The notes under the pieces: generated by a model | The model's database searches: none | What the model saw: only the letters and a program-made list of their open reading frames with translations | What the model was told of the DNA's origin: nothing | Part shown: positions 1 to 64,000 of the stretch, piece by piece | Position numbering within the stretch: the stretch's first letter is position 1 | Layout of the letters: every line of letters begins with the position of its first letter | NCBI GenBank assembly: GCA_031368325.1 | Contig: JANMNR010000059.1 | Coordinates: 761-64,760, forward strand | From: Pirellula sp. | Lineage (GTDB): Bacteria; Planctomycetota; Planctomycetia; Pirellulales; Pirellulaceae | Direction of reading: 5' to 3' | Length of the DNA stretch: 64,000 bases | Made by a program: the position numbers and the translations under genes

Positions 1-510
1 TACAAGCGTTTTCGAGATGCCGCATGTTTGTTGGACGAACAGAGTCGACGATGGCAGCTCCGTTACTCAAGGCTCGCCAGCGATTTGCCACCGCGACGGC
101 TCGATTCGGATGAATTACCGATCGCCAAAGTGGAAGTGTGGGATTTGGTAAGCGCCTTCGGCCGGATTCTAAAAGCGAGGCAAAAGGCTCCTCAACACAG
201 CATCCAATTCGACGATACGCCAATTCACGTCTACATGCACCGGATTCATGAACGTGTCCAAAAGTTGAATCGGGTCGAGTTGCAGGACTTGTTCGAAATT
301 GGTATGCACAAAAGCGCGCTGGTCGCGATGTTCTTGGCGACACTGGAGATGACTCGGCACCATGGACTCTATGCCGTTCAGGAGTCAGCAGATGGACCGC
401 TCTATTTGCAACCGGGTCCGGACTTCACGGCGGAGTTGAAAGTCGCGCAAGTCGAAAACTTGCGCGTGGGCGATGTTTCGAATTCAAATATGCCTGTCAT
501 GCCGCGATAG
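1..510 (+). CDS. scpA: Segregation/condensation protein A (kleisin), C-terminal part; 5' end lies upstream of the window
   Basis: Frame +1 is open from base 1 (YKRFRDAACLLDEQ...). It contains the ScpA-like segments 'VEVWDLVSAFGRILK' and 'LVAMFLATLEM' (winged-helix C-terminus). Confidence 0.85.
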   Translation, partial: YKRFRDAACLLDEQSRRWQLRYSRLASDLPPRRLDSDELPIAKVEVWDLVSAFGRILKARQKAPQHSIQFDDTPIHVYMHRIHERVQKLNRVELQDLFEIGMHKSALVAMFLATLEMTRHHGLYAVQESADGPLYLQPGPDFTAELKVAQVENLRVGDVSNSNMPVMPR

Positions 511-816
511 ACAATCACTTTTGAACGGCAAGTTATCGGACCGAAACAGTGTTTAGTTGCTGATGATGGTTAGGGGATAACGGCGAGTGACACATGGCCA
601 AATTCAATCCCTCGTTGCCGTATTCGACGTGTCCTGGGGCAATGGACCGTCTTTTGCGTACCATGCAATATCAATCCAATCGGCATGCAGGCAACCCAAA
701 TCTTACGGCAAATACTCCTGCCAGCCGTATGACTTACAATAGAAATCCCTGGATGAGGAACTTTTTGGCTTCAGTTCACTATTAATCGCCTTGGCCAACC
801 TAACGAAAGTGACGGC

Positions 817-3800
817 ATGTCCGATTCTGAAGACCCTTTTAAAACGGTGCCGGCGGGGATTTCATGGATTGGTGATTACCAATTGCTGGGTGAAATCGGA
901 CGTGGCGGTATGGGGATTGTGTACATGGCCCAGCATCGGGATAGTTCGTCCCCCGTTGCCTTAAAGACGCTTGCAAGGTTTGAGCAGCATACCTTGCATC
1001 AATTCAAAAAAGAGTTTCACGTCTTGGCGGATTTGGCTCACACCAACTTAATTCGTTTGGGTGAGCTTGTCGCGACAGAGAATGAGCCTTTCTTTACGAT
1101 GGAGCTCATTCAGGGGGTGAGTTTCAATGAGTATGTTAGCAATACATTTGGCTCATCGACGGAGCTGCAAGGGAGCGATATCGTCAGTTTTTGTTTTGAT
1201 GAAGGGCGGTTGCGTCACGCGTTGCTGCAATCCATTGACGGCTTAAATGCTCTTCATCGCGCAGGAGGACTTCATCGCGACTTGAAACCGAGCAATGTGA
1301 TGGTGACGTTGGAGGGGCGAGTGGTCATCGTTGATTTCGGCTTGGCCGTCGAAACAGATCGCGGTGAGTACAACAATTCGCTCCAGGAGTTTGCGGGTAC
1401 GCCTATCTTCATGGCACCGGAACAAGCTGCCCGAAAACCCATCACGGCAGCTGCGGACTGGTATAGTTTGGGAGTCATGCTCTTTCATGCATTGACGGAT
1501 GCGTTTCCATTTGATTCCAGCTCGTACGAAAAACTGCAATCGCAAAAGCTGCTCGGCCCAAAGCACTCACCGCAGTCGATTGTTCCTGGGATTCCCGACG
1601 ATCTCAATGCACTGTGCATGGACTTGCTCAATCCGGACCCGGATCTTAGACCATCGGGCCAAGAAATCGCAAAGCGAATGAGCACAGCCGCAATACCGGT
1701 ACAAACCCCCTCGGTTTGGATCGGACGAGAGAGTCAGTTGTGCCAGCTCCATAACGAATGGGAAGCGACACGATCGGGATCGGGCCGGGTCGTATTCGTT
1801 ACAGGCAAAAGCGGGATGGGCAAATCCGCGTTAGTGAATCGCTTTCTAAGACTATTGATCGAGTCCAAACAGAATCCCGTCATTCTGCGAGGCCGTTGCT
1901 ATGAAAACGAAACGGTCACCTATCGAGGATTTGATAGTTTGGTGGATGCGTTGGTTCAATACCTACGCCACCTAACTTCCGACCGGGTCCAGCGTCTGCT
2001 CCCAATCGAATTGGATGCACTGTGTCAAATATTTCCGGTCCTGAATAATGTGCCCGCGATTGGGTCGAGTCGTTCGAGGCAACGCGTGTACTCTGATCCG
2101 CTCGAAGTTCGCCGACGCGGGGTAATGGGACTTCGCGAGTTACTGACTCGGCTGGCCCACTGGGAGCCCGTGGTACTGTTCATCGATGACTTACAATGGG
2201 GCGACGAGGATACTGCGATGATGTTTTGTCAGTTGACTCAAGCAGAATCGCTTCCATCCGCACTCATCATTGGCACCTTTCGTTCTGAGGACATAGAAGA
2301 CAATCGTTGTTTAAGTCTGATTCGTCGGGCGCCCGTTCCTCGCCCAGAGCACATTGCACTTGCCGAACAGCTGGAGCTCGTCGTGGATCGACTCAGCTTC
2401 GACGAAGCCGCTCAATTGGCATCCGAACTACTGGAGGGAAGCAACGCATCTAGCGAGTCTCTCATTGAACGCATCGTAAAAGAAACAGAGGGAGATCCGT
2501 ATTTCATTCGAGCGTTTGCAAGTTCCTTTATCGCTCAGGCAACAGATCCCGCATTCGCGTCTACCTCGACTTCAGTCAAAACACTGAAGGACGTCATTTG
2601 GGAAGAGGTAAGCAATTTACCTCAGGACTCACGAAGGGCGATTGAGCTCATTGCGGTGGCCGGGCGTCCCGTCGCTTGGGCTGCAATCCAGCAATTGGCC
2701 GGCTTCGAGCAAGACCCGACAACCGCTCTTCAGTCGATGCGCATCAAGCGAATAGTTCGTCAACTGAGCGATCGTGGCAACATCGAAACGTATCACGACA
2801 AAGTTCGCGAAACCGTTGCCGCTCGCTTGAGCACGTCGCAAATCAGCGATTGCTGTTCGCGGCTCGCGGGTTTTTTTGAGTTGAACCCCAGCAAAAGTGA
2901 GCCGGAGTTTTTGGGCGATCTTTATCGCAAATCGGACCAGTTGGCGAAAGCAGGCAAGGCTTATATCCAGGCAGGAAAGCGAGCGATGGAGACATTGGCT
3001 TTTTTCCGGGCGGCCAATCTATTTGCACTCGCAATCGAGATGCTGAATCCCAGTGGCAGGGAAGAATGTGAGCTAAGAGTCTTGTATGGAAGTGCGTTGG
3101 CGAATGCGTCTCGCAGCGCCGAGTCGGCATCTCAGTTCTTGCGAGCAGCTGAGTTAGCTTCTGAGTCAGATCGGCCCGATTGGCTTCAGCAAGCCGCGTT
3201 GCGATATCTGGTCAGCGGTCACGTCGACGCTGGCGTGAAAGCTTTGACGCGAGCGTTGGAGTCCGTCCATTTGACATGGCCTCGGACAACGCTTCGAGCG
3301 TTGATTGGCTTGATTGTTCGAGAAGCTCGCCTGCAAATTCGCGGTCTGCATTCCAACGCGGCTGAGGCAGTGGCTGAGAAACCGAATCCTAAACAATATG
3401 CTGCACCTGAGACGCCTGAGGATACACAAACGTCGCTCGGCCCATTTGGGCAACGGCTTACCCCGTTCCAACAACGCCGAATCAAGATCTGTTGGTCGGC
3501 AGCAGCTGGACTGAGTGTTGTGGATCCGATTCGTGGCTCGTACTTTATGACAGAACACTTGAGGCTCGCATTAGATTCGAAGGTTCCGCGTTATATGCTT
3601 CGCGGACTAGTGGCCTATGCCGGCCATGTTGCCATCGGTGGAAATAAAAGCCGTCGAGCCGTTCGACGCGTTCTCGTCGAAGCTCGCGAGGTCGCACGCA
3701 GGGAAAGCCATCCGTACTTTCGGGGCTCGCTTCTCAACGCCCGTGGCATTGCCGCCCTGTTGCGAGGTGAGTGGTCCCTGTGTCAACGTTGTTGTGATCG

Positions 3801-4635
3801 AGCGTTAAAGTTTTTGCATGACGAACGCTGCCGCGATGTTGCGTGGGAAATCAATACAGCAAGAACCTTTGCGTTGTGGGCAATACAGTATCAAGGCAAT
3901 CTTGCAGAGCTATCGCGGCGGCAACCCGAGTTGCTGCGCATCGCGAGAGAGAACAACGACTTGTACGCTTCGCTGAACTTCGGGACACAAGTCATGACCC
4001 ACCTGCAGCTTGCAATCGGCGAGCCCGACGAAGCTCGAGCGAGATTGAAAGAGGATCATGCCCGACTTTCGGATAAAGGTTTCTTTGTCCAGCATCACAA
4101 CCATCTTCTTGCAAACGCGTTCATCGAATTGTACGAGGGGAAAGGTGTTGAAGCACTGGCAGGCCTGACAGGGCAATGGCGAAACTACCAACGCTCCTTT
4201 CTGTCCAGAGTCCAGCAGATTCGAATCGATTACCTCCAAGTGCACTGCCGTGCGGCTTTGGCCGCAGCCCAAGTCGATCGCTCGAAACCTGAGTACTTGA
4301 AGATTGCCAGTCGTTATGTTTCCAAACTTCGAAGCGAGAAGATTGGATATGCAGTAGCTCTAGCGGAAGCGTACCACGCAAGCTGGCTTCATCAAAGCGG
4401 CGAATCCACGGCAGCTCGGATGCAACTCGAAAAGGCCATCGTCCTTTTGACGAAGGTCAGGATGCAATTGTTTTCGACGGCTTGTCAGCACATCTTATTG
4501 GAAACGTCCGGTCAGAGTTCGACGAGGAAAGGATGCGAAGTTCAGTACCGGTGGGAGTTGCTCGGCGTCTTGAAAAAGCATGAGCAAATGGCAAACGCAC
4601 TGCTCCCAGGTTTTGGAAGTGGACGGGTGCGTTAA
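817..4635 (+). CDS. Ser/Thr protein kinase fused to a STAND/AAA_16-type ATPase and a helical TPR-like C-terminus
   Basis: Hanks motifs GRGGMGIVY, VALK, HRDLKPSN, DFG, APE. Walker A GKSGMGKS (1804-1827) and Walker B VLFIDDLQW. Ala/Leu-rich helical C-terminal half; no transmembrane segment seen. Confidence 0.9.
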   Translation: MSDSEDPFKTVPAGISWIGDYQLLGEIGRGGMGIVYMAQHRDSSSPVALKTLARFEQHTLHQFKKEFHVLADLAHTNLIRLGELVATENEPFFTMELIQGVSFNEYVSNTFGSSTELQGSDIVSFCFDEGRLRHALLQSIDGLNALHRAGGLHRDLKPSNVMVTLEGRVVIVDFGLAVETDRGEYNNSLQEFAGTPIFMAPEQAARKPITAAADWYSLGVMLFHALTDAFPFDSSSYEKLQSQKLLGPKHSPQSIVPGIPDDLNALCMDLLNPDPDLRPSGQEIAKRMSTAAIPVQTPSVWIGRESQLCQLHNEWEATRSGSGRVVFVTGKSGMGKSALVNRFLRLLIESKQNPVILRGRCYENETVTYRGFDSLVDALVQYLRHLTSDRVQRLLPIELDALCQIFPVLNNVPAIGSSRSRQRVYSDPLEVRRRGVMGLRELLTRLAHWEPVVLFIDDLQWGDEDTAMMFCQLTQAESLPSALIIGTFRSEDIEDNRCLSLIRRAPVPRPEHIALAEQLELVVDRLSFDEAAQLASELLEGSNASSESLIERIVKETEGDPYFIRAFASSFIAQATDPAFASTSTSVKTLKDVIWEEVSNLPQDSRRAIELIAVAGRPVAWAAIQQLAGFEQDPTTALQSMRIKRIVRQLSDRGNIETYHDKVRETVAARLSTSQISDCCSRLAGFFELNPSKSEPEFLGDLYRKSDQLAKAGKAYIQAGKRAMETLAFFRAANLFALAIEMLNPSGREECELRVLYGSALANASRSAESASQFLRAAELASESDRPDWLQQAALRYLVSGHVDAGVKALTRALESVHLTWPRTTLRALIGLIVREARLQIRGLHSNAAEAVAEKPNPKQYAAPETPEDTQTSLGPFGQRLTPFQQRRIKICWSAAAGLSVVDPIRGSYFMTEHLRLALDSKVPRYMLRGLVAYAGHVAIGGNKSRRAVRRVLVEAREVARRESHPYFRGSLLNARGIAALLRGEWSLCQRCCDRALKFLHDERCRDVAWEINTARTFALWAIQYQGNLAELSRRQPELLRIARENNDLYASLNFGTQVMTHLQLAIGEPDEARARLKEDHARLSDKGFFVQHHNHLLANAFIELYEGKGVEALAGLTGQWRNYQRSFLSRVQQIRIDYLQVHCRAALAAAQVDRSKPEYLKIASRYVSKLRSEKIGYAVALAEAYHASWLHQSGESTAARMQLEKAIVLLTKVRMQLFSTACQHILLETSGQSSTRKGCEVQYRWELLGVLKKHEQMANALLPGFGSGRVR

Positions 4636-4808
4636 CCGGTTTTAACCCCTCGGAGGAAGTATGCCGAAGCGTAGATTAAAAAAACTTTAACCGAAACGAG
4701 TTTTTTCGAAAAATTTCTGTCGCGCTTTGGAGTCTTTCGTCAGTAGTGTTTGCACGGTAAAGGCCTGAATCGCCTCAAATAAGTATTCCTGCCTCAATTC
4801 CTCCCACT

Positions 4809-7800
4809 TTGTACCTTCCTTTTGAGCTATCTCGGCGCGAGCTGATTTGCTCATGCTCTTCTCCAAAGAGCGCCTGTGCACCGGAGTCCATCATGTTTCG
4901 CCAACTTCGTCGAATTCTTCTTAAAGCCATAAAGCACCCTCTCGCAAAGGTGGTAAACCAAGACCTCGAAAAGGGTCGAATCATTGGGGGCGAAGTGAAC
5001 TCGCGTTGGAAGCGAATGAGTGCTCAAGTCTCGTCACCTTTCAAGATTCAAAATAGAGCCAAGTTCCGGCGAACATTGATCGATCAGTTTATTCGATCGC
5101 GTCGACCATTAAAGCCGGTCTTTGAGCAGCTTGAAACGCGAGTTCTCCTAGCAACCAACATTGGTGCTGTTCGACCCGACACAGGGATTGCTAACGACTT
5201 GCTCTCGCATTATCTCGACACGCAACCTCTTTCCAGTGGCGATGCCAATCCTGAGATCACGTTTCACTATGGCTTCAGTGCGACGTCGAATAACGGTGTT
5301 GGTCTTCAAGGGTTCAATGACTACGCGCTGGCTGGTGATCTGAGTGGTTTGGGCTTCGACCAGTCGATTGTCGTTCGACCATTTGCGGGCGCATTGCAGT
5401 GGCTTGGCGATACCGATCGCGATACGACGCAAGAGTATCATTTCCGATTTGGACTGGCTGACATGACGCCATTGATCGCTGACATGAACGGCGACGGTAT
5501 TGATGATGTGGTCGCGGTGGATACGACGACCGCTTCAAACTTGCTGGAGTGGTTTGTGCACTATGGAGTTCCAGGCAGCAGTCCATTCCCGACGGATGAT
5601 TCGACACTCAGCGTCGATGCCACGTTTAGCTTTGGGGTTGATGCGGATCATGGCGCTGCCGTTGGCGGTCTCGCCGACGTTCCTCGCGTTGGCGATATCA
5701 ATGGCGACGGCCGCGCCGATGTGCTGGCCGTGCGCCGAGGCGCCTCGACCAAGGACTGGTTTATCAGTCATGCGCCGGTAAGTTATCCCAACAACACTGC
5801 AACGACACTTGGAATAAGTCAAACGATTTCTGGATATGGGGCCAACGCCGCGGTGCCTGTCGTCGGCGACTGGGACAACGACGGCGATGACAATATAGGA
5901 GCCATCGACGAGGGCTCGCCAAGCACATGGAATCTCGACACCAACGGTGGAGGCGCGGCTGAAATCACCAAGCAGTTTGGACTGAATGGCGACCAGTACA
6001 TCGTCGGCCGTTGGGCCGATGTGCTGTGGGACGGAAGTTCGGATTCCAATTGGTCAACTGCTGCAAACTGGAGTGGAGACAGTGTTCCCAGCGCTGGTCA
6101 AAATGTCGTTATCGATCAACCGGTTTCAGCAGTCACCATCACATCGAGCGGAACTGCCAACGCGGGGACAGTGACATCGACCGAGAACCTTTCGATCACG
6201 GGTGGTACGTTTGATATCGCTGGCAGCATTGAAGCCCCAGTATTTTCTGTCAACGGAGGAAACCTAATCGTCAACGGCACGCTGACGTCGCCGACTTTGT
6301 CGTTGAACACGGGAACATTGACATGGACTGCCGCGGGGCAGGTCACTGACTTAACGATCGACGTTGGAACTGGCACAGTAAGAAACATTGGTGGAGGGTA
6401 CATCAAGGGGTTCCGCTACAACGTCGCCACATCATTGACCGTTGATTTCGATGCTGACATCATTCTCAGCGGTGACATCAGTGGTGCTGGGCAGTTGATC
6501 AAAAACGGAACCGGCCGCCTGCAGCTCACCAACAATAATCCCTATACTGGCTTGACCACGATTAATGCCGGCGAAATCTATCTTACGAATAACGGACTGT
6601 TAGGATCAACCGCAGCTGGAACCGTAATCAACGGCGGAGCCGCATTACGATTGGCTGCTGGCAAAACGAACGCGGATCCACTGATTATGCAGGGAGTCAA
6701 TCCGACGCTGGTCACTGATTCGGGCAGTGCAGCAACTCAGTCCGGGAGTATCTCGCTCAATACAATCAATTCAGCAAGCTTCACAACAGACGCGAGTGGG
6801 AGTCTTTTTGTCAGCAGCGTGATCAGCGGCACCGGCGGGCTCACTAAGCAGGGCACAGGAACGCTGACGCTGTCCGGCGCAAACACCTACCCGGGAAACA
6901 CAGCAATAGTCGCAGGCACGCTGGTAATTGGAACCAACAATGCAATCAACCCGATCACCAGTGTTGAGCTTGGCAGTTCGACAACGAATGGCACGCTCGA
7001 TCTCGCGGGACGAACGCAAACCCTGACGGGTCTAACCGTCGCGGCGGGTGCTGTGGCAGCCAATCAGATCGTTGGTAGTAGCAGTACGACCAGCAATTCT
7101 GTTTTGAACTATAACGGTGTCGGACTGGGGACATTTTCCGGGACAATTCAAAACACGGTTGGCTCCGGAAATCGACTTGTTTCGCTGAATGTTAACAGCG
7201 GTAATCTGTCGCTGACGGGTACAAGTTCGTTCAGCGGCGGAACGTCGATCGCGACGGGTGCGGTTGCCAGGATGTTCACCGGATCTGCATTGGGCAGTGG
7301 TACGATCACGGTCGCGGCGGGTGGATTCGTGGGATTGAACAGTGGCATCACGGTATCCAACGCGGTGGTGCTGCTCGGGGCCAGTGGCACAGGTGCGTTG
7401 GCGAATACGACGGGCACGAATACGCTGACCGGTCAGCTGACGTTGAGCGGCAACAGTGGAATTCTGGTTAACCCGGCCACGACGCTGACGGTGACAGGAA
7501 ATATCAATCTGTCCTCCAACGAACTCGCCGTAACGTCGAATGGCACAGCGGTTATAGCGGGTACGATTTCCGGCAGCGGCTTACTCCAGAAGTCCGGGAG
7601 TGGCACGCTTACGTTGACGGGTGCAAACACCTATTCCGGCACGACCACCATCAATGCGGGTACTCTATTGGTGGGAGGATCCAATGCGATGCCGTCGACC
7701 TCGGCCCTCATCGTTGGTAGCGGTGGAACATTTGACGGGAATGCATCGGGCGGATTCGGCAGTAATATTGGTTCACTAGCTGGCTCTGGCACCGTCTTGT

Positions 7801-10800
7801 TGGGCAATGCGCCTCTATCGATGGGTTGGGACAACACGTCAACTACGTTTAGCGGTTCGATTAGCCGAAGCGGTCAATTGATCAAGGAGGGGAGTGGTGT
7901 CTTCACGTTGAGTGGCACGCTCCTTAACCCTGGAAACATGACAATCAATAGCGGTACGGTTCGGCTAGGGGCGGCCGAGCGGATAGCCGATGACCGCTTC
8001 GTCGCGATAGGGAATAGCGGGGCCACGCTCGATTTGAATGGATTCAATGAAACCATTGGCGGCATGAGCGGAGGATCGGGATCATTGGTTACCTTGGGTA
8101 GCGGAACCCTTTCTACGGGCGGATTGAACCTTTCGAATAGCTTTTTCGGCGAGATAAGCGGGTCTGGCGGATTTACCAAAACCGGCACCGGTACATTTAC
8201 GTTGGAGCGAACCAATACCTTCTCCGGAACGACAACCATCAGCGGCGGAACGCTGCAAGTCGGTAGCGGCGGGACAACGGGATCGTTAGGCACCGGCGCA
8301 GTGGTAAATGATGCTACACTTGTATACGATCTAAGCAGCAGTATTCATGTCACGAACGCCATCAGCGGTACCGGCACTTTGCACTTGATGAGCGGCGCAG
8401 GAGTGACCCAATCTACAAGCATCGCGGTCGCAAGTCTGGCGGTCGAGGCGGCCGGCACGATCAATCTGTCGAGCAGTAACGACGTCGATATAGTGGCCCT
8501 CCGCACTACCGTCGGCAACATCAGTTTCGAAGATGTGGACGGATTCGCCGTTCGTTCGGTCAATGGAGTGGCGGGCGTAAGCAGCTCGAATGGCAGTCCC
8601 AGTCTAGTAGCCTTTGCCGGCGATATCTCGGTGGACAATACATCCGCCGCCAACGACTTGGAGGGTGGCGTTGGTTTCAACATGAACATCACGTTGTTCG
8701 GAGCGGGAGCGAAATTCACTGTCGCTAGCGCAGCGAATGTCAGCGGCGCTGGTGCACAGATCACGGCCGACCGCATGGACTTCGTTGGCACGCTGGCGGC
8801 GACCGGAACGGTAACCTTGCAACCAAACGTTGCCGGGCAGCTTGTTAATCTAGGTTCGATCGGGGATGCAACCGCTAACACTCTTGAGTTGTCCGATGCG
8901 GAACTGGACCGGATCTCGGCGAGCGTCGTTCGGATTGGCCGCAGTAATTCGGGAGCGATTGCGATCAGCCAAGCGATTAGTCCCTCCGGCACGCTGCACT
9001 TGATCAGCGGCGCAGGAGTTTCGCAATCTGCGGGTATCACGGTAACGAATCTTGCGGTCGTGGCGGCCGGCAACATCGCGCTGAACATGCCAGTCAATGA
9101 CGTCAATCTTTTAGCTGCGTCGAGTAGTGGTGGATTTATAAATTTTGCAGATGCAGATGATCTGACCGTAGATACGGTGAATGGTATTTCTGGGATCAGT
9201 ACTACCGCAGGCATCGTGAATCTCTCTAGCCGCGGTGATTTGACAATCAACAACACTTCAGCGATGAACGACGTTTCCTCGAGCGGAGCTTCAGGATTTA
9301 CCTATTCGGTTAATATGACCGTCGACGCTGCCAGTGGGAAACTGACGATTGCCAACGGTGCCAATGTCCAATCGACTGGCGGGTCGCACTCTTATCGAGC
9401 CAACAAGATGAATTTGGCAGGTACGATTGGTGCGGCTGGGCAGACGGTCGAACTGGCTCCATTGCAGAACAATCAAGCCGTAAACCTCGGTTCAACTACT
9501 GATATTTTGTTTAATACGCTGGAACTGTCCGACGCGGAACTCGATCGAATCACGGCTGACGTTCTGATAGTGGGCCTAGGTAGTGCTACAGGGGGAATCA
9601 CGATCAGCCAATCGATCAGCCGCCCGGCAGCAACCAATCTGACGCTAACGACTGGTGGCGCAAGCAGCATTGTCTTTGGCGCAGCGGGATCGTTGAATAC
9701 AAACGGTGGCGACGTGACATTGACCACGGCGACTGGAGCTGGGAGTGGGGGTGTCGATGGGAACAGCGGCACGACGAATATTACTGCCAACGCACTCGCC
9801 ATAACATCGGGCGCGGGCGGGGTCGGTGGTACGGGGGCTTACTTGACTACCGCAGTCAGTTCGGTGACGGCGTCTGCTTCTAACGCGGCGATCCGATTGG
9901 CGGAATCCGATAGCGTTACGATCGTAGCTCCCGGGCTGAGTGGCAGCTTGATCCAATTGGAGTCAGGCACGTTTCTGTCTGGTGCCAACAATTTGATCCC
10001 CGACACGGCAGATGTCGATGTACGTTTCGCAGCGGGTCTGAATCTGAACAACTTTTCAGAACAGATTACGGGTCTGCTGGTGTACGGAGGGCCGAGTAGC
10101 GGAGCTTTGGTAGCTACAGGGACCGGCTCACTCACTTTGGGAGCAAACGGCATCAGTTACGGCTTCGGCTCGAATGGTGAAGTTGGTGCAACGATTAGTG
10201 GCAACCTCAACTTGGGTGGCAGCACGCGCGAGATCAACGTGCCAGATGGGCTAGCTGCGAACGATCTGACAATCTCAGCCACGATTGGCAATGGTGGTTT
10301 GCTTAAGACTGGCGCCGGAACGGTGACCCTAAGCGGGGCCAATACCTACAGCGGCAGCACTGGCATCAACGCCGGCACGCTGCGGGCTGGGGCCGCCAAC
10401 ACCTTTTCTGCCAACTCCGCAGTCACATTGGCCGACGTTGCCGGGGCTACGCTCGACCTGAACAACTTCAGCAATACGATCTTCTCGCTGGCTGGCGGCG
10501 GCACCGCCGGCGGTAACGTCACGCTCGGCAGCGGCACGCTGACCACCGGTGGCTCTAGCGCGGTCACCTCCTTCGCGGGCGTCATCAGCGGCACTGGCGG
10601 CCTCACCGTGGCGGGCCTCGACAATTCTTACCTCACCCTCATCGGCAACAACACCTACAACGGCACGACCACGATCAATAGCGGTCAGACCTACCTCCAG
10701 GCCGGCACCGGCGGCACGACGGGAAGCATCGGCACTGGCCCAGTGGTGGTGGGGAACGACGCGGGTTTGTTCATCAATCGTAGCGACTCGATCAACTTTG

Positions 10801-13800
10801 CGAACGCCGTGAGCGGCTCAGGCAGTCTCACGCTTACCAGCACGGGCGGCTCCGTCACGCAGAGTGCGGCCATCACCGGTCTCTACGCCCTGCAAGTCCT
10901 TGCCAGCACCGGCATCACGCTCACCCACAGCGGCAACTCGTTCGGCTTTTTGGAACTCACCAACAGCACGAGCGGCACGATCACCGCCTCCGCAAGTGCG
11001 ATCACGTCTGGACTCGCCGTCAATCAACAAACCAGCAACGACGTCAACGTGTCCGCTACCGCCGGCGACCTTGTGCTCAGCGCCTTCGGCGGTGGGATCC
11101 AAAGCGTTGGCAACGTGACACTCTCGGCCACTGGTGGTATCTCCTCGTCCGCCTGGGGAGGGCGCCTGACCGGCAGCGGTAATGTCGCCTTGCTCGCCGA
11201 CAGCGACGCCAACGGTATCGGCAGTGTGGTCTTCGCAGCGAATGGCACGGGCGACCCAACAAACAACTACAAAGTGAACGGGAGCAGCATTACACTTCGC
11301 GGCGCCGACATTGACATCGACAGTTCCGCCACCGTCGGCGTTAGCGCCCCTACGGTTAGTACTTTTGCAACAGGGTTGACGAATCCCCATGGGCTGGCCC
11401 TCGATGCGGCTGGCAACTTGTACGTCGCCAGTTATCAGGCCAACAAGATCAGCAAAGTGACACCAGCGGGGGTGGTGAGCGATTATGTGACTGGGCTCAG
11501 TGGTCCGTTTTGGGTTGTATTTGACGCCACAGGCAATATGTACATTTCGAATAGCGGCAACCACACCATAACAAAGCGTACTCCCGGCGGTGTTAACAGC
11601 ACCTTCGCCACCAGCGGGAATGGATTGAATACCCCCAATGGCATGGCATTCGACGCCACCGGCAATCTGTACGTCGCCAATGGTGGTAATAACACAATCA
11701 CTAAGATCGTATTTTCATCGCCTGGGGTGTTCGGCTCTGCGAGCACATTCGCCAGTGGGGGCATGAACAACCCCGATGGTATGTCATTCGATGCCAGTGG
11801 GAATCTCTATGTCACGAACTACAACAACCACACGGTCAGCAAGATCACGCCGGCGGGTGCTGTCAGCACTTTTATCAACTCAGGACTGACGAATCCGGCA
11901 GGCATCGTATTCGACAGCAGCGGCACCATGTACGTTGCGAGCATCAACGGCAACAGCATTATCAAAGTCACGTTCGCATCGCCGGGAGTACTCGGCACCA
12001 CCAGCACCTTCGTAACAACGACCGGTCCTGCGGGCTTAGTCTTTGATTCCGCCGGCAATCTAGTCGTCGCCAATTACACCGCCGGCAACATCAGCAAGGT
12101 CTCGCAGCAACTCACTTCGCAGATGACCCTTCAATCCTCGATGCCGTCGCGGCCGATGAGCCTCGGAGGCGCGAACAACGCCGTCGCCGGTATCAACCTG
12201 ACGGACGCTGAATTGTCTCGAATCTTCACTACGTCCAGCGGCACGGTGACCATTGGCGACGCCGCTCAGGCGGGTCCCATCACGTTTTTCAGTGCAACGC
12301 CGGCCACCACCGCCGGTGCGAATACAACCATCACTAGCATCGGTCAGATCAACCTCGACAGCACTGGTGGAACGGCTCTGAACGCGAACGGTGGCGCCAT
12401 GACTGTCGCTGGCAGTACGATGAATCTCAGCAACGCCAGCTCGGTTGGTTCCGGTTCGCTGAGCGTGACCAGCGGTGGTACGCTCAAGGGCACAGGCACG
12501 GTCGGTGGCGACCTCAGCAACGCCGCCATCGTAGCACCCGGCAACTCGCCGGGCATTGTTACGATCAATGGCAACTACACGCAGTCCAGCTTCGGCAGTC
12601 TGGAAATCGAAATCCAGGGAACCAATGCTGCGGTTCCGGACTTTGATCAGTTGATTGTCAATGGCACTATTAGCCTCGCCGGATCGCTGAATGTCGTCTA
12701 TCTCAGCGGGTATGTCGCTCCGAACGGGAGTTCGTTCGCGGTCATTCAGAATGACGGTGTGGATGCGATCTCGGGGACCTTTGCAGGGCTGGCCGAAGGA
12801 TCCACGTTTGATGTCGGAGCGACTACGTTCTCCATCACATACGCGGGTGGAGATGGCAATGACATGGTGCTCACAGCGTTAAGTCAGAAGTATCTTGTGA
12901 CAACCGTGTCGGATTCTGGTGCTGGATCCCTTCGGCAGGCGATTTTGAATGCCAACGCGAATGCCGGCGCGGACGTGATTACATTCAATATCGCCGGGGC
13001 CGGTCCGCACACGATCGCTGTGACATCGGGACTGCCGACGATTATCGAAACCGTTATTCTCGACGGCGCGACGCAGCCGGGCTATTCCGGCACGCCGATC
13101 ATTGAACTCAACGGAGCCAATGCAGGTGCGGGGGTCAGCGGGTTGACGATCATGTCAAGCGGCAGCACGATTCGAGGGTTGGTCATCAATCAATTTGGCA
13201 GCAGCGGCGTTGTGATTTCCGGCAGCGGCGCCAGTTCGAACATCATCGCGGGCAACTACATCGGAACCGACAGCTCGGGACAGGCTGCTCCGGAGATTTA
13301 CGAGTCATTTGCCTACACGAGCGGAACGGACATTACCGGAAAAACTGGTGGCCAGTCCTTTAATGGTGCCTGGGGCGACTACAGTTCTGGCGACAACGGG
13401 TTCACGGTCCAGAATGGACTGACCTACCCTGGACTCACCGTTTCCGGTGGTGCTGCTGGAGACTTGCCAGGGCTGTACAACGATGGCAACTCCCGATACT
13501 ACGATGCAACCAACTATGCCAGCTTGGTCAGTCGTGGTGAATTCTGGTTCTCGTTCCTGTACAACGTGAACAGCGGCTACTTCTCCGTGAATCCATTCGT
13601 CGCTTTCACTGGAATTAACAACGTCGGCCGCATGGAACTCAGCGATGGTGGAGGCATTTACCTGACTGGCGGAGCCTGGAGTGGAGATACGACTGAGGGT
13701 GCGACGGTTCCGCTGGGGCAGAACGTCTGGATCGTCGGCAAGTTGACTGTCACCAGCGCGGCCGACGATGGGGCGAATGACCGAATGGAAATGTGGGTCA

Positions 13801-16800
13801 ATCCAACTCCCGGCATTGTCCCCGACAACGGAACACGAGTGATCGATGCGACGTTTGCATTCTCTGCACCAGCTAATTCGGGGGTCATTATCCAGACGAA
13901 CAGCACGCCAAACATCGTACTCGACGAATACCGCGTGTCTGCATTGTATCCGGGAACTGATACCGGCAACGCGACCGGGATTGCGATCCAAAACGGAGCG
14001 ACCAACACCACGATCGGCGGAACTACTTCAGGCGCTCGCAACCTCATCAGCGGTAATAAAGGCCCGGGCGTTGACAGCTCGGGAGCCGGAACTGGGACGG
14101 ACATTCAGGGCAATTACTTCGGCGTGAACGCGGCCGGAACGACACCGTTACCGAATTACTTAAGCGGCAACAATGCGATTGACGTTATTGGCCAGGGCAC
14201 GATCGGTGGATTGACAACGACACCCGGAACCGCCGCCGGTAATCTGTTTGGTGGTACGGTCACACTGACTAGTGCGAGCACCGTGCTGGGCAACACGTTT
14301 GGTCTCCAGGCAGACGGCACGACGATCTTGGGTGTCGCTGTTCCATCAACTCAGGCATCGAGCGGCATTCGCAGCGAAGCATCGGGGTCCACGATTGGGG
14401 GAGCTGCCGTTGGTTCGCGAAACGTCTTTGCAGGTCATGGTTCAGCCAACTTCAACGGCAACAGCTATCTGGATATCATGTTCGGCGGAACGAACACCGT
14501 TCAGGGCAATTACTTCGGCACGGACATTACTGGGCTGCTCAATCGGAACAGTGGCGACGTTCGGGGGATTCAGACGGTCTTTGGTGCGACCAACAATGTT
14601 GTCGGGGGTCCAACAGCGGCGGCGCGAAACGTGATTGTCGGCGGTACTCGCGGGTTTGAAACCTACGAACCAGGGAATACGTTTGAAGGCAACTACGTCG
14701 GGATCGCTGCCGACGGCGTGACAGCCTACGGCATGTCGCAGGTCGGTGTCTTCATCCGGGATAACAACAACATAATTCGTCGAAACGTGATCTCGGGAAG
14801 TTCGGCCGTTACAGGCCTGGCACTGGCAGATACAACGACCGGCACGATCGTTGCGGGGAACTTCATTGGTACGGATGCGAGCGGCACGTTGGCCCGACCG
14901 AACCTCATCGGTATCAGCGTTGGCACATCGGGTAACACGATAGGCGGTCCAAATGCAGTGGATCGCAACATCATCAGCGGCAACGCGGACTTCGGTCTTC
15001 GTTTCGACTTCGGAGCGACGAACAACACCGTTCAGGGCAATTACGTGGGCGTGCAAGTCGATGGCGTCAGCAGTTTGCTAAATAGCAACGGTGCGATCAA
15101 TGTCGCCAGCGGTGCGACGCTCAAGGGGTCGGGCTCGTTCACTGGCAACATTGTGAATCAGGGATCAATTGCTCCGGGCAATTCTCCGGGGATTATCACC
15201 ATCAACGGCAACTACTCGCAATCCGGCAGTTCGACGCTGGCGATAGAGCTTGCGGGCACGAACGCGGCGACCCCCGAGTTTGATCAGTTGATCGTCAATG
15301 GCAATGTCAGTCTGGCCGGGACGCTGAATGTGAGTCTGCTGAGCGGCTTCGTTCCATCGAACGGCAACAGCTTCCGTATTATCGACAACGACGGAACGGA
15401 TGCGATCACCGGAACGTTTAGCGGTCTGGCTCAGGGCGCAACATTGATGGTTGGCGGCCGCGCTTTTTATGTCAGCTATATCGGCGGAACTGGGAACGAC
15501 TTGGTCCTGACAGCGGTCAATTCTCTGACCGCTGGTGCACTGGCGCCGCCGCCTGCAACCGAAGGCCAGGCGTTCAGCAACTTTACGATCTTCCACTTCA
15601 CAGACATCACTCCGACGGCATCCGTCTCTGACTACACCGTGACCGTGATTACGGGTGACGGTGAGGTGACGTTAACCAATCAGGCCAACCCAACCAATGT
15701 GCAGGTTGTTGCCAGCCAGGGTGGCGGTTTTGATGTCAAGCTGTCGTACACTTATGCTCTGCAACTGAGCAACGGGGCCTTTCGCGTCACTGTCGTGAAT
15801 GCCGGTGGCAACAGCATTTCAGCGTCGATTGCCGCCAGTGTGCCCGGCACTTTGGATACGAACTTCGGCACCGGTGGCGTAACCACGACTCCGTTCTTCG
15901 GCAATGAGTCGTTTCGGGACAGCCCATCGAATCTTGGGTCAGCGCTGCAACAGCCTGACGGCAAAATCATCGTCGTTGGCTTAAGCTATAATGCAGTCGG
16001 GGGCCACTCTCTGGCATTGGCTCGTCACAACCCCGATGGAACACTCGACAGCAGCTTTGGTACCGGTGGTAAAGTCCAGTTTGATGTACCGGGCGCTTTC
16101 TTCAGCGTGGCAAACAACGCCGCCCTGCAGCCTGATGGAAAGATCGTGGTGGCGGGCAACCTGTTGGCTAGATTTAACACCGACGGAAGCTTCGACGCGA
16201 CATTTGCTGGTGGCATCGGCTGGGTCAGCGTACCGCAGTTTCAGTACGGTTACGCAAGTCAAGTGAGGGTCCAGCCGGGTGACGGCAAGATCGTTGTCGT
16301 TGGTAATGGTGCGGATGGCCGGAGCTTCGCTGTTTCACGCTACAACACCAACGGTTCGCTCGACACCAACTTCGGCACAAATGGCACTGCGTTAACCGCG
16401 ATCGGCTGCGTCAGCGAAGTTGTTAACGCAATGGCGATTCAAGCCAATGGGGCCATTATTGTCGGGGGGCACAGCTTCCAAACAGGCCTCAATATAGCAC
16501 TTGCGGCCATGGCTCGTTTCGACAGCAGTGGTGCACTGGACACGAGCTTTGGCACCAATGGAATCGTCATCACGAACTTCGGTGACGTGACTAACTATCA
16601 ATGGGTACAGACCGCACTTAGTCTGGCCGATGGAAAGATTTTGATTGGCGGCACTAACGGCAATTCCGGTGACGTCGTTGCAAGGTACAACACAGACGGT
16701 TCGCTGGATACGAACTTCGGGACCAACGGGTTTGCCAGCTCTCCAGGGCTGATTAATTATGGCGTGTATAGCCTTGCCCTGCAAACGGATGGCTCAATTC

Positions 16801-19800
16801 TTGCGGGCTCGACGGCAGGATTCACAGGGAGCTTTGCGGTTTCTCGATTCTCCGGCAATGGTGTGCTGGACACTTCATTTGGAACCAATGGAACAGCCAG
16901 CTCCGTTCCAGGAGAAGGGGCTGTTACGAATGGCCTTGTCGTGCAGGCCGACGGCAAAATCATTGCCGTTGGAGGAGCTGTTGGTCCGACGTCAACCATT
17001 GATTTTGGGTTAGCTCGTTACAATTCAGACGGTCAATTGGACACCAGCTTCGGAACGAACGGTCAGGTACGCACGGACTTGCTCCGTGTGAATTATCCAC
17101 TGACGGGCCAGGCAACATCCGTGGTCGTTCAGTCGGACGGCAAAACTCTGGTAGCAGGGACGGAAACTGGGTTCAACAGGGTCGCGGTCACTCGTTACAA
17201 CGCAGACGGGACTCTGGACAACAGCTTTGGTACGAGTGGAATCTTCAAGCTGGATGTCACGGGACTGGGCCTGTATCCCGCAGGTTATGCTGCCAGCGGT
17301 GTTGAAATATCGAGCATGACCCTGCAGGCCGATGGCAGAATCGTCGTTGCCGGGAAGTTGATCGCCAGCTACGGCGGTAACTTCGAAGCGTTCGTCGCAA
17401 GGATCAATACCAATGGCACGCTGGACACAAGTTTCAGCACCGACGGCGTCGTGTCCGTTGGTGGCGTGCCCGGTCAACCGTGGGACTTCCATGCCGCGGC
17501 CAAGAGCGTCGTCACGCTTGCTGATGGCACGATCGTCATTGCCGGTGAAGGCCGGCCGTACAATGATCGAGTGTTTGGAAAGCTGTTCGCATTCAACAGT
17601 GATGGATCTTTAAAGACCAGTTTTGGCAGCGGTGGCCAGGTGGTCACCGAATTCACCGGGCAGACCAGTACCAGCATTTTCAACAGCCTGGCGGCTCAGG
17701 CAGACGGCAAGCTGATTGCGGTCGGACAAAGCCTGCATCCCGGCGCCTGGAAAACAGCTCTCGCCAGATACAACTCGGACGGTTCGCCGGACGCGAGCTT
17801 TGGCACGGCAGGACAGGTTCAGTCGGATGGCTCTGTGTTCGGCGCAGGAGTCCAATGGTTTATCCCGGAAAGTGTGGTCGTACAATCTGATGGCAGCCTG
17901 CTGGTCAGCGGTTACTCCGACACAACGACAGGACAGTTCGCGACTCTGGCTCGGTACACCAGTTCCGGGGTGCTCGACACGACCTTCGGAACAAATGGCG
18001 CTGTCATCAGTACGATGACTGGCTCGTTCAAAGACGTCACGATTCAGGCGAACGGCCGGATTGTTGCAACCAGCGGATTGAAAGTCGCCCGCTTCAGCAG
18101 CAGCGGCGTTCTGGAAACTAGTTTCGGCACGAATGGAATCACCACGGTCCCAGGTACCGGTCAGTTCAACAGTGTGACGCTTCAGCCCGATGGCAACATC
18201 GTGGCAGCCGGTTACATCAATGGAGCCAACGGTTCCAACTTCGCCGTGGCGCGAATCAGTGCGGGCGGATACAACGTGGCCGACGCCAACATTGTCACAA
18301 CCACCACCGACGGCATCGATGCGCTCGATGGCATCGTCAGTCTGCGTGAGGCGATCACGATTGCCAATGCCCGCAACGGCGTCGATCAGATTGCCTTCAA
18401 CATCACCGGCAGCGGTATCTTTACCATTTCCCCGGCATCGGCACTGCCGACAATCACTGAAGCCGTGATTCTTGACGGTACCACACAACCGGGCTACACC
18501 AGCACACCGGTCATTGAGCTGAGCGGAGCGAATGCGGGCGCGGGCGTTAACGGTTTGACGATTACCTCCAGCGGCAGCACCATCCGTGGTCTAGTCATCA
18601 ATCGATTTGCATCGAGCGGTATCCTTATATCCGGAAGTAGCACAAGTTCGAACGTGATCGCCGGCAACTACATCGGTACGGATGTGACCGGCCTGCTGGA
18701 TCTTGGAAACGGCCTGAATGGCGTTGATGTCATTGGTGCTCCGAACAATACCATTGGTGGCAACACCGCAGCAGATCGGAACATCATCAGCGGGAATAAT
18801 TTGAATGGAGTGAAAGTTCTTCTCGCGGATGGAAATACCATCGCCGGAAACTACGTTGGGCTGGGAGCGAACGGAACGACGGTTGTTGCCAACACGAACA
18901 ACGGTATTTACACAGTCTTTGCCTCCAACACCACGATCGGTGGCTCGACGGCCGGGGCGAGAAACGCGGTGTCGGGTAACGACGCGTCGGGAATTGCCCT
19001 CGATACCGGGAGCGGTTCTATCATATCAGGCAACTACGTTGGTTTGACTGCAGACGGAACGGCAGCTCGTATGAATTCAGGAGCTGGCATTTCGGTTGCA
19101 TATATGACAGGTGCGACGATCGGTGGTACAACCGCGAATGAAAGAAACGTGGTTGTTTCGAATGGCGGTATCGGCGTCGGACCTGGCAGCAGCGGAGTAC
19201 AGGTCATCGGCAACTATATCGGTACCGATGCCACAGGCTCCGTCGGCCTGGCAACCGGCGGCACGGGAGTTTCAGTTTACTTCTCAACCAATGTTACGGT
19301 TGGCGGCAGCACGGCGGAAACTCGCAACGTGATTTTGCAAGGTGCCGGATCCTACGGGATGTTCCTGCAGAATAGCACCGGTATCAGGATTAAGGGGAAC
19401 TACATCGGAGTGGATGTTACTGGAAACAGTACGTCCGCCAGTAGTAAAGGGATTCATCTTGCCGAGTCGTCAGCGATCATCGGCACGGATGGCGACGGGA
19501 TTGATGACGCGACCGAAGGCAATGTCATTGCAGGTGCTTCGATCAACATCGACATGCCAGCTCTTGGAACGGGCACGGTCATCGCCGGAAACAAAATCGG
19601 CACCAACGCTGCGGGAACAGCGATTCTTGGAACCAGCAGCCTGGGCATTCGCGACGAATCTTTGGGCAGCAACCGGATTGGTTCAAACGCCGATGGAACC
19701 AGCGACGACCTTGAACGCAACATCATCGCCGGGGCCTCTTCGGCGGGTATTTATGTGAGTGCCCCGAACACAGTCATCGCCGGGAATTACATCGGCACGA

Positions 19801-22800
19801 ACGCAGCAGGAACTGCTGCACTGGCCAATTCAACAGGCGTGTTTATCCAGGGATCGAATGTTACCGTCGGTGGTACGACTTCTGCGTCTCGCAACGTCAT
19901 CAGCGGCAATACCGGAAACGGCGTCGAGGTCATCGGTCCGAACAATACGGTTTCCGGAAACTACATCGGTGTTGACTCTTCTGGAAATTTAAGGCTCGCC
20001 AACCTTGGATCGGGGATTGCTACTGGGAACGCTGCCACTGGCACGGTGATTGGCGGCTTCACGGCGACGGCAGGGACGGGCAGTGGCAACGTGATTTCCG
20101 GCAATGCTTCTCACGGGATCAGTCTGGGTGGTGGATCCACAAACTACATCATTCGCGGAAACGTGATCGGCTTGGGTGCCGACGGGTCAACAATCATTTC
20201 CAATCTCTCCGGGATCTATGGCATGGCGCCCGGAACGATCATTGGCGGCGATGATGACGATGACGGAGCGCTCGATGGCGTTGTGAAGTCCCGCAATGTG
20301 ATTTCCGGAAATGAGTTGCTTGAAATCTGGGTGGAGGATACCCGCAGCCTGAATCTGAAAATTCAGGGCAATTACATCGGCACGGATCGCACTGGAATGT
20401 CGGCTCGAGTCTTCCCAGTTGGCAACAACAGCGGGGTAGGTCTCAGGTGGACTGCTGACGTGCTGATCGGCGGCACCACGCCGGGAGCCGGCAACGTGAT
20501 CAGCGGTCACCGGTTGTCTCAGATCGCGTTAAGCGGACTGGGCGGCAGCGATCCCGCATGGTCGACAAACAACAAGATCCAGGGCGACATCATCGGACTT
20601 GCCGCCGATGGCGTCACCGACCTGACGTCTGCCTTTCTCGCACTGATTGATGTCTCGTTTGGAATGCATGGCAACACCATCGGAGGCACGACGTCTGGGG
20701 CTCGCAATATTATCGCCGGTAGTTCCGGCATTCGAGTGGACGGGGTGACTACATCGGATAATGTGATCGTCGGGAACTACGTTGGAACGGACATCACAGG
20801 AACACTGGCGCGTGGCGGCGATTACGGAATTCTCATTGGCGGTGGCGCTACAAACACCACGATCGGTGGCTCAACGGCTGGAGCTCGTAACCTCATCAGC
20901 GGGAACGCGCAAGGCCTCACCATTGGTGCCGGATCGACAAACACGCTGGTGGCAGGCAACTACATCGGCACGAACGCTGCAGGAACGGCCGCCATCGGAA
21001 ATTTGCAATTTGGCATCGCCATCACCGGTTCCAACAACACGATCGGCGGAACGACCATTGGGGCGAGAAACGTCATCAGTGGTAATGGCAGCGGTGCTGG
21101 TAACGGTATTGGACTTGCGATCTATTCTTCGTCGGGCAATGTCGTTCAAGGAAACTTCATCGGCACGGACCACACTGGTCTCCTGCCCATCGCGAACGAT
21201 GGCACGGGCATCAGAATCGCTGGTGACGATAGCGATCCCGCGAACGAGGCCCATGACAACGTCATCGGCGGAACGGCCCCCGGAGCGGGGAACGTCATCA
21301 GCGGCAACGCCGCTGGCATATCGATCGAAGGCAACGGAGCCTACAACAACACCGTCGCGGCCAATATCATTGGTCTCGGCGTTGATGGTTCCACGATCGT
21401 GGGCAACGGAACCGGCGTCGCCTTTGCCAACAGCCATCACAATACCATCGGTGGAACCACTGCGGCCGCTCGCAATATTATCAGCGGCAACGGTGGTGGC
21501 ATCTCAATCAACTACGGTGCTGACCACAACACGATTAGTGGCAACTACATTGGCACAGGTTCGACCGGGATGATCGCCAAGCCGAACGGCATGGGCATTT
21601 TGGTGAACGGCCCATTCACTACCATCGGCGGCACAGCGGCCGGTGCTGGAAACGTGATCTCTGGCAATTCCACGGACGGTATTCTGATGATCGACGGCAA
21701 CACTTTGGTGGCCGGAAACATCATCGGCCTCAATGCTGCAGGTAATGCGGCTCTGGGGAACGGACGGTACGGTGTTGCGATTGAGGGAAGCGCTAGCGCA
21801 AACACGGTTGGCGGAACCACCGTGGCGGCTCGCAACGTCATCAGCGGGAACGCTCAGGACGGAATTCGAATCTCCAGCAGCAATGCGTTGAGCGGAACTG
21901 TGAGCTGGTGGAAAGCGGACGGCACGGCGAATGACTCGGTGGGCGGGAGCAATGGAACGCTGCAGAATGGGGCGACGTACGCGACTGGGCTTTCGGGGCA
22001 AGCCTTCAGTTTGGATGGCACGAACGACTACGTCCAATTCAATCGGCCAGCAGCTGTGACGGACTTTACGATCGATAGCTGGGTATATATCGATCCGGTG
22101 ACAAACGTGGGAGAACGCGTTGTCGTCGGTTGGGACGATTATCAGTATGTTGGGAACGGATCACGGCAGGCGATTGTGCTCAAGTCGAGTGCGCCAACCT
22201 ACGGAGGAGTCAACGCCGGACAGGGCCGGCCTTCGTTTGGAATCCTCAATGGAGCGACGTTTGACAGAATCAGTGCTCCTGAGGCGCTGACGGCCGGTTG
22301 GCACCATCTGGCAGGATCGCGGACGGGCACCTCTCTGCGTCTGTACGTGGACGGCGTACAGGCCGCGACGATGACGAGTACGATTTCCATGGCGATGCAG
22401 CCGAATGATTCTTTGGTTATTGGCCGCAGTAGTTCCCACCCTGGACTGGCCAACCCGGCGCACTTCGCGGGGCTTGTCGACGAGACGGCGTTGTTCAGTC
22501 GAGCATTGACCGCCACCGAGATTGCAACGATCCATGAAATCGGCGGCGCCTCGAAGTCTCGGAATACCATCCAGGGCAACTACATCGGAACCAATGCATC
22601 TGGCACCGCGGATCTAGGTAATGGGATGGACGGAATTCGAGTCAGCTCCCCAGCTAATAGGATCGGAGGCACGACTGCTGGCGCCGGCAACGTCATCTCC
22701 GGAAACAACAACGCTGGCTTGTGGATCAATAGCGGAGCAAACAACACGCAGGTTTACGGTAATCTGATCGGCACCAATGCTTCGGGTAGCGAAGCGATCG

Positions 22801-25800
22801 GCAACACCTATTATGGCATCCTGGTTGCATCTAGTTCCAACCAGATCGGTGGCTCAACCGCTTCTCAACGCAATGTGGTCTCGGGCACGATTCAAAACAA
22901 TGGCAACGACAACGTTACGGGTGCCGGAATTGCCATTTACGACGCGGGATTCATTACCGTTACCGGCAATGTCGTTCAGGGGAATTACATTGGAACCGAT
23001 GCGACTGGAACGAGTTCCATCGCGAACTTCACCTCGGGAGTCACCGTGCAAACGGCGGTGGCAGGCAACCGCAACACCATCGGAGGAAGTAATCCCGGTG
23101 AAGGCAATGTGATTTCCGGCAACGGCCTGACAGGCGGGCTTGGTGCTGGTATCTATGTCAACAGCATGGCAAGCCCCGGTTTCAGCGAATCCAACATCGT
23201 TGCGATCCTCGGTAATCGCATCGGCACGAATGCGACAGGGTCAGTAGCCCTGCCTAACCGAAGCAGCGGGATTTACTTTTACCAATCACCAGGCAACGTG
23301 GTTGGCGGATCTAGCACTCTCGACAACGGACGGTTGAGCGGAGCTGGTAATTTGATATCCGGCAACTTGGGCAACGGTATTGACGTCATCAACGGCGGCT
23401 CAAACTCCGACGCCACAGTGATCCAAGGTAACTTCATTGGTACCGACTTGACCGGAACACAAGCGATTGGGAATGGAAACATCGGTGTAGCCATCGGTTC
23501 CTCCAATACCATCCTTGGTGGCACCGTCGCAGGTCTGCGCAATCTGATATCTGGAAACAGTCACGGCGTGGGGCTAGGAGTTGGGGGAACGAATAACCAG
23601 GTCATTGGTAACTATATCGGTACCGACGTTTCCGGTCTTGCAGCCATACCCAATAGGTTTTTCGGCGTCTGGATCGGAACCAATGGCAACAGCATTGGTG
23701 GTGCAAGCGTTGCGAGTGGAAACGTCATTGCCAATAATGGGCAAGTTGGATTGAAACTCGAGGGGACAACGGGGAACAACGGAACCTACCTGAACAACGT
23801 CTACTTCGGAAACCAGATCCTTGCAATCGACGCGGGACCAATTGGTCGCTCGCTGAATGACGATCCGGACAGTGACGGTGTGTTGAATTACCCGGTGATC
23901 ACCTCAACCCAAATCGTCGGAAACGATTTGATTGTGGTCGGCACGATGCCGGCCGGCAAGACAGTCGAGCTCTATATCTCGGCTCCAACGTCGAACGGTG
24001 ATGGTCAAGGGCGCACTCGACTGGCCTCGGTCTTGGATGATTCGACGGCTGATGAAAACAATGTTGCTGGGCAATTTCGCATTCGTATTCCCATTGGCAA
24101 TGACGTGAACCATGGAACTCCACTGACGGCTTTAACACTCGGTTCCATATCGGGCGGTTCGACCTCGGAATTCAGCGACATCAAGATCGCGGGCGAAGCG
24201 GGCAGCAGCCTCGCTCCGCAGATTTCGCTTGGGGCCACGACGGTTTCGATTACCAGTGGCAATGCGATCACTGTCGACGGCAGTTTCTATGATCCGGATT
24301 CGGTCAGTTGGGAAGCGACTGTCAACTATGGCGATGGCACCGGAGTTCAGCCGCTCAATTTGAACGCGGACAACACGTTCCGTTTGCAGCACACTTACAT
24401 CGCGACTGGCAGCTACATCGTTACCGTCGTCATCCGAGATGCGAGTTTGGTTTCGTCGACCAAGACGTTGGGAGTGATCGTTCAAAACGAAGCACCGACG
24501 GCGAACTTCAACGAGTTCACGATTACGAGTCCCGCCAATGAAGGACAATTGGTGACTCTCAAAGGTCGTTTTGAGGACACGGCAGGAACGCATACGGCGA
24601 CGATCCAATGGGGCGATGGCTTGACGTCGATTGTCCCGATTACGCCAGGCTCCCGTGAGTTCACGGCGACACACGTTTATGTGGATGACACCAATTTGCA
24701 AGGGACCGCGACCCCATCGGATGTCTACCGTGTCCTGGTCACCATCACCGATGAAACTGGCGCAAACAATACGACACCGGTCGGACTGTTCCTCGAGGAA
24801 ATTCGAAACGCACTCCCATCGGCGTTGAATGTCACGGTTAGCAGCACTAGCATTTCCGAGGGCCTGTCGGTTTCTCTAAGCGGACTGTTTGCGGACCCAG
24901 GGTTGGCCGACGTTCATAAAGTCCGGATCAATTGGGGCGATGGCAACTTCTCGTTGATTACGTTGCCGGTCGGAGATCGCGAATTTACTTTTGGGGATTT
25001 TCCAGAGCTAACTCACGTCTACGTTGACGACCAAAACACGGGAGCCGACGAGTACACCATTACCGTCGAGTTGGCGGATGACGACGAACGGCAGCGCCCT
25101 GCTGTTGTTACGCAAGTCATCAGCGTCGCGAACGCAGTCCCATCGGCGGTCAGTCTCAACCTCGCTCAAACCACGATTCTTGAAAGCGGCCTTGTGTCCC
25201 TTTCGGGGTCATTCGCGGACCTTGGCCAATTCGACACCCACCAAGTCTCTGTCGATTGGGGCGATGGTACGGTTCCGACGGTCTTGAGCTTGGCCGAAGG
25301 GGTCACGTCGTTTGGATCGCTCAGCCATCAATATTTGGACAATCCAAGCGTCGGTGGCAGCTTTAGCATTGTGGTTCGTGTTTCCGACAACGACAGTCCG
25401 TCGTTGTTTGGCTCTGCCACTGCATCGATTTTTGTTCAGAACGTCGCTCCAGTCCTCGCCCCGTTCGTTCTATCGTCCAACGGTAATGCGATCAACGAGG
25501 GGGATGAAGTTACCATATCAGGCAGCTATACGGATGTGTCGTCGTTGGATGTGCACACGGTGCGAGTGAACTGGGGCGACGGCGTTTCGACTTTGGCGAC
25601 CGTAAACCTGATGACACGTACGTTCACTGCGACCCACCGGTATTTGGACAACAACAGCTTCCCACTGTTGGTGTTGCCGACGTTGCCGTTGGCCATCAAC
25701 GGAGTACTTCCCTACTATGGCATTTCGGTCACGCTGGACGATCAAGAGGGTGGCATTGATACTCGGATTGCTCAACAGGCAGTACTCAATGTTGTTCCGA

Positions 25801-28800
25801 CGGTTACGATTGAGTCCGGCACAGGCAATGCCAATCCGAACTTCATCAACCTCGCCGCCGGCGTCAACGATCCAGGCGTTGCAGATACATTTACGCATGC
25901 CGGTGCGTTCCGATGGAGTGCAGAGGTGGTTGGGGTACCAGGCACGTTGCAGGTCGGAAGTGCAGCTACGTTTATGGTGGACCGCACCGGATACGCGGAT
26001 CGACTTTGGCGGGTGTCGCTGAGTGTTGCGGATGATGAGGGTGGCGTTGGTTCGTTTATGACCACGTTGTTGGTGGGTACGAATGGCGATGATGTGGGCG
26101 TGAATCGATTGATCGTTACGGATGCGACGTTCAATCAGTCCGGCACCACCAATCTATTAGCGCTGGCGTTGGACGGTGATGACACGATCGATGCGTCAGG
26201 AGTTACGGATCCCAGTTTGAGTGTAACGCTCGTTGGTGGACAGGGGATCGACAACTTGTTTGGCGGCGCTGGTGACGACGTATACGTCCTGGCACAAGGA
26301 AACGACAATGCCAACGTTCCGAACGATGATGTCATGACGCCAGTGGAATCGGGTAACGATCGCTATCGCTTGCGTCCGAACAGCGAGCTGACGGTGATTG
26401 ACCGATTTGGCAACAACACATTGGACTTTGGATTGGCTGATTTCGGCATTACGTTTGACTTGAGTTTAATTTCGACAACGATGCCTGAAATTCAGGATGT
26501 TTTGCCTGTACCGTTAGTAGCGCCGTTGCATACTGTTAAAACACAAGGGGCCTTCTCCAAACTTGAGGGAAGTTCCCATGGCGACAACTTAACTGGAGCA
26601 TCGAACGCTTCGGTCTTTGGTGGTGCTGGCAATGATAGTTTTACGGCCAAAGCGGGAACGACTGGCGCTTCGTTCAATGGTGGGGCTGATAACGATATCC
26701 TCATGGTGTCTGCAACTGGGATAGCGAACCTGGATTTCAACGGTGATGCCGGGGCCGATACGCTGGTCAATTTGGGAGTCGTCACGGGTCTGACATTCGA
26801 CGGCGGAGCCGATGCTGACATCTTGCAAAACGAAGGTTCGATCTTGGCATCGCTGAATTTTGGTGGCGATGCGGGGGCGGACATGTTACTCAACACAGGC
26901 AGCATCGCCGACTTGACTTTCATCGGCGGGGCGGACAACGACATCTTCGTCAACAATGGTAGCGCGACGACCACACTTGACTTTAACGGCGATGCTGACA
27001 TTCTGCTCTCTGGTTTCGGCTCGATCGGGACATTGAGCTTTGGTGGCGACAGTGGCGCTGACCTCTTTGTCAATTTGGGAACGATCACGGATCTAGCCTT
27101 CAACGGTGGTGCGGACAATGACATATTCGTGAACAATGGATCGGCCGTGAGTTCGCTTGAGTTTGGCGGCGACCTCGATGTGCTTCTATCGGGCGTGGGA
27201 ACAATAATCGGTGAACTCAGTTTTAATGGTGACGCCGGGATCGATACGTTGATCAATCGAGGCTCCATTGGGGAATTGACGTTCGATGGAGGCGCGGACG
27301 CGGACATCTTGCAAAACAGCGGAACGATCGTTCGTGAACTCTCTTTCGAGGGAGACGCGGGGATCGATACGCTCGTCAATCTTGGCTCGGTTGGAGCTTT
27401 GACGTTCGATGGTGGAGCTGATGCCGACGTCCTTCAGAATTTCGGAACGGTAATTGGAAACCTAAGTTTTGAAGGTGACATGGGGGCTGATGTTCTTACG
27501 AATTTAGGCTCCCTGGGCAGCTTGACATTTAGCGGCGGTGCCGACAGCGACGTTTTGCAGAATAACGGGACGGTGCTTGGAGCGTTGGTGTTCGGGGGTG
27601 ACGCGGGTGTCGACACGCTTCTGAATCAAGGGCTGATTGGCGATTTGACTTTCGCCGGTGGAGCCGATGCGGATGTGCTGAGGAATTTCAGTGGTGGTGC
27701 GATCGAAAGTCTTGCCTTTAATGGTGACACGGGTGCCGACTTACTCGTCAATTTGAGCGCGATCACGACGTTGACCTTCTTGGGTGGCGCTGATGCGGAC
27801 ATCTTGCAGAATGTTGGTGACATCGGCCTCCTTAATTTCGGCGGTGACGCAGGCGCGGACTTGTTAGTGAACTCGGGTGCGGTGACAACTTTGACGTTCA
27901 ATGGCGGAGCAGACAGCGACATACTCATCAATAGCGGCACAGTCCTAGCCCAATTGAGTTTCGGTGGTGACGCAGGTCTGGACACGTTAGTGAACAACGG
28001 GATTGTCTTCGGCTTGACGTTTAGCGGTGGTGCCGATGCGGACATTTTGCAGAACACGGGTACGATCCAAAATACGTTGCTGTTCAATGGCGACGCTGGC
28101 GTCGACACGCTCACCAACAGCGGTCAAGTGCTAGCGCTGACGTTCAATGGCGGGGCCGATAGCGATGTCCTCATGAATACGGGAACGGTCCTCGATCTAC
28201 TCACGTTCACTGGCGATTTGGGGGCCGACCTGCTGACCAATTTGGGAACCATCAGTGATTTGACTTTCAACGGTGGTGCGGATGCAGACGTATTGACCAA
28301 CAACGGAACCATTCTTGACGACCTCATGTTTACGGGCGATGTAGGGGCCGACCTGCTCATCAATCGCGGCTCGGTTGGCGATTTGACGTTCAACGGTGGA
28401 GCAGACAATGATGTGCTATTGAACTTGAGCAGTGTAGGAACGCTGACGTTTGACGGTGGAGCCGACAACGACGTGCTGCAGAACAATGGTTCCGATATTA
28501 CGAGTCTGACTTTTATCGGTGGCGCCGACAACGATGTGTTTATCAACAACGGCAGCAGCATCGGCACGCTGACCTTCGACGGTGGGGCCGACAATGATGT
28601 GCTGGTCAGCAACGGATCGCTCATTGGCAATCTGGAATTCACGGGGGATAGTGGTGTTCCAGTGTTGGATCGTAAGAGCAACGACACGTTGATCCTCCGC
28701 GGTTCGGGATCTGGTTCGCCAACGTCGCGAGTTCAATTCCATGGCGGTTACGGCGTGGACGCGTTTGAGAACAACGCAACGGGCTTTGCTTCCATCATTT

Positions 28801-31800
28801 TTAATGGTGGCTTAGACTCGGATGCGTTGCTGAACAATGCATCGGGCCTTGCATCGTTGGATTTCAATGGTGATGCGGGTGCGGATGTTTTCGTGAACCA
28901 CGGTGGGGCAATTGTGTCGCTCGAGTTCGATGGTGGTGCAGACAACGACATCTTGATCAATGACGGCGTCTCGCTGGTCAATCTGACATTCGAGGGTGGT
29001 GCTGATAGCGACACATTGATCAACAGCGGAGAATTGCTACAAACGCTTACTTTTAACGGTGGTGCGGATGCGGACGTTTTGTTGAACTCAGGCGGGCAAC
29101 TGGGAATCCTCCAATTCGATGGCGGTGCGGATGCCGACGTTTTGATCAACGACGGGCCTGTGATTGGCAGACTTGAAATGAATGGCGACGCTGGAAAAGA
29201 TCGATTGTGGAATCGCAAGGGCGGTATCCAAATCGGTTCGATTGTGTTTGTCGGAGATGCAGGCGTTGATACGTTGATCAACGACGCGGCCGGGATTGCC
29301 ACTCTAACGTTTACGGGCGGTGCCGATGCGGACGTCCTGCAGAACAATGGCACGGTCGCGAACCTATCGTTTGATGGTGGAGCCGATGCAGACGTTTTGG
29401 TCAATGCGGGCTTCGCAGGAACACTGACTTTTGATGGAGGGGCGGATGCGGACATCCTTTTGAACCGTGGGCCGCTTGTGGACATCTTGGATTTCTCGGG
29501 CGATGCAGGCGTGGACACTTTGTTCAACTTGGGGGCAGTCACCTCGCTCACGTTTGAGGGTGGTGCCGATGCGGACGTGTTGCAGAACAATGCCAACGTC
29601 GAAACGTTGTCGTTCTTCGGTGATGTCAATCTTTCTAGCGGTCAAGCAAGTTCTGACGATGGCATAGATACGTTGGTCAATAACGGAAGCGTACAAACGC
29701 TTTTGTTTGAGGGGGGCGCCGACAACGATGTCTTCCAAAACAATGCAACCGTCACTTCATTGACGTTCGGCGGTGGGGCTGACAACGATACGCTGGTCAA
29801 CAACGGCAGTGCCATCACGACGCTGAACTTCAACGGGGACGCAGGCATAGACACCCTGATCAATAATGGCAGCGGTATCGCAACTCTCAACTTCGACGGT
29901 GGTGCCGATGCAGATTCGTTGCGCGTCGAGGGACGTCAAATAGGCAACGTCATCTTCAACGGTGGATCGGGTGGCGATTCGTTCGCTTACAATGCTTTTG
30001 GCACCTCGACGTCGAGCATTCGCTTCTACGGCGGAGCAGGTAACGACTTCTTTGCGATGCGTGGTATTGCTTCGACGGTGATCTTTGACGGTGGGATTGA
30101 CGACGACGGGGTGTTGGTCGTCGGCTCGGGCGCCATGACATTGACGGGCGGCGATGGGGACGATTTCTATCGCTTTATGTCGAACCCGCTTGCCGATGTG
30201 ACTTTGACGGATGCGTATTCGGGAACAACTGATGTTTCGAAGGACACGCTGGACTTTAGCAGTTTCACGGGCGGGCCGGCAAATCTCGATCTTCGCCTCG
30301 TCAACGTATTTCAACCGCAAGGAACAGGGCAGCTTCGCGTTAAGCTAGTGGACCCGATGGCGATCGAGAACGTTGTTGGTACACCGTTTGCCGACACGAT
30401 TTACGGCAACGCTCGCAGCAACTACATCGGCGGTGCGGATTTTGATGACGCATTTAGCGGGCCAGTTGCGGCTCCTCGCGGAGTTACGCAGTGGGTCTAT
30501 TTGGACTTCGATTCCAAGACCAACACGGGTGTGGTTGATGCGATAACCGGGCTAGCCGATGCAGGTGAATACGTTTATACGCCAACCGAGCGAGAGTTGA
30601 TTCGCCAACGAGTCGAGTCGATTTATCGCGGTCCGAACTCGGGCGCACCTTGGTTCGATGTTCGAGTTGTGACTGCCATGGTCGACATTCCGTCCACGTT
30701 CCTATCGACCAACAATTTTGTGACCATCTATTTCAACCAAACTCCAGCAACTGGCCGACCCGGTGGGTTGGCGAGTGAAGTAGATCCGGGGAACGTCAAT
30801 TTGGGCGGAAGTGCCGCGGTTCAGATCAACGGTCTACTTGGCGGCGTGATCAACAACAACGATTCGCTCGAGACCATCGAGGGTGACTTCAATGCATATA
30901 AAGGAGACACGGTCGAAGTCAGTCAAGCAGAGGTAGGCGCGACCAAACCGGCTGGAACAAGCTATAACTTTGTCAGACTCTCCTCCAAAGTCGCCGCCCA
31001 CGAACTCGCGCACTTGCTCGGATTACGACACCAAGATAGCTTCGGGCCAATTGGCTTTGGTGTACACGATGTTCCAGGGGGTGGCAGCTACAAGCCGATT
31101 TACACAGGCCCATCGGGCGGTGTTGAGACAATCGATCACTTGATCGGATCTCCCGCTTCGATTGGTTCGACTCGTTTCAATGACTTGAACGACTTGTTCT
31201 TCGGAGAACGCGAAGCCATTAAACTGGCCTTTGCAAACAGCAATCCTTTGCAGACAACAACGACCAACGTTGGAAATAACAACGACTTATTGACGGCAGC
31301 TCCACTGAGTATGGTGACCCTCGCTGTGCCAAACACACTGAGCAGTGGCCAAAATGCAACCAAGGATTTGTACGTCCAGATTAGCTCAGTGATTGGGCAG
31401 ATCAGCCTTGATTTTGGTACGCCGCGGCGAAGCAAGAGCGACTGGTACTCCTTCACCGGCCGCGCTGGCGAACTGATCAACATCGACGTGCTCTCGAACT
31501 CTGTAGGCCGATTCGGGACCGGACTCAACGGAGCCATGACCAGTGACGACTTCATTGATTCGATTGTACGAGTTTATAATTCCAATGGTCAGCTGGTTAA
31601 GTATTACGATGGCCTAGCGGAAAACGACGACGTATTTGAGCCTACCGATTCAAGCCTCATCGATCTACTGCTGCCAGCCGATGGAACGTACTACATCGAG
31701 GTGGATTCATTCCACAAATTCGGTGATCCGTTGGGCAACGCCTCGAATCCACTAAGCCCACTGAATCCTGCCAACCCCAACAACATACTGGCATATCAGG

Positions 31801-34800
31801 AGATCGTGGATCGATTCACGGACACCGTCAACGACACGGACACTGGACGTTATCAATTGGTCGTTTACAAGTTCCGCAAGTCCAGTTCATCGGACATGAG
31901 AGATGATTTGAAGGGATTCGGCGGAACGGATGTTATCAATGGCGGGCCAGGTGATAGTTTTGCCATGGACTATGTTTTAGGTGCAGGTCCAACGATGAAC
32001 GAAGGCAGCACGTTCACTCGCACCGTGACGCTCGATGACCGCGCGGCCTCATCCTGGACTGGCAGCACCGTCGACTACGGAGATGGAACCGGTATTCAGC
32101 CACTCAGTGTATCTTCGAATGGGGAGTTTTTGTTGAGTCATGTTTGGGCGGACGACAACCTCTATACCATCACGGTGAACATAGTTAACGACATAGGGAA
32201 GACACTGACCAAGACTCTGGCAGTCAGTGTCGCCAACGTTGCCCCGACGGCGGCGATCAGCGGCTCGACAGCGATCATCTACGGTGAGGCGGCAACCGTC
32301 AGCCTCAGTGGAGCCTTTGATCCATCGACTGCGGACAGTACAGCCGGATTGCGTTTTGCTTTTGCTTTAAGCGCTGCCGACCTGATTTCGGTGACTTATG
32401 CCAGCGCCGACGCTTCAAGTGATTCCACGCTAACGGGACTGTCAGCCGGGACATACACGGTCTATGCACGGGTGATGGACCAGGATAACGGCTTCACACA
32501 GTACTCGACGACGATCCTTGTGCTGCCGCGACTGCTGGAGATTACGGCGGCCGCAAAGACCAAGATCTACGGGGCGGCGGATCCAGCGTTTACTTACACG
32601 TTTAGCGCGTTGTTCAATGGTGATACGTCAAGTGTGTTTACCGGTTCGCTCAGCCGCTTGGCTGGAGAAAACGTGAACAACTATGACATCAGCCAAGGCA
32701 CGTTGTCGGCTGGTTCGAACTACAACATCGCTTACGCTGGTGCGAACTTGAGCATTACACCGAGAAGTTTGGCTGTGACAGCGGCAGACAGGACCAAGAT
32801 CTACGGGGACTCCGATCCAACGTTGACTTACACGTCTGGTGCGTTGTTCAATGGTGACACTTCAAGCGTTTTAACCGGTTCGCTAAACCGCTTGGGTGGC
32901 GAGACTGTGAACAGCTATGCCATCAGCCAAGGCACGTTGTCGGCTGGTTCGAACTACACCATCGCTTACGCTAGTGCGAACTTGAGCATTACACCACGCA
33001 GTCTGGCGGTGACAGCGGAAGACAGGACCAAGATCTATGGCAATGCCGATCCAACGTTGACTTACACGTCTGGTGCGTTGTTCAATGGTGACACTTCAAG
33101 CGTCTTTACCGGTTCGCTAAGCCGCGTGGCTGGCGAAAATGTGAACAGCTATGCCATCAGTCAAGGTACGGTGTCGGCCGGTTTGAACTACACCATCGCT
33201 TACGCTGGTGCGAACATGAGCATTACACCACGCAGTCTAGCGGTGACAGCGGCAGACAGGACCAAGATCTACGGGGACTCCGATCCAGCGTTGACTTACA
33301 CGTTTGGCGCGTTGTTCAATAATGACTCGTCAAGCGTGTTTACCGGTTCGCTAAGCCGCTTGGATGGCGAAAACGTGACCAGCTATGCCATCAACCAAGG
33401 AAGCTTGAGCGCTGGTAGCAACTACGCGATTAGCTATGTCCCGGCCGCTTTAACCATCTCGGCGGCACCGCTGACTATCGCGGCAGATGCCAAGACAAAG
33501 AATTTTGGGCAAGCCGATCCCACCTTCACTTACCAGGTTAGCGGCTTAAAGTTCGGCGAAACGCCGGCGACCGTTGTCACTGGCTCATTAACTCGTCAGC
33601 CTGGCGAAACTGCCGGAGATTACAGTATTCTGCAAGGTTCACTGGCCGTTGGTAGCAACTACTCGCTAGCCTACATTGGAAACACCTTGACGATTATCGG
33701 GTCGATCAATAATCCACCCTCTGTTTCGATCAGTACACCCGTCGATGGGTTCATGAATGTTGCGTCGACCTTCACCTTCACGGCCACTGACCCCGATGCA
33801 GCGGATCAGACAGGGGTCTATACCTACACGATCCACTGGGGTAACGGAATCTCTACAACGGTGACAGGTTCAACGACGCGGAGTATCACGTACACCTATC
33901 CAGGCGTGGCAGCCGATGGCAGCTTCGTGATCACCGCCACAGTAACCGATCCTCGTGGTGCTGTAAGTGTGGCGACCACAAGCGCCTTCGTCGTTGGCGG
34001 TTGGACGTTGATGGCCGATCCGCTTCGTCCCTCGGATGCCATTTTGGTCCTTGTCGGTTCACAAGGACCAGACACGATCAAAGTGAAGACCAAGGACGAC
34101 GACTACTATAAGGTTACGATCCGAGATCGCGACGACGACATTCGGCGTCGGGGAACTGTTTACGGCGATGTCCGGCGCATTCTTGTTTTTGCACATGGAG
34201 GCAACGACCGAGTGACGATCGATGATGATGTCGAGTTCACAACCGAGATATGGGGCGGGGCTGGCAACGACGAAATCAAGGGTGGAAGCGGCAACGACAT
34301 CCTGATGGGAGAAGCTGGTGATGACAATCTCTGGGGTGGGGATGGACGAGACATCGTGATTGGTGGAACAGGCGCCGATCGAATTCATGGAGATGCCCAC
34401 GACGACATCCTCATTGCAGGCTTTACGGCCTTCGAATCCGAGTTCAATCAATGGGCACCGAGCGCATTCTTGCCAGCGACCCGTTTGACATTGAATCAAC
34501 AACGCGCGGCGTTGGAATCCATCATGGCTGAATGGGCCAGTCCGCGGTCGTACACAGATCGCAGAAACAATATTCGCGGAGCCGGAACAGGGACTCGCCT
34601 GAACGGAAACAACTTCTTTAGGGTGAGCGATACTGTGATGACCAACAATACGGTGTTTGACGACGCTTCCGTCGATCAATTGTGGGGAGACAACGGCACG
34701 GACTGGTTCTTTGCCAATTTGAATAGCGACCCCGGTAGCGTCCTGGACCAGATCAAGGATCGTTCGGGCAACGAATCACAGGAAGATATTGACCGCTGGT

Positions 34801-34805
34801 GGTGA
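4809..34805 (+). CDS. Giant (~9,970-9,998 aa) multidomain secreted/surface protein (adhesin/RTX/protease-like); true start possibly ATG 4893 or ATG 5016
   Basis: One stop-free frame of 29,997 nt. GGAG precedes ATG 4893. FEQLETRVLLA export motif, followed by ordered recognisable repeat and domain families. Confidence 0.92.
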   Translation: MYLPFELSRRELICSCSSPKSACAPESIMFRQLRRILLKAIKHPLAKVVNQDLEKGRIIGGEVNSRWKRMSAQVSSPFKIQNRAKFRRTLIDQFIRSRRPLKPVFEQLETRVLLATNIGAVRPDTGIANDLLSHYLDTQPLSSGDANPEITFHYGFSATSNNGVGLQGFNDYALAGDLSGLGFDQSIVVRPFAGALQWLGDTDRDTTQEYHFRFGLADMTPLIADMNGDGIDDVVAVDTTTASNLLEWFVHYGVPGSSPFPTDDSTLSVDATFSFGVDADHGAAVGGLADVPRVGDINGDGRADVLAVRRGASTKDWFISHAPVSYPNNTATTLGISQTISGYGANAAVPVVGDWDNDGDDNIGAIDEGSPSTWNLDTNGGGAAEITKQFGLNGDQYIVGRWADVLWDGSSDSNWSTAANWSGDSVPSAGQNVVIDQPVSAVTITSSGTANAGTVTSTENLSITGGTFDIAGSIEAPVFSVNGGNLIVNGTLTSPTLSLNTGTLTWTAAGQVTDLTIDVGTGTVRNIGGGYIKGFRYNVATSLTVDFDADIILSGDISGAGQLIKNGTGRLQLTNNNPYTGLTTINAGEIYLTNNGLLGSTAAGTVINGGAALRLAAGKTNADPLIMQGVNPTLVTDSGSAATQSGSISLNTINSASFTTDASGSLFVSSVISGTGGLTKQGTGTLTLSGANTYPGNTAIVAGTLVIGTNNAINPITSVELGSSTTNGTLDLAGRTQTLTGLTVAAGAVAANQIVGSSSTTSNSVLNYNGVGLGTFSGTIQNTVGSGNRLVSLNVNSGNLSLTGTSSFSGGTSIATGAVARMFTGSALGSGTITVAAGGFVGLNSGITVSNAVVLLGASGTGALANTTGTNTLTGQLTLSGNSGILVNPATTLTVTGNINLSSNELAVTSNGTAVIAGTISGSGLLQKSGSGTLTLTGANTYSGTTTINAGTLLVGGSNAMPSTSALIVGSGGTFDGNASGGFGSNIGSLAGSGTVLLGNAPLSMGWDNTSTTFSGSISRSGQLIKEGSGVFTLSGTLLNPGNMTINSGTVRLGAAERIADDRFVAIGNSGATLDLNGFNETIGGMSGGSGSLVTLGSGTLSTGGLNLSNSFFGEISGSGGFTKTGTGTFTLERTNTFSGTTTISGGTLQVGSGGTTGSLGTGAVVNDATLVYDLSSSIHVTNAISGTGTLHLMSGAGVTQSTSIAVASLAVEAAGTINLSSSNDVDIVALRTTVGNISFEDVDGFAVRSVNGVAGVSSSNGSPSLVAFAGDISVDNTSAANDLEGGVGFNMNITLFGAGAKFTVASAANVSGAGAQITADRMDFVGTLAATGTVTLQPNVAGQLVNLGSIGDATANTLELSDAELDRISASVVRIGRSNSGAIAISQAISPSGTLHLISGAGVSQSAGITVTNLAVVAAGNIALNMPVNDVNLLAASSSGGFINFADADDLTVDTVNGISGISTTAGIVNLSSRGDLTINNTSAMNDVSSSGASGFTYSVNMTVDAASGKLTIANGANVQSTGGSHSYRANKMNLAGTIGAAGQTVELAPLQNNQAVNLGSTTDILFNTLELSDAELDRITADVLIVGLGSATGGITISQSISRPAATNLTLTTGGASSIVFGAAGSLNTNGGDVTLTTATGAGSGGVDGNSGTTNITANALAITSGAGGVGGTGAYLTTAVSSVTASASNAAIRLAESDSVTIVAPGLSGSLIQLESGTFLSGANNLIPDTADVDVRFAAGLNLNNFSEQITGLLVYGGPSSGALVATGTGSLTLGANGISYGFGSNGEVGATISGNLNLGGSTREINVPDGLAANDLTISATIGNGGLLKTGAGTVTLSGANTYSGSTGINAGTLRAGAANTFSANSAVTLADVAGATLDLNNFSNTIFSLAGGGTAGGNVTLGSGTLTTGGSSAVTSFAGVISGTGGLTVAGLDNSYLTLIGNNTYNGTTTINSGQTYLQAGTGGTTGSIGTGPVVVGNDAGLFINRSDSINFANAVSGSGSLTLTSTGGSVTQSAAITGLYALQVLASTGITLTHSGNSFGFLELTNSTSGTITASASAITSGLAVNQQTSNDVNVSATAGDLVLSAFGGGIQSVGNVTLSATGGISSSAWGGRLTGSGNVALLADSDANGIGSVVFAANGTGDPTNNYKVNGSSITLRGADIDIDSSATVGVSAPTVSTFATGLTNPHGLALDAAGNLYVASYQANKISKVTPAGVVSDYVTGLSGPFWVVFDATGNMYISNSGNHTITKRTPGGVNSTFATSGNGLNTPNGMAFDATGNLYVANGGNNTITKIVFSSPGVFGSASTFASGGMNNPDGMSFDASGNLYVTNYNNHTVSKITPAGAVSTFINSGLTNPAGIVFDSSGTMYVASINGNSIIKVTFASPGVLGTTSTFVTTTGPAGLVFDSAGNLVVANYTAGNISKVSQQLTSQMTLQSSMPSRPMSLGGANNAVAGINLTDAELSRIFTTSSGTVTIGDAAQAGPITFFSATPATTAGANTTITSIGQINLDSTGGTALNANGGAMTVAGSTMNLSNASSVGSGSLSVTSGGTLKGTGTVGGDLSNAAIVAPGNSPGIVTINGNYTQSSFGSLEIEIQGTNAAVPDFDQLIVNGTISLAGSLNVVYLSGYVAPNGSSFAVIQNDGVDAISGTFAGLAEGSTFDVGATTFSITYAGGDGNDMVLTALSQKYLVTTVSDSGAGSLRQAILNANANAGADVITFNIAGAGPHTIAVTSGLPTIIETVILDGATQPGYSGTPIIELNGANAGAGVSGLTIMSSGSTIRGLVINQFGSSGVVISGSGASSNIIAGNYIGTDSSGQAAPEIYESFAYTSGTDITGKTGGQSFNGAWGDYSSGDNGFTVQNGLTYPGLTVSGGAAGDLPGLYNDGNSRYYDATNYASLVSRGEFWFSFLYNVNSGYFSVNPFVAFTGINNVGRMELSDGGGIYLTGGAWSGDTTEGATVPLGQNVWIVGKLTVTSAADDGANDRMEMWVNPTPGIVPDNGTRVIDATFAFSAPANSGVIIQTNSTPNIVLDEYRVSALYPGTDTGNATGIAIQNGATNTTIGGTTSGARNLISGNKGPGVDSSGAGTGTDIQGNYFGVNAAGTTPLPNYLSGNNAIDVIGQGTIGGLTTTPGTAAGNLFGGTVTLTSASTVLGNTFGLQADGTTILGVAVPSTQASSGIRSEASGSTIGGAAVGSRNVFAGHGSANFNGNSYLDIMFGGTNTVQGNYFGTDITGLLNRNSGDVRGIQTVFGATNNVVGGPTAAARNVIVGGTRGFETYEPGNTFEGNYVGIAADGVTAYGMSQVGVFIRDNNNIIRRNVISGSSAVTGLALADTTTGTIVAGNFIGTDASGTLARPNLIGISVGTSGNTIGGPNAVDRNIISGNADFGLRFDFGATNNTVQGNYVGVQVDGVSSLLNSNGAINVASGATLKGSGSFTGNIVNQGSIAPGNSPGIITINGNYSQSGSSTLAIELAGTNAATPEFDQLIVNGNVSLAGTLNVSLLSGFVPSNGNSFRIIDNDGTDAITGTFSGLAQGATLMVGGRAFYVSYIGGTGNDLVLTAVNSLTAGALAPPPATEGQAFSNFTIFHFTDITPTASVSDYTVTVITGDGEVTLTNQANPTNVQVVASQGGGFDVKLSYTYALQLSNGAFRVTVVNAGGNSISASIAASVPGTLDTNFGTGGVTTTPFFGNESFRDSPSNLGSALQQPDGKIIVVGLSYNAVGGHSLALARHNPDGTLDSSFGTGGKVQFDVPGAFFSVANNAALQPDGKIVVAGNLLARFNTDGSFDATFAGGIGWVSVPQFQYGYASQVRVQPGDGKIVVVGNGADGRSFAVSRYNTNGSLDTNFGTNGTALTAIGCVSEVVNAMAIQANGAIIVGGHSFQTGLNIALAAMARFDSSGALDTSFGTNGIVITNFGDVTNYQWVQTALSLADGKILIGGTNGNSGDVVARYNTDGSLDTNFGTNGFASSPGLINYGVYSLALQTDGSILAGSTAGFTGSFAVSRFSGNGVLDTSFGTNGTASSVPGEGAVTNGLVVQADGKIIAVGGAVGPTSTIDFGLARYNSDGQLDTSFGTNGQVRTDLLRVNYPLTGQATSVVVQSDGKTLVAGTETGFNRVAVTRYNADGTLDNSFGTSGIFKLDVTGLGLYPAGYAASGVEISSMTLQADGRIVVAGKLIASYGGNFEAFVARINTNGTLDTSFSTDGVVSVGGVPGQPWDFHAAAKSVVTLADGTIVIAGEGRPYNDRVFGKLFAFNSDGSLKTSFGSGGQVVTEFTGQTSTSIFNSLAAQADGKLIAVGQSLHPGAWKTALARYNSDGSPDASFGTAGQVQSDGSVFGAGVQWFIPESVVVQSDGSLLVSGYSDTTTGQFATLARYTSSGVLDTTFGTNGAVISTMTGSFKDVTIQANGRIVATSGLKVARFSSSGVLETSFGTNGITTVPGTGQFNSVTLQPDGNIVAAGYINGANGSNFAVARISAGGYNVADANIVTTTTDGIDALDGIVSLREAITIANARNGVDQIAFNITGSGIFTISPASALPTITEAVILDGTTQPGYTSTPVIELSGANAGAGVNGLTITSSGSTIRGLVINRFASSGILISGSSTSSNVIAGNYIGTDVTGLLDLGNGLNGVDVIGAPNNTIGGNTAADRNIISGNNLNGVKVLLADGNTIAGNYVGLGANGTTVVANTNNGIYTVFASNTTIGGSTAGARNAVSGNDASGIALDTGSGSIISGNYVGLTADGTAARMNSGAGISVAYMTGATIGGTTANERNVVVSNGGIGVGPGSSGVQVIGNYIGTDATGSVGLATGGTGVSVYFSTNVTVGGSTAETRNVILQGAGSYGMFLQNSTGIRIKGNYIGVDVTGNSTSASSKGIHLAESSAIIGTDGDGIDDATEGNVIAGASINIDMPALGTGTVIAGNKIGTNAAGTAILGTSSLGIRDESLGSNRIGSNADGTSDDLERNIIAGASSAGIYVSAPNTVIAGNYIGTNAAGTAALANSTGVFIQGSNVTVGGTTSASRNVISGNTGNGVEVIGPNNTVSGNYIGVDSSGNLRLANLGSGIATGNAATGTVIGGFTATAGTGSGNVISGNASHGISLGGGSTNYIIRGNVIGLGADGSTIISNLSGIYGMAPGTIIGGDDDDDGALDGVVKSRNVISGNELLEIWVEDTRSLNLKIQGNYIGTDRTGMSARVFPVGNNSGVGLRWTADVLIGGTTPGAGNVISGHRLSQIALSGLGGSDPAWSTNNKIQGDIIGLAADGVTDLTSAFLALIDVSFGMHGNTIGGTTSGARNIIAGSSGIRVDGVTTSDNVIVGNYVGTDITGTLARGGDYGILIGGGATNTTIGGSTAGARNLISGNAQGLTIGAGSTNTLVAGNYIGTNAAGTAAIGNLQFGIAITGSNNTIGGTTIGARNVISGNGSGAGNGIGLAIYSSSGNVVQGNFIGTDHTGLLPIANDGTGIRIAGDDSDPANEAHDNVIGGTAPGAGNVISGNAAGISIEGNGAYNNTVAANIIGLGVDGSTIVGNGTGVAFANSHHNTIGGTTAAARNIISGNGGGISINYGADHNTISGNYIGTGSTGMIAKPNGMGILVNGPFTTIGGTAAGAGNVISGNSTDGILMIDGNTLVAGNIIGLNAAGNAALGNGRYGVAIEGSASANTVGGTTVAARNVISGNAQDGIRISSSNALSGTVSWWKADGTANDSVGGSNGTLQNGATYATGLSGQAFSLDGTNDYVQFNRPAAVTDFTIDSWVYIDPVTNVGERVVVGWDDYQYVGNGSRQAIVLKSSAPTYGGVNAGQGRPSFGILNGATFDRISAPEALTAGWHHLAGSRTGTSLRLYVDGVQAATMTSTISMAMQPNDSLVIGRSSSHPGLANPAHFAGLVDETALFSRALTATEIATIHEIGGASKSRNTIQGNYIGTNASGTADLGNGMDGIRVSSPANRIGGTTAGAGNVISGNNNAGLWINSGANNTQVYGNLIGTNASGSEAIGNTYYGILVASSSNQIGGSTASQRNVVSGTIQNNGNDNVTGAGIAIYDAGFITVTGNVVQGNYIGTDATGTSSIANFTSGVTVQTAVAGNRNTIGGSNPGEGNVISGNGLTGGLGAGIYVNSMASPGFSESNIVAILGNRIGTNATGSVALPNRSSGIYFYQSPGNVVGGSSTLDNGRLSGAGNLISGNLGNGIDVINGGSNSDATVIQGNFIGTDLTGTQAIGNGNIGVAIGSSNTILGGTVAGLRNLISGNSHGVGLGVGGTNNQVIGNYIGTDVSGLAAIPNRFFGVWIGTNGNSIGGASVASGNVIANNGQVGLKLEGTTGNNGTYLNNVYFGNQILAIDAGPIGRSLNDDPDSDGVLNYPVITSTQIVGNDLIVVGTMPAGKTVELYISAPTSNGDGQGRTRLASVLDDSTADENNVAGQFRIRIPIGNDVNHGTPLTALTLGSISGGSTSEFSDIKIAGEAGSSLAPQISLGATTVSITSGNAITVDGSFYDPDSVSWEATVNYGDGTGVQPLNLNADNTFRLQHTYIATGSYIVTVVIRDASLVSSTKTLGVIVQNEAPTANFNEFTITSPANEGQLVTLKGRFEDTAGTHTATIQWGDGLTSIVPITPGSREFTATHVYVDDTNLQGTATPSDVYRVLVTITDETGANNTTPVGLFLEEIRNALPSALNVTVSSTSISEGLSVSLSGLFADPGLADVHKVRINWGDGNFSLITLPVGDREFTFGDFPELTHVYVDDQNTGADEYTITVELADDDERQRPAVVTQVISVANAVPSAVSLNLAQTTILESGLVSLSGSFADLGQFDTHQVSVDWGDGTVPTVLSLAEGVTSFGSLSHQYLDNPSVGGSFSIVVRVSDNDSPSLFGSATASIFVQNVAPVLAPFVLSSNGNAINEGDEVTISGSYTDVSSLDVHTVRVNWGDGVSTLATVNLMTRTFTATHRYLDNNSFPLLVLPTLPLAINGVLPYYGISVTLDDQEGGIDTRIAQQAVLNVVPTVTIESGTGNANPNFINLAAGVNDPGVADTFTHAGAFRWSAEVVGVPGTLQVGSAATFMVDRTGYADRLWRVSLSVADDEGGVGSFMTTLLVGTNGDDVGVNRLIVTDATFNQSGTTNLLALALDGDDTIDASGVTDPSLSVTLVGGQGIDNLFGGAGDDVYVLAQGNDNANVPNDDVMTPVESGNDRYRLRPNSELTVIDRFGNNTLDFGLADFGITFDLSLISTTMPEIQDVLPVPLVAPLHTVKTQGAFSKLEGSSHGDNLTGASNASVFGGAGNDSFTAKAGTTGASFNGGADNDILMVSATGIANLDFNGDAGADTLVNLGVVTGLTFDGGADADILQNEGSILASLNFGGDAGADMLLNTGSIADLTFIGGADNDIFVNNGSATTTLDFNGDADILLSGFGSIGTLSFGGDSGADLFVNLGTITDLAFNGGADNDIFVNNGSAVSSLEFGGDLDVLLSGVGTIIGELSFNGDAGIDTLINRGSIGELTFDGGADADILQNSGTIVRELSFEGDAGIDTLVNLGSVGALTFDGGADADVLQNFGTVIGNLSFEGDMGADVLTNLGSLGSLTFSGGADSDVLQNNGTVLGALVFGGDAGVDTLLNQGLIGDLTFAGGADADVLRNFSGGAIESLAFNGDTGADLLVNLSAITTLTFLGGADADILQNVGDIGLLNFGGDAGADLLVNSGAVTTLTFNGGADSDILINSGTVLAQLSFGGDAGLDTLVNNGIVFGLTFSGGADADILQNTGTIQNTLLFNGDAGVDTLTNSGQVLALTFNGGADSDVLMNTGTVLDLLTFTGDLGADLLTNLGTISDLTFNGGADADVLTNNGTILDDLMFTGDVGADLLINRGSVGDLTFNGGADNDVLLNLSSVGTLTFDGGADNDVLQNNGSDITSLTFIGGADNDVFINNGSSIGTLTFDGGADNDVLVSNGSLIGNLEFTGDSGVPVLDRKSNDTLILRGSGSGSPTSRVQFHGGYGVDAFENNATGFASIIFNGGLDSDALLNNASGLASLDFNGDAGADVFVNHGGAIVSLEFDGGADNDILINDGVSLVNLTFEGGADSDTLINSGELLQTLTFNGGADADVLLNSGGQLGILQFDGGADADVLINDGPVIGRLEMNGDAGKDRLWNRKGGIQIGSIVFVGDAGVDTLINDAAGIATLTFTGGADADVLQNNGTVANLSFDGGADADVLVNAGFAGTLTFDGGADADILLNRGPLVDILDFSGDAGVDTLFNLGAVTSLTFEGGADADVLQNNANVETLSFFGDVNLSSGQASSDDGIDTLVNNGSVQTLLFEGGADNDVFQNNATVTSLTFGGGADNDTLVNNGSAITTLNFNGDAGIDTLINNGSGIATLNFDGGADADSLRVEGRQIGNVIFNGGSGGDSFAYNAFGTSTSSIRFYGGAGNDFFAMRGIASTVIFDGGIDDDGVLVVGSGAMTLTGGDGDDFYRFMSNPLADVTLTDAYSGTTDVSKDTLDFSSFTGGPANLDLRLVNVFQPQGTGQLRVKLVDPMAIENVVGTPFADTIYGNARSNYIGGADFDDAFSGPVAAPRGVTQWVYLDFDSKTNTGVVDAITGLADAGEYVYTPTERELIRQRVESIYRGPNSGAPWFDVRVVTAMVDIPSTFLSTNNFVTIYFNQTPATGRPGGLASEVDPGNVNLGGSAAVQINGLLGGVINNNDSLETIEGDFNAYKGDTVEVSQAEVGATKPAGTSYNFVRLSSKVAAHELAHLLGLRHQDSFGPIGFGVHDVPGGGSYKPIYTGPSGGVETIDHLIGSPASIGSTRFNDLNDLFFGEREAIKLAFANSNPLQTTTTNVGNNNDLLTAAPLSMVTLAVPNTLSSGQNATKDLYVQISSVIGQISLDFGTPRRSKSDWYSFTGRAGELINIDVLSNSVGRFGTGLNGAMTSDDFIDSIVRVYNSNGQLVKYYDGLAENDDVFEPTDSSLIDLLLPADGTYYIEVDSFHKFGDPLGNASNPLSPLNPANPNNILAYQEIVDRFTDTVNDTDTGRYQLVVYKFRKSSSSDMRDDLKGFGGTDVINGGPGDSFAMDYVLGAGPTMNEGSTFTRTVTLDDRAASSWTGSTVDYGDGTGIQPLSVSSNGEFLLSHVWADDNLYTITVNIVNDIGKTLTKTLAVSVANVAPTAAISGSTAIIYGEAATVSLSGAFDPSTADSTAGLRFAFALSAADLISVTYASADASSDSTLTGLSAGTYTVYARVMDQDNGFTQYSTTILVLPRLLEITAAAKTKIYGAADPAFTYTFSALFNGDTSSVFTGSLSRLAGENVNNYDISQGTLSAGSNYNIAYAGANLSITPRSLAVTAADRTKIYGDSDPTLTYTSGALFNGDTSSVLTGSLNRLGGETVNSYAISQGTLSAGSNYTIAYASANLSITPRSLAVTAEDRTKIYGNADPTLTYTSGALFNGDTSSVFTGSLSRVAGENVNSYAISQGTVSAGLNYTIAYAGANMSITPRSLAVTAADRTKIYGDSDPALTYTFGALFNNDSSSVFTGSLSRLDGENVTSYAINQGSLSAGSNYAISYVPAALTISAAPLTIAADAKTKNFGQADPTFTYQVSGLKFGETPATVVTGSLTRQPGETAGDYSILQGSLAVGSNYSLAYIGNTLTIIGSINNPPSVSISTPVDGFMNVASTFTFTATDPDAADQTGVYTYTIHWGNGISTTVTGSTTRSITYTYPGVAADGSFVITATVTDPRGAVSVATTSAFVVGGWTLMADPLRPSDAILVLVGSQGPDTIKVKTKDDDYYKVTIRDRDDDIRRRGTVYGDVRRILVFAHGGNDRVTIDDDVEFTTEIWGGAGNDEIKGGSGNDILMGEAGDDNLWGGDGRDIVIGGTGADRIHGDAHDDILIAGFTAFESEFNQWAPSAFLPATRLTLNQQRAALESIMAEWASPRSYTDRRNNIRGAGTGTRLNGNNFFRVSDTVMTNNTVFDDASVDQLWGDNGTDWFFANLNSDPGSVLDQIKDRSGNESQEDIDRWW
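5121..5153 (+). other. Planctomycete extracellular N-terminal motif (LEPRxLL / Planc_extracel type)
   Basis: Translation FEQLETRVLLA after an Arg/Lys-rich leader. Confidence 0.85.
5328..6020 (+). repeat. FG-GAP/VCBS-like Ca-binding repeats
   Basis: DMNGDGIDD (5481), DINGDGRAD (5694), DWDNDGDDN (5868), with xFGx motifs between them. Confidence 0.7.
6495..10690 (+). repeat. Autotransporter passenger-associated beta-strand repeats (PATR-type), about 7 copies
   Basis: LxKxGxGxLTLxGxNTYxGxTTIxAGTL motifs at about 6495, 6840, 7581, 7878, 8172, 10300 and 10602. Confidence 0.85.
11352..12101 (+). repeat. NHL-type repeats x6 (predicted 6-bladed beta-propeller)
   Basis: Six copies of GLxxPxGxxFDxxGNLYVxNxxxxxIxK. 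Confidence 0.85.
12888..15100 (+). repeat. CSLREA-like module plus parallel beta-helix repeats (GNYIGTD / IGGxTxxARNVISGN), block 1
   Basis: VTTVSDSGAGSLRQAI followed by GNYIG/RNxISGN repeats. Confidence 0.75.
15840..18260 (+). repeat. Delta-60-type repeats x14 (predicted two 7-bladed propellers)
   Basis: Fourteen QxDGKI[IV]-type motifs alternating with ARYNxDGxLDxxFGxxG. Confidence 0.85.
18290..23900 (+). repeat. CSLREA module plus long parallel beta-helix repeat block 2
   Basis: VTTTTDGIDALDGIVSLREAI followed by many GNYIGT...IGG...RNVISGN units. Confidence 0.8.
21880..22550 (+). other. LamG/concanavalin A-like lectin domain inserted in the beta-helix
   Basis: SWWKADGTANDSVG...QAFSLDG...WHHLAG...LYVDG...FAGLVDETALFSRAL. 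Confidence 0.85.
24220..26060 (+). repeat. Tandem PKD/Ig-like domains (about 5-6)
   Basis: VNYGDG, IQWGDG, INWGDG, VDWGDG and VNWGDG motifs, each followed by HxY. Confidence 0.85.
26619..30176 (+). repeat. About 57 tandem 19-23 aa RTX-like Gly/Asp repeats (xGGADxDxLxN... / xGDAGxDxLxN...LxF)
   Basis: Units counted by eye from the translation; consensus F-x-G-[G/D]-A-[D/G]-x-D-x-L-x-N-x-G-x(3-5)-L-x-F. Confidence 0.9.
30486..31230 (+). other. Zinc metallopeptidase-like domain (HExxHxxGxxH)
   Basis: HELAHLLGLRH at 30999-31031, preceded by QWVYLDFD and an upstream GGLA segment. Confidence 0.75.
31440..31703 (+). other. Pre-peptidase C-terminal (PPC)-like domain
   Basis: DWYSFTGRAGELINIDV...DSIVRVYNSNG...LPADGTYYIEV. 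Confidence 0.75.
32529..33698 (+). repeat. Five tandem 234-bp (78 aa) MBG-type repeats
   Basis: The TK(I/N) anchor recurs at 32559, 32793, 33027, 33261 and 33495. An exact 58-nt match lies at 32812 and 33046. Confidence 0.92.
34190..34805 (+). repeat. C-terminal canonical RTX nonapeptides and putative C-terminal secretion tail
   Basis: GGAGNDEIK-GGSGNDILM-GEAGDDNLW-GGDGRDIVI-GGTGADRIH-GDAHDDILI; tail DDASVDQLWGDNGTDWFF...DIDRWW. Confidence 0.8.
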
Positions 34806-34826
34806 TTTAACGTTTAGAATGGTGAG

Positions 34827-37805
34827 ATGTCATTTGATTCGCGAGCTAGGAAACCAGTTATGAAAAGTAAGCCTCAGGTCAAAGGTTCCTTTAGCCATGA
34901 TGGCGTCGTTGGGAATATCACTCGCGAACTGCCTGCACAAGAAGACCGGGGGGCAGCTGAGACCCTAGCGCCGGATGCAGATGCGACCAAGAATGGGACT
35001 CAGCATAGCGCGCCCGCAATGGAACAAGCGACGGTGGATTTGGTAGCCAGCCCAGTCGACGGAAACGCTATGACGCAATTCGGTGCCGCGGATCAAACCA
35101 AACAGGCCGAACTCGAAGTTGATCCTTCTGCGACAATTGATGTCCCAAGTGGGGTAATGGATGGTTTGCTCAGTGGTTCGGCGGTTTCCAGTGGAAAGGG
35201 TTCGCTTCCCAACAAAGACAGCGGACTAAAGGTCGTACCCTCAACGATCGGTTCGATGATTGGAAACTATGAAGTCCTGTCCGTTCTTGGAAAAGGCGGG
35301 ATGGGTATCGTTTACAAGGCTAGGCATCGAACGTTGAATCGTATTGTTGCCTTGAAGATGATTTTGCATGGACTGCATGGTGGATCGACGCTCGTTCAAC
35401 GGTTTCTTGCGGAGGCCCGATCCGTTGCGGCCCTTCAGCATCCTGGGATTGTCCAGATCTTTGAGATCGCAGAACATGAGGGTCTTCCCTATTTTTCGTT
35501 GGAGTATGTCGAGGGAGAGGATTTGCATTCCTCGCTCAAGGGTCAGCCGTGGGGTGCAAAGCCAGCTGCCGAGTTGGTGGCCACCTTATGTGACGCCATG
35601 CAATATGCGCATGATCATCAAATTTTGCACCGCGACATCAAGCCCGCCAATATTCTGTTGGATGCGGAAAAACGTCCCAAAATCTCGGACTTTGGACTCG
35701 CAAAGAAACTGGATACTGGCGATCAAGTAACGCGTGACGGATCGGTCATGGGTACGCCCAGCTACATGCCTCCTGAACAAGCACGTGGGGACACTGCCTT
35801 GATTTCGCCCCGTTCGGATGTGTACTCGCTGGGGGCGGTTCTCTATCAAATGCTTACGGGTAGAGCTCCGTTTGTATCCGACAGCATGATGGACACACTG
35901 GTCCAAGTGATCAATCGCGACCCGGTTCAGCCTCGCGAATTGCAGCCAGGAGTACCGATCGACTTGGAAACGATTTGTGTCAAGGCACTTCAAAAAGAGC
36001 CGGTCAATCGTTATCAAAGTTGTGCCGAGCTCGCTGCCGATTTGCGCCGCTATATCAATGGCGAGCCGATCTTGGCTAGACCGATCAGCCATTGGGAACG
36101 TCTAACCAGATGGTGCCGTCGCAATCCGAAGATCGCATGGCCGACGGCAGTTGCTGGGTTCTTTGTGATTGCCACAGCGGGTGTGTCGTTGGGTGCTTGG
36201 CGCATGTCAGCGGCACAAGCGATCGCGATCGCCGAGGAACGCGATGAAGCAAAAGAGCAGCGAATAGAGGCTGACAAGCAGCGAGACGAAGCGGACAAAC
36301 AACGCAATGAAGCGGACAAACAACGACTCATCGCAAATCAACAGCAAGCGTTGGCAGAAGAAAATGCGGAGCTGGCGACCAAGCAAGCCAATCTCGCTCT
36401 TCAAAACATCCAATTCGTTGTAACGGACGTCGACACCAAGCTCACAACACAACCTGGCTCGAGCGAAATTCGTATCGCCATCATGGAGGCGGTTTCCAAA
36501 AAATGGGACGAACTCGATATAGGCATGACAGGCGGCGTTCGCGGCAAAGCCATTCCCACTTTAATGGCGGTGAGACATCGAATCGCAATGACTCTCTCGC
36601 AATTGGATCGGGTGGTTGAAGCCGACCGAGAATTCACAAAGCTGGAGGTCATGGCTCGTGAACGGATTGTGGTCAAAGAGGGAACGGACGCTTCTAGAAT
36701 CAATTTGGCAAAGATCTTGACCGCTTCGTCAAATATTCAAAGGCAACTAAAGAACGCCAAAGGAACCGAAAGCAAACTGCTGGAAGCTCGTGAAATCACT
36801 CGCGACATCATCAAAAATCCAAAGCCTGAGGGACCCCCGACAGATGCCAACCAGGTACTGCTGCTGCTCGGAGCCATGAATCAAAACCTAGGGACCGAGT
36901 ATCTGCGACAGGGGCGAATCGCAGACACGGCCGCCGTTTTCGGCGAGGCCATTGAAACCAATCGAGGGGTTCTCAAGAACATTGAATCAACAAAAGAGTT
37001 CGCCGAGTTAGATGCAGCGAAACAAGATGGCCAAACGTTGGATGTCAAGAGTACCATCGACACGCTCACACTTGGCCTAGCCTATGTTTTGATGCGGCAA
37101 GGTAAGTCCGATGAGTCGATGATCAAGTACGATGCCGCGATCGCTGGTCGCAGGGCTGCATTCGAGCGCAACCCTGAACTTCTGCGTTTGAAGTCGGAGC
37201 TTGCCGGTTTTTCGGCGTTGTATGGACGATCGTTGCTATGGCTCGATCGAGTCGGCCCTGCTGAGCCTGTTTTAAGTGAGGCGGTCAAATTGTGTGACGA
37301 AGCCTACAAAGCGGACCCAGAGAGAGCGGACGGAAAGAGAGCCATCGCGTTTGCGCTTTATAACTTGGGCACTCTTCGAGACTTGCAAGGTCGGAAAGAC
37401 GAAGCGCTAGGGCACTTCGAGCGCGCTCGGGGTGTCCTCGCCGAGTTGTACAAGGTATCCGCCGACGAAAAGAATGGTTATCTGTTGTTGCAATCGGAAG
37501 CAAGAGTTGGGAACGTCAAAGTCGCAAAAGAACTGAGCGATAAACTTGGTGCCGTAACATTACAGAATCAAGAACTTCATTTAGAGCGAGCATGCGGATT
37601 GGCACAATTGGTACGCATCGCGGAGGGACCTGAAAAGTCCAAGCTTATGAACGAAGCGTTGGAGACCCTGGAACGGTCCGTCGCGGAGGGTTATCAAGAT
37701 CCATTCCGAATTTCAACGGATGTCGATCTAAGGCCGCTTCGGGACGAGCCCCGTTTCGCCGCCATCATCCAAAAGCTAAAGACTGGCGTACCAGCGAAAC
37801 AGTAA
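34827..37805 (+). CDS. Membrane-spanning Ser/Thr protein kinase with coiled coil and TPR-like C-terminus
   Basis: GKGGMGIVY, VALK, HRDIKPAN, DFG, MPPEQ. Hydrophobic helix IAWPTAVAGFFVIATAGVSLGAW. C-terminal DVDLRPLRDEPRF tail. Starts 21 nt after the giant ORF stop. Confidence 0.92.
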   Translation: MSFDSRARKPVMKSKPQVKGSFSHDGVVGNITRELPAQEDRGAAETLAPDADATKNGTQHSAPAMEQATVDLVASPVDGNAMTQFGAADQTKQAELEVDPSATIDVPSGVMDGLLSGSAVSSGKGSLPNKDSGLKVVPSTIGSMIGNYEVLSVLGKGGMGIVYKARHRTLNRIVALKMILHGLHGGSTLVQRFLAEARSVAALQHPGIVQIFEIAEHEGLPYFSLEYVEGEDLHSSLKGQPWGAKPAAELVATLCDAMQYAHDHQILHRDIKPANILLDAEKRPKISDFGLAKKLDTGDQVTRDGSVMGTPSYMPPEQARGDTALISPRSDVYSLGAVLYQMLTGRAPFVSDSMMDTLVQVINRDPVQPRELQPGVPIDLETICVKALQKEPVNRYQSCAELAADLRRYINGEPILARPISHWERLTRWCRRNPKIAWPTAVAGFFVIATAGVSLGAWRMSAAQAIAIAEERDEAKEQRIEADKQRDEADKQRNEADKQRLIANQQQALAEENAELATKQANLALQNIQFVVTDVDTKLTTQPGSSEIRIAIMEAVSKKWDELDIGMTGGVRGKAIPTLMAVRHRIAMTLSQLDRVVEADREFTKLEVMARERIVVKEGTDASRINLAKILTASSNIQRQLKNAKGTESKLLEAREITRDIIKNPKPEGPPTDANQVLLLLGAMNQNLGTEYLRQGRIADTAAVFGEAIETNRGVLKNIESTKEFAELDAAKQDGQTLDVKSTIDTLTLGLAYVLMRQGKSDESMIKYDAAIAGRRAAFERNPELLRLKSELAGFSALYGRSLLWLDRVGPAEPVLSEAVKLCDEAYKADPERADGKRAIAFALYNLGTLRDLQGRKDEALGHFERARGVLAELYKVSADEKNGYLLLQSEARVGNVKVAKELSDKLGAVTLQNQELHLERACGLAQLVRIAEGPEKSKLMNEALETLERSVAEGYQDPFRISTDVDLRPLRDEPRFAAIIQKLKTGVPAKQ
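36246..36329 (+). repeat. 21-bp tandem repeat encoding EA(D/K)(K/E)QR(D/N/I) heptads
   Basis: gaggctgacaagcagcgagac / gaagcggacaaacaacgcaat / gaagcggacaaacaacgactc. Confidence 0.85.
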
Positions 37806-38286
37806 CACTAAGCTACTGTCATACCCCTAAAGAAAAGCAGTGTCACCCAGCGATTTGACTGGCCGGATTTGTTGCCAGAATTCGAGCTCAGTTGTCTGCC
37901 GTTGCCGCCTTTTCTAGGCATCGATTGCTTTCCGCTCAACCGGATGACGGTTTTGGGCTGTCCGAATCAGCAATCGATGCGTTAGTTTGTTGATCGACTG
38001 CGGTCGATCGCCGGCGTTGTGGCTTATGAGCCAGAAAGCAAGGGGCGAGAGGCGGGTGTTCTGATTGCCTGGAAAGGGTATGGTTGGCTGGCACCTACCC
38101 AAGGGCTTACCAAATCCCGAATGCTCAGTCTGACCCCGACAATGTTACCGCGGAACTCCTAATATGAATCGCAGGCCTTTGACGATCCAGTGTGGCTTTC
38201 GATGAAAAAGACAAGCCGGTTCACGACGGTAGAATGTTAGAATGCTGTGACGCTAAAACATTCCCTCCGTAGAAGGCTGGTTCACC

Positions 38287-40656
38287 ATGCGTCTGCTCAT
38301 CGTTGTCATTTGCTGTTTTTTTGCTTTTGCTCCAACGCCGATTTGGTCCGCAGACTGGCCGGTCATCCAACGCGTGGATAGACAACCACTGCAAGCTTCC
38401 GTTGCCCGTCTGACCGAGGCGCTGTCGGCAGCTGGAGAGCCTCTTGCGGCAGATGTCCTTGCAAAAATCGATGGGCTTCGGGACATCACCGACGACGCAG
38501 AGGTTACCGCTTCGATTCAGTCCCTACTCGATCCTCTTTGCATTGCCGCCGTGGAGATCAACGCCGAGAGCCGAGTTCATGTGGTCCAAGGACCGTTGCC
38601 AGCGCAGCTTTTGGAGATGGGTTGGCGCACCTTTCTCGTCAAGGTTTCCAATCAAGCAGGAGTGACGGCCCCGTTGCGTGCATCGAGTCCCAACGCGTTG
38701 CCAATGGTAAAGGGGAGCAACTCGAGCGCAAATCCCAAGCTGGTCATCTCACCAGCCGAGTCGCAACGAAGATGGCTTGACATGGCACTGGTCGCTGGTC
38801 CGCCATTGTTGCCCTCGCTTTCGGGAGCTCCGCTAGAGTATCGAGTCCTGCAACTCTACAGTCGTGATTCTGGGCAACGCGAAGCGACGATTGCGTTTGA
38901 CGTGGGGCAAGGCACTCAGGACCTGGGCTTTCGAAACGAGATACCGATTTTGTTTGAGTGCAAACCGTCCTTTGACACGCCTCTTTCCATTTTGGATTGG
39001 GACGGTAAACCAACCACTTGTTGGCTAACGATAAGAGATAAACAGGAACGTGTGTATCCTAACCCGTCGCGTCGCTTGGCTCCCGACATGTTCTTTCATC
39101 ATCAGATCTATCGTACGCATGGCGAGTCTATCAAGCTTCCAAAGGGTAAATACCGAATACAAGCTTCACGTGGACCAGAATATCACATACTCGATTTGGA
39201 CTACGAAGTCACAGGCGATGCGACGCCCAAGCCGATTCACTTGCCATTGGAACGATGGGTTCACATGGCCGAGCGAGGCTGGATCTCCGGAGACCATCAC
39301 GTTCATGCAGCCGGCTGTGCACACTACGAAAACCCTACACAAGGCGTAACGCCGGAAGACATGTACCGCCATATTCTTGGCGAAGATTTGAACGTCGGTT
39401 GCGTACTTAGTTGGGGACCATGCTGGTATCATCAGAAACAATTCTTCGAGGGACAGACTTCGTCGCTGTCCAAGGGCAAGCACCTGATGCGATACGACGT
39501 CGAGGTGAGCGGATTTCCATCGTCGCACGCAGGACATCTATGCTTGTTGAATCTCAAGGAAGACGACTATCCGGGAACGAAAACAATTGAGGATTGGCCT
39601 AGCTGGACGCTTCCTGTTCTTCAATGGGGCAAGCAGCAAGGGGGTGTCGTTGGGTATAGCCATAGCGGTTGGGGACTGCAGCTTCCCGATTACTTGCCAA
39701 ACGGCAAACGCGGATTGTTGCCTAGGATTTGGGGCGGGGCAGCTCAAGAGACCGTTGGCAGGGCCGCGGATCGACTGCCCGATTTGGCCATGCCACCTTT
39801 TGATGGCATCGGTGCCAACGAGTTCATCGTGGCTGTAACACATGACGCTTGCGATTTTATCAGTACGGTAGATACGCCCGCTGTTTGGGAACTCAACATT
39901 TGGTATCACACACTAAACTGCGGTTACCGTACTCGAATCAGTGGCGAAACCGATTTCCCATGCATCTACGGCGAGCGCATCGGGTTAGGGCGCGTTTACG
40001 TAGAATTACCGAAAACGCCTGAGTTTTCGTTTGAGGATTGGGCTATGGGACTGAAAGCGGGGCGAAGCTATGTCGGCGACGGCTTGAGCCATCTCAGTCG
40101 CTTTTCCATCAATGGACTCTCAATGGGGCAAGTCCATGACGGCGGTGAAGCGAGCCAGCTCAATCTCAAGGCGGGCGAAAAGCTGTCCGTTCAAGCAAGC
40201 GTGGCTGCCATGTTACCAGATCAGATCAGTGAATCGGCCAAAGCAATTCGAGCGAGACGGCTCGATGAAAAACCCTATTGGCATCTTGAGCGGGCTCGGG
40301 TTGGAAACACGCGGACGGTTCCGGTCGAGTTGATCGTCAACGGAGAAGTGGCTGCATCCACAACCATCGATGCCGATGGGACGTTTCGAGATTTGAAATG
40401 GGATGTGCCGATCACCAAGTCAAGCTGGGTGGCGATACGAATCCTACCTTCGCTTCACAGCAATCCGATTTTTGTGGAGGTCGATGGCGGCCCCATTAGG
40501 GCTTCCATCGAAAGTGCAAAATGGTGTCGACAAGCGGTCGACCAGTGTTGGACCAAGAAAAAAGGGCAGATCCGAGCTAGTGAGTTGGCTCTTGCTGAAG
40601 CTGCATACGACTTTGCGCGAAGTGCATTTGATGCCATTGTCGAAGAATCGAAGTAA
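38287..40656 (+). CDS. CehA/McbA-family (PHP-like) metallohydrolase, secreted
   Basis: Signal peptide MRLLIVVICCFFAFA. GDHHVH metal motif (~39292), GGVVGYSHSGWG, RISGETDFPC and GRSYVGDG. Confidence 0.75.
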   Translation: MRLLIVVICCFFAFAPTPIWSADWPVIQRVDRQPLQASVARLTEALSAAGEPLAADVLAKIDGLRDITDDAEVTASIQSLLDPLCIAAVEINAESRVHVVQGPLPAQLLEMGWRTFLVKVSNQAGVTAPLRASSPNALPMVKGSNSSANPKLVISPAESQRRWLDMALVAGPPLLPSLSGAPLEYRVLQLYSRDSGQREATIAFDVGQGTQDLGFRNEIPILFECKPSFDTPLSILDWDGKPTTCWLTIRDKQERVYPNPSRRLAPDMFFHHQIYRTHGESIKLPKGKYRIQASRGPEYHILDLDYEVTGDATPKPIHLPLERWVHMAERGWISGDHHVHAAGCAHYENPTQGVTPEDMYRHILGEDLNVGCVLSWGPCWYHQKQFFEGQTSSLSKGKHLMRYDVEVSGFPSSHAGHLCLLNLKEDDYPGTKTIEDWPSWTLPVLQWGKQQGGVVGYSHSGWGLQLPDYLPNGKRGLLPRIWGGAAQETVGRAADRLPDLAMPPFDGIGANEFIVAVTHDACDFISTVDTPAVWELNIWYHTLNCGYRTRISGETDFPCIYGERIGLGRVYVELPKTPEFSFEDWAMGLKAGRSYVGDGLSHLSRFSINGLSMGQVHDGGEASQLNLKAGEKLSVQASVAAMLPDQISESAKAIRARRLDEKPYWHLERARVGNTRTVPVELIVNGEVAASTTIDADGTFRDLKWDVPITKSSWVAIRILPSLHSNPIFVEVDGGPIRASIESAKWCRQAVDQCWTKKKGQIRASELALAEAAYDFARSAFDAIVEESK

Positions 40657-40673
40657 TCACAAGGATCTTGGTT

Positions 40674-42113
40674 TCATTTTCGTTTGGATGGAGGAGCTAC
40701 GTACTCTGGCTTCGTCGGATCAAAGCTGCGATTCGGAATTGGCATTTGGGCACCGACCGACGAACGCCATTGGTGAAGGCGATTGCGCAACTCGTTGACC
40801 CGATCCGGCTGTGAGTTTACCAGGTCCTGTTGTTCTCCAGCATCGTCCGACAAGTTGTACAACTCGGCATGCATGTCGTTAAAGAACTCGATTAGCTTGT
40901 AGTCACCGGAGCGAATCGCACCATACGGCATCGCACCGCCAAGTTGGTAATGTTGGTGATGCGGATAATGCCAAAAAAGATCGCGTTCGGCAAGCGTTCC
41001 AGTTTGTTTCAACAACGGAAGAAGACTTACGCCATCGCGGCCTGAGGCGCCGGTCGCCGAGTTGGATTCCAGATTTTTGACACCGGTCGCTTCTAGAACA
41101 GTTGGAAAGAAGTCCATGGTGATCGTTGGTTTATTGGACACAAGCCCTTTCGGAATAACGCCTGGCCATCGGACGATCAAGGGAACACGAACGCCACCTT
41201 CATAAGCGGAGGCCTTTCCGAATCGCAACGGTGCATTGGTGGTCGTCTCTCGCGTGATAAGGCCACCATTATCGGAGGTGAAAACGACAATCGTTCGTTG
41301 GTCAATCCCTTGTTCCTTTAGCGTAGAGAGAACCCGCCCCACAGCAGCATCGAGGCTCTCAACCATCGCGGCGTAGTCGATGTTGCGATGCCGATGGTGA
41401 GGTTGACGTTTGGCTCGATACTTGGCAACGAGATCTGCTCGTCCCTGAATGGGAGTATGCACGGCGAAATGCGGCAAATAGAGAAAGAACGGTTTGTCTT
41501 TGGACTGCTCGATGAATTTCACTGCCTCCTCTGCCAATCGATCCGTTAGGTATTCGCCATCCGTGCCTTCCGAAAGGTTCGGTATCTTCCATGGAGCGTG
41601 GAATGACGGAGGCGCCGCTTTGTCTGTGCCTGCTATGTTCAGTTCAAACCCCTGTGTTTTTGGATAGAAAGGTTCCTGTCCCAAATGCCACTTGCCAATG
41701 ATGGCGGTAGCATAACCTGCTTCTTTAAGAACCTCCGCGAGCGTGACTTCTGCATGCGGTAAGAACTTGGTCCAATTGGGAACCAGAAGTTTTGGGTTTT
41801 CCGGCATCATGCCAGGAATCCAGTCGGTGATATGCAATCGAGCAGGATACTTGCCCGTCAACATTGCCGCACGCGTCGGCGAACAGACGGTGCATGCCGA
41901 ATAGTTTTGCGTGAACTTCATCCCCTCGGATGCGAGCGAGTGTATATGTGGAGTCTCATAGAAATCGCTACCGAAGCACTTGATATCCGTCCAGCCAAGA
42001 TCGTCTGCCAAAATGATGACAACATTCGGCTTACCAGCGTCTGCCGCTAAACCAAACAAAGGAATCGTGGAGGCTACCAAAAACAGGACAAGACTCGGGA
42101 TGTTCTGGAGCAT
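40674..42113 (-). CDS. Cys-type (formylglycine) sulfatase, secreted
   Basis: PNVVIILADDLG, CSPTR (41871-41885), GKWHLG, DNGG, YEGGVRVP; signal peptide. ATG 42113 preferred over TTG 42131. Confidence 0.92.
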   Translation of the reverse strand: MLQNIPSLVLFLVASTIPLFGLAADAGKPNVVIILADDLGWTDIKCFGSDFYETPHIHSLASEGMKFTQNYSACTVCSPTRAAMLTGKYPARLHITDWIPGMMPENPKLLVPNWTKFLPHAEVTLAEVLKEAGYATAIIGKWHLGQEPFYPKTQGFELNIAGTDKAAPPSFHAPWKIPNLSEGTDGEYLTDRLAEEAVKFIEQSKDKPFFLYLPHFAVHTPIQGRADLVAKYRAKRQPHHRHRNIDYAAMVESLDAAVGRVLSTLKEQGIDQRTIVVFTSDNGGLITRETTTNAPLRFGKASAYEGGVRVPLIVRWPGVIPKGLVSNKPTITMDFFPTVLEATGVKNLESNSATGASGRDGVSLLPLLKQTGTLAERDLFWHYPHHQHYQLGGAMPYGAIRSGDYKLIEFFNDMHAELYNLSDDAGEQQDLVNSQPDRVNELRNRLHQWRSSVGAQMPIPNRSFDPTKPEYVAPPSKRK

Positions 42114-42250
42114 GGATTTAATGGTTCCCAATTCTCTATTCAGTCAAGAACAGTACAGATGGCACTTTACATAGGATGTGCCTACTCCTCTACCCCCTGT
42201 GTTACAATGCGTCGGATTACCTCTCTTCGCGGATTGTAGGCGGATTACTC

Positions 42251-44311
42251 ATGGAAACAAAAGACCGGCTAAATGGCACGCAAAACGTTGGGAGTGGCCT
42301 CGACGCTATTTCCCTGATCCTCAAGCAAGCAGGACGGACAGCGGACGAAGTGGCATCGTTGGCCACCCTCGACGACGCAGACCGATCGGCAGAGAAGCAG
42401 TTCTCGGGTGAGGCTCCGACGATCACTTCACTTTTTGGAAACGCGAGTGCTTCTGCGTTTGATGCCGGTCGATTTAGCCCGTCGGCTGAAGTTGCAACGA
42501 CGATGGCCGCAAGCATCGAATTTCTGCTGAAGCGAAAGAAGGCGGGTTCGCTACTCAATCATGCGACGATGCTCTTCCAGGACGAAACCATTTCGGGACT
42601 TGCAGCGATCGGCTTCTTTGGACTTGCCATTCCGAAACAGTACGGCGGTAGTGGTGCCAAGCTCGGCGATCTTGGTCCGCTGTTGCGAGCCTTGACGCTG
42701 ATCCATCCCGATCTTGCAGTTATGTTCGAGGTGCATAACTTTCTGGGGCCTGTAACACCGATTATCGACTTTGGAACCGAGGCTCAGAAAACCTACTATC
42801 TACCTCGAATGGCGCGAGGTGAGCTATTGGGTTCGTTCGCATTGACCGAACCAGGTGTCGGGGCAGATCCAAGCAAGTTGGCTTTGACCGCGCGACGCGA
42901 TGGGGACAAGTATCTCATCTCGGGTGTGAAGTGGCCGATTACCAATGTCATCTACGGCGGGGTATGTATCCTCGTACTCAAGATCGAGGGGGAGGGACTC
43001 GCCAAGGGTCGCGATTCGGGCATGGTGATCTTCGAAGTGCCCAAAGCCGACACGCCTCATTTCCGTATGATCCGCAACCGACTGACCGCGTTCGATTATC
43101 TTTGGAACGCTCGTTTCCGCATGACAGACTACCCAGTCTCTACCGATCAGTTGCTTGGCCCGCCAGGCAAGGGACTTGCCCAAGCGTTTAGCTCGCTCGC
43201 CAAGGGTCGTGGCGGAATCTGTGTCAACAGCGCTGCCAAGATTTTTAAGTTGCTCGCCCAAATCATCTTGGATCCAAGCCAATCCGAAGCGACCAGCGAT
43301 CTAACACATCGAAACAAGCCCGGCGGTTGGGTTTCGTTCCGCAACACGTTCGGCAAGCCGATCGGTGCCTCACCTCGTATTCAGACTTGGATGGGTCGGG
43401 CTACCTGTCATGCTTTAGCAAGTCGCGTGCTGGGTGATGTCTGTTTTCGTTTAGGAGCGAACGGCGTTCGGGACGAAACGATAGGGATGATTGCCAAGGT
43501 GTACGCCACGAAAGCCCTGCTGCAGACCGCAATCAACGTTTATCAAATCCAAGGTGGACGGTCGGTCCACTTGGATGAACGACGACATGCCGTTCGCGAA
43601 GGCGGAGAAGCAGCCATCGCAAACGCTGGGCCGTTAATCGAAAACTACATTGGCGAGAACATGCATGAGTTCACGATCGCTACAGTTTACGAGGGACCTA
43701 ACCCGGTGCTTGCGGACATTGGTGCTCCCAACGCAATGACCCGTGGCATTCGAGCGAAGTTTCTTGAGCCAATCGGAATGGCGGAGGTGAATGGCAAATT
43801 TGGGCTCACAGCAAAAGCCAAGTTTGGATGGTTCATCGCTCGCACGATTGTTGGTTCCATGTATCCTTGGACAGGGAGTTTAGCTGGGATTGAGAATCTC
43901 TTTCCGGAAAAAGAGCGATTGATTCGCAGAGCTTTGCGGCGCAATCGTGTCCTGGGTCGTCGAGTCTTGCTGATCATTGCTCGATATCAAAAGAGCTTCA
44001 TGGATCAGAGCTTTCTATTGGGAGACGAGGGCGGAATCTTTGACCACCTGTGTTTCTCGATGGCTTCGCTGGTCTATGCCATCACGCTAGAGAAACCACA
44101 TTCTGAGTACCTGAGAGTAGCCAACGCGTTGGACTTGGAGGCAGAGACGCGAATGAGGGGAAAGACCGATTCGTCTAAACTCCAACAAGCATGGGCACGT
44201 GTTGGATTGGATCTGATGAATTCACAATCTTCGCTATATGCCGATTTGATCTCGGACATCGAGGTCAGCGACATTCCGCTTGACCCACGTTTTATTGATC
44301 TTTTTATTTAA
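42251..44311 (+). CDS. Acyl-CoA dehydrogenase family protein with long extensions
   Basis: GLAIPKQYGGSG, FALTEPGVGADP, ISGVKWPIT, QIQGG, VYEG. ATG 42251 preferred over TTG 42176. Confidence 0.85.
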   Translation: METKDRLNGTQNVGSGLDAISLILKQAGRTADEVASLATLDDADRSAEKQFSGEAPTITSLFGNASASAFDAGRFSPSAEVATTMAASIEFLLKRKKAGSLLNHATMLFQDETISGLAAIGFFGLAIPKQYGGSGAKLGDLGPLLRALTLIHPDLAVMFEVHNFLGPVTPIIDFGTEAQKTYYLPRMARGELLGSFALTEPGVGADPSKLALTARRDGDKYLISGVKWPITNVIYGGVCILVLKIEGEGLAKGRDSGMVIFEVPKADTPHFRMIRNRLTAFDYLWNARFRMTDYPVSTDQLLGPPGKGLAQAFSSLAKGRGGICVNSAAKIFKLLAQIILDPSQSEATSDLTHRNKPGGWVSFRNTFGKPIGASPRIQTWMGRATCHALASRVLGDVCFRLGANGVRDETIGMIAKVYATKALLQTAINVYQIQGGRSVHLDERRHAVREGGEAAIANAGPLIENYIGENMHEFTIATVYEGPNPVLADIGAPNAMTRGIRAKFLEPIGMAEVNGKFGLTAKAKFGWFIARTIVGSMYPWTGSLAGIENLFPEKERLIRRALRRNRVLGRRVLLIIARYQKSFMDQSFLLGDEGGIFDHLCFSMASLVYAITLEKPHSEYLRVANALDLEAETRMRGKTDSSKLQQAWARVGLDLMNSQSSLYADLISDIEVSDIPLDPRFIDLFI

Positions 44312-44382
44312 CCCGTGGTTGCAAAGCCGGCTGCTCACGCCGCCGGTATCAAAACGGCAAGTTTCTTCGTTCGCACAACAAC

Positions 44383-45549
44383 TTAATTCGATGTCTTGAG
44401 TTGAGCGTACATTTGGTCGATACCACGACGCAGTGCCCAGGCACGTTCGGTCGGGCATGTCTGGTGTCTCGCGGACGTCAAGACTTGAGTCAGGTGGCTC
44501 TTCATCGAGGCACTGACGTCCGAATTGGACAGAGATGTCATGGTGCTCTCGTAGAGTTGTGCACACGCTTGGTGGTGGCCTGCATTAAAAAGATTCGTCC
44601 CCTGCGAGACGGCTTGCTCGAGAGTCATTCGTAGATCGACGGCTTTCGCCGCTTCTACACTTTTAGCTGGAGGCATGAGAACTGAATCGATCACGTGGAT
44701 AACACCGTTTGAAGCGTCAATGTCGGTGGCCAAGAACCTGGAATTGTTCAACTTGACCCCGTCAATGTTGACATTAACTGAGATTGGCAATCCAGCGACG
44801 GAGTTTGCTGTCTTGATTCCAACAACGCCTTCCGAATAAACGCGGCCTGCAACCACATGGTACTTTAGAATATCGACCAGCTTTTGCTTGTTCTCCGGTT
44901 TGAGTAGTTCTTGCACTGTATTGGCGGGAAGTTTTCCAAATGCCTCGTCCGTTGGAGCGAATACGGTGAATGGCCCTGGCCCAGATAGAACGTCAGCCAA
45001 TCCCGCAGCCTTGACTGCCGCAATGAGGGTTGTGAACTTTTCGGCGGCCGTGGCGACTTCTGGAATAGTTTTGTCCGATGGCAGAATCACGGAATCGATG
45101 ATATGGATCACCCCGTTGTCGCACTGGATGTCGGTGGTGGTAACTTGGGCACCGTCGACCATGACGGTCGAATCATCTGCTTTGATGTCAACGCGTTGGC
45201 CATTGACCGTTTTAGCACCTTTGAGTCCGACGACTTGTTTGGCCATGACTCGCCCAGCGACGACGTGGTAGGTCAGGATACCGGCAAGCTTGCCTTTGTT
45301 TTCGGGCTTCAAGAGCGTTTCCACTGTTCCTGCAGGGAGCTTCGCAAACGCTTCGTCAGTGGGTGCAAAGACAGTGAAAGGTCCGGGGCCCTTGAGGGTC
45401 GCGACTAAGTCGGCGGCACCGAGGGCGGCAGCGAGGGTTTTGAACTTTCCAGCCTTTACCGCGGTGTCCACGATATCCGCGGAAAAACCATTGGCGGTAA
45501 ACAGGCAACCAACAGCAATCGATACGCATCCTTTAAACAGGCTTTTCAT
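44383..45549 (-). CDS. Secreted fasciclin (FAS1 x2) protein with C-terminal helical domain
   Basis: Two copies of [15 protein letters not shown]...ILxYHVVAG...NGVIH[IV]IDSV; signal peptide. Confidence 0.92.
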
Positions 45550-45608
45550 TCTTGAGCTTCCGTGGGGTTATGGGTGGTTCGGGTTTTGAATTCAACTGGA
45601 CTTAAGAG

Positions 45609-45636
45609 GATTCGAGTTGTTTGACCGATTGGATTC
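45609..45636 (-). promoter_or_regulatory. Candidate ECF-sigma promoter GAATCC-N15-TCGAA upstream of the fasciclin gene
   Basis: The minus strand reads gaatcc aatcggtcaaacaac tcgaa, about 60 nt before the ATG. It resembles the SigK-type ATCC-N15-xCGAA consensus. Confidence 0.4.
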
Positions 45637-45888
45637 AAAAAAGGCCGAATGCGATCTAACTTTCAGCAAAAACACGAAGGCCGAGCCAATCCACCTTGAT
45701 TTAGACTATTGGCTTACATAATCGCCAAGGTCTTGAAGTGACCGTAGTTCGGTAAGTCGACGGGCCTCGAGTGCATCCCGAATGGGATTACTGCGATGAA
45801 AAATCTGTTACTATCCCAAGCTGGCAGCGGCTTGAGAGGATGAGCTGGCAAACGCACGATAGCTTGTATTACGAGACGAGAATCCGAA

Positions 45889-46302
45889 ATGGACATCGAC
45901 ATCAACCGACAGATAAGTGTTGCAATCGAGAATCAACCGGGCCGGCTGGGGCAGATTGGGCGTCTCCTGGCCCAGCAGGGGATTCATATTAGCGCATTCA
46001 GTGTGATCGACAATGTCGAGCAAGCGATGGTGCGGCTTGTTACCGGCGATCCAGCCGCTGCCAAGTTGGTTTTGCAAAAAGCAGGACTTCCTGTGGTCGA
46101 GGTCGAGGTGTTGGTGATTGAAATGACCGATGAAATTGGCTGTCTCGCGCTCATTGGTGAAACGCTAGCGGCAGCAAACATCAATATCGAGTATGCCTAC
46201 TCGTCAACCGCAACGATTGGCAACCGGGGGCGACTCATCGTTAAGACTGCAAACCCGCGCGCGGCCCAAACGGTACTCGTCGCCTTGGGTGGAAACCAGT
46301 AA
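45889..46302 (+). CDS. Tandem ACT-domain protein
   Basis: QISVAIENQPGRLG...GIHISAF and DEIGCLA...ANINIEYAY, two ACT folds. Confidence 0.88.
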   Translation: MDIDINRQISVAIENQPGRLGQIGRLLAQQGIHISAFSVIDNVEQAMVRLVTGDPAAAKLVLQKAGLPVVEVEVLVIEMTDEIGCLALIGETLAAANINIEYAYSSTATIGNRGRLIVKTANPRAAQTVLVALGGNQ

Positions 46303-47459
46303 TGCCATCGTCGCCATTGAGAACCGTCGGCATCCTGCCTGTGGGTGCGCTCGGAGCTGCGTTCTATTTCCATTTAACACGCGGATGCACCGAAGCTCGG
46401 GACCGGATTCAATTCGTACAACGACGCGGTTCCGTCAACACCGCTGCGCTCACTCAAAAAGGCACACTGACGATTTCCTCCGATGGCCACGCGCAAAGTA
46501 TCAAGTGGTCCGACGCTTGCCGGGCCGATTTGGTTTCCTGTGCGCAAGCGGTTTGGCTGCCCGACGTTCTGCTGGTTTGCACGCAGCCCGATCAATTGCT
46601 GGCGGTCATCGGCGAATATGTTCAATTGCTTGAGTACCTGCATAACGTTCACGGCATCGAAAACGCTCTCGAACGGCTTCCGATTGTCGTGTTAAGCAGT
46701 AACGGCATCTACCACGAGCGAGTGAGGCGGTTTCTGGTCGAGCTTCTGGAGGAGTCCATGCTCTATGGCCGGCTCCCGGACCTGTGGAGCCAATGGATGG
46801 GGCTCATCGTGGGCAAGCTGATTCGAGGCGTCACTGTCCAGACCGGATATCGAGTCGGCTCCGGCGCGGAAGCGTTGTACTGTGCAGGACCATCCGCCCG
46901 AACAACCTTAGCAGGTGGCGATGCAAATAATCGCCAACGGTGTGCTGAGCTACTGCAAAATCTAGGCGGATGGTTCGAGGCTAAAAACGATCCGCCGGTC
47001 CGAGTCGAGTTTGACAAGGCGCTTATCAATTTATGGAGCAACTTGCTTGGCCAGTTGAGAGCGATCGACGAAACTGGGAGGTTTCGGTTGTTGCGAATTC
47101 GCGAAATTTTTTTGAACTCGGACGACGACGAATGGGGCGAGCTTTCAGGACACTTGTTTTCAATCGGGCAAGCGGTTAGGGCCTACCGTCCCGACGAGGA
47201 CTTCGAGCAGCTTCACAAAACGACGCTGCAGTTTTCGAGTGGAGCCGGTGATCATTATCCCTCCAGCCTCAAATGGATCGAAACGGAGTTGAACGCGGGC
47301 ACCCTGAGGCCGCAGCTCACCCCGACAGAAAAATGGTTGCTCGACCCGCTTGTGCATTACGCACGTACGGCTGGTTTGGACGATGCCGCCAACTACTTTA
47401 GTTCGCTAAGAACTCGGATCGAGCAAAAACTGGCTGCCGCGATTGCGTATCGCCATTAG
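46302..47459 (+). CDS. Ketopantoate-reductase (PanE/ApbA)-like Rossmann protein, divergent
   Basis: VGILPVGALG, LLVCTQ, VLSSNGI, EFDKALIN. TAATG stop/start overlap with the ACT gene. Confidence 0.55.
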   Translation: MPSSPLRTVGILPVGALGAAFYFHLTRGCTEARDRIQFVQRRGSVNTAALTQKGTLTISSDGHAQSIKWSDACRADLVSCAQAVWLPDVLLVCTQPDQLLAVIGEYVQLLEYLHNVHGIENALERLPIVVLSSNGIYHERVRRFLVELLEESMLYGRLPDLWSQWMGLIVGKLIRGVTVQTGYRVGSGAEALYCAGPSARTTLAGGDANNRQRCAELLQNLGGWFEAKNDPPVRVEFDKALINLWSNLLGQLRAIDETGRFRLLRIREIFLNSDDDEWGELSGHLFSIGQAVRAYRPDEDFEQLHKTTLQFSSGAGDHYPSSLKWIETELNAGTLRPQLTPTEKWLLDPLVHYARTAGLDDAANYFSSLRTRIEQKLAAAIAYRH

Positions 47460-47664
47460 TCTCATTCTTCATTGATGTCGGAATTGGCCCATTTCAAACT
47501 TAGTGCTTTGTCCAGATTAGGTTTTTGCATACAACGGACTTCCAGTCCTTTGACAAAGGTTGGAACCGACGGACGAGAAGTCCGTCGTACAGGTTCAAGT
47601 CGATCCAATTCTCTTATCTCGACGGTATGGGCTTTGGGTTGCTAGCGAAAACCTTTTGCATCCC

Positions 47665-49092
47665 TCATTTTGAAAGTTCGAGACGAAGAGTTGGTGGCGA
47701 CAGCGTTGAGTTGTCTGAGGCTGCAAATCCAAAGACCAGCGATGCTGCTTTCACTGATTGCGTCTCGCAAACAATAACCATGGTAGCTATTTGGTTTTGA
47801 TCTTTTGTAAGATATTCCACCAACTCTGGACTCTGAACAGAGAAAGCACCCTCCTGAACTCCTTGTGGAATAACAAACCTGCCCAGCAACCGAGCGGTCC
47901 GTACGTCGACAGAACCGCCGCCTTGAGTACTTGCTGGAGCACTGTTCCAGGTCGATTCCAAAGGCAGAGAGTCCATCGCATCTTCAGTGATACCGTAGAC
48001 AGCAAACGATGAATCGATGGTCAGTGATGCAAAACCCAAACCGCTGGGGGTTGCGTTCAAATGCAACGAAGCGTTCGAAATGGCATTGCTTTCGACGCTC
48101 GACAGATCAAACCTCAAGTACGCCTTGCGATCGTAAATTCTGACGTCGGGCGTAGACCATTTTACAAGTAGCATTCCAAGCGACGATGCTTTGCTGGAAC
48201 CGGGTTTCAGGTCAGCACGCTGGACCCAGTAGTCTGCTCCACTGCCCATAGACGTCGTTAGATGAACGACGCGGGCTTCATTGGATTGGATTTTTGGTAC
48301 TATGGACGTTCCCTGTTCGACGTCGTGTGACTCAACAATCATCCCTCTAGACAATCGAACACCGCTCTTACCGAGTACGGTTCTCTCGACACCGGTGGTG
48401 CGGTCCTCGACATCAACGCGTCCCTCGAGGACATGCATCTCTGACTCTCCGCCTTGCTGCACGCTAACGCAAAAGCTGGTACCCTGATCGATCAGAATTG
48501 CATTGGGAGTTTCGACAACGAAGCCCTTGAAATCGGTGTGAACTGTTGTGAGCAGTTTTCCTGAATTCAATCTGCATCGCGTGGGTGCAACAATTTCGAG
48601 ATCAGCCGGTCCCTCGAGTTCGAGTACGGCTCCGACATCGAATCGAATCGTAACCAATCCGGCAGCAAGCTTTAATCGACCGATACCGATCTGCGAGCCA
48701 GCATCTGTCGGAACCGAAGCAGAAATCCAACGCGTGCCGGAGATTGCGTCCAGGCTTGCGAAGGTTGTCTTTTCGGACCGAAAATTCCAGTGAATTGCCG
48801 ATGCGGTCAGCGCGATCAAGAGTACGGCAGCGAAAGCGATTGCAAGGTTGTTGAAAGAAAGCCAATAGTCAGCCCTGCCCCGTTCGTTCTTGGGCTTCGG
48901 CAAAGTCGACGATGTCTCGGCTACACGCACGAGCGCAGCGTTAAGCACGCTGAGATCAACAAAGCGACGCATCAACTCCGGTGATGAACTGGCCAGTTGC
49001 TCTAAACGACGAGCTTGAGCCTGGGATGCGCGGCCATCCATCCAAGCGTCCGCAAGTTCCTGAAACTCTCGCATGTTCGCGACGTCTTTCAT
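47665..49092 (-). CDS. FecR-family anti-sigma factor with C-terminal DNRLRE/CBM96-like domain
   Basis: N-terminal anti-sigma helix, TM segment AIAFAAVLLIALTASAI, FecR core (LELEGPA...LNSGKL...FVVETP...DQGTSF) and RKAYLRFDLS. Confidence 0.85.
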   Translation of the reverse strand: MKDVANMREFQELADAWMDGRASQAQARRLEQLASSSPELMRRFVDLSVLNAALVRVAETSSTLPKPKNERGRADYWLSFNNLAIAFAAVLLIALTASAIHWNFRSEKTTFASLDAISGTRWISASVPTDAGSQIGIGRLKLAAGLVTIRFDVGAVLELEGPADLEIVAPTRCRLNSGKLLTTVHTDFKGFVVETPNAILIDQGTSFCVSVQQGGESEMHVLEGRVDVEDRTTGVERTVLGKSGVRLSRGMIVESHDVEQGTSIVPKIQSNEARVVHLTTSMGSGADYWVQRADLKPGSSKASSLGMLLVKWSTPDVRIYDRKAYLRFDLSSVESNAISNASLHLNATPSGLGFASLTIDSSFAVYGITEDAMDSLPLESTWNSAPASTQGGGSVDVRTARLLGRFVIPQGVQEGAFSVQSPELVEYLTKDQNQIATMVIVCETQSVKAASLVFGFAASDNSTLSPPTLRLELSK

Positions 49093-49634
49093 ATCGAAGT
49101 CTCTTTCGCCACTCTATTCTGCACACAATCTAAAAGACTACATCGAACTCTGCTAAGCAATCGATAGATCGCATCAGGCTTTCGTTCCATTCGCTCCGCG
49201 ATCTCTTCGATCGCACTCCCATTGCTGTATCGGTGCCGGATCAATTCTCTATGGTGGGATGGCAAGCGTTCCACGCATTTTTCTAACGCGTCCAGTCGAC
49301 GGTCCAGCGAACCGGCCTGCGAATCGAGCTCTGCCGACAACGCTTCTAAAAACGAATCCGAAAAAACGAGACGGTCTCGCTGCTGTTTCTTTCGCCAAGC
49401 CCGCATTTGATTGAAGGCAACCCGGCATGACCAAGCGGCAAAATTGCTATTTGGCTCAAAGGATTCAAATTCTCGCCAAAGGACCAGATTTGTATCTTGC
49501 TGCACGTCCTCTACCGCAACCCGATCATGCATCAGACTCATCAGATAGACAAAGATCCGATGTTGATTTTCGCCCAAGAGCCTAACGAACTCTTCGATTC
49601 GGGCGTTTTTGCTGGAGGGATTCGGTTCAGTCAT
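49089..49634 (-). CDS. ECF RNA polymerase sigma-70 factor, Rhodopirellula/Verrucomicrobium type
   Basis: EDVQQDT, NFAAWSCRVAFN, IEEIAERMER...IYRLLSRVR. ATGA overlap with the FecR gene. Confidence 0.92.
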   Translation of the reverse strand: MTEPNPSSKNARIEEFVRLLGENQHRIFVYLMSLMHDRVAVEDVQQDTNLVLWREFESFEPNSNFAAWSCRVAFNQMRAWRKKQQRDRLVFSDSFLEALSAELDSQAGSLDRRLDALEKCVERLPSHHRELIRHRYSNGSAIEEIAERMERKPDAIYRLLSRVRCSLLDCVQNRVAKETSI

Positions 49635-49956
49635 TGGGAACTTGTAATTAACTTAAGCAATTCGGCAACAGTCTAAAGCAAGCTTGGTTTCTTAGGGCAA
49701 ACGGCAGCTCGGACTTTAACCGTGGCAAAAGCTCACGCCTGTGGTTTATCTATTCTCAGGGATGGAAGCCTATGCCACGCTGCGTAAGAGCACCTTATGC
49801 CTTTTTTGGACGCTGGAAATCAAAAAGTTTACGTTTCCTGGGAAAAAGATGTCCAGAAACCTCCTTAAGGGCTCTTTAGTGCCGCACGAGAGTCCATTAC
49901 GCTGATCGCAACGGACTCCAACTCGTCATTTTATCTAAGATATTGCAAGGTGGATC

Positions 49957-50925
49957 ATGAAACGCAGGCTCGGTTTTACGTTGGTAGAGTTATTGGTCGT
50001 TATTGCCATCATTGGTATTTTGGTTGGGCTATTGCTACCTGCTGTCCAGGCGGCGCGAGAAGCCGCTCGGCGGATGCAGTGTTCGAATAATGTGAAACAG
50101 ATTGGATTGGCATGCCACAATTATGAAAGCGCTTTTAGGAGCCTTCCTGCTGGTGGCATCGTAAGTTACACGCCAGCCGCACAGGCAGCATTGACTCCTG
50201 CCAATTTTTGCACAACCGGTTTGGACCGAACCCAGGCGCCCTGGTCGGTTCTCATCCTTCCTTTTGTGGAGGAAACGAATTTGTATAACCAGTTCGATCT
50301 AAAGAAGAGGTTTACTGGCTCTTCAAACATTCCGGGTGACCCGCCGAACGCGGCACTGTTCGCAACCAATATGAAAAAATTTCAATGTCCGTCGGATCCC
50401 AATTCGGAATCCAGCGTCAACAACAGCAACTACTTGGGAGTCCAGGGCGGGGGGCCTCCCACAGGCGTTGGCTCTGCTCCCTGTTCGACCAATGCTGGGC
50501 AGCGAGTCTTTTTTCAAAACGGAGTCATTTTCGCGAATTCCAAAGTTCGTTTCGCAGATATAACCGACGGAACAACGAACGTCTTCCTAATCGGTGAAAG
50601 TCGATACATGCCGGTACCAAGAATGCGAACCGATGGGTTCCACGCAGGCTGGGCATCATCGCTCAAGGCAGATAGTGGATTCGCTGTTCCGCTCACATTT
50701 TCGGCGGCTGTGTTGCAGATCAATGCCCAAAAAGAATGCGCCGTTGGGGTGGCGGATTGCTTCAATTTTGTGAGTCGATTGTTCGGCAGCAGGCATCCCG
50801 GAGGATGCCAATTTGGACTCTGCGATGGATCGGTACAGTTTGTGAGCCAGAGCATTGACATCAATACCTACCGTCAAATGGCGATTCGGAATGACAGTTT
50901 GCCAGTCGGTGGTTCGCTTGAGTAA
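49957..50925 (+). CDS. DUF1559 prepilin-type N-terminal cleavage/methylation protein with H-X9-DG motif
   Basis: GFTLVELLVVIAIIGILVGLLLPAVQAAREAARRMQCSNN and SRHPGGCQFGLCDGSV. Confidence 0.95.
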   Translation: MKRRLGFTLVELLVVIAIIGILVGLLLPAVQAAREAARRMQCSNNVKQIGLACHNYESAFRSLPAGGIVSYTPAAQAALTPANFCTTGLDRTQAPWSVLILPFVEETNLYNQFDLKKRFTGSSNIPGDPPNAALFATNMKKFQCPSDPNSESSVNNSNYLGVQGGGPPTGVGSAPCSTNAGQRVFFQNGVIFANSKVRFADITDGTTNVFLIGESRYMPVPRMRTDGFHAGWASSLKADSGFAVPLTFSAAVLQINAQKECAVGVADCFNFVSRLFGSRHPGGCQFGLCDGSVQFVSQSIDINTYRQMAIRNDSLPVGGSLE

Positions 50926-51023
50926 ATTCAGATTCGGGTTATCAAGTTCGAGTTTGTATGGCTTGACCCTGAACAGCATTATGCCCAATTCCACTTTTAC
51001 AAAAAACACCTAAGTTCGAATCT

Positions 51024-51440
51024 ATGAATACTCTGTTTGCCTCTCTGCCCACGAAGCTAACGTGGCTTTCGGTACTGGGCTTAGCGATTTCGATTCTCGG
51101 ATGTGGTGGCCAAGACGGCCCGGTTCGCTATGCCTTGGAGGGAACGATAACCATGTCCGACGGCAAACCGGCTCCGGCGGGTGAAATCTCCTTTGAACCA
51201 GACAGCGCCGCTGGAAATTCTGGGCCGGGCTCCATGGGCCAAATATCCAATGGAAAATACACACTTCCCAAAGATCAAGGAGTCGTTGGCGGCAAGTACA
51301 TCGTTACCATTACGCCGTTTGACGGAGTTCCATTCGGTGAGTCCCTTCAAGGAAAGGCGCTTGTGAAAACACCTTACGTTGAAAAGGTTGATCTACCCGC
51401 CAAGAACGGCAGCAAGGATTTTAAAGTAACACAGAAGTAA
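51024..51440 (+). CDS. Small lipoprotein (carboxypeptidase-regulatory-like fold), typical DUF1559 partner
   Basis: Lipobox ILGC; GTIT...GKP...GEISFEP...ISNGKY...GKYIVTI. Confidence 0.8.
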   Translation: MNTLFASLPTKLTWLSVLGLAISILGCGGQDGPVRYALEGTITMSDGKPAPAGEISFEPDSAAGNSGPGSMGQISNGKYTLPKDQGVVGGKYIVTITPFDGVPFGESLQGKALVKTPYVEKVDLPAKNGSKDFKVTQK

Positions 51441-51581
51441 GCCGATTGAATTCGCTCTGATAGTGGAATGGCGCGAGCCATCACACAATGCAATCCTCGG
51501 TCGGCTTGCGTTGCACCACGACAACACAATCCAAACAACACTTATCGCCAACCCCCCCACGCACATCATGCGTGCGCAACC

Positions 51582-53867
51582 ATGAACAACCTACTAAAAA
51601 ACTTTCTTTGCTTGTTTGTTCCGCTCCTATTTTCTTCAATCAGCCAGGGTGATCAAAACACGCCAAGCTTGTTGTTGGAGGCGGAGAGTTTTGAGCAGCC
51701 TGGCGGTTGGTCACTCGATACGCAATTCATCCGACATATGGGCTCGCCCTATTTGATCGCACATGGAATCGGAAAGCCTGTGACCGATGCGATCACCAAG
51801 GTCGAGTTCCCAGAAACAGGTAGGTACCACGTGTTCGTCCGTACCAAGGACTGGGTTGCACGATGGAAGGCAGACGGCCAGCCGGGCAAATTCCAGTTGA
51901 TTGTCGATGGCGTCACACTCAAGGAGACGTTTGGTACCAAAGGGGCGGATTGGAATTGGCAGGATGGCGGCACTGTTGAGATCAAGAACAAATCCGTGTC
52001 CGTTTCATTGCATGACTTGACCGGTTTCGATGGCCGCTGCGATGCGATCGTCTTTACCAAGGGGACAAAACCGCCGCCTGATAGCAATGATATCTTACCT
52101 GGCTGGAGACAAACCATGCTCGGCCTTAAGGATACGCCCACGCCAAAGAGTGGCTATGACTTAATCGTCGTTGGTGGCGGTTACTCAGGAATGGGGGCAG
52201 CGATTTCTGCCGCTCGAATGGGATGCAAAGTCGCTTTGATCCAAGACCGTCCGGTCTTGGGTGGCAATGGCTCGAGTGAAGTTCGAGTGTGGGCAATGGG
52301 ACTTATTCGCCGTGGCAAGTATCCCCGTATCGGCGAAATCGTCGAGGAGTTTTCGGACAAAGCAAAGAAGTCGCCAGGTACCTTCGAAGAGTTTGGCGAT
52401 GCTCAAAAGGAGGCGCTCGTTCGCGCCGAAGCCAATATCGACTTATTCTTGAATCATCATGCGTTCCAAGTCGACATGGATCAGCAACGCATTTCAGCCG
52501 TCTATGCGTTTGACACCAAGACCAGTGAGTACAGCAAGTTTACTGGAAAACTCTTCTGCGATGCGACAGGCCACGGAACGCTCGGTGCATTGGCAGGTGC
52601 CGATTGGACCATGGCCGAGAAAGGCCGCATGGGGATGAGCAATATGTGGGCTTGGGACGAAGGGGACAAGTCCGTCGAATTCCCCAAGACTCCATGGGCC
52701 CTCGATTTGAACATGAGCGACTTTCCGTATCCCGTCGATCACCATGGCCAATGGTTTTGGGAAAGCGGGTTTGACAAAGACGCCATCGGAGATGCAGAGG
52801 GCATTCGCGATTGGAACTTGCGAGCAGTCTTTGGCGCATTCAACGCCATGAAGAACCGGGATGGTGCAGACAAGCACAAGACCGCATTTTTGACTTGGGT
52901 CGCTTTTATCGGTGGACCGAGAGAATCTCGACAACTGCAAGGGGACTTGGTTTTGACCCAAGATGATATCGTGACCAAGAAAGAGTTTCCTGACGGTTGC
53001 GTTCCGAGTACATGGAGTATCGACTTGCACTATCCAAAGAAGCAGTACGCGGAAAAATTCCCAGACAACCCTTTCATCTCGATAGCCGAACACGATCGCC
53101 GAATTGATCGCGATTATGGATATCCAGTTCCCTATCGCTGCTTCTATTCACGGAACATTGAAAACATGTTCATGGCGGGCCGATGCATTAGCGTTACGCA
53201 CGAAGCGCTCGGAACGGTTCGAGTGATGAAGACATGCGGGATGATGGGTGAGGTGGTTGGCAAAGCAGCTTCGATATGCATCAATCATGATTGTCCACCG
53301 TCGGCGGTCTACGATCGATACTGGTCCGAGATGGATAAACTATTGCAATTGCCTGGAAAGGCGTTTCGCGCAAAACCAACCGATACGATGACGATTCCCA
53401 AAGACTCCCTTCCTTTGGCGGGAGCGTACGGAGCGCCGACGGGTTTAGACCCAGCGGCGTTGCAGGGAGTGGTGATTGATAATCGTCAAGCTAAACTGGA
53501 CGGCAATTGGACATCTGGTACGGGCTTGAAAGGATATGTGGCTTACGATTATGTTTTCGCGCAAGCAGACTCAGGAGCAACGCTCAAGTACGAATGGCAA
53601 GCGGACAAGGACATGAAAGTCGAGATTCGATTGTCCTACCAACCGCACGAAAATCGGGGAAAGAGCGTACCCGTAACCGTTGCGATTGGAGCCTCGAAGA
53701 AAGAGATACGCGTTAACATGAGGGAAAAAGCCGCGATTGATAACGCGTTCGTCTCGCTCGGTGTTTTCAACGCAAAAGCGGGCGACGTGATTTCCATCGT
53801 ACAATCGACTGACAAGGCTGGAGGAATTGTTCATGCTGACGCAGTTCAGATCCTGCACGCCCCGTAG
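51582..53867 (+). CDS. Secreted FAD-dependent oxidoreductase (FAD_oxidored-like) with N- and C-terminal beta-sandwich/CBM-like domains
   Basis: Sec-type signal MNNLLKNFLCLFVPLLFSSISQG. VVGGGYSGMGAAISAAR, LGGNGSSEVR, FCDATG, PYRC, AGRCIS. LLLEAESF N-domain and VVIDN...W...ADAVQ C-domain. Confidence 0.85.
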   Translation: MNNLLKNFLCLFVPLLFSSISQGDQNTPSLLLEAESFEQPGGWSLDTQFIRHMGSPYLIAHGIGKPVTDAITKVEFPETGRYHVFVRTKDWVARWKADGQPGKFQLIVDGVTLKETFGTKGADWNWQDGGTVEIKNKSVSVSLHDLTGFDGRCDAIVFTKGTKPPPDSNDILPGWRQTMLGLKDTPTPKSGYDLIVVGGGYSGMGAAISAARMGCKVALIQDRPVLGGNGSSEVRVWAMGLIRRGKYPRIGEIVEEFSDKAKKSPGTFEEFGDAQKEALVRAEANIDLFLNHHAFQVDMDQQRISAVYAFDTKTSEYSKFTGKLFCDATGHGTLGALAGADWTMAEKGRMGMSNMWAWDEGDKSVEFPKTPWALDLNMSDFPYPVDHHGQWFWESGFDKDAIGDAEGIRDWNLRAVFGAFNAMKNRDGADKHKTAFLTWVAFIGGPRESRQLQGDLVLTQDDIVTKKEFPDGCVPSTWSIDLHYPKKQYAEKFPDNPFISIAEHDRRIDRDYGYPVPYRCFYSRNIENMFMAGRCISVTHEALGTVRVMKTCGMMGEVVGKAASICINHDCPPSAVYDRYWSEMDKLLQLPGKAFRAKPTDTMTIPKDSLPLAGAYGAPTGLDPAALQGVVIDNRQAKLDGNWTSGTGLKGYVAYDYVFAQADSGATLKYEWQADKDMKVEIRLSYQPHENRGKSVPVTVAIGASKKEIRVNMREKAAIDNAFVSLGVFNAKAGDVISIVQSTDKAGGIVHADAVQILHAP

Positions 53868-53951
53868 AGCAGCCTGTCAGCCTATTTGTGTACGAAAGAC
53901 ATGTTGCAAACCGAGAAAGGCAAACAGCCTGTCCTACGCACCAATCACGTT

Positions 53952-55649
53952 ATGAAAAATACCCGGCAATGGTGCGTGCATCTCGTTCGTATTGCGATCC
54001 TCTGCTGCATCATTTTGATGATGCATCTTCAGCACGATCGATTGTTGGCGATCCAACGTGGGCGTTCGCTTACTCAAGCCGTTTGGAACAGCGGATTGGG
54101 ATTTTATCCTCCATCATCAAAATGGGGTGAACCAGAGAATCATGGTGGTCGAGAAGTCCTCAGCGTCGATAGCGAGTCGATTGGTTACGTCGTTCAAACG
54201 GCACCGGAGAGCGATCGATTCCTCGGCTTCTCGGGACCGACCAATCTGCTGATCGCTTTTGACAAACGGGACCGTATTCTCGGTGTGGAGGTGTTGTCCA
54301 GTCGCGACACACGCGACCACGTAAACCTGATAGTCAAAGATAAAGCGTTTTTCGGAGCGTGGAAGAATATGTCCTGGCAGGAGGCGGCATCAGCAAAGGG
54401 CGTCGACGGAGTCGCCGGCGCAACGTTGACCAGCCTGGCCATGGTCCAAGGGATTCAACGGAGGTTGGGGGCGGTTGACGTTGCAGGCAAGTTCCCAGAA
54501 ACCCTGGAATTGAGCGCGGCCCAAGGTTTTTTTCCGATGGCCGACCGCATTGAGCAGGATAGTACGGTCCGATCGTTGTGGCACGTTTCCGACGCGAAGT
54601 CGATTGTTGTCGGAGCAATCCTGCGCACTTCTCCGGCTGCAGATGAGATCGTTGGTTATCAAGGACCAACCGACACCCGTATCGCATTCAAGCCCGACGG
54701 AACCATCATTGGTATCTCCATTTCAGCCAGCTTTGACAACGAGCCTTATGTTGGATACGTCAAGAGCGACGCAGGATTCGAGAAGCTTCTTAAGAAATAC
54801 TCGATGAAGCAATGGAGCACGCTAGATCTCAAACAAGAACAGATCGAGGGTGTATCTGGAGCTACGATGACAAGCATGGCGGTCGCTCAAGGGTTGATCG
54901 CAGCAGCGGCCGCCTATGAATCGGAACAAGCGGCGAAACAAACATCTCAAACAGCGAATTGGACAGGGATTTGGCGTACCATCAGTACGATAGCCATCGT
55001 GGCATTCGGCTTGATCATTGGCTTGAGCTCATTGCGAGGCAACAGTCGCGTCCGCATTGCTTTTCAAGTTATCGTGATTGTGTATCTAGGATTGATCAAC
55101 GGCGACCTTTTGTCGATGGGCATGTTTACCGGTTGGGCACAAAGCGGTATTCCATGGCAAAACGCTTTGGGCTTGGTTGTGTTGGCAGCCGCAGCCATCA
55201 CGTTACCGATTGTTGCTCGCAGCAATGTTTACTGTTCGCATCTTTGTCCTCATGGAGCGGTTCAGCAGTTATTGCCTCGCCGATGGAAGACGAAGTCATC
55301 GATGCCGCGTGCACTCGTTCGGCTGTTGTTTTGGATTCGTCCCGCGCTGATTGCGTGGGTGATCTTGGTTACGTTACTGCAGTTACCCTTCAGCTTGGTG
55401 GATATCGAGCCCTTCGACGCCTATGCATGGCGATCGGCAGCATGGCCGACTGTCGTGGTGGCTGTGTTGGGAATCGTCGTTTCGTTGCGAGTTCCGATGG
55501 CCTACTGCCGATATGGTTGCGGAACGGGAGCCATACTTCAATACCTGCGTCGGCATTCACGCAGCGATCGGCTGACGCGAGCCGATTTGCTTGCCTGCGG
55601 GTGCTTGGCGGTTGGCGTGCTGCTGTACTTCGCGAGAATTCCGTCGTGA
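53952..55649 (+). CDS. NosR/NirI-like membrane protein: two FMN-binding domains plus polytopic CX3CP domain
   Basis: GFSGPT...DGVAGATLTS (54414-54425) and GYQGPT...EGVSGATMTS (54855-54866). Several TM helices. YCSHLCPHGA and YCRYGCGTGA. Start 53886 or 53952. Confidence 0.85.
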   Translation: MKNTRQWCVHLVRIAILCCIILMMHLQHDRLLAIQRGRSLTQAVWNSGLGFYPPSSKWGEPENHGGREVLSVDSESIGYVVQTAPESDRFLGFSGPTNLLIAFDKRDRILGVEVLSSRDTRDHVNLIVKDKAFFGAWKNMSWQEAASAKGVDGVAGATLTSLAMVQGIQRRLGAVDVAGKFPETLELSAAQGFFPMADRIEQDSTVRSLWHVSDAKSIVVGAILRTSPAADEIVGYQGPTDTRIAFKPDGTIIGISISASFDNEPYVGYVKSDAGFEKLLKKYSMKQWSTLDLKQEQIEGVSGATMTSMAVAQGLIAAAAAYESEQAAKQTSQTANWTGIWRTISTIAIVAFGLIIGLSSLRGNSRVRIAFQVIVIVYLGLINGDLLSMGMFTGWAQSGIPWQNALGLVVLAAAAITLPIVARSNVYCSHLCPHGAVQQLLPRRWKTKSSMPRALVRLLFWIRPALIAWVILVTLLQLPFSLVDIEPFDAYAWRSAAWPTVVVAVLGIVVSLRVPMAYCRYGCGTGAILQYLRRHSRSDRLTRADLLACGCLAVGVLLYFARIPS

Positions 55650-55659
55650 GGGCATCGCG

Positions 55660-56790
55660 ATGAAAAGTCTAGTCGCTGCCGCCTTTTGCATCATGGTCCT
55701 TCTGCTTCTGGATAGGAACATTGCTGCTGAAATCAAAATCGTTTCCGGTAGAGCGATGGGAACATCCTATACGCTGAAGCTTGCCGGTCCATCGGAAACA
55801 ACTTCCTTTGACGAAGCAAGTACCGCAGTCAAAGACGAACTGGAACGCATTGAAACGATCTTTTCACTCTATCGTCCCGAGTCCGAACTAAGCCGCTGGA
55901 ACGAGGCCAAAGCCAACGAGTGGATCGAGGTATCCGAAGATCTGTACTTGGTTGCCCAGTTTGCAATGGAGTTGTCTCGAGAAACGGACGGAGCATTCGA
56001 TCCGACCGTTAGGCCGCTCATGCGGTTGTGGCAGCTGGATAGCCTTGCTCCAGCTTGGGCTCCCCCAAGTCTGGAAGCGATTGAGGAGTGCCGAACAAAG
56101 ATCGGCTCAAATCAAATCGAGTTTCAGGCTAATCCACGATCGATTCTGAAACGAAGCGACGCGATCCAAATGGATCTCAATGCACTCGTTGAAGGCTGGG
56201 CGATCGATCACGTCGTTTCACTGCTGACAAGAAGGGGCTTCGGTCGAGCTTTGTTTGAGCTTGGTGGCGAATTCGGTAGTATTGGCAGGCCGACGGATTC
56301 AGTGCCATGGCAAGTCGGGATCGAAGATCCAACGAATCCATCACGGTTGATCGCCAAAGTGGCGTTGATCGGTGAATCGCTTTGCACATCCGGTAACACG
56401 AAACAGGGAAGAGTGCACCGTGGGCAACGCTATTCGCATATTCTCGATCCGCGGACGGGACGTCCCCTGGATCATGACATGGCGACCGTGTCGGTACTGC
56501 ATGCTAGCGCCATGGTTGCCGACGGGTGGTCGACTGCATTGCTTGTGTTGGGACCAAAGGCATCGCGAGCGTTTGCGGAGCGAAAGGGGCTCTGCGTAGG
56601 TTTCGTTCGCATTACACCAGAGGGCGTTCACATGAGCTCGACAGCGGAATCGAGCGACCGATTTCAACGTAGCAACGCCGACGTGACGCCCAGCAGTTGG
56701 CCGCACTGGGTCATGTCGGGGATAAGTGTTTTTGTGTTAGTAGGTTTTTTCGCCGCTTATATCGTGCTAAATAAGCGAAAATCCAGATGA
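55660..56790 (+). CDS. apbE: FAD:protein FMN transferase
   Basis: AMGTSY, FSLYRPESELSRWN, TDGAFDPTV, DLNALVEGWAID, ELGGEF, CTSG, YSHILDPRTG, ADGWSTAL. Confidence 0.92.
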   Translation: MKSLVAAAFCIMVLLLLDRNIAAEIKIVSGRAMGTSYTLKLAGPSETTSFDEASTAVKDELERIETIFSLYRPESELSRWNEAKANEWIEVSEDLYLVAQFAMELSRETDGAFDPTVRPLMRLWQLDSLAPAWAPPSLEAIEECRTKIGSNQIEFQANPRSILKRSDAIQMDLNALVEGWAIDHVVSLLTRRGFGRALFELGGEFGSIGRPTDSVPWQVGIEDPTNPSRLIAKVALIGESLCTSGNTKQGRVHRGQRYSHILDPRTGRPLDHDMATVSVLHASAMVADGWSTALLVLGPKASRAFAERKGLCVGFVRITPEGVHMSSTAESSDRFQRSNADVTPSSWPHWVMSGISVFVLVGFFAAYIVLNKRKSR

Positions 56791-56864
56791 ATGGAGAAGC
56801 TGTGCAGTAGGATTCATTCCGAGGTGAATGACCTGCGGCATACAGGTGCTCGCCGCTGTGCGGG

Positions 56865-58307
56865 TTAAACTTTGGGGACTTCGTGGACGACAAGCAGATT
56901 GTGCGTGTTGTTGATTAGCCCCGTGCCGGTCACGTAGACGACGCGGTCACCAGCAGCAAGCATGCCTCGCTCGACAGCCCATTTGGTCACTTCGTCGAAC
57001 AACCCCTCGGGATTATCGAGGTTTGACACTTTGTGTGGCATGATCCCCCAAAACAAACACATGCGCCGAAGCGTATGGTCGGAGTCGCTGACACCCAGCG
57101 TTGGGATATAGTTGCGTTGCTTCGATTTAACCCACGCCGTTCCGCCTGTTCGGCTGGCCACGACAACGAGCTTGGCGTCGATCGCTTCTGCGATGTTGGC
57201 GGCATTATGCGTGACCGCTGCCGTGATGGGATGCACCCGCGAAAAGAATCGTGTCTTGGAATCCTGCGGTTGCGTCTTGAGCATCTTTTCCGTGCTGAGC
57301 ATGATGCGATTCATGGTATCGACGGTAATGATCGGGAAATCACCGATCGCCGTTTCGCCGCTCAGCATACAGGCATCCGCACCATCGAGAATGGCATTGG
57401 CGACGTCGCTTGCTTCGGCTCGGGTTGGACGTCGATTGTGATGCATGCTCTCTAGCATTTGTGTCGCCACGATGACTGGCTTGAGACGCTCGCGGCAGAC
57501 TTGGATGATTCGTTTTTGTGCTACCGGCGTGTCGGCAACATCGATTTCAACGCCCAAGTCCCCTCGCGCGACCATCACTCCGTCCGCAGCATCCACGATC
57601 TCTTCCAAGCACTCAAGAGCTTCACGCTTCTCGATCTTGGCGATCACCAACGCTTGAGCGTCCATCGACGCCAGTAGGTTCTTTAGCGACGAGACGTCCT
57701 GTGCCGATCGAACAAACGACAAACTGATGAAGTCCACATCGTTCTTTGCAGCCCATAATGCATTCGAGACATCTTCAGGCCGCATGGACGAAACCGAAAG
57801 GGAGGTCCCCGGCAAATTGATCCCTTGCTTGGAGCGAATCGTTCCGCGGACTGAGACAAAGCAACGGACGCTGTCGCGCTGCTTGTCGATGACGTGCATG
57901 GATATCATACCGTCCGCCAACATGACCGGATCGCCAACACCTAGTTCGTCGATCAGTTTGGTATAGTTGCTTGTTAGTTCCGTCGGAGAGCCAGGTACGT
58001 CGCCCCGAATGAACGTCACCTCGGTGCCGACGTCCACCTCTAGCGGATCCTGCAACAATTTGCCGAGTCGAATTTTAGGACCAGCCAAATCGAGCAAGAC
58101 CCCAACAGGAAAACCCGTTACTTCGCGGACACGTTGGATCTTGGCCATGACACGTGCGAAATCGGTTTGTGTACCGTGGGCGGCGTTGATTCGGAAAATG
58201 TCGACGCCATGGATCACCAACTCCGCCAATATCGCTTCGTCTTCACACGCCGGTCCAATTGTCGCCACAATCTTGGTTCGAGCTTCGCTTAACGTATTTC
58301 GTGGCAT
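56865..58307 (-). CDS. pyk: Pyruvate kinase
   Basis: TKIVATIGPA, IAKIEK, MVARGDLG, ATQMLESM, CMLSGETA. Confidence 0.97.
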   Translation of the reverse strand: MPRNTLSEARTKIVATIGPACEDEAILAELVIHGVDIFRINAAHGTQTDFARVMAKIQRVREVTGFPVGVLLDLAGPKIRLGKLLQDPLEVDVGTEVTFIRGDVPGSPTELTSNYTKLIDELGVGDPVMLADGMISMHVIDKQRDSVRCFVSVRGTIRSKQGINLPGTSLSVSSMRPEDVSNALWAAKNDVDFISLSFVRSAQDVSSLKNLLASMDAQALVIAKIEKREALECLEEIVDAADGVMVARGDLGVEIDVADTPVAQKRIIQVCRERLKPVIVATQMLESMHHNRRPTRAEASDVANAILDGADACMLSGETAIGDFPIITVDTMNRIMLSTEKMLKTQPQDSKTRFFSRVHPITAAVTHNAANIAEAIDAKLVVVASRTGGTAWVKSKQRNYIPTLGVSDSDHTLRRMCLFWGIMPHKVSNLDNPEGLFDEVTKWAVERGMLAAGDRVVYVTGTGLINNTHNLLVVHEVPKV

Positions 58308-58557
58308 TTAGAATGGAACCTTTGAAAAGGAGTTGTTGTCGCGATCCATTCGCGGACTTTCGAGATATTGTGTAGATTTCCTACTATTTTGGCTATGGCA
58401 GTACGACGATTTGATTTATGAACATGGATGGTAAACTTGGGGTCGGCATCGCAACCAAACGCCAGGATTGTGAGCGAGATTGAAGCTTTGCGGAGTTGCC
58501 TCCATGCGATTCGCACACATTTACTTGAACTTTATTATTCAATTGGGAATTTTTTGA

Positions 58558-59418
58558 ATGGGAAATACCGGACCGTGGACCGAGCGTTGGGTCGTTGTCT
58601 GCGGGGGTACGTCCGGACTTGGGCTTCAACTGGTCATGGCGGCTTCACGGCAAAGAGCCAATCTCATCATCGTTGGTCGGGACGTTTCGCGACTTGAAAC
58701 GGCCAAGGCGATGGCCATCGAAAACGGCGCATCCTCGGCGGCGATCTACTCAGTCGACTTGAGTCTGAAGGGCTCAGATTTGACTTCGACAAATCATCTT
58801 GGGCCTAACGATGAGCCCAAACTTCAAACGTGGCTGGCCGAACATAACGTAGACTTGCTCCTGAATGCGATCGGTCGATCGGACCGAGGGCCGTTGGAAC
58901 AGCTGAGCGATATCGACCTTGCGTCGATGCTGAACGACAATGTGATATGCACTTGGAATATGACACGCTTGGCGCTGAATTCGATCAAGCGGGCTCGTGG
59001 CACGATCGTCAATATCGGCTCACTTGCCGGCCTAGTCTCTGCGCCCGGCATGGGCGGCTACTCCATTTCCAAATCGGCACTTACCGCCATGTCACGCCAG
59101 TTGCGTGTCGAACTCGCAAGCTCTGGTATACACGTCATGCTTGTTTGTCCGGGTCCGATTGCGAGAGACGACGCAGCGACACGTTACCAAAAACTAGCTG
59201 AGCAGCGAGGACTCGACACCGAATCGGCCACCAAGCCAGGCGGTGGCGTCAAGCTACGAACGATCGATCCCAAAGTATTGTGTCATAAGATCCTCGAGGC
59301 AGCCCATCGGGGAAAGAAGGAACTCGTGACTCCAGTTAAGGCTTCGTTCCTGGCTGGCATAAGCGACCTATGGCCTAACCTCGCAGATTGGATCTTGAAA
59401 AGGTACATTCGAAATTAG
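58558..59418 (+). CDS. Short-chain dehydrogenase/reductase
   Basis: VVCGGTSGLG, IVNIGSLAG, YSISK (YxxxK). Confidence 0.9.
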   Translation: MGNTGPWTERWVVVCGGTSGLGLQLVMAASRQRANLIIVGRDVSRLETAKAMAIENGASSAAIYSVDLSLKGSDLTSTNHLGPNDEPKLQTWLAEHNVDLLLNAIGRSDRGPLEQLSDIDLASMLNDNVICTWNMTRLALNSIKRARGTIVNIGSLAGLVSAPGMGGYSISKSALTAMSRQLRVELASSGIHVMLVCPGPIARDDAATRYQKLAEQRGLDTESATKPGGGVKLRTIDPKVLCHKILEAAHRGKKELVTPVKASFLAGISDLWPNLADWILKRYIRN

Positions 59419-59467
59419 TGGAGCCGAGCTGCTCAAGCTGCCCGGTGAGGATGGCATTGGATTTTGG

Positions 59468-59530
59468 GTTTGAGATTTGCAATCTGATTTTGAGATCTCA
59501 AATTTGAACTCTCAAATCTGCAATTTGCAG
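59468..59530 (+). repeat. Degenerate heptamer repeat tract with a central palindrome
   Basis: tttgagatttgcaatctgattttgagatctcaaatttgaactctcaaatctgcaatttgc; perfect palindrome tttgagatctcaaa at 59489-59502. Confidence 0.75.
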
Positions 59531-59587
59531 CATGTCCATTCCCAACACTTTACACACAACACCTTACATCTCACACCTAACTTGCCC

Positions 59588-60019
59588 ATGAACCAACCAC
59601 TTGCCGCAAAACCGCTCGACACGTCAAAGTTGCACGAACTCGTCGCTGCGGCCCAGAATGCCGCGTTGTCAGCTTACAACCCCTACAGCAAGTTCGCGGT
59701 CGGTTGTGCGCTCTTATCCAAGAGCGGCAAAATCTATTGCGGATGCAACATCGAAAACGCATCCTATTCGGTCACGATTTGTGCGGAGCGAGTCGCTGCC
59801 TCACAAGCCATCTTACAACGGGACATGCAGTGGGATTCCATCGTCGTGGTCTCGCCCGAGCGAGTTACGATCTGCGGCGTTTGCCGCCAGTTCCTGCACG
59901 AGTTTGCACCGGAGCTACGCGTTTGGAGCGGCTACTTGAATAACACCGATCTCTTGGGGCCTGTTCTCCTCAATGAAATGTTGCCAGCCGCGATGACCCT
60001 CGCTCGTAAACCAGTTTAG
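59588..60019 (+). CDS. cdd: Cytidine deaminase (homotetrameric type)
   Basis: AYNPYSKFAVG, GCNIENASY, ICAER, CGVCRQ. ATG 59588 preferred. Confidence 0.92.
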   Translation: MNQPLAAKPLDTSKLHELVAAAQNAALSAYNPYSKFAVGCALLSKSGKIYCGCNIENASYSVTICAERVAASQAILQRDMQWDSIVVVSPERVTICGVCRQFLHEFAPELRVWSGYLNNTDLLGPVLLNEMLPAAMTLARKPV

Positions 60020-60091
60020 CTCAGTACTCCTTACTGTTATTCTCTGTCAGCAGCCGTTCTCCCATTCCACGCTTTCCTCAGTACCCAACCA

Positions 60092-63091
60092 GTGACCGAC
60101 CAACTCCCTGAACCACTTTCGCAACTAGATGCTGCCTTTGAACGGCGAGTCAGTCGATACGTCGTTGGTATCGATCTCGGAACCACCAACTGCGCCGTTG
60201 CCTTTATGGACACCCAACGCCCTAATTCGCTGCTGGAGACATTCCGCATCGAGCAAATGGTCGATCTGCAGACCAGCCAATTCTCCGATACTTTGCCCTC
60301 TTTCCACTACGAACTTACCGCACCCGAGTCATCGCAAGTCCATTCCCGGTTTCACTTCTCGGATGGCCCGCATGTAAGTGTTGTCGGTGCTTTTGCGCGA
60401 CAACGGGGTGTGCAAATGCCAGGCCGTTGTATCGCTTCCGCTAAGAGCTGGCTATGCCACACGCTCGTCGACCGAACATCAGACCTGCTTCCGTGGAGTG
60501 CTGATGACGGCGTTCAATTGTGTTCACCCGTTCAAGCTAGCCGTCGTTATCTGGAACACATCCGGCGCATGTGGGACCGCGAACACCCTGGCGAACCCCT
60601 GGCGCAACAGGATGTGATCGTGACACTGCCGGCTTCCTTTGATGAGGTTGCAAGGCGACTTACTATCCAAGCGGCCACTGAAGCCGGCTTGCCCAACGTG
60701 ATCTTAATCGAGGAGCCTCAAGCAGCTTTTTACGCGTGGCTACATCGCAATCAAGAAACTTGGATGCAAACAATGCGTCCGGGACAGAGCATACTCGTAT
60801 GCGATATCGGCGGAGGTACTACGGACTTTACCCTCATTCGCGTGGTCGAAACGAAATCGACAACGGCGTCCGCGGAGGCATCCAAACGCAACGCATCCTC
60901 GAGTGAAGCCGCCGCGATCGACTTGAGCGAATCGGTCGGTGAATCTCTCCAAGCCACGTTTGGCTTGCATCGCGTCGCCGTGGGCGAGCACCTCATGCTT
61001 GGTGGCGACAACCTCGACTTGGCTCTCGCTCGTTCGCTCGAGCAACAGCTGCTTGCTGACTCACCTGGGCAAGATCGCTTGAGGCCAAGGCAATGGGATG
61101 CACTCAAAGCACAATGCCGAGCGGCCAAGGAGTCGTTGCTTGGGCCAGAGCCACCCAATACGTACAAGATGTCGTTGCCCGGCAGCGGATCGAAACTCAT
61201 CGAGAACACCCGAACTCTATCGATCGACTTGGATTGGGCGAGGCAATTGTTGGTCGATGGTTTTTTTGGGCGAGTAGCCATTCAAGATCGACCGGACAAA
61301 GCGGGCGAAGGTTTTCAAGAGTTTGGATTACCTTACGCAGCCGATCCTAACGTAAACAAACACTTAGCGGCATTTTTGTGGGAACATCGCTGGGCGGGCC
61401 GCGACGAGTTAGCTCGCGAGCAACTAAACAATTTGCAAGCGGCACGGCCCGATTGGGTTCTCTTTAACGGTGGGGTTCTCGAATCCACGCAAATCAGACA
61501 GGCAATCCTTCAACAAATAGCAGAGTGGTTTCAAGCGGGCGATTCCTGGCAGCCTGGACTGCTTGAAGGGAATCGGCTGGATCTCGCGGTCGCGCAGGGA
61601 GCGGCGTACTTCGGTCAAGTGCGTCGAGGGGAAGGTGTTCGCATCGATGCGAGGCTAGCGCGTGCATATTACCTTCTGGTCGAGCAATCGCCCGCTCAAG
61701 CGATGTGCGTGATGCCTGCCAACGCGATGCCGCTTGATCGGTTTCGGATCGACGAACACCCGTTTCATTTGATGGTCGGTCAGCCAGTTCAGTTTCCTTT
61801 GTTTCATAGCAGCACGAATTTGATCCATGAAATCGGTCAGATTGTTCCGGTGGACAAGGAGTCGATGACCGCCATGTCTCCGATACGGACTGTATTAGAA
61901 ATGGGGAATCGCAAACAGCAGCAACTCGTGCCAGTGGTCTTGGAATCCGAACTGAGCGAAATCGGAACGTTGGCCATGAACTTGGTGGTAGCTCGGCGAC
62001 AAGAGCTCGAGCAGCTGCCTTCCCAACTCGATCCTGACAGCAGCTGGAAATTGGAATTTGATGTTCGGATGTCGACACTGCAGGGAACAAACGCTGATCC
62101 CCAGCAAGTTGGTTTGATCGAGACCGCGCAATCAACCGTTGTCCAGTCCGCAATGGATGCTATGCAGAGTGTGTTTGGTGATTCGCCAACGGTACAGCCT
62201 CGGCAGGGGATCGCGTACATAGCAGAAAAAATGGGTGTTGCGAGGCGAGATTGGAGCCCATCTTTGTTAAGAGAGATGTGGCGGTACTTGCAAGAGCATC
62301 AGGCGTATCGCAAGATCTCCGCGGAGCATGAATCTCGTTGGCTGAACATGGTGGGTTGGTGCTTGCGACCTGGTTTTGGTTTGGCGGCGGACGATTGGCG
62401 AGTGAATACAACATGGCGAAGCGTTCATAACAAATTGTTGCACCGTACTGCTGCGAACGCTTCGGAGACGATTGTGTTATGGCGTCGCATTGCGGGCGGT
62501 TTTACACCCGGTCAACAGCGAGCGTTGTTCCAAGACTGTTGGGCACGCGTTCGGCCGTTGCTTGCTGGTGGATCGCAGTCGCAGTCATCGAATACCAATG
62601 TGGCGATTGAGTTGATGCGGTTGGTTGGGTCACTGGAGTGGTTGACCACCGAAGAGAAGTCGACGGTGGTCGATCAGATTTTACAATCGTTTGGCCGGAA
62701 AAAGCTTGAGTCGGTACACGGTCCGTTGCTATGGACTCTTGGGCGGCTGGGGAGTCGGACGCCGGTTTACGCAACGCTGCAGCAGGTTATCAGTGCCACA
62801 CGCGTTCAGGCTTGGGCGGAGAAGCTCTTGCAGCTGGACGATGGATGGATCGCCAAGAACTCGAGTATGTACTCGCTTTGCTTGATGCAGTTGACGCGTC
62901 GCACGAACGACCGCTATCGCGATGTGACGATGGCGTTGCGAGAACGGGTAGCCGCCAAGCTGACGGGGCTAGGATCGCCGTCGCTGCATATCGATTTGGT
63001 GCTGCAAGGTGGCAGTCTCGATCAAGCGAGCGAGGAGTCAATCGTAGGCGAAGCACTACCGCTCGGATTTAGACTGTCGTCGTCTCGTTGA
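60092..63091 (+). CDS. Hsp70-family ATPase with atypical (DUF3731-like) C-terminus
   Basis: GIDLGTTN, TLPASFDEVAR, EEPQAAF, VCDIGGGTTDF, GGDNLD. C-terminal WLNMVGWCLRPGFG...DDWR and IGEALPLG-type segments instead of a DnaK substrate-binding domain. Confidence 0.85.
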   Translation: MTDQLPEPLSQLDAAFERRVSRYVVGIDLGTTNCAVAFMDTQRPNSLLETFRIEQMVDLQTSQFSDTLPSFHYELTAPESSQVHSRFHFSDGPHVSVVGAFARQRGVQMPGRCIASAKSWLCHTLVDRTSDLLPWSADDGVQLCSPVQASRRYLEHIRRMWDREHPGEPLAQQDVIVTLPASFDEVARRLTIQAATEAGLPNVILIEEPQAAFYAWLHRNQETWMQTMRPGQSILVCDIGGGTTDFTLIRVVETKSTTASAEASKRNASSSEAAAIDLSESVGESLQATFGLHRVAVGEHLMLGGDNLDLALARSLEQQLLADSPGQDRLRPRQWDALKAQCRAAKESLLGPEPPNTYKMSLPGSGSKLIENTRTLSIDLDWARQLLVDGFFGRVAIQDRPDKAGEGFQEFGLPYAADPNVNKHLAAFLWEHRWAGRDELAREQLNNLQAARPDWVLFNGGVLESTQIRQAILQQIAEWFQAGDSWQPGLLEGNRLDLAVAQGAAYFGQVRRGEGVRIDARLARAYYLLVEQSPAQAMCVMPANAMPLDRFRIDEHPFHLMVGQPVQFPLFHSSTNLIHEIGQIVPVDKESMTAMSPIRTVLEMGNRKQQQLVPVVLESELSEIGTLAMNLVVARRQELEQLPSQLDPDSSWKLEFDVRMSTLQGTNADPQQVGLIETAQSTVVQSAMDAMQSVFGDSPTVQPRQGIAYIAEKMGVARRDWSPSLLREMWRYLQEHQAYRKISAEHESRWLNMVGWCLRPGFGLAADDWRVNTTWRSVHNKLLHRTAANASETIVLWRRIAGGFTPGQQRALFQDCWARVRPLLAGGSQSQSSNTNVAIELMRLVGSLEWLTTEEKSTVVDQILQSFGRKKLESVHGPLLWTLGRLGSRTPVYATLQQVISATRVQAWAEKLLQLDDGWIAKNSSMYSLCLMQLTRRTNDRYRDVTMALRERVAAKLTGLGSPSLHIDLVLQGGSLDQASEESIVGEALPLGFRLSSSR

Positions 63092-63447
63092 GCCCATAGG
63101 AATTCGCTTCGATCGACGACGCGGTATCCGATGTGCTTTATGCCGCACAGAATCATTTTGGTCGTCTATTTGATAAGCGGATTTATGAAACGAAATGGCG
63201 GAGCGACCGAGAGCCGAGAGAATGGCTGCAATCGGCTATTGTGGATACACGAGGCCGTTGCCTCCGACTGGCGAACACATTCGAACGGTAGGCTCTACAA
63301 CCAAGCGTTGACTCACTTCTGTGGTGGCGAATTGGCCTGTGTACGTCGCATCGAACTTTGGATAGGACCGGTCAGGCTCGGAAAGCATCTGGTACAGTTT
63401 GATGAACAGCGATTTGCATTTGTCGCGAGCATAAAACTGAATAGAGA
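63073..63447 (+). pseudogene. Remnant of a GxxExxY-like (PD-(D/E)XK-type) gene: in-frame stop, internal deletion and frameshift
   Basis: One frame gives SLSP*EFASIDDAVSDVLYAAQNHFGRLFDKRIYE... and a second frame gives DWRTHSNGRLYNQALTHFCGGELACVRRIEL...LGKHLVQF. From memory these resemble the N- and C-termini of planctomycete GxxExxY-type proteins. Confidence 0.55.
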
Positions 63448-64000
63448 CTATTCGAACACCAAGACGATCTTGCCGGCTAAGACACCTTGCTTTTGAATCG
63501 TGCTGGCTTCTTGAAGTCGATGGGCTTGGGCGGTTTCGCTCAACAGCATGATGCGATCGATTTGAGCTTTCAGTAGATCGGATGTCAGCCAATGATTGAT
63601 ATCGGAGGCGGCCACTTGCTGTTGGCTTGCTGAGGCTTTGAACATGGCAAAGCCGTGTAGCGAGCAGCCCTTGACGTAGAATGGTCCAACCGGAAAAGCG
63701 GGTCGTGCATCGCGTCCCGCCATGAGGATCATGCGCCCCTCTTCGCCCAATGCGCCGACTGCAAGTTCGAAATCTGGTTCACGCAATGTTTCCCAAAACA
63801 CGTTCACTCCCTGAGGTGCAAACTTCCGAATCTCTTCGGCAACGTTCCGTGTGTTGTAGTTAACGACAAAGTCGGCTCCTAACGCACGGCATCTTGCTAG
63901 CTTAGCCTCGTTTCCGGCTGTCGTGATGACGGTAGCACCGATCGCTTTGGCCATTTGAACGACCATGGAGCCAACGCCGCCGGTCCCACCTCGAACAAAA
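63448..64000 (-). CDS. NADPH:quinone reductase (MDR/zeta-crystallin family), C-terminal part; 5' end beyond the window
   Basis: The minus strand reads FVRGGTGGVGSMVVQMAKAIGATVITTAG...GADFVVNY...GKIVL. Confidence 0.88.
   Translation of the reverse strand, partial: FVRGGTGGVGSMVVQMAKAIGATVITTAGNEAKLARCRALGADFVVNYNTRNVAEEIRKFAPQGVNVFWETLREPDFELAVGALGEEGRMILMAGRDARPAFPVGPFYVKGCSLHGFAMFKASASQQQVAASDINHWLTSDLLKAQIDRIMLLSETAQAHRLQEASTIQKQGVLAGKIVLVFE

Follow-up and report, generated by a model that had tools for sequence, protein, structure and literature searches.

We found that the gene of a giant LExRxLL surface protein and the gene of a membrane Ser/Thr kinase lying directly downstream of it (K2) form a conserved two-gene module, the members of which have been inherited, duplicated and rearranged jointly. 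In the explanation that we favour, and hold to be probable though far from assured, these two genes are very probably co-transcribed and K2 would be the cognate receptor kinase of the giant, while a second kinase, encoded upstream (K1), stands outside the module. Kinase-giant linkage of this kind was not described in the literature that we searched, and the pairing seems to be new.

The analysed window (the whole stretch of 64,000 nucleotides, taken from a contig of Pirellula sp.) contains K1, the giant and K2 as three ORFs, all located on the + strand at the coordinates given below. The ORF list of the window bore out the first-pass annotation, which had described a giant gene flanked by a Ser/Thr kinase upstream and a membrane kinase with TPRs downstream, the ATG of the latter being placed 21 nt past the stop codon of the giant. 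The remark that no ECF sigma gene adjoins either kinase also proved correct: the genes on either side encode other proteins, and the intergenic stretches (306 and 481 nt) leave no space for one. Further neighbours of the locus are a sulfatase and an acyl-CoA dehydrogenase-like protein. The features of the locus (positions in the window) are as follows:

1-510: ScpA fragment, neighbour on the K1 side
817-4635, + strand: K1 (1272 aa), Hanks-type Ser/Thr kinase with an AAA_16 STAND NTPase and a long helical C-terminus
4636-5015, no strand: 5' spacer from the K1 stop to the likely giant start, AT-rich, 257-380 nt (ATG 4893 or 5016)
5016-34805 (frame open from 4809), + strand: giant LExRxLL surface protein, delimited from the ORF and N-terminal comparison
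5130-5150, + strand: LETRVLL (LExRxLLA motif) preceded by a basic stretch, aa 108-114, 39 aa after ATG 5016
23706-32618, + strand: conserved core of the kinase-linked giant class, aa 6300-9270 (TTG numbering)
30999-31031, + strand: HELAHLLGLRH, a metzincin-type HExxHxxGxxH motif, aa 8731-8741 (TTG numbering)
31437-31709, + strand: PPC (pre-peptidase C-terminal) beta-sandwich, Pfam PF04151, 34.4 bits
32619-33683, + strand: five MBG_2 domains, Pfam MBG_2, 321.7 bits in 5 stretches
33684-34805, + strand: C-terminal PKD/Big, RTX nonapeptides and a '...DWFF...DIDRWW' end
34806-34826, + strand: giant-K2 junction, 21 nt
34827-37805, + strand: K2 (992 aa), receptor-type Hanks Ser/Thr kinase
35268-36014, + strand: K2 kinase domain
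36132-36200, + strand: K2 TM helix, aa 436-458, sole hydropathy peak
36204-37802, + strand: K2 stalk and predicted TPR superhelix, with three EADKQR repeats in the 80-aa stalk helix
38287-40656: CehA/McbA metallohydrolase, neighbour on the K2 side

The host genome (7.45 Mb) carries about 77-86 kinase domains, and no more than 7 of its ORFs reach 2500 aa, so the presence of a kinase on both sides of one giant by chance is improbable. The association is systematic on the K2 side only.

K2-family loci were sought with a 6-sequence alignment of kinase tails; most of the genomes used were MAGs with fragmented giants. The limits of this family are soft, since the kinase-TM-TPR architecture is common in planctomycetes and the tails of distant members are only 22-27% identical (giant core, 35-50%). 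In this kinase-ascertained set, 26 of the 31 informative loci adjoin or neighbour a zincin-class giant, the kinase being (i) co-directional and 3' of the giant (18 loci), (ii) divergent at its 5' end (6 loci), (iii) convergent (one locus), or (iv) two genes upstream (G346). At five loci (G011, G326, G372, G239:C67 and G426) no giant was in view. The partner giants belong to one class, recognized by a PKD region, Gly/Asp repeats, an invariant HExxHxxGxxH block and a PPC domain. When the giants were used for ascertainment, an adjacent kinase of the Pkinase-TM-tail type was detected at 21 of 22 informative new loci; giant G594:C8 had no adjacent kinase. The synteny search proposed in the first-pass annotation has thus linked the membrane TPR kinase with the giant in both sets. 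Linkage is kept across four gene orientations, with convergent arrangements in G239:C55, G668 and G685. As regards the background, no further kinase domain was found in 155 kb downstream of K2 (16 loci).

Copy numbers and phylogeny revealed the same association. The zincin-like block occurs in 46 of 401 genomes of the family (~11%), some complete assemblies among them; the pair is found in G660 and G757, both complete, and in the near-complete G463. The host genome has 77 kinase-domain places, two of which show a K2-type tail, and two zincin giants, and these are paired (as C479 and C61). Among 41 genomes, all those with a full-length K2 homologue (8/8) fall within the 11 having the giant class, and the 30 genomes without this class have none (0/30; Fisher p = 1.7e-6). 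For 18 pairs, trees of the kinases and of the giants were compared: 11 clades recur in both, no conflict is supported, and the paralogous pairs of G000 and of G023 are placed alike. Synteny, 1:1 copy number and congruent trees therefore sustain the unit postulated for this locus as far as K2 and the giant are concerned; its two-kinase form is not supported as a rule, as homologues of K1 lie beside unrelated genes. A search of the loci for a third conserved gene (phosphatase, FHA or secretion) yielded only an ORF of 238 aa that is confined to a subclade.

The frame of the giant is open from TTG 4809 to TGA 34803-34805 (9998 codons). The true start is more likely to be ATG 5016 (9929 aa) or ATG 4893 (9970 aa), because in 10 homologues a basic N-terminal stretch precedes LExRxLLA; of the 11 homologous giants whose N-terminus is visible, 10 carry this motif. 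The NCBIfam LEPR-XLL model gave no match to the giant. In the N- to C-terminal direction, the protein consists of FG-GAP, PATR, NHL, beta-helix, DUF5122 propellers, a second beta-helix (this one with LamG) and, as a separate part, PKD, which are followed by the Gly/Asp repeats, the zincin-like block, PPC, five MBG domains and the PKD/RTX C-terminus. Within its last 373 aa, HemolysinCabind was matched with 61.7 bits and RTX nonapeptides were recognized; a PKD/Big-RTX C-terminus is common to about half of the partner giants.

The conserved core comprises the PKD region, a Gly/Asp ('GGADxD') repeat tract of ~1300 aa, the zincin-like block and PPC. It is present in every co-directional partner giant (35-82% identity), with N-terminal parts and MBG being variable, and N-terminal add-ons and extreme C-termini differ between clades. 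Within the host genome the core was found only in two giants, both accompanied by a K2-type kinase, and the five other giants have neither the zincin-like and PPC block nor a kinase partner. All four metal/catalytic residues of HExxHxxGxxH are invariant in 13 partner giants. Compared with Peptidase_M10, the zincin block reached 17.7 bits, which is under the cut-off of 24, and a PDB sequence search with it gave no match; its AF2 model is of low confidence (pLDDT 60.8), with structural matches to the PPC part only. The PPC model resembles collagenase collagen-binding/PPC domains (TM about 0.75 on target, Foldseek). The giant belongs to a distinct class of LExRxLL proteins, in which PKD, a long Gly/Asp tract, an HExxHxxGxxH zincin-like block and PPC make up the invariant core. 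Planctomycete LEPR-XLL giants likewise have a basic N-terminus with LExRxLLA and 5,000-15,000 aa of beta-helix, PKD, propeller and RTX-like modules, whereas the invariant zincin-like and PPC block and the kinase partner define the subclass described here.

K2 contains a Pkinase domain (PF00069; aa 148-396; 166.6 bits vs a gathering score of 31.7) behind a disordered N-terminus (aa 1-147). Its catalytic motifs are intact: GKGGMG (155-160), VALKM (174-178), HRDIKPAN (268-275), DFGLA (288-292) and SYMPPE (312-317). Given the single membrane pass, the ~530-aa C-terminal part with the stalk and TPRs is predicted to lie outside the cytoplasm, and with this topology K2 has the layout of a receptor-type eSTK (kinase, one TM helix, folded C-terminal domain). 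The tail matches TPR and TPR_END (Pfam/NCBIfam). In the AF2 model of the ectodomain (aa 460-992, pLDDT 88.7) it forms a stalk helix and a TPR superhelix of the peptide-binding type, for which Foldseek returned the TPRs of LGN/Pins, OGT and SPY. Assignment of K2 to the PknB/Stk1 PASTA kinases was rejected, since NF033483 scored 302.9 bits (cut-off 450) over aa 146-428 only and PASTA is absent.

The C-terminal extracytoplasmic repeat domain of receptor-type Hanks kinases is expected to bind a ligand. PknB/Stk1 (PASTA ectodomain) and PknD (beta-propeller) share with K2 an N-terminal Pkinase, one TM helix and C-terminal extracytoplasmic repeats. In contrast to these, the predicted ectodomain of K2 is a stalk helix with a TPR superhelix rather than PASTA or NHL, and its candidate ligand is a specific, cis-encoded giant instead of a cell-wall fragment.

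The first-pass annotation held that a separate promoter or terminator between 34805 and 34827 would speak against the unit. No terminator or promoter consensus was found in this interval, nor any stable hairpin in the junction (z = +1.19). The gap between giant and kinase does not exceed 91 nt in 12 of 17 homologous pairs. Gap, common strand and missing terminator together indicate that the giant and K2 are very probably co-transcribed. In the spacer between K1 and the giant neither a consensus sigma-70 site nor a strong terminator was found, and its fold is unexceptional at z = -0.21; judging from the sequence, this spacer has room for a promoter of the giant's own.

K1 combines a Pkinase domain (aa 21-286, 157.2 bits) with an AAA_16 STAND NTPase (aa 301-484, 92.4 bits vs a cut-off of 32.6), both assigned by Pfam, which is the kinase-STAND (PknK-like) combination of Pkinase and a P-loop STAND NTPase. 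A Walker A sequence (GKSGMGKS, aa 330-337) and the catalytic motifs GRGGMG, VALK, HRDLKPSN, DFG and APE are present. Since hydropathy analysis detected no hydrophobic or TM segment, the protein is predicted to be cytoplasmic. No Pfam match to TPR was obtained in its C-terminal ~790 aa, so that the TPRs ascribed to K1 in the first-pass annotation are putative, and the match to NCBIfam TOMM_kin_cyc is partial (aa 284-725, 156.6 bits vs a cut-off of 705.75). PknK-type kinases (Pkinase, AAA_16 and MalT-like repeats) are likewise cytoplasmic with a Pkinase, an AAA_16 STAND domain and a long helical C-terminus; this likeness is at the level of architecture only, and the relatives of K1 show no link to a giant.

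It could be imagined that all three genes form one unit in which both kinases act with the giant, K1 providing input or regulation and K2 serving as sensor in the membrane. A kinase indeed lies directly 5' of the giant not only in the window, but also in G423 (Pkinase-TIR-DUF4062 plus nSTAND1-WD40), G023:C556 (Pkinase-TM-WD40), G023:C222 and G620, and kinase domains are otherwise sparse around these loci. However, these 5' kinases differ in architecture, are 26-39% identical in the catalytic domain, i.e. no closer than random paralogues, and no orthology among them was found. Bracketing by a second kinase had to be abandoned as a rule, because its frequency dropped from 4/5 first-set loci to 2/14 replication loci (P about 0.06 at 3% background), the giants of which had been found independently of kinases. 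Moreover, homologues of K1 (42-30% identity) adjoin unrelated genes and not giants, and G022 and G006, the genomes with the nearest giant-K2 pair, have no close K1 homologue. The first-pass annotation had itself named kinase homologues beside unrelated genes as grounds for giving up the proposed unit, and for K1 this is the situation encountered. Together with the 257-380 nt that part K1 from the giant, these observations make the three-gene arrangement quite improbable as a functional unit. K1 is a neighbour of the giant and does not belong to the conserved module; a mild enrichment of various types of kinase 5' of such giants is the most that the loci show.

Our preferred reading is that K2 acts as a cognate receptor kinase, which senses the state of the giant or controls it. 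Its periplasmic TPR superhelix would bind the giant, or a fragment left by its processing, along an extended segment, and such binding may report the export, anchoring or load state of the giant across the membrane. The kinase could then phosphorylate cytoplasmic targets that tune production or deployment of this costly protein, or the response of the cell to attachment. A broader proposal, which is tentative and which we ourselves consider rather doubtful, is that Pirellulaceae possess giant-protein-coupled receptor kinases, a class not described before: each zincin-class LExRxLL surface fibre of 2,000-15,000 aa would have its own membrane kinase, whose periplasmic TPR superhelix physically reads what happens to the fibre, be it export, folding dependent on Ca2+, cleavage by the putative embedded metalloprotease or mechanical load during attachment, and turns this into phosphorylation in the cytoplasm.

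Pseudomonas fluorescens LapA, a giant RTX adhesin controlled by LapD/LapG, offers a parallel. LapD, a c-di-GMP receptor in the inner membrane, is a signalling protein dedicated to this adhesin, with its output domain in the periplasm. Both systems would thus combine a very large surface protein with Ca2+-binding repeats and a dedicated inner-membrane signalling protein, and a protease step is plausible in both. The analogy concerns logic only, as there is no sequence or domain relationship; the transducer is here a Ser/Thr kinase with TPRs and not a c-di-GMP receptor, and the protease-like motif resides inside the giant itself. Neither T1SS genes (ABC/MFP/OMP) nor LapD/LapG homologues were found beside the giant at the locus. 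By this analogy K2 might instead be an export or anchoring accessory, its periplasmic TPR stalk tethering or chaperoning the giant at the inner membrane while the kinase controls retention or release from the inside out. The giant has RTX repeats at its C-terminus, the embedded, invariant protease-like motif could serve to release it, the kinase is modelled with a long rigid stalk and TPRs of a protein-binding type, the 1:1 pairing and the agreement of the trees point to a specific physical partner, and dedicated secretion genes are not adjacent. On the other hand, TPR domains are generic and homology to LapD or LapG is missing; we regard this role as unlikely, although it overlaps with that of a cognate receptor and the two are inseparable in silico.

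Linkage may also be merely regulatory, K2 sensing an unrelated external or envelope cue and controlling transcription of the giant without contact between the proteins. Divergent (sharing a promoter region) and operonic arrangements are typical of regulator-target pairs, conserved linkage is equally compatible with a kinase that senses an external cue, and the kinase tails diverge fast (22-27% identity) while the giant core stays 35-50% identical. Nevertheless, the convergent pairs in G239:C55, G668 and G685 share no promoter yet stay linked, and strict 1:1 copy number with paralogous kinases loyal to their giant lineage is more than regulation needs, so that we give this possibility little credence. 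A self/non-self or polymorphic-toxin-like module, the former considered in the first-pass annotation, could be suspected from N-terminal add-ons and extreme C-termini that vary by clade, which would also suit genes that became neighbours by chance or by hitch-hiking in a variable island. The C-terminus of the giant is, however, composed of PKD/Big and RTX with no toxin domain, the next gene encodes a 992-aa kinase, and neither an immunity-like gene nor a third conserved gene accompanies it; chance is excluded by 26/31 and 21/22 linked loci against a background of roughly 1-3%, and by the congruence of the trees. Taken together, these explanations are extremely improbable.

Giant genes and very large Ser/Thr kinase sets are both long-standing puzzles of planctomycetes, with almost no functional assignments. 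The 'giant genes' of Planctomycetes are mentioned in PMC6461901 with reference to Reva and Tummler 2008. The strict, orientation-independent 1:1 pairing provides the kinase with a candidate ligand or target and the giant with a candidate signalling or control partner, and pairing of a kinase family with a giant class makes both directly testable. Experiments are narrowed further by the fact that only K2 of the two flanking kinases matters here. If the broader proposal of giant-coupled kinases is true, these would provide bacteria with a pathway of adhesion or mechano-signalling that has a Hanks kinase at its base.

Two structural particularities were observed in individual copies. The MBG_2 insertion is specific to the giant of the window and has no match in the partner giants of G022 and G006, its nearest orthologues. 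At locus L043 (G425), the giant overlaps the kinase ORF.

Scripted stop-to-stop ORF calling on contig C479 of the source genome (G000, a planctomycete MAG of 7.45 Mb in 807 contigs) placed three ORFs where the first-pass annotation had them:

817-4635, + strand: K1, upstream kinase; Pkinase (aa 21-286), then AAA_16 STAND NTPase (aa 301-484) and a mostly helical remainder of ~790 residues
4809-34805, + strand: giant LExRxLL surface protein, 9998 codons open
34827-37805, + strand: K2, downstream membrane kinase; N-terminus disordered, then Pkinase (aa 148-396), a single TM helix (aa 436-458) and a TPR-containing tail of 530 aa

Only 21 nt separate the TGA of the giant from the ATG of K2. This junction contains neither a terminator nor a promoter consensus, in agreement with the single signalling unit proposed in the first-pass annotation, and its predicted fold is no more stable than that of shuffled controls (z = +1.19). 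As also noted there, no ECF sigma gene adjoins the kinases. The K1-giant spacer (257-380 nt) leaves room for a promoter of the giant's own.

Full-length K2 homologues were gathered from 40 relatives, 400 genomes of the order and a named-genome scan, and their flanks were inspected. In 26 of the 31 informative loci, drawn mostly from MAGs with fragmented giants and from a family with soft boundaries (distant K2 tails are 22-27% identical), the kinase was found beside or near a giant of the same class. The kinase lies just 3' of a co-directional giant in 18 loci (complete giants of 7293, 6757, 7966 and 5539 aa among them), at the 5' end of a divergent giant in six (7217, 7221, at least 8450 and 14,639 aa among them), in convergent arrangement in one, and two genes upstream in G346; the other five have no giant in view. 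Of 17 co-directional pairs, 12 have a distance of -8 to 91 nt from giant stop to first kinase ATG. Ascertainment by the giant only yielded 24 new loci, 22 of them informative, and a Hanks kinase adjoins the giant in all but one (G594:C8) of these 22: 16 are 3' co-directional, two convergent and three 5' co-directional (one with a gap of 4 nt). In all nine giant-found kinases checked, a single TM lies ~40-50 residues past the kinase domain and the tail is ~500 aa long; TPR repeats were present in five of the six tails scanned against Pfam. As a background control, the 155 kb downstream of K2 homologues (16 loci) contained no other kinase domain. The K2-giant half of the proposed unit is thus upheld by synteny in both directions.

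The zincin block was detected in 46 of 401 family genomes. Among 41 relatives, 11 carry a zincin-class giant, and full-length K2 homologues occur in eight of these 11 and in none of the other 30 (Fisher p = 1.7e-6). Kinase and giant copy numbers are equal (2 and 2 in G000, 3 and 3 in G023). G000 encodes ~77-86 kinase domains, but ORFs reaching 2500 aa number only seven; the K2 tail has exactly one paralogue there (37% identity), on contig C61, where a 69-nt gap separates that kinase from the giant immediately 5' of it. Within this genome the Gly/Asp-repeat, zincin and C-terminal module is confined to the C479 and C61 giants and is absent from the five others. When trees were built by maximum likelihood for 18 kinases and for the zincin and PPC blocks of their partners, 11 clades were common to both, with no supported conflict. 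The two G000 pairs and three G023 pairs are spread over different clades, identical in both trees; the C61 pair clusters with G428, and one G023 pair (C556) with the divergently arranged G002 and G001 pairs. These matching clades indicate that duplication or transfer acted on the pair as a whole, and that the linkage survived at least one inversion. As judged from gene order and phylogeny, the giant and K2 are shown to be a conserved, orientation-independent, 1:1 gene pair.

Proximity to a kinase may extend past the zincin class: two other G000 giants lie near one (C663 5651-16176, divergent, 822 nt; C690 19547-38269, 2 kb, one gene between). In G424:C206, where the giant is broken into three successive ORFs (917, 943 and 1267 aa), a 464-aa ORF directly 3' of the K2 homologue (L073 395-1786) is a kinase-less copy of the TPR tail, 34% identical to aa 150-526 of the K2 tail. 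The K2 homologue of G426:C1 (L076 328-2814) is frameshift-split (829 and 172 aa) with no giant nearby, which makes it a decaying orphan or else an error of long-read assembly.

K1, which the first-pass annotation had included in the unit, falls outside it by that annotation's own standard for refutation. Homologues of its tail were found in four other genomes (42, 36, 33 and 30% identity), none with a giant 3' in the three loci where this could be read, and neither G022 nor G006, holders of the closest giant-K2 pair, has a close K1 homologue. K1 has no hydrophobic segment, and the TPRs assigned to it are not confirmed by Pfam. Sub-threshold AID/APOBEC-like deaminase matches at 3772-3924 (aa 986-1036; SNAD4, E = 1.4e-4; NAD1, NAD2) are probably noise in a helical region. 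As for bracketing by two kinases, the K2 side is conserved, but the 5' side is not: some 5' kinase occurs in 4 of 5 first-set loci with complete co-directional giants and at only 2 of 14 giants of the independent replication set (G530, G620), by itself a marginal excess (P ~0.06 at 3% background). The first-set 5' kinases are K1, Pkinase-TIR-DUF4062 plus nSTAND1-WD40 (G423), Pkinase-TM-WD40 (G023:C556) and a divergent TM kinase (G023:C222); orthology of the four was ruled out, their catalytic domains being 26-39% identical and their architectures different. We conclude that the second kinase is an occasional neighbour, possibly mildly enriched, outside the core.

The Pkinase domain of K2 has the full set of catalytic motifs, and at this level the kinase is shown to be intact. 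It lacks PASTA domains and scores below the NCBIfam cut-off, and is therefore not a PASTA kinase. The AlphaFold2 model of the ectodomain is confident (mean pLDDT 88.7, 21-sequence alignment) and comprises an 80-residue membrane-proximal helix with three EADKQR repeats, followed by ~20 helices forming a TPR superhelix. A PDB profile search with the tail returned generic TPRs only; the best Foldseek matches were the TPR domains of LGN/Pins (TM ~0.6 on target) and OGT/SPY, scaffolds that wrap extended peptide segments. The predicted single-pass topology places this protein-binding-type ectodomain outside the cytoplasm.

In the giant, FG-GAP, PATR, NHL/SGL, beta-helix, LamG, PKD and PPC modules and DUF5122 propellers occur together with five MBG_2 domains, an HELAHLLGLRH motif, RTX repeats at the C-terminus and a Gly/Asp repeat tract (~1300 aa) that no Pfam model matches. 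In ten homologous giants the N-terminus is basic and leads into LExRxLLA; by analogy, translation would start at ATG 5016 or 4893 rather than TTG 4809. The part common to the partner giants is a core of PKD, Gly/Asp repeats, zincin and PPC (35-82% identity), with the MBG insertion and the N-terminal modules as variable additions to it. The nearest orthologues (G022, G006) lack both ~5,900 aa of N-terminal modules (4809-23705; PATR, NHL, DUF5122, extra beta-helix) and the five MBG_2 domains (32619-33683); the G022 giant is probably truncated, since its ORF begins mid-beta-helix, 315 nt from a contig end. The largest ORF met here is a 14,639-aa zincin-class frame divergently paired with a K2-like kinase (G002:C13; L019/L085). 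Across 13 partner giants, the HExxHxxGxxH residues do not vary. Since the block has no sequence relative in the PDB, its model is weak (pLDDT 60.8) and structure matches cover the PPC part only (collagenase collagen-binding/PPC domains), this motif is the sole basis for regarding the giant as a putative protease.

Given the conserved 1:1 pair, the intact kinase and an ectodomain of protein-binding type outside the cytoplasm, we infer that K2 serves its giant as cognate receptor kinase. In the periplasm, the TPR superhelix would bind part of the giant, or a fragment processed from it, and would report the giant's export, anchoring or load state; K2 would then phosphorylate cytoplasmic targets, tuning production or deployment of the giant or the response to attachment. 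In one variant K2 would act as a tether or release factor, LapD-like in logic, although the pair has no homology to the Lap system; in another it would exert purely transcriptional control in answer to an outside cue. Convergent arrangements, and co-inheritance that is specific to each paralogue, speak for a specific physical relationship between K2 and the giant. The pair is not a polymorphic toxin module. Its components are of known kinds (receptor-type Hanks kinase, LEPR-XLL giant protein and, in K1, PknK-like STAND kinase); the novelty lies in the evolutionary conservation of the link between a kinase family and a class of giant proteins, and no description of this link was found in the literature searched.

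No third gene conserved beside the pair was found across the loci. The gene following K2 (38287-40656), a 789-aa CehA/McbA-family metallohydrolase (NF038032, 273.8 bits), is kept in no other locus inspected. In one subclade only (giants ending in WMTDWLDD), an ORF of ~238 aa whose C-terminus is weakly PEP-CTERM-like is conserved 0.5-1.2 kb 3' of the kinase (L090 1188-1901; homologues in L045, L048, L049 and L053). Just 5' of the 6757-aa zincin-class giant of G423:C42, and in the same direction, are Pkinase-TIR_2-DUF4062 (879 aa) and nSTAND1-WD40 (2066 aa) genes (L069 9359-18164), a combination of domains characteristic of NTPase-based defence or conflict systems. In two divergent-type loci (L092 6601-9198 in G118:C46; G378:C10), the ~7,220-aa giant is followed in both genomes by a conserved fusion of a beta-lactamase fold with NamZ, an exo-beta-N-acetylmuramidase.

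Follow-up and report, generated by a model that had tools for sequence, protein, structure and literature searches.

Giant proteins recur throughout the Planctomycetota, with reports of genes longer than 30 kb and of proteins of at least 10,000 aa (PMC5177795; bioRxiv 10.1101/2023.11.21.568195). A short N-terminal motif, ExLExRxLLA or, in its longer form, RRLxxExLExRxLLA, has been described as a cell-surface motif of planctomycetes, and the longer form is traced, as cited there, to Studholme et al. 2004 (PMC8567305). In T. immobilis, the motif was found on 8 of the 10 longest proteins, 4,016–10,566 aa, and 20 of the 52 motif-bearing proteins were detected by proteomics, several of them in the envelope fraction only (PMC8567305). 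Here, we examine a 64,000-nt stretch of DNA (hereafter “the window”) from a Pirellulales metagenome-assembled genome (MAG; 807 contigs, 96% complete, 3.6% estimated contamination), nearly half of which is taken up by a single open reading frame encoding a protein that can be compared with these giants.

This ORF extends from nt 4809 to 34805 on the plus strand, which also carries all other features described below, and includes 9,998 codons from its first TTG, the stop codon occupying nt 34803–34805. The first-pass annotation had reported 29,997 nt without a stop, i.e., ~47% of the window, and both the ORF listing and the stop counts in six frames bear this out: over the same region (46.9% of the window), one stop was found in the ORF frame (9,999 codons) against 156–601 in each of the five other frames, the longest open stretch of which was 326 codons. 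This degree of openness is thus far beyond chance. The ORF includes no Ns, and family matches (Pfam and NCBIfam profile scans) or homologues were obtained along the entire length of the protein, all in one frame. The closest full-length relative found, P0003 (7,718 aa, encoded on an independent 209-kb contig of an NCBI assembly), has its Met-1 aligned ~3 residues ahead of ORF residue 69; from this alignment, the true start is probably the ATG at nt 5016–5018 (Met-70). The product would then be an acidic protein of ~9,929 aa and 998 kDa (~1 MDa), with a pI of 4.15 and only 4 cysteines in the whole protein. It contains neither a classical signal peptide nor a transmembrane segment, no 19-aa window exceeds a Kyte-Doolittle hydropathy of 1.6, and the protein shows no sign of an anchor, be it a transmembrane segment, a lipobox, or a sortase-type motif. 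Scans for promoters and terminators yielded no more than shuffled sequences did. The ORF represents one genuine gene, from a planctomycete of the order Pirellulales, and encodes a ~1-MDa, acidic, cysteine-poor protein; frames of 30 kb in planctomycete MAGs should accordingly be annotated as real genes.

At the N-terminus, the leader motif FEQLETRVLLA (aa 105–115, nt 5121–5153) follows a basic stretch and lacks a hydrophobic core. EQLETRVLLA, at aa 106–115 or residues 37–46 counted from Met-70, is preceded by RSRRPLKP and fits the published ExLExRxLLA consensus in sequence as well as in position, lying just behind the basic residues and no further than ~100 residues from Met-70 (PMC8567305). 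The only match to NF012209 (LEPR-XLL) falls exactly on the motif, at 14.2 bits for a cut-off of 17 (E = 0.025), and the Pfam model PF07595 (Planc_extracel) had no match on the protein even at E ≤ 10, both models being very short. Across the host genome, 44 of the 50 occurrences of the motif lie within the first 200 residues of frames (median frame ~790 aa), and each of the four largest complete frames has it. The head domain that follows (aa ~116–480, nt 5154–6248) contains FG-GAP/VCBS-like repeats, with a Pfam FG-GAP_3 match at aa ~296–361, and is 64% identical to residues 4–447 of P0003 (~440 aa). Homologues of the head were absent from the 400 other Pirellulales genomes searched.

The middle of the protein opens with a PATR or autotransporter-type beta-helix stalk (aa ~481–2186, nt 6249–11366; PATR/TIGR02601, five copies) made up of three scaffold units of ~205 aa, the first two of which are 46% identical. 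Despite these PATR repeats, no C-terminal outer-membrane beta-barrel family was matched when the whole protein was scanned with Pfam and NCBIfam. An NHL beta-propeller (aa 2187–2439, nt 11367–12125; Pfam NHL/SGL) lies within the third scaffold unit, and its in silico excision restored one full-length unit (E = 1e-13 and 1e-10, versus 7e-7 and 4e-5 unspliced); as judged from this comparison, the propeller is an insertion inside that unit. The tail of the unit, a linker, and a first “NSPGI” module come next (aa 2440–2690, nt 12126–12878; no Pfam match), followed by a parallel beta-helix with a CSLREA-like cap, a ~220-aa unannotated insert, and the motifs NxISGN and GNYIGT (aa 2691–3440, nt 12879–15128). 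A second NSPGI module (aa 3441–3562, nt 15129–15494), delineated by regex and by DNA repeat family D13, is 74% identical to the first at the DNA level, and modules of this type recur in many metagenome contigs at 35–53% identity. Beyond an Ig-like segment, 14 delta-60 (DUF5122) repeats (aa 3563–4565, nt 15495–18503; TIGR02608, 14 stretches; PF17164) probably form two beta-propellers. They are followed by a second parallel beta-helix with a CSLREA-like cap (aa 4566–5735, nt 18504–22013), recognized from weak Beta_helix/NosD matches and from repeat families D3, D5, and D8, and by a Laminin_G_3 (LamG) domain, i.e., a concanavalin-like lectin, set in the beta-helix (aa 5736–5906, nt 22014–22526; PF13385, E = 7.7e-22). 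The DNA repeat families and the scaffold-unit comparison are the evidence for internal duplication in this region. Neither 40 relatives nor the metagenome collection yielded an orthologue of the middle ~5,400 aa (aa ~512–5912), and order-wide and metagenome searches were also negative for head and middle orthologues.

From aa ~5913 onward, the protein consists of a ~4,100-aa cassette arranged in the order beta-helix, six PKD domains, GGADxD beta-solenoid, zinc peptidase, PPC, PKD, RTX, and C-terminal module. The cassette is collinear in congeners at 74–80% identity, and a homologous-protein search with region aa 8400–9000 showed that it occurs in at least 26 other giant proteins, one of them from a cultured strain. 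Its first part, a continuation of the beta-helix (nt 22527–24128), shows 74% collinear identity to the congener contig G022:C279 and 51–55% to P0003 and P0002. Approximately six PKD-like Ig domains follow (aa ~6441–7075, nt 24129–26033; PKD_4, E = 4e-20, with extra copies counted by eye), along with a weak Pfam HemolysinCabind match at aa 7140–7166. The next tract (aa ~7270–8400, nt 26616–30008) is a ~20-residue alternation of GGADxD (n = 28) and GDxGxD (n = 16), and motif counts, AF2 modeling, and a fold search suggest that it is a non-canonical Ca2+-type beta-solenoid. AF2 predicted an all-beta, regular solenoid for aa 7270–7640 (pLDDT 87, pTM 0.84), and the best folds for this model were the Ca2+-dependent beta-helix 3p4g (probability 1.0, TM 0.52) and CyaA RTX blocks. 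Downstream of the zinc peptidase are a PPC beta-sandwich (aa ~8836–8969, nt 31314–31715; PF04151, Pfam match at aa 8877–8967) with a Foldseek probability of 1.0 to the collagen-binding domains of ColG/ColH, PKD/Ig-like domains read from the sequence and from junction alignments (aa ~9060–9245, nt 31986–32543), five MBG_2 (YGX-type) domains (aa ~9246–9635, nt 32544–33713; PF18676, E = 7e-101), and a PKD/Big_13 domain (aa ~9640–9735, nt 33726–34013; PF00801 and PF19077, both weak). The number of MBG copies differs among relatives: five here and nine in P0003, whereas G006 and G022 lack the block. Canonical RTX nonapeptide repeats (aa ~9790–9870, nt 34176–34418) were identified by regex and by PF00353 (HemolysinCabind, E = 1.6e-17), the match itself spanning aa ~9814–9870. 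The protein ends with a ~139-aa module terminating in DIDRWW (nt 34386–34802) that matches no Pfam or NCBIfam family, is kept in P0003, G006, and G022, and is present three times in the host genome, each time at an extreme C-terminus.

The domain order proposed in the first-pass annotation is essentially right according to Pfam and NCBIfam, although three of its labels must be qualified. The “CSLREA” label reflects a motif resemblance (GSLRQAI at aa 2706, VSLREAI near aa 4590) for which no model scored; the “export motif” does match the consensus but is weaker than had been stated, given its sub-threshold bit score and the lack of a Pfam match; and the “RTX-like tract” at aa ~7270–8400 is a repeat tract built of GGADxD/GDxGxD and not of the canonical nonapeptide.

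The zinc-peptidase-like domain of the cassette (aa ~8555–8810, nt 30471–31238) was delineated from motif conservation, AF2, and Foldseek, and displays the sequence HELAHLLGLRH at aa 8731–8741. The motif HExxHxxGxxHxD, together with E253 and H257, is invariant in all 18 sequences compared (44–69% identity). No Met-rich column corresponding to a Met-turn was found in these sequences: the candidate site, in “DH(L/I)(I/L/M)GSP”, is occupied by I, L, or M, and by Met in 2 of the 18. The AF2 model has a zincin-like topology (a sheet, an active-site helix, and a C-terminal helix) at a moderate pLDDT of 65, with the 55 residues after the motif below 50, and Foldseek returned weak matches to ADAM-8 (probability 0.85, TM 0.43, E = 0.02), astacin, and PAPP-A2. 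Peptidase_M10/Reprolysin matched weakly at the HExxH stretch, no Pfam or NCBIfam peptidase model reached its threshold, and a sequence search of the PDB with this region gave no match. The module is carried by 707 cluster representatives, and is also found in many far shorter proteins of 400–1,500 aa.

We next considered how unusual the protein is. Open frames of 14,639, 11,775, 11,402, and 9,613 aa exist in genomes of the same genus, and further frames in the host genome reach >8,719, 5,609, >4,883, and 4,511 aa. The initial view that proteins this large are rare therefore holds for bacteria generally but not for this lineage, as the literature cited above also indicates. Giant size and mosaic build are normal for planctomycetes, and the protein is thus not a rarity. 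As for the suggestion that its domain combination may be unique, the exact full-length architecture was found in no other protein searched, the head is absent from the 400 Pirellulales genomes, and the middle has no orthologue; however, the cassette is widespread, P0003 shares both ends, and each pair of neighboring modules is either precedented or explained internally. P0003 resembles the protein in its head (64% over 440 aa), its cassette (51% over ~3,800 aa), and the MBG block, RTX repeats, and C-terminal module, but is 2,200 aa shorter, carries nine MBG copies instead of five, and has another beta-helix in its middle, without the PATR scaffold units, delta-60 propellers, second capped beta-helix, and LamG domain. 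Downstream synteny is conserved: a Ser/Thr kinase with TPR (nt 34827–37805; Pfam Pkinase) starts 21 nt past the ORF stop, and is found at the same position, 75% identical, in G006 and G022.

Taken together, these features make it likely that the gene encodes an exported, Ca2+-stiffened, elongated surface fibre of mosaic composition, equipped with binding modules and an embedded zinc peptidase. The protein would be exported via its planctomycete-specific N-terminal ExLExRxLLA leader and, outside the cytoplasm, may adopt an elongated shape on or near the cell surface, stiffened by bound Ca2+. Its stalk would consist of the PATR helix, the two parallel beta-helices, and the ~55-turn GGADxD solenoid, lengthened by the PKD, Ig, and MBG strings, with the FG-GAP head, NHL propeller, two putative delta-60 propellers, LamG lectin, and PPC domain set in it as candidate binding modules. 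The HExxHxxGxxH zinc peptidase, if active, could have either bound substrate or the fibre itself as its target, and the whole would serve in adhesion or substrate capture. Counting 4.8 Å for each solenoid turn and ~4 nm for each Ig domain, we roughly estimate a fully extended length of ~150–200 nm. A very long surface filament is plausible, since the protein combines the leader motif with few cysteines, no hydrophobic segment, and much predicted beta-solenoid. No secretion genes (ABC transporter, HlyD-type membrane-fusion protein, or TolC-like) are found within the 64-kb window, and no canonical type I secretion (T1SS) HlyD-type protein was found in the 96%-complete genome, the best TIGR01843 score being 70.5 bits for a cut-off of 208.7, from generic MFPs. 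The protein is a mosaic of a lineage-restricted head, a species-specific middle shaped by internal duplication and domain insertion, and the shared ~4,100-aa cassette.

The peptidase also lends itself to a different interpretation, possible but unlikely in our view, in which the protein or self-cut fragments of it are shed into the medium and would act there as a metalloprotease complex, targeted to its substrate, for the breakdown of particulate or algal matter. For such a released enzyme, the lectin, propeller, and PPC modules would be substrate-binding domains. A PPC domain is a typical companion of secreted peptidases, and the one here resembles the collagen-binding domains of collagenases; in addition, the catalytic motif does not vary within the family, the same module is found in the shorter proteins mentioned above, and the protein has no detected anchor. 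However, non-catalytic parts (stalk or binding modules) account for >90% of the mass, which would be costly to shed, and the conserved module at the extreme C-terminus could itself be an anchor or sorting element. In T. immobilis, moreover, proteins with this leader are recovered in the envelope fraction (PMC8567305).

A broader and rather doubtful extension of the surface-fibre reading is that the C-terminal part acts as a conserved chassis in dozens of planctomycete megadalton proteins, onto which lineage-specific N-terminal payload halves are grafted that then grow by plug-in domain insertion, with the zincin dedicated to processing the protein itself, by cutting or releasing its variable half after export. 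The parts of this chassis would be the beta-helix, the six PKD domains, the ~55-turn GGADxD/GDxGxD Ca2+ solenoid, the zincin without a Met-turn, the PPC domain, the RTX repeats, and the 139-aa module. No curated model exists for the family of the embedded zincin, which comprises ~700 cluster representatives. If this extension is true, the proteins would represent a new class of surface fibres, modular and self-maturing.

A more basic concern is whether the frame could be an assembly chimera joining parts of at least two giant genes from the same or co-occurring planctomycetes, most probably within aa ~512–5912. The source MAG is fragmented and includes some contamination, the middle region lacks an orthologue, and the cap modules are internal here (aa 2691 and 4566) but near the N-terminus elsewhere (300–400 aa from the start in other giant frames). 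A suspect junction is also present on the congener contig G022:C279, where the start of an efflux-pump gene is in frame with beta-helix repeats, indicating that this gene family is indeed subject to such artefacts or rearrangements. Against this stand the 30 kb of continuously open frame, the absence of any 25-mer common to the ORF and other contigs of the assembly, and the modest DNA repeats: the longest exact one is 58 nt and lies in the MBG block, with no long one outside it, all repeats are ≤85% identical, and the internal duplicates are 74–76% identical. GC3 is steady (0.58–0.69), and P0003 holds both head and cassette on an independent contig. Single alignments in other giant proteins span 16 of the 18 module junctions, while the remaining two flank the NHL propeller, whose excision restores one scaffold unit; the orders NSPGI to cap and NSPGI to delta-60 to cap to beta-helix also occur in P0003, P0004, and P0005. 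Tetranucleotide distances are uninformative in this respect, every ORF chunk lying past the 95th percentile of the genome to a similar degree because of its repeat composition. A chimeric origin is thus very unlikely.

The G022 junction was also considered in its own right. The 4,305-aa ORF on this contig might have been a stand-alone C-terminal half, which would have implied a gene fusion, but we rejected it given its odd 5′ end, 315 nt from the contig end. There, the C-terminus of an efflux adaptor is followed by MIERILRFALAHRFLVV, which runs in frame into the beta-helix. We take MIERILRFALAHRFLVV to be the probable start of an RND pump, and the 5′ end of this ORF to be either a misassembly or a rearrangement.

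Contact-dependent delivery in the manner of MARTX toxins, with the Gly/Asp-rich tract as a translocation structure and the peptidase as an effector delivered to other cells or cleaving itself, is more improbable still. It would fit the RTX repeats near the C-terminus, the internal protease, and a weak NCBIfam match (E = 4e-5) between the repeat tract and MARTX_Nterm, but the NF012221 score of 20.9 bits is far under the cut-off of 700, Pfam and NCBIfam reveal neither an effector array nor a cysteine protease domain, and neither an immunity gene nor T1SS genes are found nearby. In addition, it is the N-terminal half that varies and not a C-terminal toxin tip, and the tract is predicted to be a plain Ca2+-type solenoid. 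Finally, a silent or decaying relic, unexpressed or no longer functional, would be consistent with the narrow distribution of the exact gene but is scarcely credible, since the frame is stop-free over 30 kb, the catalytic residues do not vary, and the boundaries of domains are conserved, all of which points to ongoing purifying selection.

For the surface fibre that we favor, the residue-level module map resolves a protein that databases would call “beta strand repeat-containing” or “PKD domain-containing”. It also illustrates how these megadalton proteins are built: a widely shared C-terminal cassette is combined with a fast-changing N-terminal half, whose growth results from internal duplication and from whole domains being inserted into repeat loops. 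Three recurrent modules without a curated family emerge from it, namely the zincin lacking a Met-turn, the ~20-residue GGADxD solenoid repeat, and the strictly C-terminal ~139-aa module. As the organism is uncultured, this gene alone does not make the function or export of the class more testable.

Among known systems, metzincins (adamalysin/ADAM, astacin, pappalysin, and serralysin) share with the embedded peptidase the HExxHxxGxxH motif followed by Asp, a topology predicted at moderate confidence, and weak fold matches, but this peptidase lacks a conserved Met-turn and lies ~8,700 residues deep in a giant protein. The PPC domain after the peptidase is a likeness to many secreted bacterial peptidases. 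Giant RTX adhesins, e.g., the 1.5-MDa ice-binding adhesin of Marinomonas primoryensis, LapA, and SiiE, are likewise megadalton, acidic, cysteine-poor, and Ca2+-dependent (a property predicted here), with long repetitive extender regions, ligand-binding modules, and RTX repeats near the C-terminus, and the predicted fold of the GGADxD tract resembles region IV of the M. primoryensis adhesin (3p4g). Unlike these adhesins, the protein has no adjacent or recognizable type I secretion genes, displays a planctomycete leader where they have an N-terminal retention module, and contains an internal zinc peptidase; its repeat unit is ~20 aa (GGADxD/GDxGxD), compared to 9 aa for RTX and 19 aa for MpAFP. 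Planctomycete giants with the leader (PF07595, NF012209) form a class that is defined descriptively. Although no other protein was found to combine this head, middle, and cassette, and the leader HMM score is below its cut-off, the protein shares with this class its phylum, the motif and its position, the absence of a classical signal peptide, a length in the range of 4,000 to >10,000 aa, adhesion-type and Ca2+-binding repeats, and a genome with many paralogous giants.

The giant gene is a single open reading frame (ORF) at window positions 4809–34805 on the forward strand, comprising 9,998 codons from the first TTG (29,997 nt, 46.9% of the window). Both the ORF listing and a six-frame stop count thus bear out the first-pass annotation, which had described an uninterrupted frame across about 47% of the window. 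The sequence contains no Ns, and since the five alternative frames over the same 30 kb carry 156–601 stop codons, with a longest open stretch of 326 codons, chance can be excluded as an origin of the frame. The real start is probably the ATG at nt 5016 (Met-70), because Met-1 of the closest full-length relative (P0003) aligns beside this residue. From Met-70, the computed product is ~9,929 aa and 998 kDa with a pI of 4.15. The giant protein includes 15% Gly and four Cys in all, three of them upstream of Met-70, and in a scan along it no 19-residue window reached the hydrophobicity expected of a transmembrane segment or of the core of a signal peptide.

The source contig (65,179 nt), of which the window covers positions 761–64760, is the longest of a 7.45-Mb, 807-contig MAG, estimated to be 96% complete with 3.6% contamination. 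We considered whether the 30-kb ORF might be an assembly chimera, and judged this to be very unlikely. None of its 25-mers occurs on any other contig of the assembly, GC3 is steady along the ORF, and all DNA repeats within it are ≤85% identical; as the longest exact repeat (58 nt) lies within the MBG block, any uncertainty would be confined to the number of MBG copies. Both gene ends are present together in P0003, and single alignments in independently assembled giants span 16 of the 18 module junctions, all of which is consistent with a single gene. The two junctions without a spanning alignment are both flanks of the NHL propeller. Here, in-silico removal of aa 2187–2439 (numbered from the first TTG) restored one full-length ~205-aa scaffold unit (E of 1e-13 and 1e-10, compared with 7e-7 and 4e-5 when the propeller was left in), the scaffold-repeat signature LxL(S/T)DAELxRI occurring exactly three times. 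A misjoin would hardly pick up the interrupted repeat unit again 253 residues later with both register and reading frame intact. Overall, the giant gene is very probably real.

Domain scans (Pfam and NCBIfam, on ten 1,000-aa pieces plus selected segments) returned, in order, FG-GAP_3, five PATR/autotransporter beta-strand repeats, an NHL/SGL propeller, 14 delta-60 (DUF5122) repeats, weak Beta_helix/NosD matches, Laminin_G_3, PKD_4, a weak RTX match, an HExxH stretch, PPC, five MBG_2, PKD, and canonical RTX repeats. This reproduces nearly item by item the module order first read from the sequence, although three labels (CSLREA, RTX-like tract, and peptidase) need qualifying. "CSLREA" reflects a motif resemblance (GSLRQAI and VSLREAI), but the corresponding model did not score in the Pfam and NCBIfam scans. 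The scans also left without a family match a module of ~120–180 aa ("NSPGI...INGNY...DQL.VNG"; window 12330–12878 and 15129–15494) placed after beta-helix stalks, which was found at 35–53% identity in dozens of metagenome contigs (L047–L108) and may serve to cap beta-helices or have an autochaperone-like role.

The distribution of these parts among relatives identifies the predicted protein as a three-part mosaic, with a restricted head (FG-GAP, aa ~116–480), a species-specific middle (aa ~512–5912), and a widely shared C-terminal cassette of ~4,100 aa. A search of 5.8 billion proteins, limited to giants and using aa 8400–9000 as the query, recovered 26 giants of 5,500–8,000 aa carrying this module at 36–68% identity, among them one of 7,794 aa (P0010) from the cultured "Planctomycetaceae bacterium SH139". 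Each of the five relatives mapped more closely (P0002–P0005 and P0010) is collinear over most or all of aa ~5913–9250, and their N-terminal parts differ (PATR, delta-60, cadherin, FG-GAP, or plain beta-helix). The head, too, recurs in P0003 (7,718 aa, from a contig of 209 kb) at 64% identity over 440 aa, together with the MBG block, RTX repeats, and C-terminal module. P0003 aside, the head was absent from 400 Pirellulales genomes, and for the middle neither 40 relatives nor the metagenome collection yielded an orthologue. The suggestion that the domain combination may be unique thus holds for the exact architecture, of which no full-length orthologue was found, but most of that architecture is the cassette shared with the 26 giants, and P0003 has both ends.

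Within the genus, segment aa 8350–9000 has orthologues in two congeners (82–83% identity), a 60% paralogue on contig C61 of the present genome, and a 46% counterpart inside a 14,639-aa frame of another congener. The G006 genome is collinear with the giant gene from aa 7912, where its contig ends, to the C-terminus, and G022 is collinear over aa 5913–9267 (74%) and from aa 9626 to the end (73%). A G022 frame was also weighed as evidence for a stand-alone gene and rejected as such. At its 5′ end (G022:C279, L014, 1–450), an efflux adaptor of the periplasmic CzcB/HlyD-like type contributes its C-terminus, and next comes "MIERILRFALAHRFLVV", probably the beginning of an RND pump, from which the frame passes straight into beta-helix at 315 nt from the end of the contig. 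Either that MAG is misassembled here, or the junction marks a genuine deletion or rearrangement. The MBG block is absent from both G006 and G022, the closest congeners; the MBG_2 copy numbers, i.e., five here (window 32544–33713), nine near-identical in P0003, and none in these congeners, point to fast gain and loss of the 78-aa units. The middle contains two copies each of the NSPGI module and of a capped beta-helix, at 74–76% DNA identity; the cap module of other giants mostly lies 300–400 aa from the N-terminus. This suggests that the middle grew through duplication within itself or by taking in entire gene-like blocks.

Proteins of this size had initially been taken to be rare in bacteria, which does not apply to this phylum. 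The same genome holds further frames of >8,719, 5,609, >4,883, and 4,511 aa, and genomes of the same genus hold open frames of 14,639, 11,775, 11,402, and 9,613 aa (G002:C13:4101–48017 (−), G013:C43, G002:C58, and G002:C47); the longest has LEERVLLA as its leader and also carries delta-60 repeats, a LamG-containing beta-helix, and the cassette at 37% identity. Giant genes were reported from all 29 planctomycete genomes then available, with genes >20 kb in fifteen genomes, >30 kb in two, and a maximum of 36,239 bp (Kohn et al. 2016, PMC5177795). More recently, proteins of at least 10,000 aa were "frequently detected" in Planctomycetota, and 7,478 proteins of at least 10,624 aa were counted in one public database (West-Roberts et al. 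2023, bioRxiv 10.1101/2023.11.21.568195). The giant protein is a predicted member of a class described before, the giant surface proteins of planctomycetes.

Its N-terminus (...RSRRPLKPVFEQLETRVLLA...) fits the ExLExRxLLA part of RRLxxExLExRxLLA, a motif that Studholme et al. (2004, as cited in PMC8567305) described from cell-surface proteins of R. baltica. Of the ten longest T. immobilis proteins (4,016–10,566 aa), eight bear the motif, and proteomics detected 20 of 52 motif proteins, eight of these 20 in the SDS (envelope) fraction alone (PMC8567305). Across frames ≥100 aa of the present genome, the leader pattern LExRx[LMVIF][LMF][SAT] occurred 50 times, 44 of them within the first 200 residues (median frame ~790 aa). 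The sole match to the leader was NCBIfam LEPR-XLL, exactly on the motif (14.2 bits vs a cut-off of 17), and a Pfam scan of the segment gave none. No canonical T1SS membrane-fusion protein was recognisable in the genome (96% complete by estimate), and no secretion genes were annotated in the 64-kb window.

The surrounding genes are typical of planctomycetes and show no obvious link to the giant gene: Ser/Thr kinases on either side, a sulfatase, a fasciclin protein, an ECF sigma/FecR pair, a DUF1559 pseudopilin, and a flavin redox cluster. The upstream kinase (window 817–4635; Pkinase and AAA_16) has a weak, sub-threshold match to the SNAD4 deaminase-like family at aa 986–1036. The downstream kinase (window 34827–37805, +; Pkinase and TPR) begins 21 nt past the giant-gene stop and is 75% identical and syntenic in two congeners. 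At window 47665–56790, the ECF sigma/FecR pair is oriented divergently to genes encoding a DUF1559 pseudopilin-like protein, a secreted Golvesin_C FAD oxidoreductase, an FMN_bind/Fer4_5 membrane protein, and ApbE, possibly a flavin redox cluster working outside the cytoplasm. Two ORFs, of 789 aa (window 38287–40656) and 385 aa (46302–47459), had no Pfam match at E ≤ 0.001.

Of greater interest than the size of the ORF are the cassette as such and three modules in it that lack a curated family. The "RTX-like tract" is indeed a repeat tract (aa ~7270–8400), but its unit is ~20 residues and not a nonapeptide, with GGADxD (28 times) and GDxGxD (16 times) in alternation. AlphaFold2 modeling of aa 7270–7640 with six homologues gave a strictly regular all-beta structure (pLDDT 87, pTM 0.84). 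Its best fold match was the Ca2+-dependent beta-helical region IV of a 1.5-MDa Marinomonas adhesin (3p4g; probability 1.0, TM 0.52), with CyaA RTX blocks and the RsaA S-layer protein also among the top matches, none at E ≤ 1e-3. Model and matches support a Ca2+-type beta-solenoid of ~55 turns, with an estimated length of ~26 nm if 4.8 Å per turn is assumed, and it is plausible that the giant protein forms a long fibre. Canonical RTX repeats (aa ~9814–9870) are followed by a 139-aa module without family assignment, of which the genome has three unannotated copies (window 34386–34802; C61:4202–4615 (−); C304:4971–5201 (−)), each finishing exactly at a stop codon and one of them on a 1,485-aa protein that also bears the leader. 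The module also stands at the extreme C-terminus, after RTX repeats, in P0003, G006, and G022, and may serve in sorting or anchoring.

The putative zinc peptidase was recognised by domain scan solely through ~18 residues around HExxH. In an alignment of 18 sequences (44–69% identity), H-E-x-x-H-x-x-G-x-x-H-x-D is invariant, along with a downstream E...H pair, but a Met-turn is not conserved, the candidate position in DH(L/I)(I/L/M)GSP being Met in two of the 18. From this alignment, AlphaFold2 (mean pLDDT 65, pTM 0.69) predicted the sheet and both main helices well and the 55 residues past the motif poorly, followed by a beta-sandwich. With Foldseek, the sandwich matched collagen-binding domains of ColG and ColH (probability 1.0, TM 0.57–0.68), and the catalytic part gave weak matches to ADAM-8 (probability 0.85, TM 0.43), PAPP-A2, and astacin. 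Peptidase-like modules (window 30471–31238; P0028–P0172) occur in proteins from ~230 to >6,000 aa, with no Pfam or NCBIfam model at threshold and no PDB relative by sequence. An exhaustive HMMER search returned 707 cluster representatives at E ≤ 1e-3, of which 270 reach E ≤ 1e-30; the majority sit within large proteins. This identifies a sizeable predicted zincin family covered by no curated model. The predicted zincin shares the HExxHxxGxxH of metzincins and would work as they do, but it lacks a conserved Met-turn, one of their defining criteria.

Follow-up and report, generated by a model that had tools for sequence, protein, structure and literature searches.

Meheust et al. (2021, eLife; PMC8238504) drew up a catalogue of electron-transfer systems of the 'NapH-like' type, which are extracytosolic and associated with flavinylation. 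The class comprises 2465 clusters with modular partners, including periplasmic oxidoreductases, and most of the partner reactions are unknown (PMC8238504). In these systems, a polytopic PF12801 protein with N-terminal extracytosolic FMN_bind is encoded together with ApbE and an adjoining periplasmic oxidoreductase, with partners such as NosZ, PceA, NirS and ExaA. NosR and PceC are named there as flavinylated parts of reductive systems, and predicted clusters of ExaA with a NapH-like protein are also reported (PMC8238504). The planctomycete locus described here shares this set of components, but its oxidoreductase is an uncharacterised PF12831 flavoenzyme flanked by CBM-like domains, and its periplasmic chain would be all-flavin; most orthologues carry two FMN domains. 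From its sequence, the locus appears to be a further case of this known kind of electron wire, here ending in an enzyme that is uncharacterised, and the pairing is conserved across planctomycetes. A first-pass annotation had proposed the system as undescribed. This holds for the partner enzyme, and PF12831 is absent from the text and the accessible supplements of PMC8238504; it does not hold for the conduit, the class of which had already been defined there.

We analysed a 64,000-nt stretch of DNA (hereafter, the window) of contig JANMNR010000059.1 from Pirellula sp. (GCA_031368325.1), in which the locus occupies positions 47665-56790. The seven genes listed by the first-pass annotation were all recovered by ORF and domain searches, with the coordinates and domains that it had given. 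The features are as follows.

47665-49092, minus strand: FecR-like anti-sigma factor (475 aa; PF04773), lineage-specific accessory
49089-49634, minus strand: ECF sigma factor (181 aa; TIGR02989), lineage-specific accessory
49848-49879, no strand assigned: conserved intergenic block, GATGTCC-N13-AGGGCTCTTTAG, candidate promoter or operator
49957-50925, plus strand: DUF1559 (SBP_bac_10)/prepilin-type protein (322 aa; PF07596), recurrent accessory
51024-51440, plus strand: small lipoprotein (138 aa; lipobox ILGC)
51582-53867, plus strand: FADox, exported flavoenzyme (761 aa; PF12831 and Golvesin_C), core component
53952-55649, plus strand: NapHFMN, membrane protein (565 aa; two FMN_bind and Fer4_5), core component
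54414-54425, plus strand: first flavinylation-type motif, AGAT in DGVAGATLTS, predicted FMN acceptor Thr158 of NapHFMN
54855-54866, plus strand: second flavinylation-type motif, SGAT in EGVSGATMTS, predicted FMN acceptor Thr305 of NapHFMN
55233-55250, plus strand: CX3CP motif CSHLCP, NapHFMN residues 428-433, in a basic, predicted cytoplasmic loop
55506-55523, plus strand: second Cys motif CRYGCG, NapHFMN residues 519-524, in a basic, predicted cytoplasmic loop
55660-56790, plus strand: ApbE-family FAD:protein FMN transferase (376 aa; PF02424), frequent accessory or maturase

The five co-oriented genes, from DUF1559 to ApbE, are separated by spacers of 98, 141, 84 and 10 nt, and a scan of the locus detected no terminator-like site in any of these spacers. 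Next after ApbE comes a pyruvate kinase gene in convergent orientation. The neighbours of the locus include no nos, nqr or rnf genes, as had been claimed.

We observed that the locus encodes what the operational definition of PMC8238504 names: a multi-TM PF12801 protein, FMN_bind with a flavinylation motif and an ApbE in the same cluster, all as predicted features. The NapHFMN reading frame is open from 53886, and the start at 53952 is backed by orthologue alignments. The two FMN_bind domains scored 77.5 bits, and Fer4_5 (PF12801) scored 38.8 bits against a cut-off of 22. Seven hydrophobic segments, oriented by hydropathy and the positive-inside rule, predict that a TM anchor at the N-terminus is followed by two FMN_bind domains in the periplasm and then by six TM helices. 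The FMN_bind domains, with DGVAGAT and EGVSGAT, lie between TM1 and TM2 and are extracytosolic by this predicted topology. Motifs of the form D/E-x-x-[SA]-G-A-T are conserved in the 75 NapHFMN orthologues, two being present in 54 of them and one in the other 21. The first FMN site of the window protein has Ala at position 1 and not Ser/Thr; among the orthologues, AGAT occurs 9 times versus 104 times for SGAT. CX3CP is found twice in 53/75 orthologues.

NosR shares with NapHFMN an ApbE-flavinylated periplasmic FMN_bind domain, six TM helices and a cytoplasm-side CX3CP, all predicted in the case of NapHFMN. However, NosR has a C-terminal 2x[4Fe-4S] ferredoxin domain, whereas the ferredoxin motif CxxCxxCxxxC is absent from the window protein and from all 75 orthologues; the window NapHFMN ends 41 residues past its last Cys motif and has no ferredoxin tail. 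It also has two FMN domains against one in NosR, and its second Cys motif is CX3CG. The NosR model NF046105 gave 57.1 bits against a cut-off of 1000, and together with the missing ferredoxin domain and the lack of nos genes nearby this led us to reject NosR as the identity of the protein. The NapH/MauN model TIGR02163 was rejected likewise (17.1 bits against a cut-off of 213). The proposal of a flavinylated NapH/NosR-like conduit stands in that the domains, motifs, predicted topology and orthologues fit a conduit serving an exported flavoenzyme.

The reading frame of this flavoenzyme is open from 51468, and its start is very probably the ATG at 51582, on which the gene call and all the orthologues agree. 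We observed a signal peptide, a CBM35-like beta-sandwich (residues ~28-160), the PF12831 FAD domain (~190-590; 239.4 bits against a cut-off of 27) with the dinucleotide-binding GxGxxG motif as GGGYSG at residues 198-203, and a Golvesin_C CBM (~625-760; 62 bits). FADox is thus assigned by its domain matches to the PF12831 FAD_oxidored family, as a predicted flavoprotein. A search returned 7958 homologues at E<=1e-10, the best 120 of which are 67-100% identical. The signal of the window protein is Sec-type (MNNLLKNFLCLFVPLLFSSISQG), and an RRxFL-like motif was seen in just 1/120 orthologue N-termini, the signal peptides of the other 119 being of the Sec kind; Tat export was ruled out on these two grounds.

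The AlphaFold model of FADox has a pLDDT of 85. Numerous Trp, Asp, Glu, His and Arg positions in the FAD domain are invariant, which counts towards an enzyme of carbohydrate type. The N-terminal beta-sandwich matches the fold of a CBM35 (2w1w_B, TM 0.76, first predicted model). The C-terminal domain (residues 623-754) matches residues 906-1039, the C-terminal CBM, of the Paenibacillus PL8 xanthan lyase 6f2p (E 7e-12, rmsd 2.1 A, 137 columns). This carbohydrate-binding-like Golvesin_C domain is all that the two proteins have in common; the PL8 catalytic domain is absent from FADox, and a xanthan lyase identity was rejected, the match being confined to the C-terminal module. The same match accounts for historical 'xanthan lyase'-type annotations and is silent on the reaction. 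For the FAD domain, the PDB holds no close solved relative: sequence matches span the dinucleotide-binding motif only, and the best fold match (TM 0.46) is a geranylgeranyl reductase-like protein, a reductase. FADox paralogues of 39-55% identity carry F5/8-type C, NedA-like galactose-binding or GH43-like modules, and some adjoin GHL6, or xylose-isomerase-like TIM-barrel and Gfo/Idh/MocA genes. A carbohydrate substrate is plausible because of the CBM-like domains on FADox and the carbohydrate-type modules on its paralogues; CBM-like beta-sandwiches are no proof of sugar binding.

The pairing of the two proteins was followed across 401 Planctomycetota genomes. NapHFMN was present in 29/30 genomes with a full-length FADox orthologue versus 1/371 without one (Fisher p 7e-42, which ignores phylogeny; the hosts fall in nine families, and the value is inflated by shared ancestry). 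Among 71 GTDB species-level loci, 45 have FADox and then NapHFMN adjacent on one strand, and in B. marina DSM 3645 zero bases separate the two genes. In Planctomycetota, the oxidoreductase thus goes together with the FMN_bind/Fer4_5 gene, often with ApbE as well, in gene adjacency and also in phyletic pattern; a lack of such co-occurrence is what the first-pass annotation had named as refuting its proposal. Both genes are also kept where they are unlinked, which speaks for their coupling. By these comparisons, FADox followed by NapHFMN is the conserved core, and the remaining genes are accessory.

It could be argued that this adjacency is incidental, NapHFMN being a general periplasmic redox module for other clients or for repair and FADox an O2-using oxidase or a non-redox enzyme. 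The two genes are unlinked, both being kept, in 12/29 genomes (~40%), NapHFMN-ApbE fusion proteins occur by themselves, no redox enzyme being encoded close by, and paralogous FADox subfamilies occur without any NapHFMN, so that the enzyme family has no intrinsic need of it. Against this, the phyletic co-occurrence is near-perfect, the fixed gene order recurs with reading frames that overlap or abut, and the unlinked NapHFMN copies adjoin no alternative conserved client gene. We regard incidental adjacency as very improbable.

The reading that we favour, in which we place about even confidence, is that the two proteins and their maturase form a conserved functional unit where FADox oxidises a carbohydrate and the electrons pass via the FMNs to the quinone pool. 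FADox would be exported unfolded through Sec and take up its FAD in the periplasm. A periplasm-facing ApbE would link FMN, drawn from FAD, covalently to NapHFMN at Thr158 and Thr305, and these flavins would make a short wire from the FAD of FADox to the NapH-like six-helix membrane domain. There, the four cysteines of the cytoplasm-side CX3C(P/G) motifs are likely to be ligands of an Fe-S centre near a quinone site. With FADox as a putative glycoside or oligosaccharide dehydrogenase, the path would run from FAD to FMN, FMN, the membrane domain and the menaquinone pool, and periplasmic sugar oxidation would thereby feed aerobic respiration. One cytoplasmic-face Fe-S site and periplasmic flavins leave the transmembrane step unaccounted for, and this counts against the proposal. 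So do the Ala at the first FMN site, the lack of a characterised close relative of the FAD domain, and the FADox subfamilies that work without NapHFMN.

In membrane-bound FAD sugar dehydrogenase complexes, a cytochrome c subunit relays the electrons to quinone. The proposed logic is alike, that is, periplasmic oxidation by a flavoenzyme or quinoprotein and a dedicated membrane-associated carrier to the respiratory chain, as a functional analogy only; the carrier there is haem c, whereas here a NapH-like protein with covalently bound FMN domains would take that part, and FADox is neither a GMC-family nor a PQQ enzyme. The ExaA and NapH-like clusters (PMC8238504) can be seen as a flavin-for-cytochrome analogue of the same complexes. 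More tentatively, and with a probability that we put well short of even, FADox may found an unrecognised family of periplasmic carbohydrate-oxidising flavoenzymes, of the 'auxiliary activity' type and outside GMC, VAO and PQQ. Its haem-free chain would lead from FAD through two FMNs to a minimal NapH-like quinone reductase, with DUF1559 serving in substrate capture. If carbohydrate oxidation through an all-flavin wire is true, planctomycetes would conserve energy directly by oxidising glycans imported into their enlarged periplasm.

The direction of electron flow has to be weighed here. NapHFMN may instead draw from menaquinol or a cytoplasmic donor, through the Cys-motif centre and the FMNs, to a FADox that acts as a periplasmic reductase or as a redox-neutral enzyme needing reduced flavin, of which UDP-galactopyranose mutase is an example. 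Since NAD(P)H is absent from the periplasm, a FADox of either sort would need a membrane donor; the strict co-retention of NapHFMN would then be explained by this lack of a periplasmic pyridine-nucleotide donor. To our knowledge, all the experimentally studied NapH-like proteins (NapH, NosR and PceC) supply periplasmic reductases and send electrons outward, not inward; PMC8238504 goes only as far as placing NosR and PceC in reductive systems. In fold, the FAD domain is likewise nearest to reductases, namely geranylgeranyl reductase-like, fumarate reductase or APS reductase flavoproteins, but the resemblance is weak (TM <= 0.46) and of a kind common to the whole GR2 flavoprotein superfamily. 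Moreover, transfer from quinol to a low-potential covalent FMN would be uphill, with neither a ferredoxin tail nor extra clusters, and the context points to no reducible substrate. FADox hosts include Pirellula, Blastopirellula, Rhodopirellula, Thalassoglobus and Planctomicrobium. These genera are mainly aerobic heterotrophs, which speaks against a reductive FADox and weakly favours the oxidative direction. We consider outward flow possible but doubtful.

For ApbE, the likely start is the ATG at 55660, 10 nt past the NapHFMN stop, in a reading frame open from 55591. The PF02424 match (251 bits, E 1.9e-74) covers Pfam positions 1-258 of 266, and a hydrophobic N-terminal signal/anchor and an extra C-terminal TM helix are predicted. 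The E. coli equivalog model gave 185 against a cut-off of 498, and because of this score we call the protein a family member and not an equivalog. There are 5 ApbE paralogues in the window's own genome, and ApbE lies beside the FADox-NapHFMN pair in 16/40 loci (~40%). In L067 and P0180-P0197, ApbE is fused to NapHFMN, which also speaks for a link between the two.

As the first-pass annotation had it, the ECF sigma/FecR pair is divergent from the five genes; the intergenic region measures 322 nt. The sigma factor matches TIGR02989 (167.7 bits against a cut-off of 124.55) and contains Sigma70_r2 and r4_2 domains, that is, sigma regions 2 and 4, and its stop overlaps the start of the FecR-like gene by 4 nt. 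The adjoining FecR-like protein (PF04773, 30.2 bits against a cut-off of 24) is predicted to have a cytoplasmic N-terminus, a single TM helix (residues 83-101) and a periplasmic FecR domain. Its C-terminus is a beta-sandwich with weak CBM96/DNRLRE similarity (CBM96 E 1.5e-4, below the cut-off of the model).

In the full model of the first-pass annotation, a glycan sensed through FecR would induce the five co-oriented genes, from DUF1559 to ApbE, as one regulon, the seven genes forming one conserved ECF-controlled utilisation system. The weak CBM96/DNRLRE-like match and the conserved intergenic block are in line with this. The seven-gene layout is the same in a close relative (L085, where the FecR orthologue is 63% identical) and partly so in L087, all seven gene types are kept in rearranged order in L091/L093, and L044 has ECF-FecR upstream of FADox-NapHFMN-ApbE. 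However, beyond L085 the analogous ECF/FecR pairs are those of L091/L093 and L044 only. An ECF gene lies within 6 kb of FADox in 4/63 loci and FecR near it in 3/63, in about three independent lineages and not clearly above chance, and the FADox-NapHFMN pair stands alone in B. marina and most other genomes. Among the compared loci, the intergenic block is kept in the window and its close relatives L085 and L087 only (the remaining spacer being 65% identical). On the minus strand, where a promoter scan placed a promoter-like site at 49855-49826, the block coincides in part with a sigma-70-like -35 element, and it could equally be the -35 element of the sigma gene itself. The seven genes are thus not one conserved system across these loci, and a shared regulon of this kind seems to us rather unlikely. 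That DUF1559, lipoprotein and ECF/FecR loci are typical substrate-responsive clusters found no support in the searchable literature. In the favoured reading of a FADox-NapHFMN core, the Pirellula lineage may have recruited the ECF sigma/FecR pair, possibly for induction, and a specific DUF1559 pseudopilin-like protein together with the accompanying lipoprotein, perhaps for substrate capture.

Both the DUF1559-lipoprotein pair and ECF/FecR recur in some lineages only. The DUF1559 protein (PF07596 E 5e-58, with N_methyl and TIGR04294 matches) has a prepilin-type N-terminal methylation motif and a C-terminal H-X9-DG motif. DUF1559 is found near FADox in 12/63 loci, and the window's own genome has 63 DUF1559 matches. 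In L126, L127, L159 and L162, the gene immediately preceding FADox is a DUF1559 copy with 42-43% identity to the window protein, closer than the best paralogue of its own genome (39%). The 138-aa lipoprotein had no Pfam or NCBIfam match; in L085, L087, L039, L126, L127, L159 and L162, a homologue (36-79% identity) comes after the DUF1559 gene. The lipoprotein gene travels with the DUF1559 gene, and in several lineages an orthologous pair of the two immediately precedes FADox.

ORF and domain searches recovered all seven genes that the first-pass annotation had placed in the region 47665-56790 and read as an ECF/FecR-controlled flavin redox locus. The starts of the last three genes listed are the likely ones, as supported by alignment of orthologues and by the public gene call.

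Genes of the locus
47665-49092, minus strand: FecR-domain protein with one transmembrane helix (4-nt overlap with the ECF sigma gene)
49089-49634, minus strand: ECF sigma factor (TIGR02989, 167.7 bits against a cut-off of 124.55)
49957-50925, plus strand: DUF1559/prepilin-type protein
51024-51440, plus strand: lipoprotein of 138 aa, without family
51582-53867, plus strand: FADox, exported flavoenzyme of 761 aa with PF12831 FAD_oxidored and Golvesin_C (likely start 51582)
53952-55649, plus strand: NapHFMN, membrane protein of 565 aa with two FMN_bind domains and a Fer4_5 region (likely start 53952)
55660-56790, plus strand: ApbE, 376 aa (likely start 55660)

The ECF sigma gene and the five plus-strand genes are divergent across a 322-nt spacer, and the spacings within the five-gene run, using the likely starts, are 98, 141, 84 and 10 nt. 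No terminator-like site was found within this run. The sigma-70 promoter and terminator scans remained at shuffle level, with a site count that did not exceed that of shuffled sequence. A search of 47000-57500 for riboswitches and other known RNAs gave no Rfam family at E ≤ 0.1. In the ECF/DUF1559 spacer, the block GATGTCC-N13-AGGGCTCTTTAG (49848-49879) is kept in the comparison loci L085 and L087, and the remaining spacer has diverged; the block is common only to the window and these close relatives, two related Pirellula MAGs. It may serve either divergent transcription unit as a promoter or operator, and its role is ambiguous because it overlaps a sigma-70-like -35 element of the minus strand.

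We then compared the distribution of FADox and NapHFMN over 401 evenly drawn Planctomycetota genomes. A full-length FADox orthologue was present in 30 of them. A strong NapHFMN orthologue was observed in 29 of these 30, the exception being an 86%-complete MAG, against a comparable match in only 1 of the 371 genomes without a full-length FADox orthologue (Fisher p = 7e-42, uncorrected for shared ancestry; nine families). Hence, the co-occurrence of the oxidoreductase with the FMN/membrane gene in other genomes, on which the first-pass annotation had staked its reading, held. In 17 of these 29 genomes the two genes are neighbours, with FADox preceding NapHFMN; the other 12 retain both genes at separate places. 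Among 80 further species-level loci, 71 had enough sequence downstream of FADox to be evaluated, and NapHFMN lies directly downstream in 45 of these. Blastopirellula marina DSM 3645 has the two genes directly abutting, and no other gene of the window locus is nearby. The window's own genome has one FADox and one NapHFMN, together with five ApbE paralogues and 63 DUF1559 matches. When every ORF of 41 loci was clustered (gene calls in the comparison loci were made by simple ORF logic and tblastn), no conserved neighbours were found beyond FADox, NapHFMN and ApbE; sulfatase, DUF1501, PSCyt/DUF1553 and Gfo/Idh/MocA genes recur near FADox only sporadically. Judged from gene content, the FADox–NapHFMN pairing is a conserved planctomycete trait.

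One of these sporadic neighbours was seen at L087 (2081-5948), where FADox is 83% identical to that of the window. There, the lipoprotein gene and FADox are separated by an insertion of two tightly packed genes of the same strand, PSCyt1-PSCyt2-PSD1 (DUF1549/DUF1553) and DUF1501. DUF1501 and PSCyt/DUF1553 pairs were also observed near FADox in six other loci.

For NapHFMN, hydropathy and the positive-inside rule predict a short basic N-terminus followed by TM1 (residues 8-26), a periplasmic stretch of 316 residues holding both FMN_bind domains, and six further helices. The motifs DGVAGAT (Thr158) and EGVSGAT (Thr305) match the ApbE acceptor pattern, and CSHLCP (428) and CRYGCG (519) fall in the two most basic loops, for which a cytoplasmic location is predicted. 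Of the 75 orthologues compared, 54 carry two acceptor motifs and the other 21 a single one (SGAT occurs 104 times versus 9 for AGAT); nearly all have the two CX3C motifs, and none has the ferredoxin motif CxxCxxCxxxC. The window protein scored 57 bits against the NosR model (cut-off 1000) and 17 bits against the NapH model (cut-off 213). PDB searches by sequence and profile gave nothing for the NapH-like membrane domain, and the sole matches were weak ones to RnfG-type FMN domains. By the presence of acceptor and CX3C motifs and the absence of the ferredoxin motif among the orthologues, the protein is thus a minimal NapH/NosR-like module and is neither NosR nor NapH.

FADox has 7958 homologues in public data at E ≤ 1e-10. 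The best 120 of these are 67-100% identical and belong to Pirellula, Blastopirellula, Maioricimonas, Planctomicrobium and unnamed planctomycete MAGs, the closest named relatives being Pirellula (86% identity). The enzyme is found in at least 578 GTDB species loci, with 60-70% identity between families. A PF12831 match was present in 104 of the 401 sampled Planctomycetota genomes, and PF12831 enzymes bearing CBM-like modules are abundant in this phylum; we found no characterised member and no solved structure among them. The literature retrieved for PF12831/FAD_oxidored consisted of unrelated flavoproteome and transcriptome papers that merely name the accession or the family, with no functional data, and no paper retrieved for Golvesin with FAD and carbohydrate-binding contained the word Golvesin. 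FADox copies of 64-68% identity also occur on seven contigs (L112, L138, L141, L142, L145, L148 and L153). Their MAGs carry the names Candidatus Kuenenia, Verrucomicrobiales or Chitinophaga, which appear to result from faulty binning or naming and not from a true spread beyond Planctomycetia.

A Sec-type signal peptide without a twin-arginine motif was observed in 119 of 120 FADox orthologues, and Tat export was rejected on this ground. The Sec-type signal therefore implies that FADox would acquire its FAD after export, in the periplasm. As the FMN donor of ApbE is FAD, a periplasmic FAD pool would supply ApbE besides FADox, and Sec export would imply a supply common to both proteins.

A first AlphaFold model of FADox, built from a shallow alignment, was poor (pLDDT 67); a second with a more diverse alignment reached pLDDT 85 and pTM 0.78. 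In the model and its fold matches, the N-terminal and the C-terminal Golvesin_C domains are both CBM35-like beta-sandwiches, and the latter matches the terminal module of a Paenibacillus xanthan lyase (6f2p; E = 7e-12, rmsd 2.1 Å). We rejected FADox as a relative of xanthan lyase, since the match to this PL8 enzyme is confined to the C-terminal CBM; the idea of a Paenibacillus lyase within PF12831 found no support. The FAD domain carries GGGYSG. PDB searches of this domain by sequence and profile gave no match past the Rossmann dinucleotide motif, and its nearest solved folds are generic flavoproteins only: a geranylgeranyl reductase-like protein (TM 0.46), followed by fumarate reductase, MnmG and APS reductase (TM about 0.3).

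Paralogous FADox subfamilies (39-55% identity) have the N-terminal sandwich and the FAD domain in common and carry F5/8-type C or NedA-like galactose-binding C-termini, or a weak GH43-like N-terminal extension. The paralogue at L082 (6475-11302), in genome G330 of the same order as the window's genome, is 39% identical, has the NedA-like C-terminus and is found in a genome lacking NapHFMN. Downstream of it are genes for a xylose-isomerase-like TIM-barrel and a Gfo/Idh/MocA protein, families linked to oxidative (3-keto) glycoside cleavage pathways; another paralogue sits near a GHL6 protein. Because of these paralogue modules and sugar-gene neighbours, a carbohydrate substrate for FADox is plausible.

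In the paralogue at L077 (5198-8566, genome G138; 1122 aa), about 375 aa are added at the N-terminus, and this extension gives a weak, below-cut-off GH43 match (E = 2e-5); if the match is real, it would be a glycoside hydrolase–flavoenzyme fusion. In another Pirellula MAG (L086:2550-5624; FADox 86% identical, ECF and DUF1559 genes absent), the gene upstream of FADox encodes a 1024-aa glucose/sorbosone dehydrogenase fused to a cytochrome c domain, that is, another exported sugar dehydrogenase with the haem carrier built in.

NapH-like proteins with flavinylated domains serve periplasmic oxidoreductases, and ApbE moves FMN from FAD onto Thr/Ser of such acceptor motifs (Meheust et al. 2021; PMC8238504). 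In the scheme we propose, ApbE would flavinylate NapHFMN at Thr158 and Thr305, and FADox would dock onto the flavinylated FMN_bind domains. Electrons would be exchanged among the FAD of FADox, the FMN pair and the membrane domain of NapHFMN; the four cysteines in the motifs of this domain probably bind an Fe-S centre beside a quinone site. We favour FADox as a periplasmic carbohydrate dehydrogenase with electrons passing to menaquinone, because of its CBM-type architecture and because its hosts are known as aerobic heterotrophs. The reverse flow, in which a quinol or cytoplasmic donor supplies a periplasmic reductase or reduced-flavin-dependent enzyme, is a serious rival. To our knowledge, the NapH-like proteins studied experimentally to date (NapH, NosR and PceC) all operate in this donor-to-reductase direction, and the folds nearest to the FAD domain are reductases. 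In the catalogue of flavinylation-associated systems, NosR and PceC are named only as flavinylated parts of reductive systems (PMC8238504).

The locus falls within the operational definition of the 'NapH-like' systems of that catalogue. The catalogue lists 2465 clusters of this kind, with NosZ, PceA, NirS and ExaA as the named partners, and gives most of the reactions as unknown (PMC8238504). PF12831 is absent from its text and searched supplements, and NapH-like systems are not treated in a 2024 flavinylation paper. The conduit principle is therefore known already and ours is an added case of a known class; the partner enzyme family is uncharacterised, and its pairing is conserved in planctomycetes. 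Within a class whose reactions are mostly undescribed, the pair is a sharply defined, highly conserved case for which three proteins suffice for testing. The dedicated electron-transfer partner also indicates that at least the FADox subfamily probably does real periplasmic redox chemistry, making it an entry point to the large PF12831 family.

ApbE is beside the FADox–NapHFMN pair in 16 of 40 evaluable loci. In several lineages (L067, the homologous proteins P0180-P0197, and L165:8001-10682), it is fused to the NapHFMN C-terminus, giving polypeptides of about 890-910 aa with flavin acceptor and flavin transferase on one chain; at L067 (9009-11732, genome G396) the order is FMN_bind x2 - Fer4_5 - ApbE (907 aa). 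These fusion genes are solitary, and the FADox orthologue is elsewhere in the genome. At L117 (4628-5956) and L132 (4612-5955), the pair is directly preceded by an ApbE that ends in an NqrM domain (PF04400). As NqrM is a maturation factor for the Fe centre of Na+-NQR, this fusion hints, by analogy, at a matching maturation step for the NapH-like Cys-motif centre. Both operons begin with a PQQ-like beta-propeller protein and an alpha/beta-hydrolase of ~880 aa. Unlike these copies, the window ApbE lacks the Cys-containing NqrM part; it has an additional C-terminal transmembrane helix (residues 351-369) followed by a short basic tail, and would be anchored at both ends.

A DUF1559 gene is directly upstream of FADox in L126, L127, L159 and L162, with 42-43% identity to the window copy; within the window's own genome, the closest paralogue reaches only 39%. 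A small lipoprotein gene lies between the two in L126, L159 and L162; the close relatives L085 and L087 likewise have the DUF1559–lipoprotein pair. Two weaker copies of this pair, at 26-37% and 38% identity, occur in genome G137 (L039), and L124 has the DUF1559 gene without the lipoprotein. The crude chance expectation for DUF1559 adjacency to FADox is about 1%. The DUF1559 literature gave passing mentions and no functional data, and the recurring DUF1559 and lipoprotein partner is a rare context clue for this huge planctomycete family. All seven gene types were observed at L091 and L093 in a rearranged order, with ApbE-lipoprotein-DUF1559 divergent from ECF-FecR-FADox-NapHFMN. Besides these two loci, ECF/FecR was seen only in the window's close relatives and L044, so the association covers about three independent lineages and is not clearly above chance.

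The locus ends at a pyruvate kinase gene (56865-58307 of the window), which is convergent on ApbE. A pyruvate kinase gene also adjoins FADox in genome G003 (L040:6965-8389), and its position next to the module in both is probably residual synteny.
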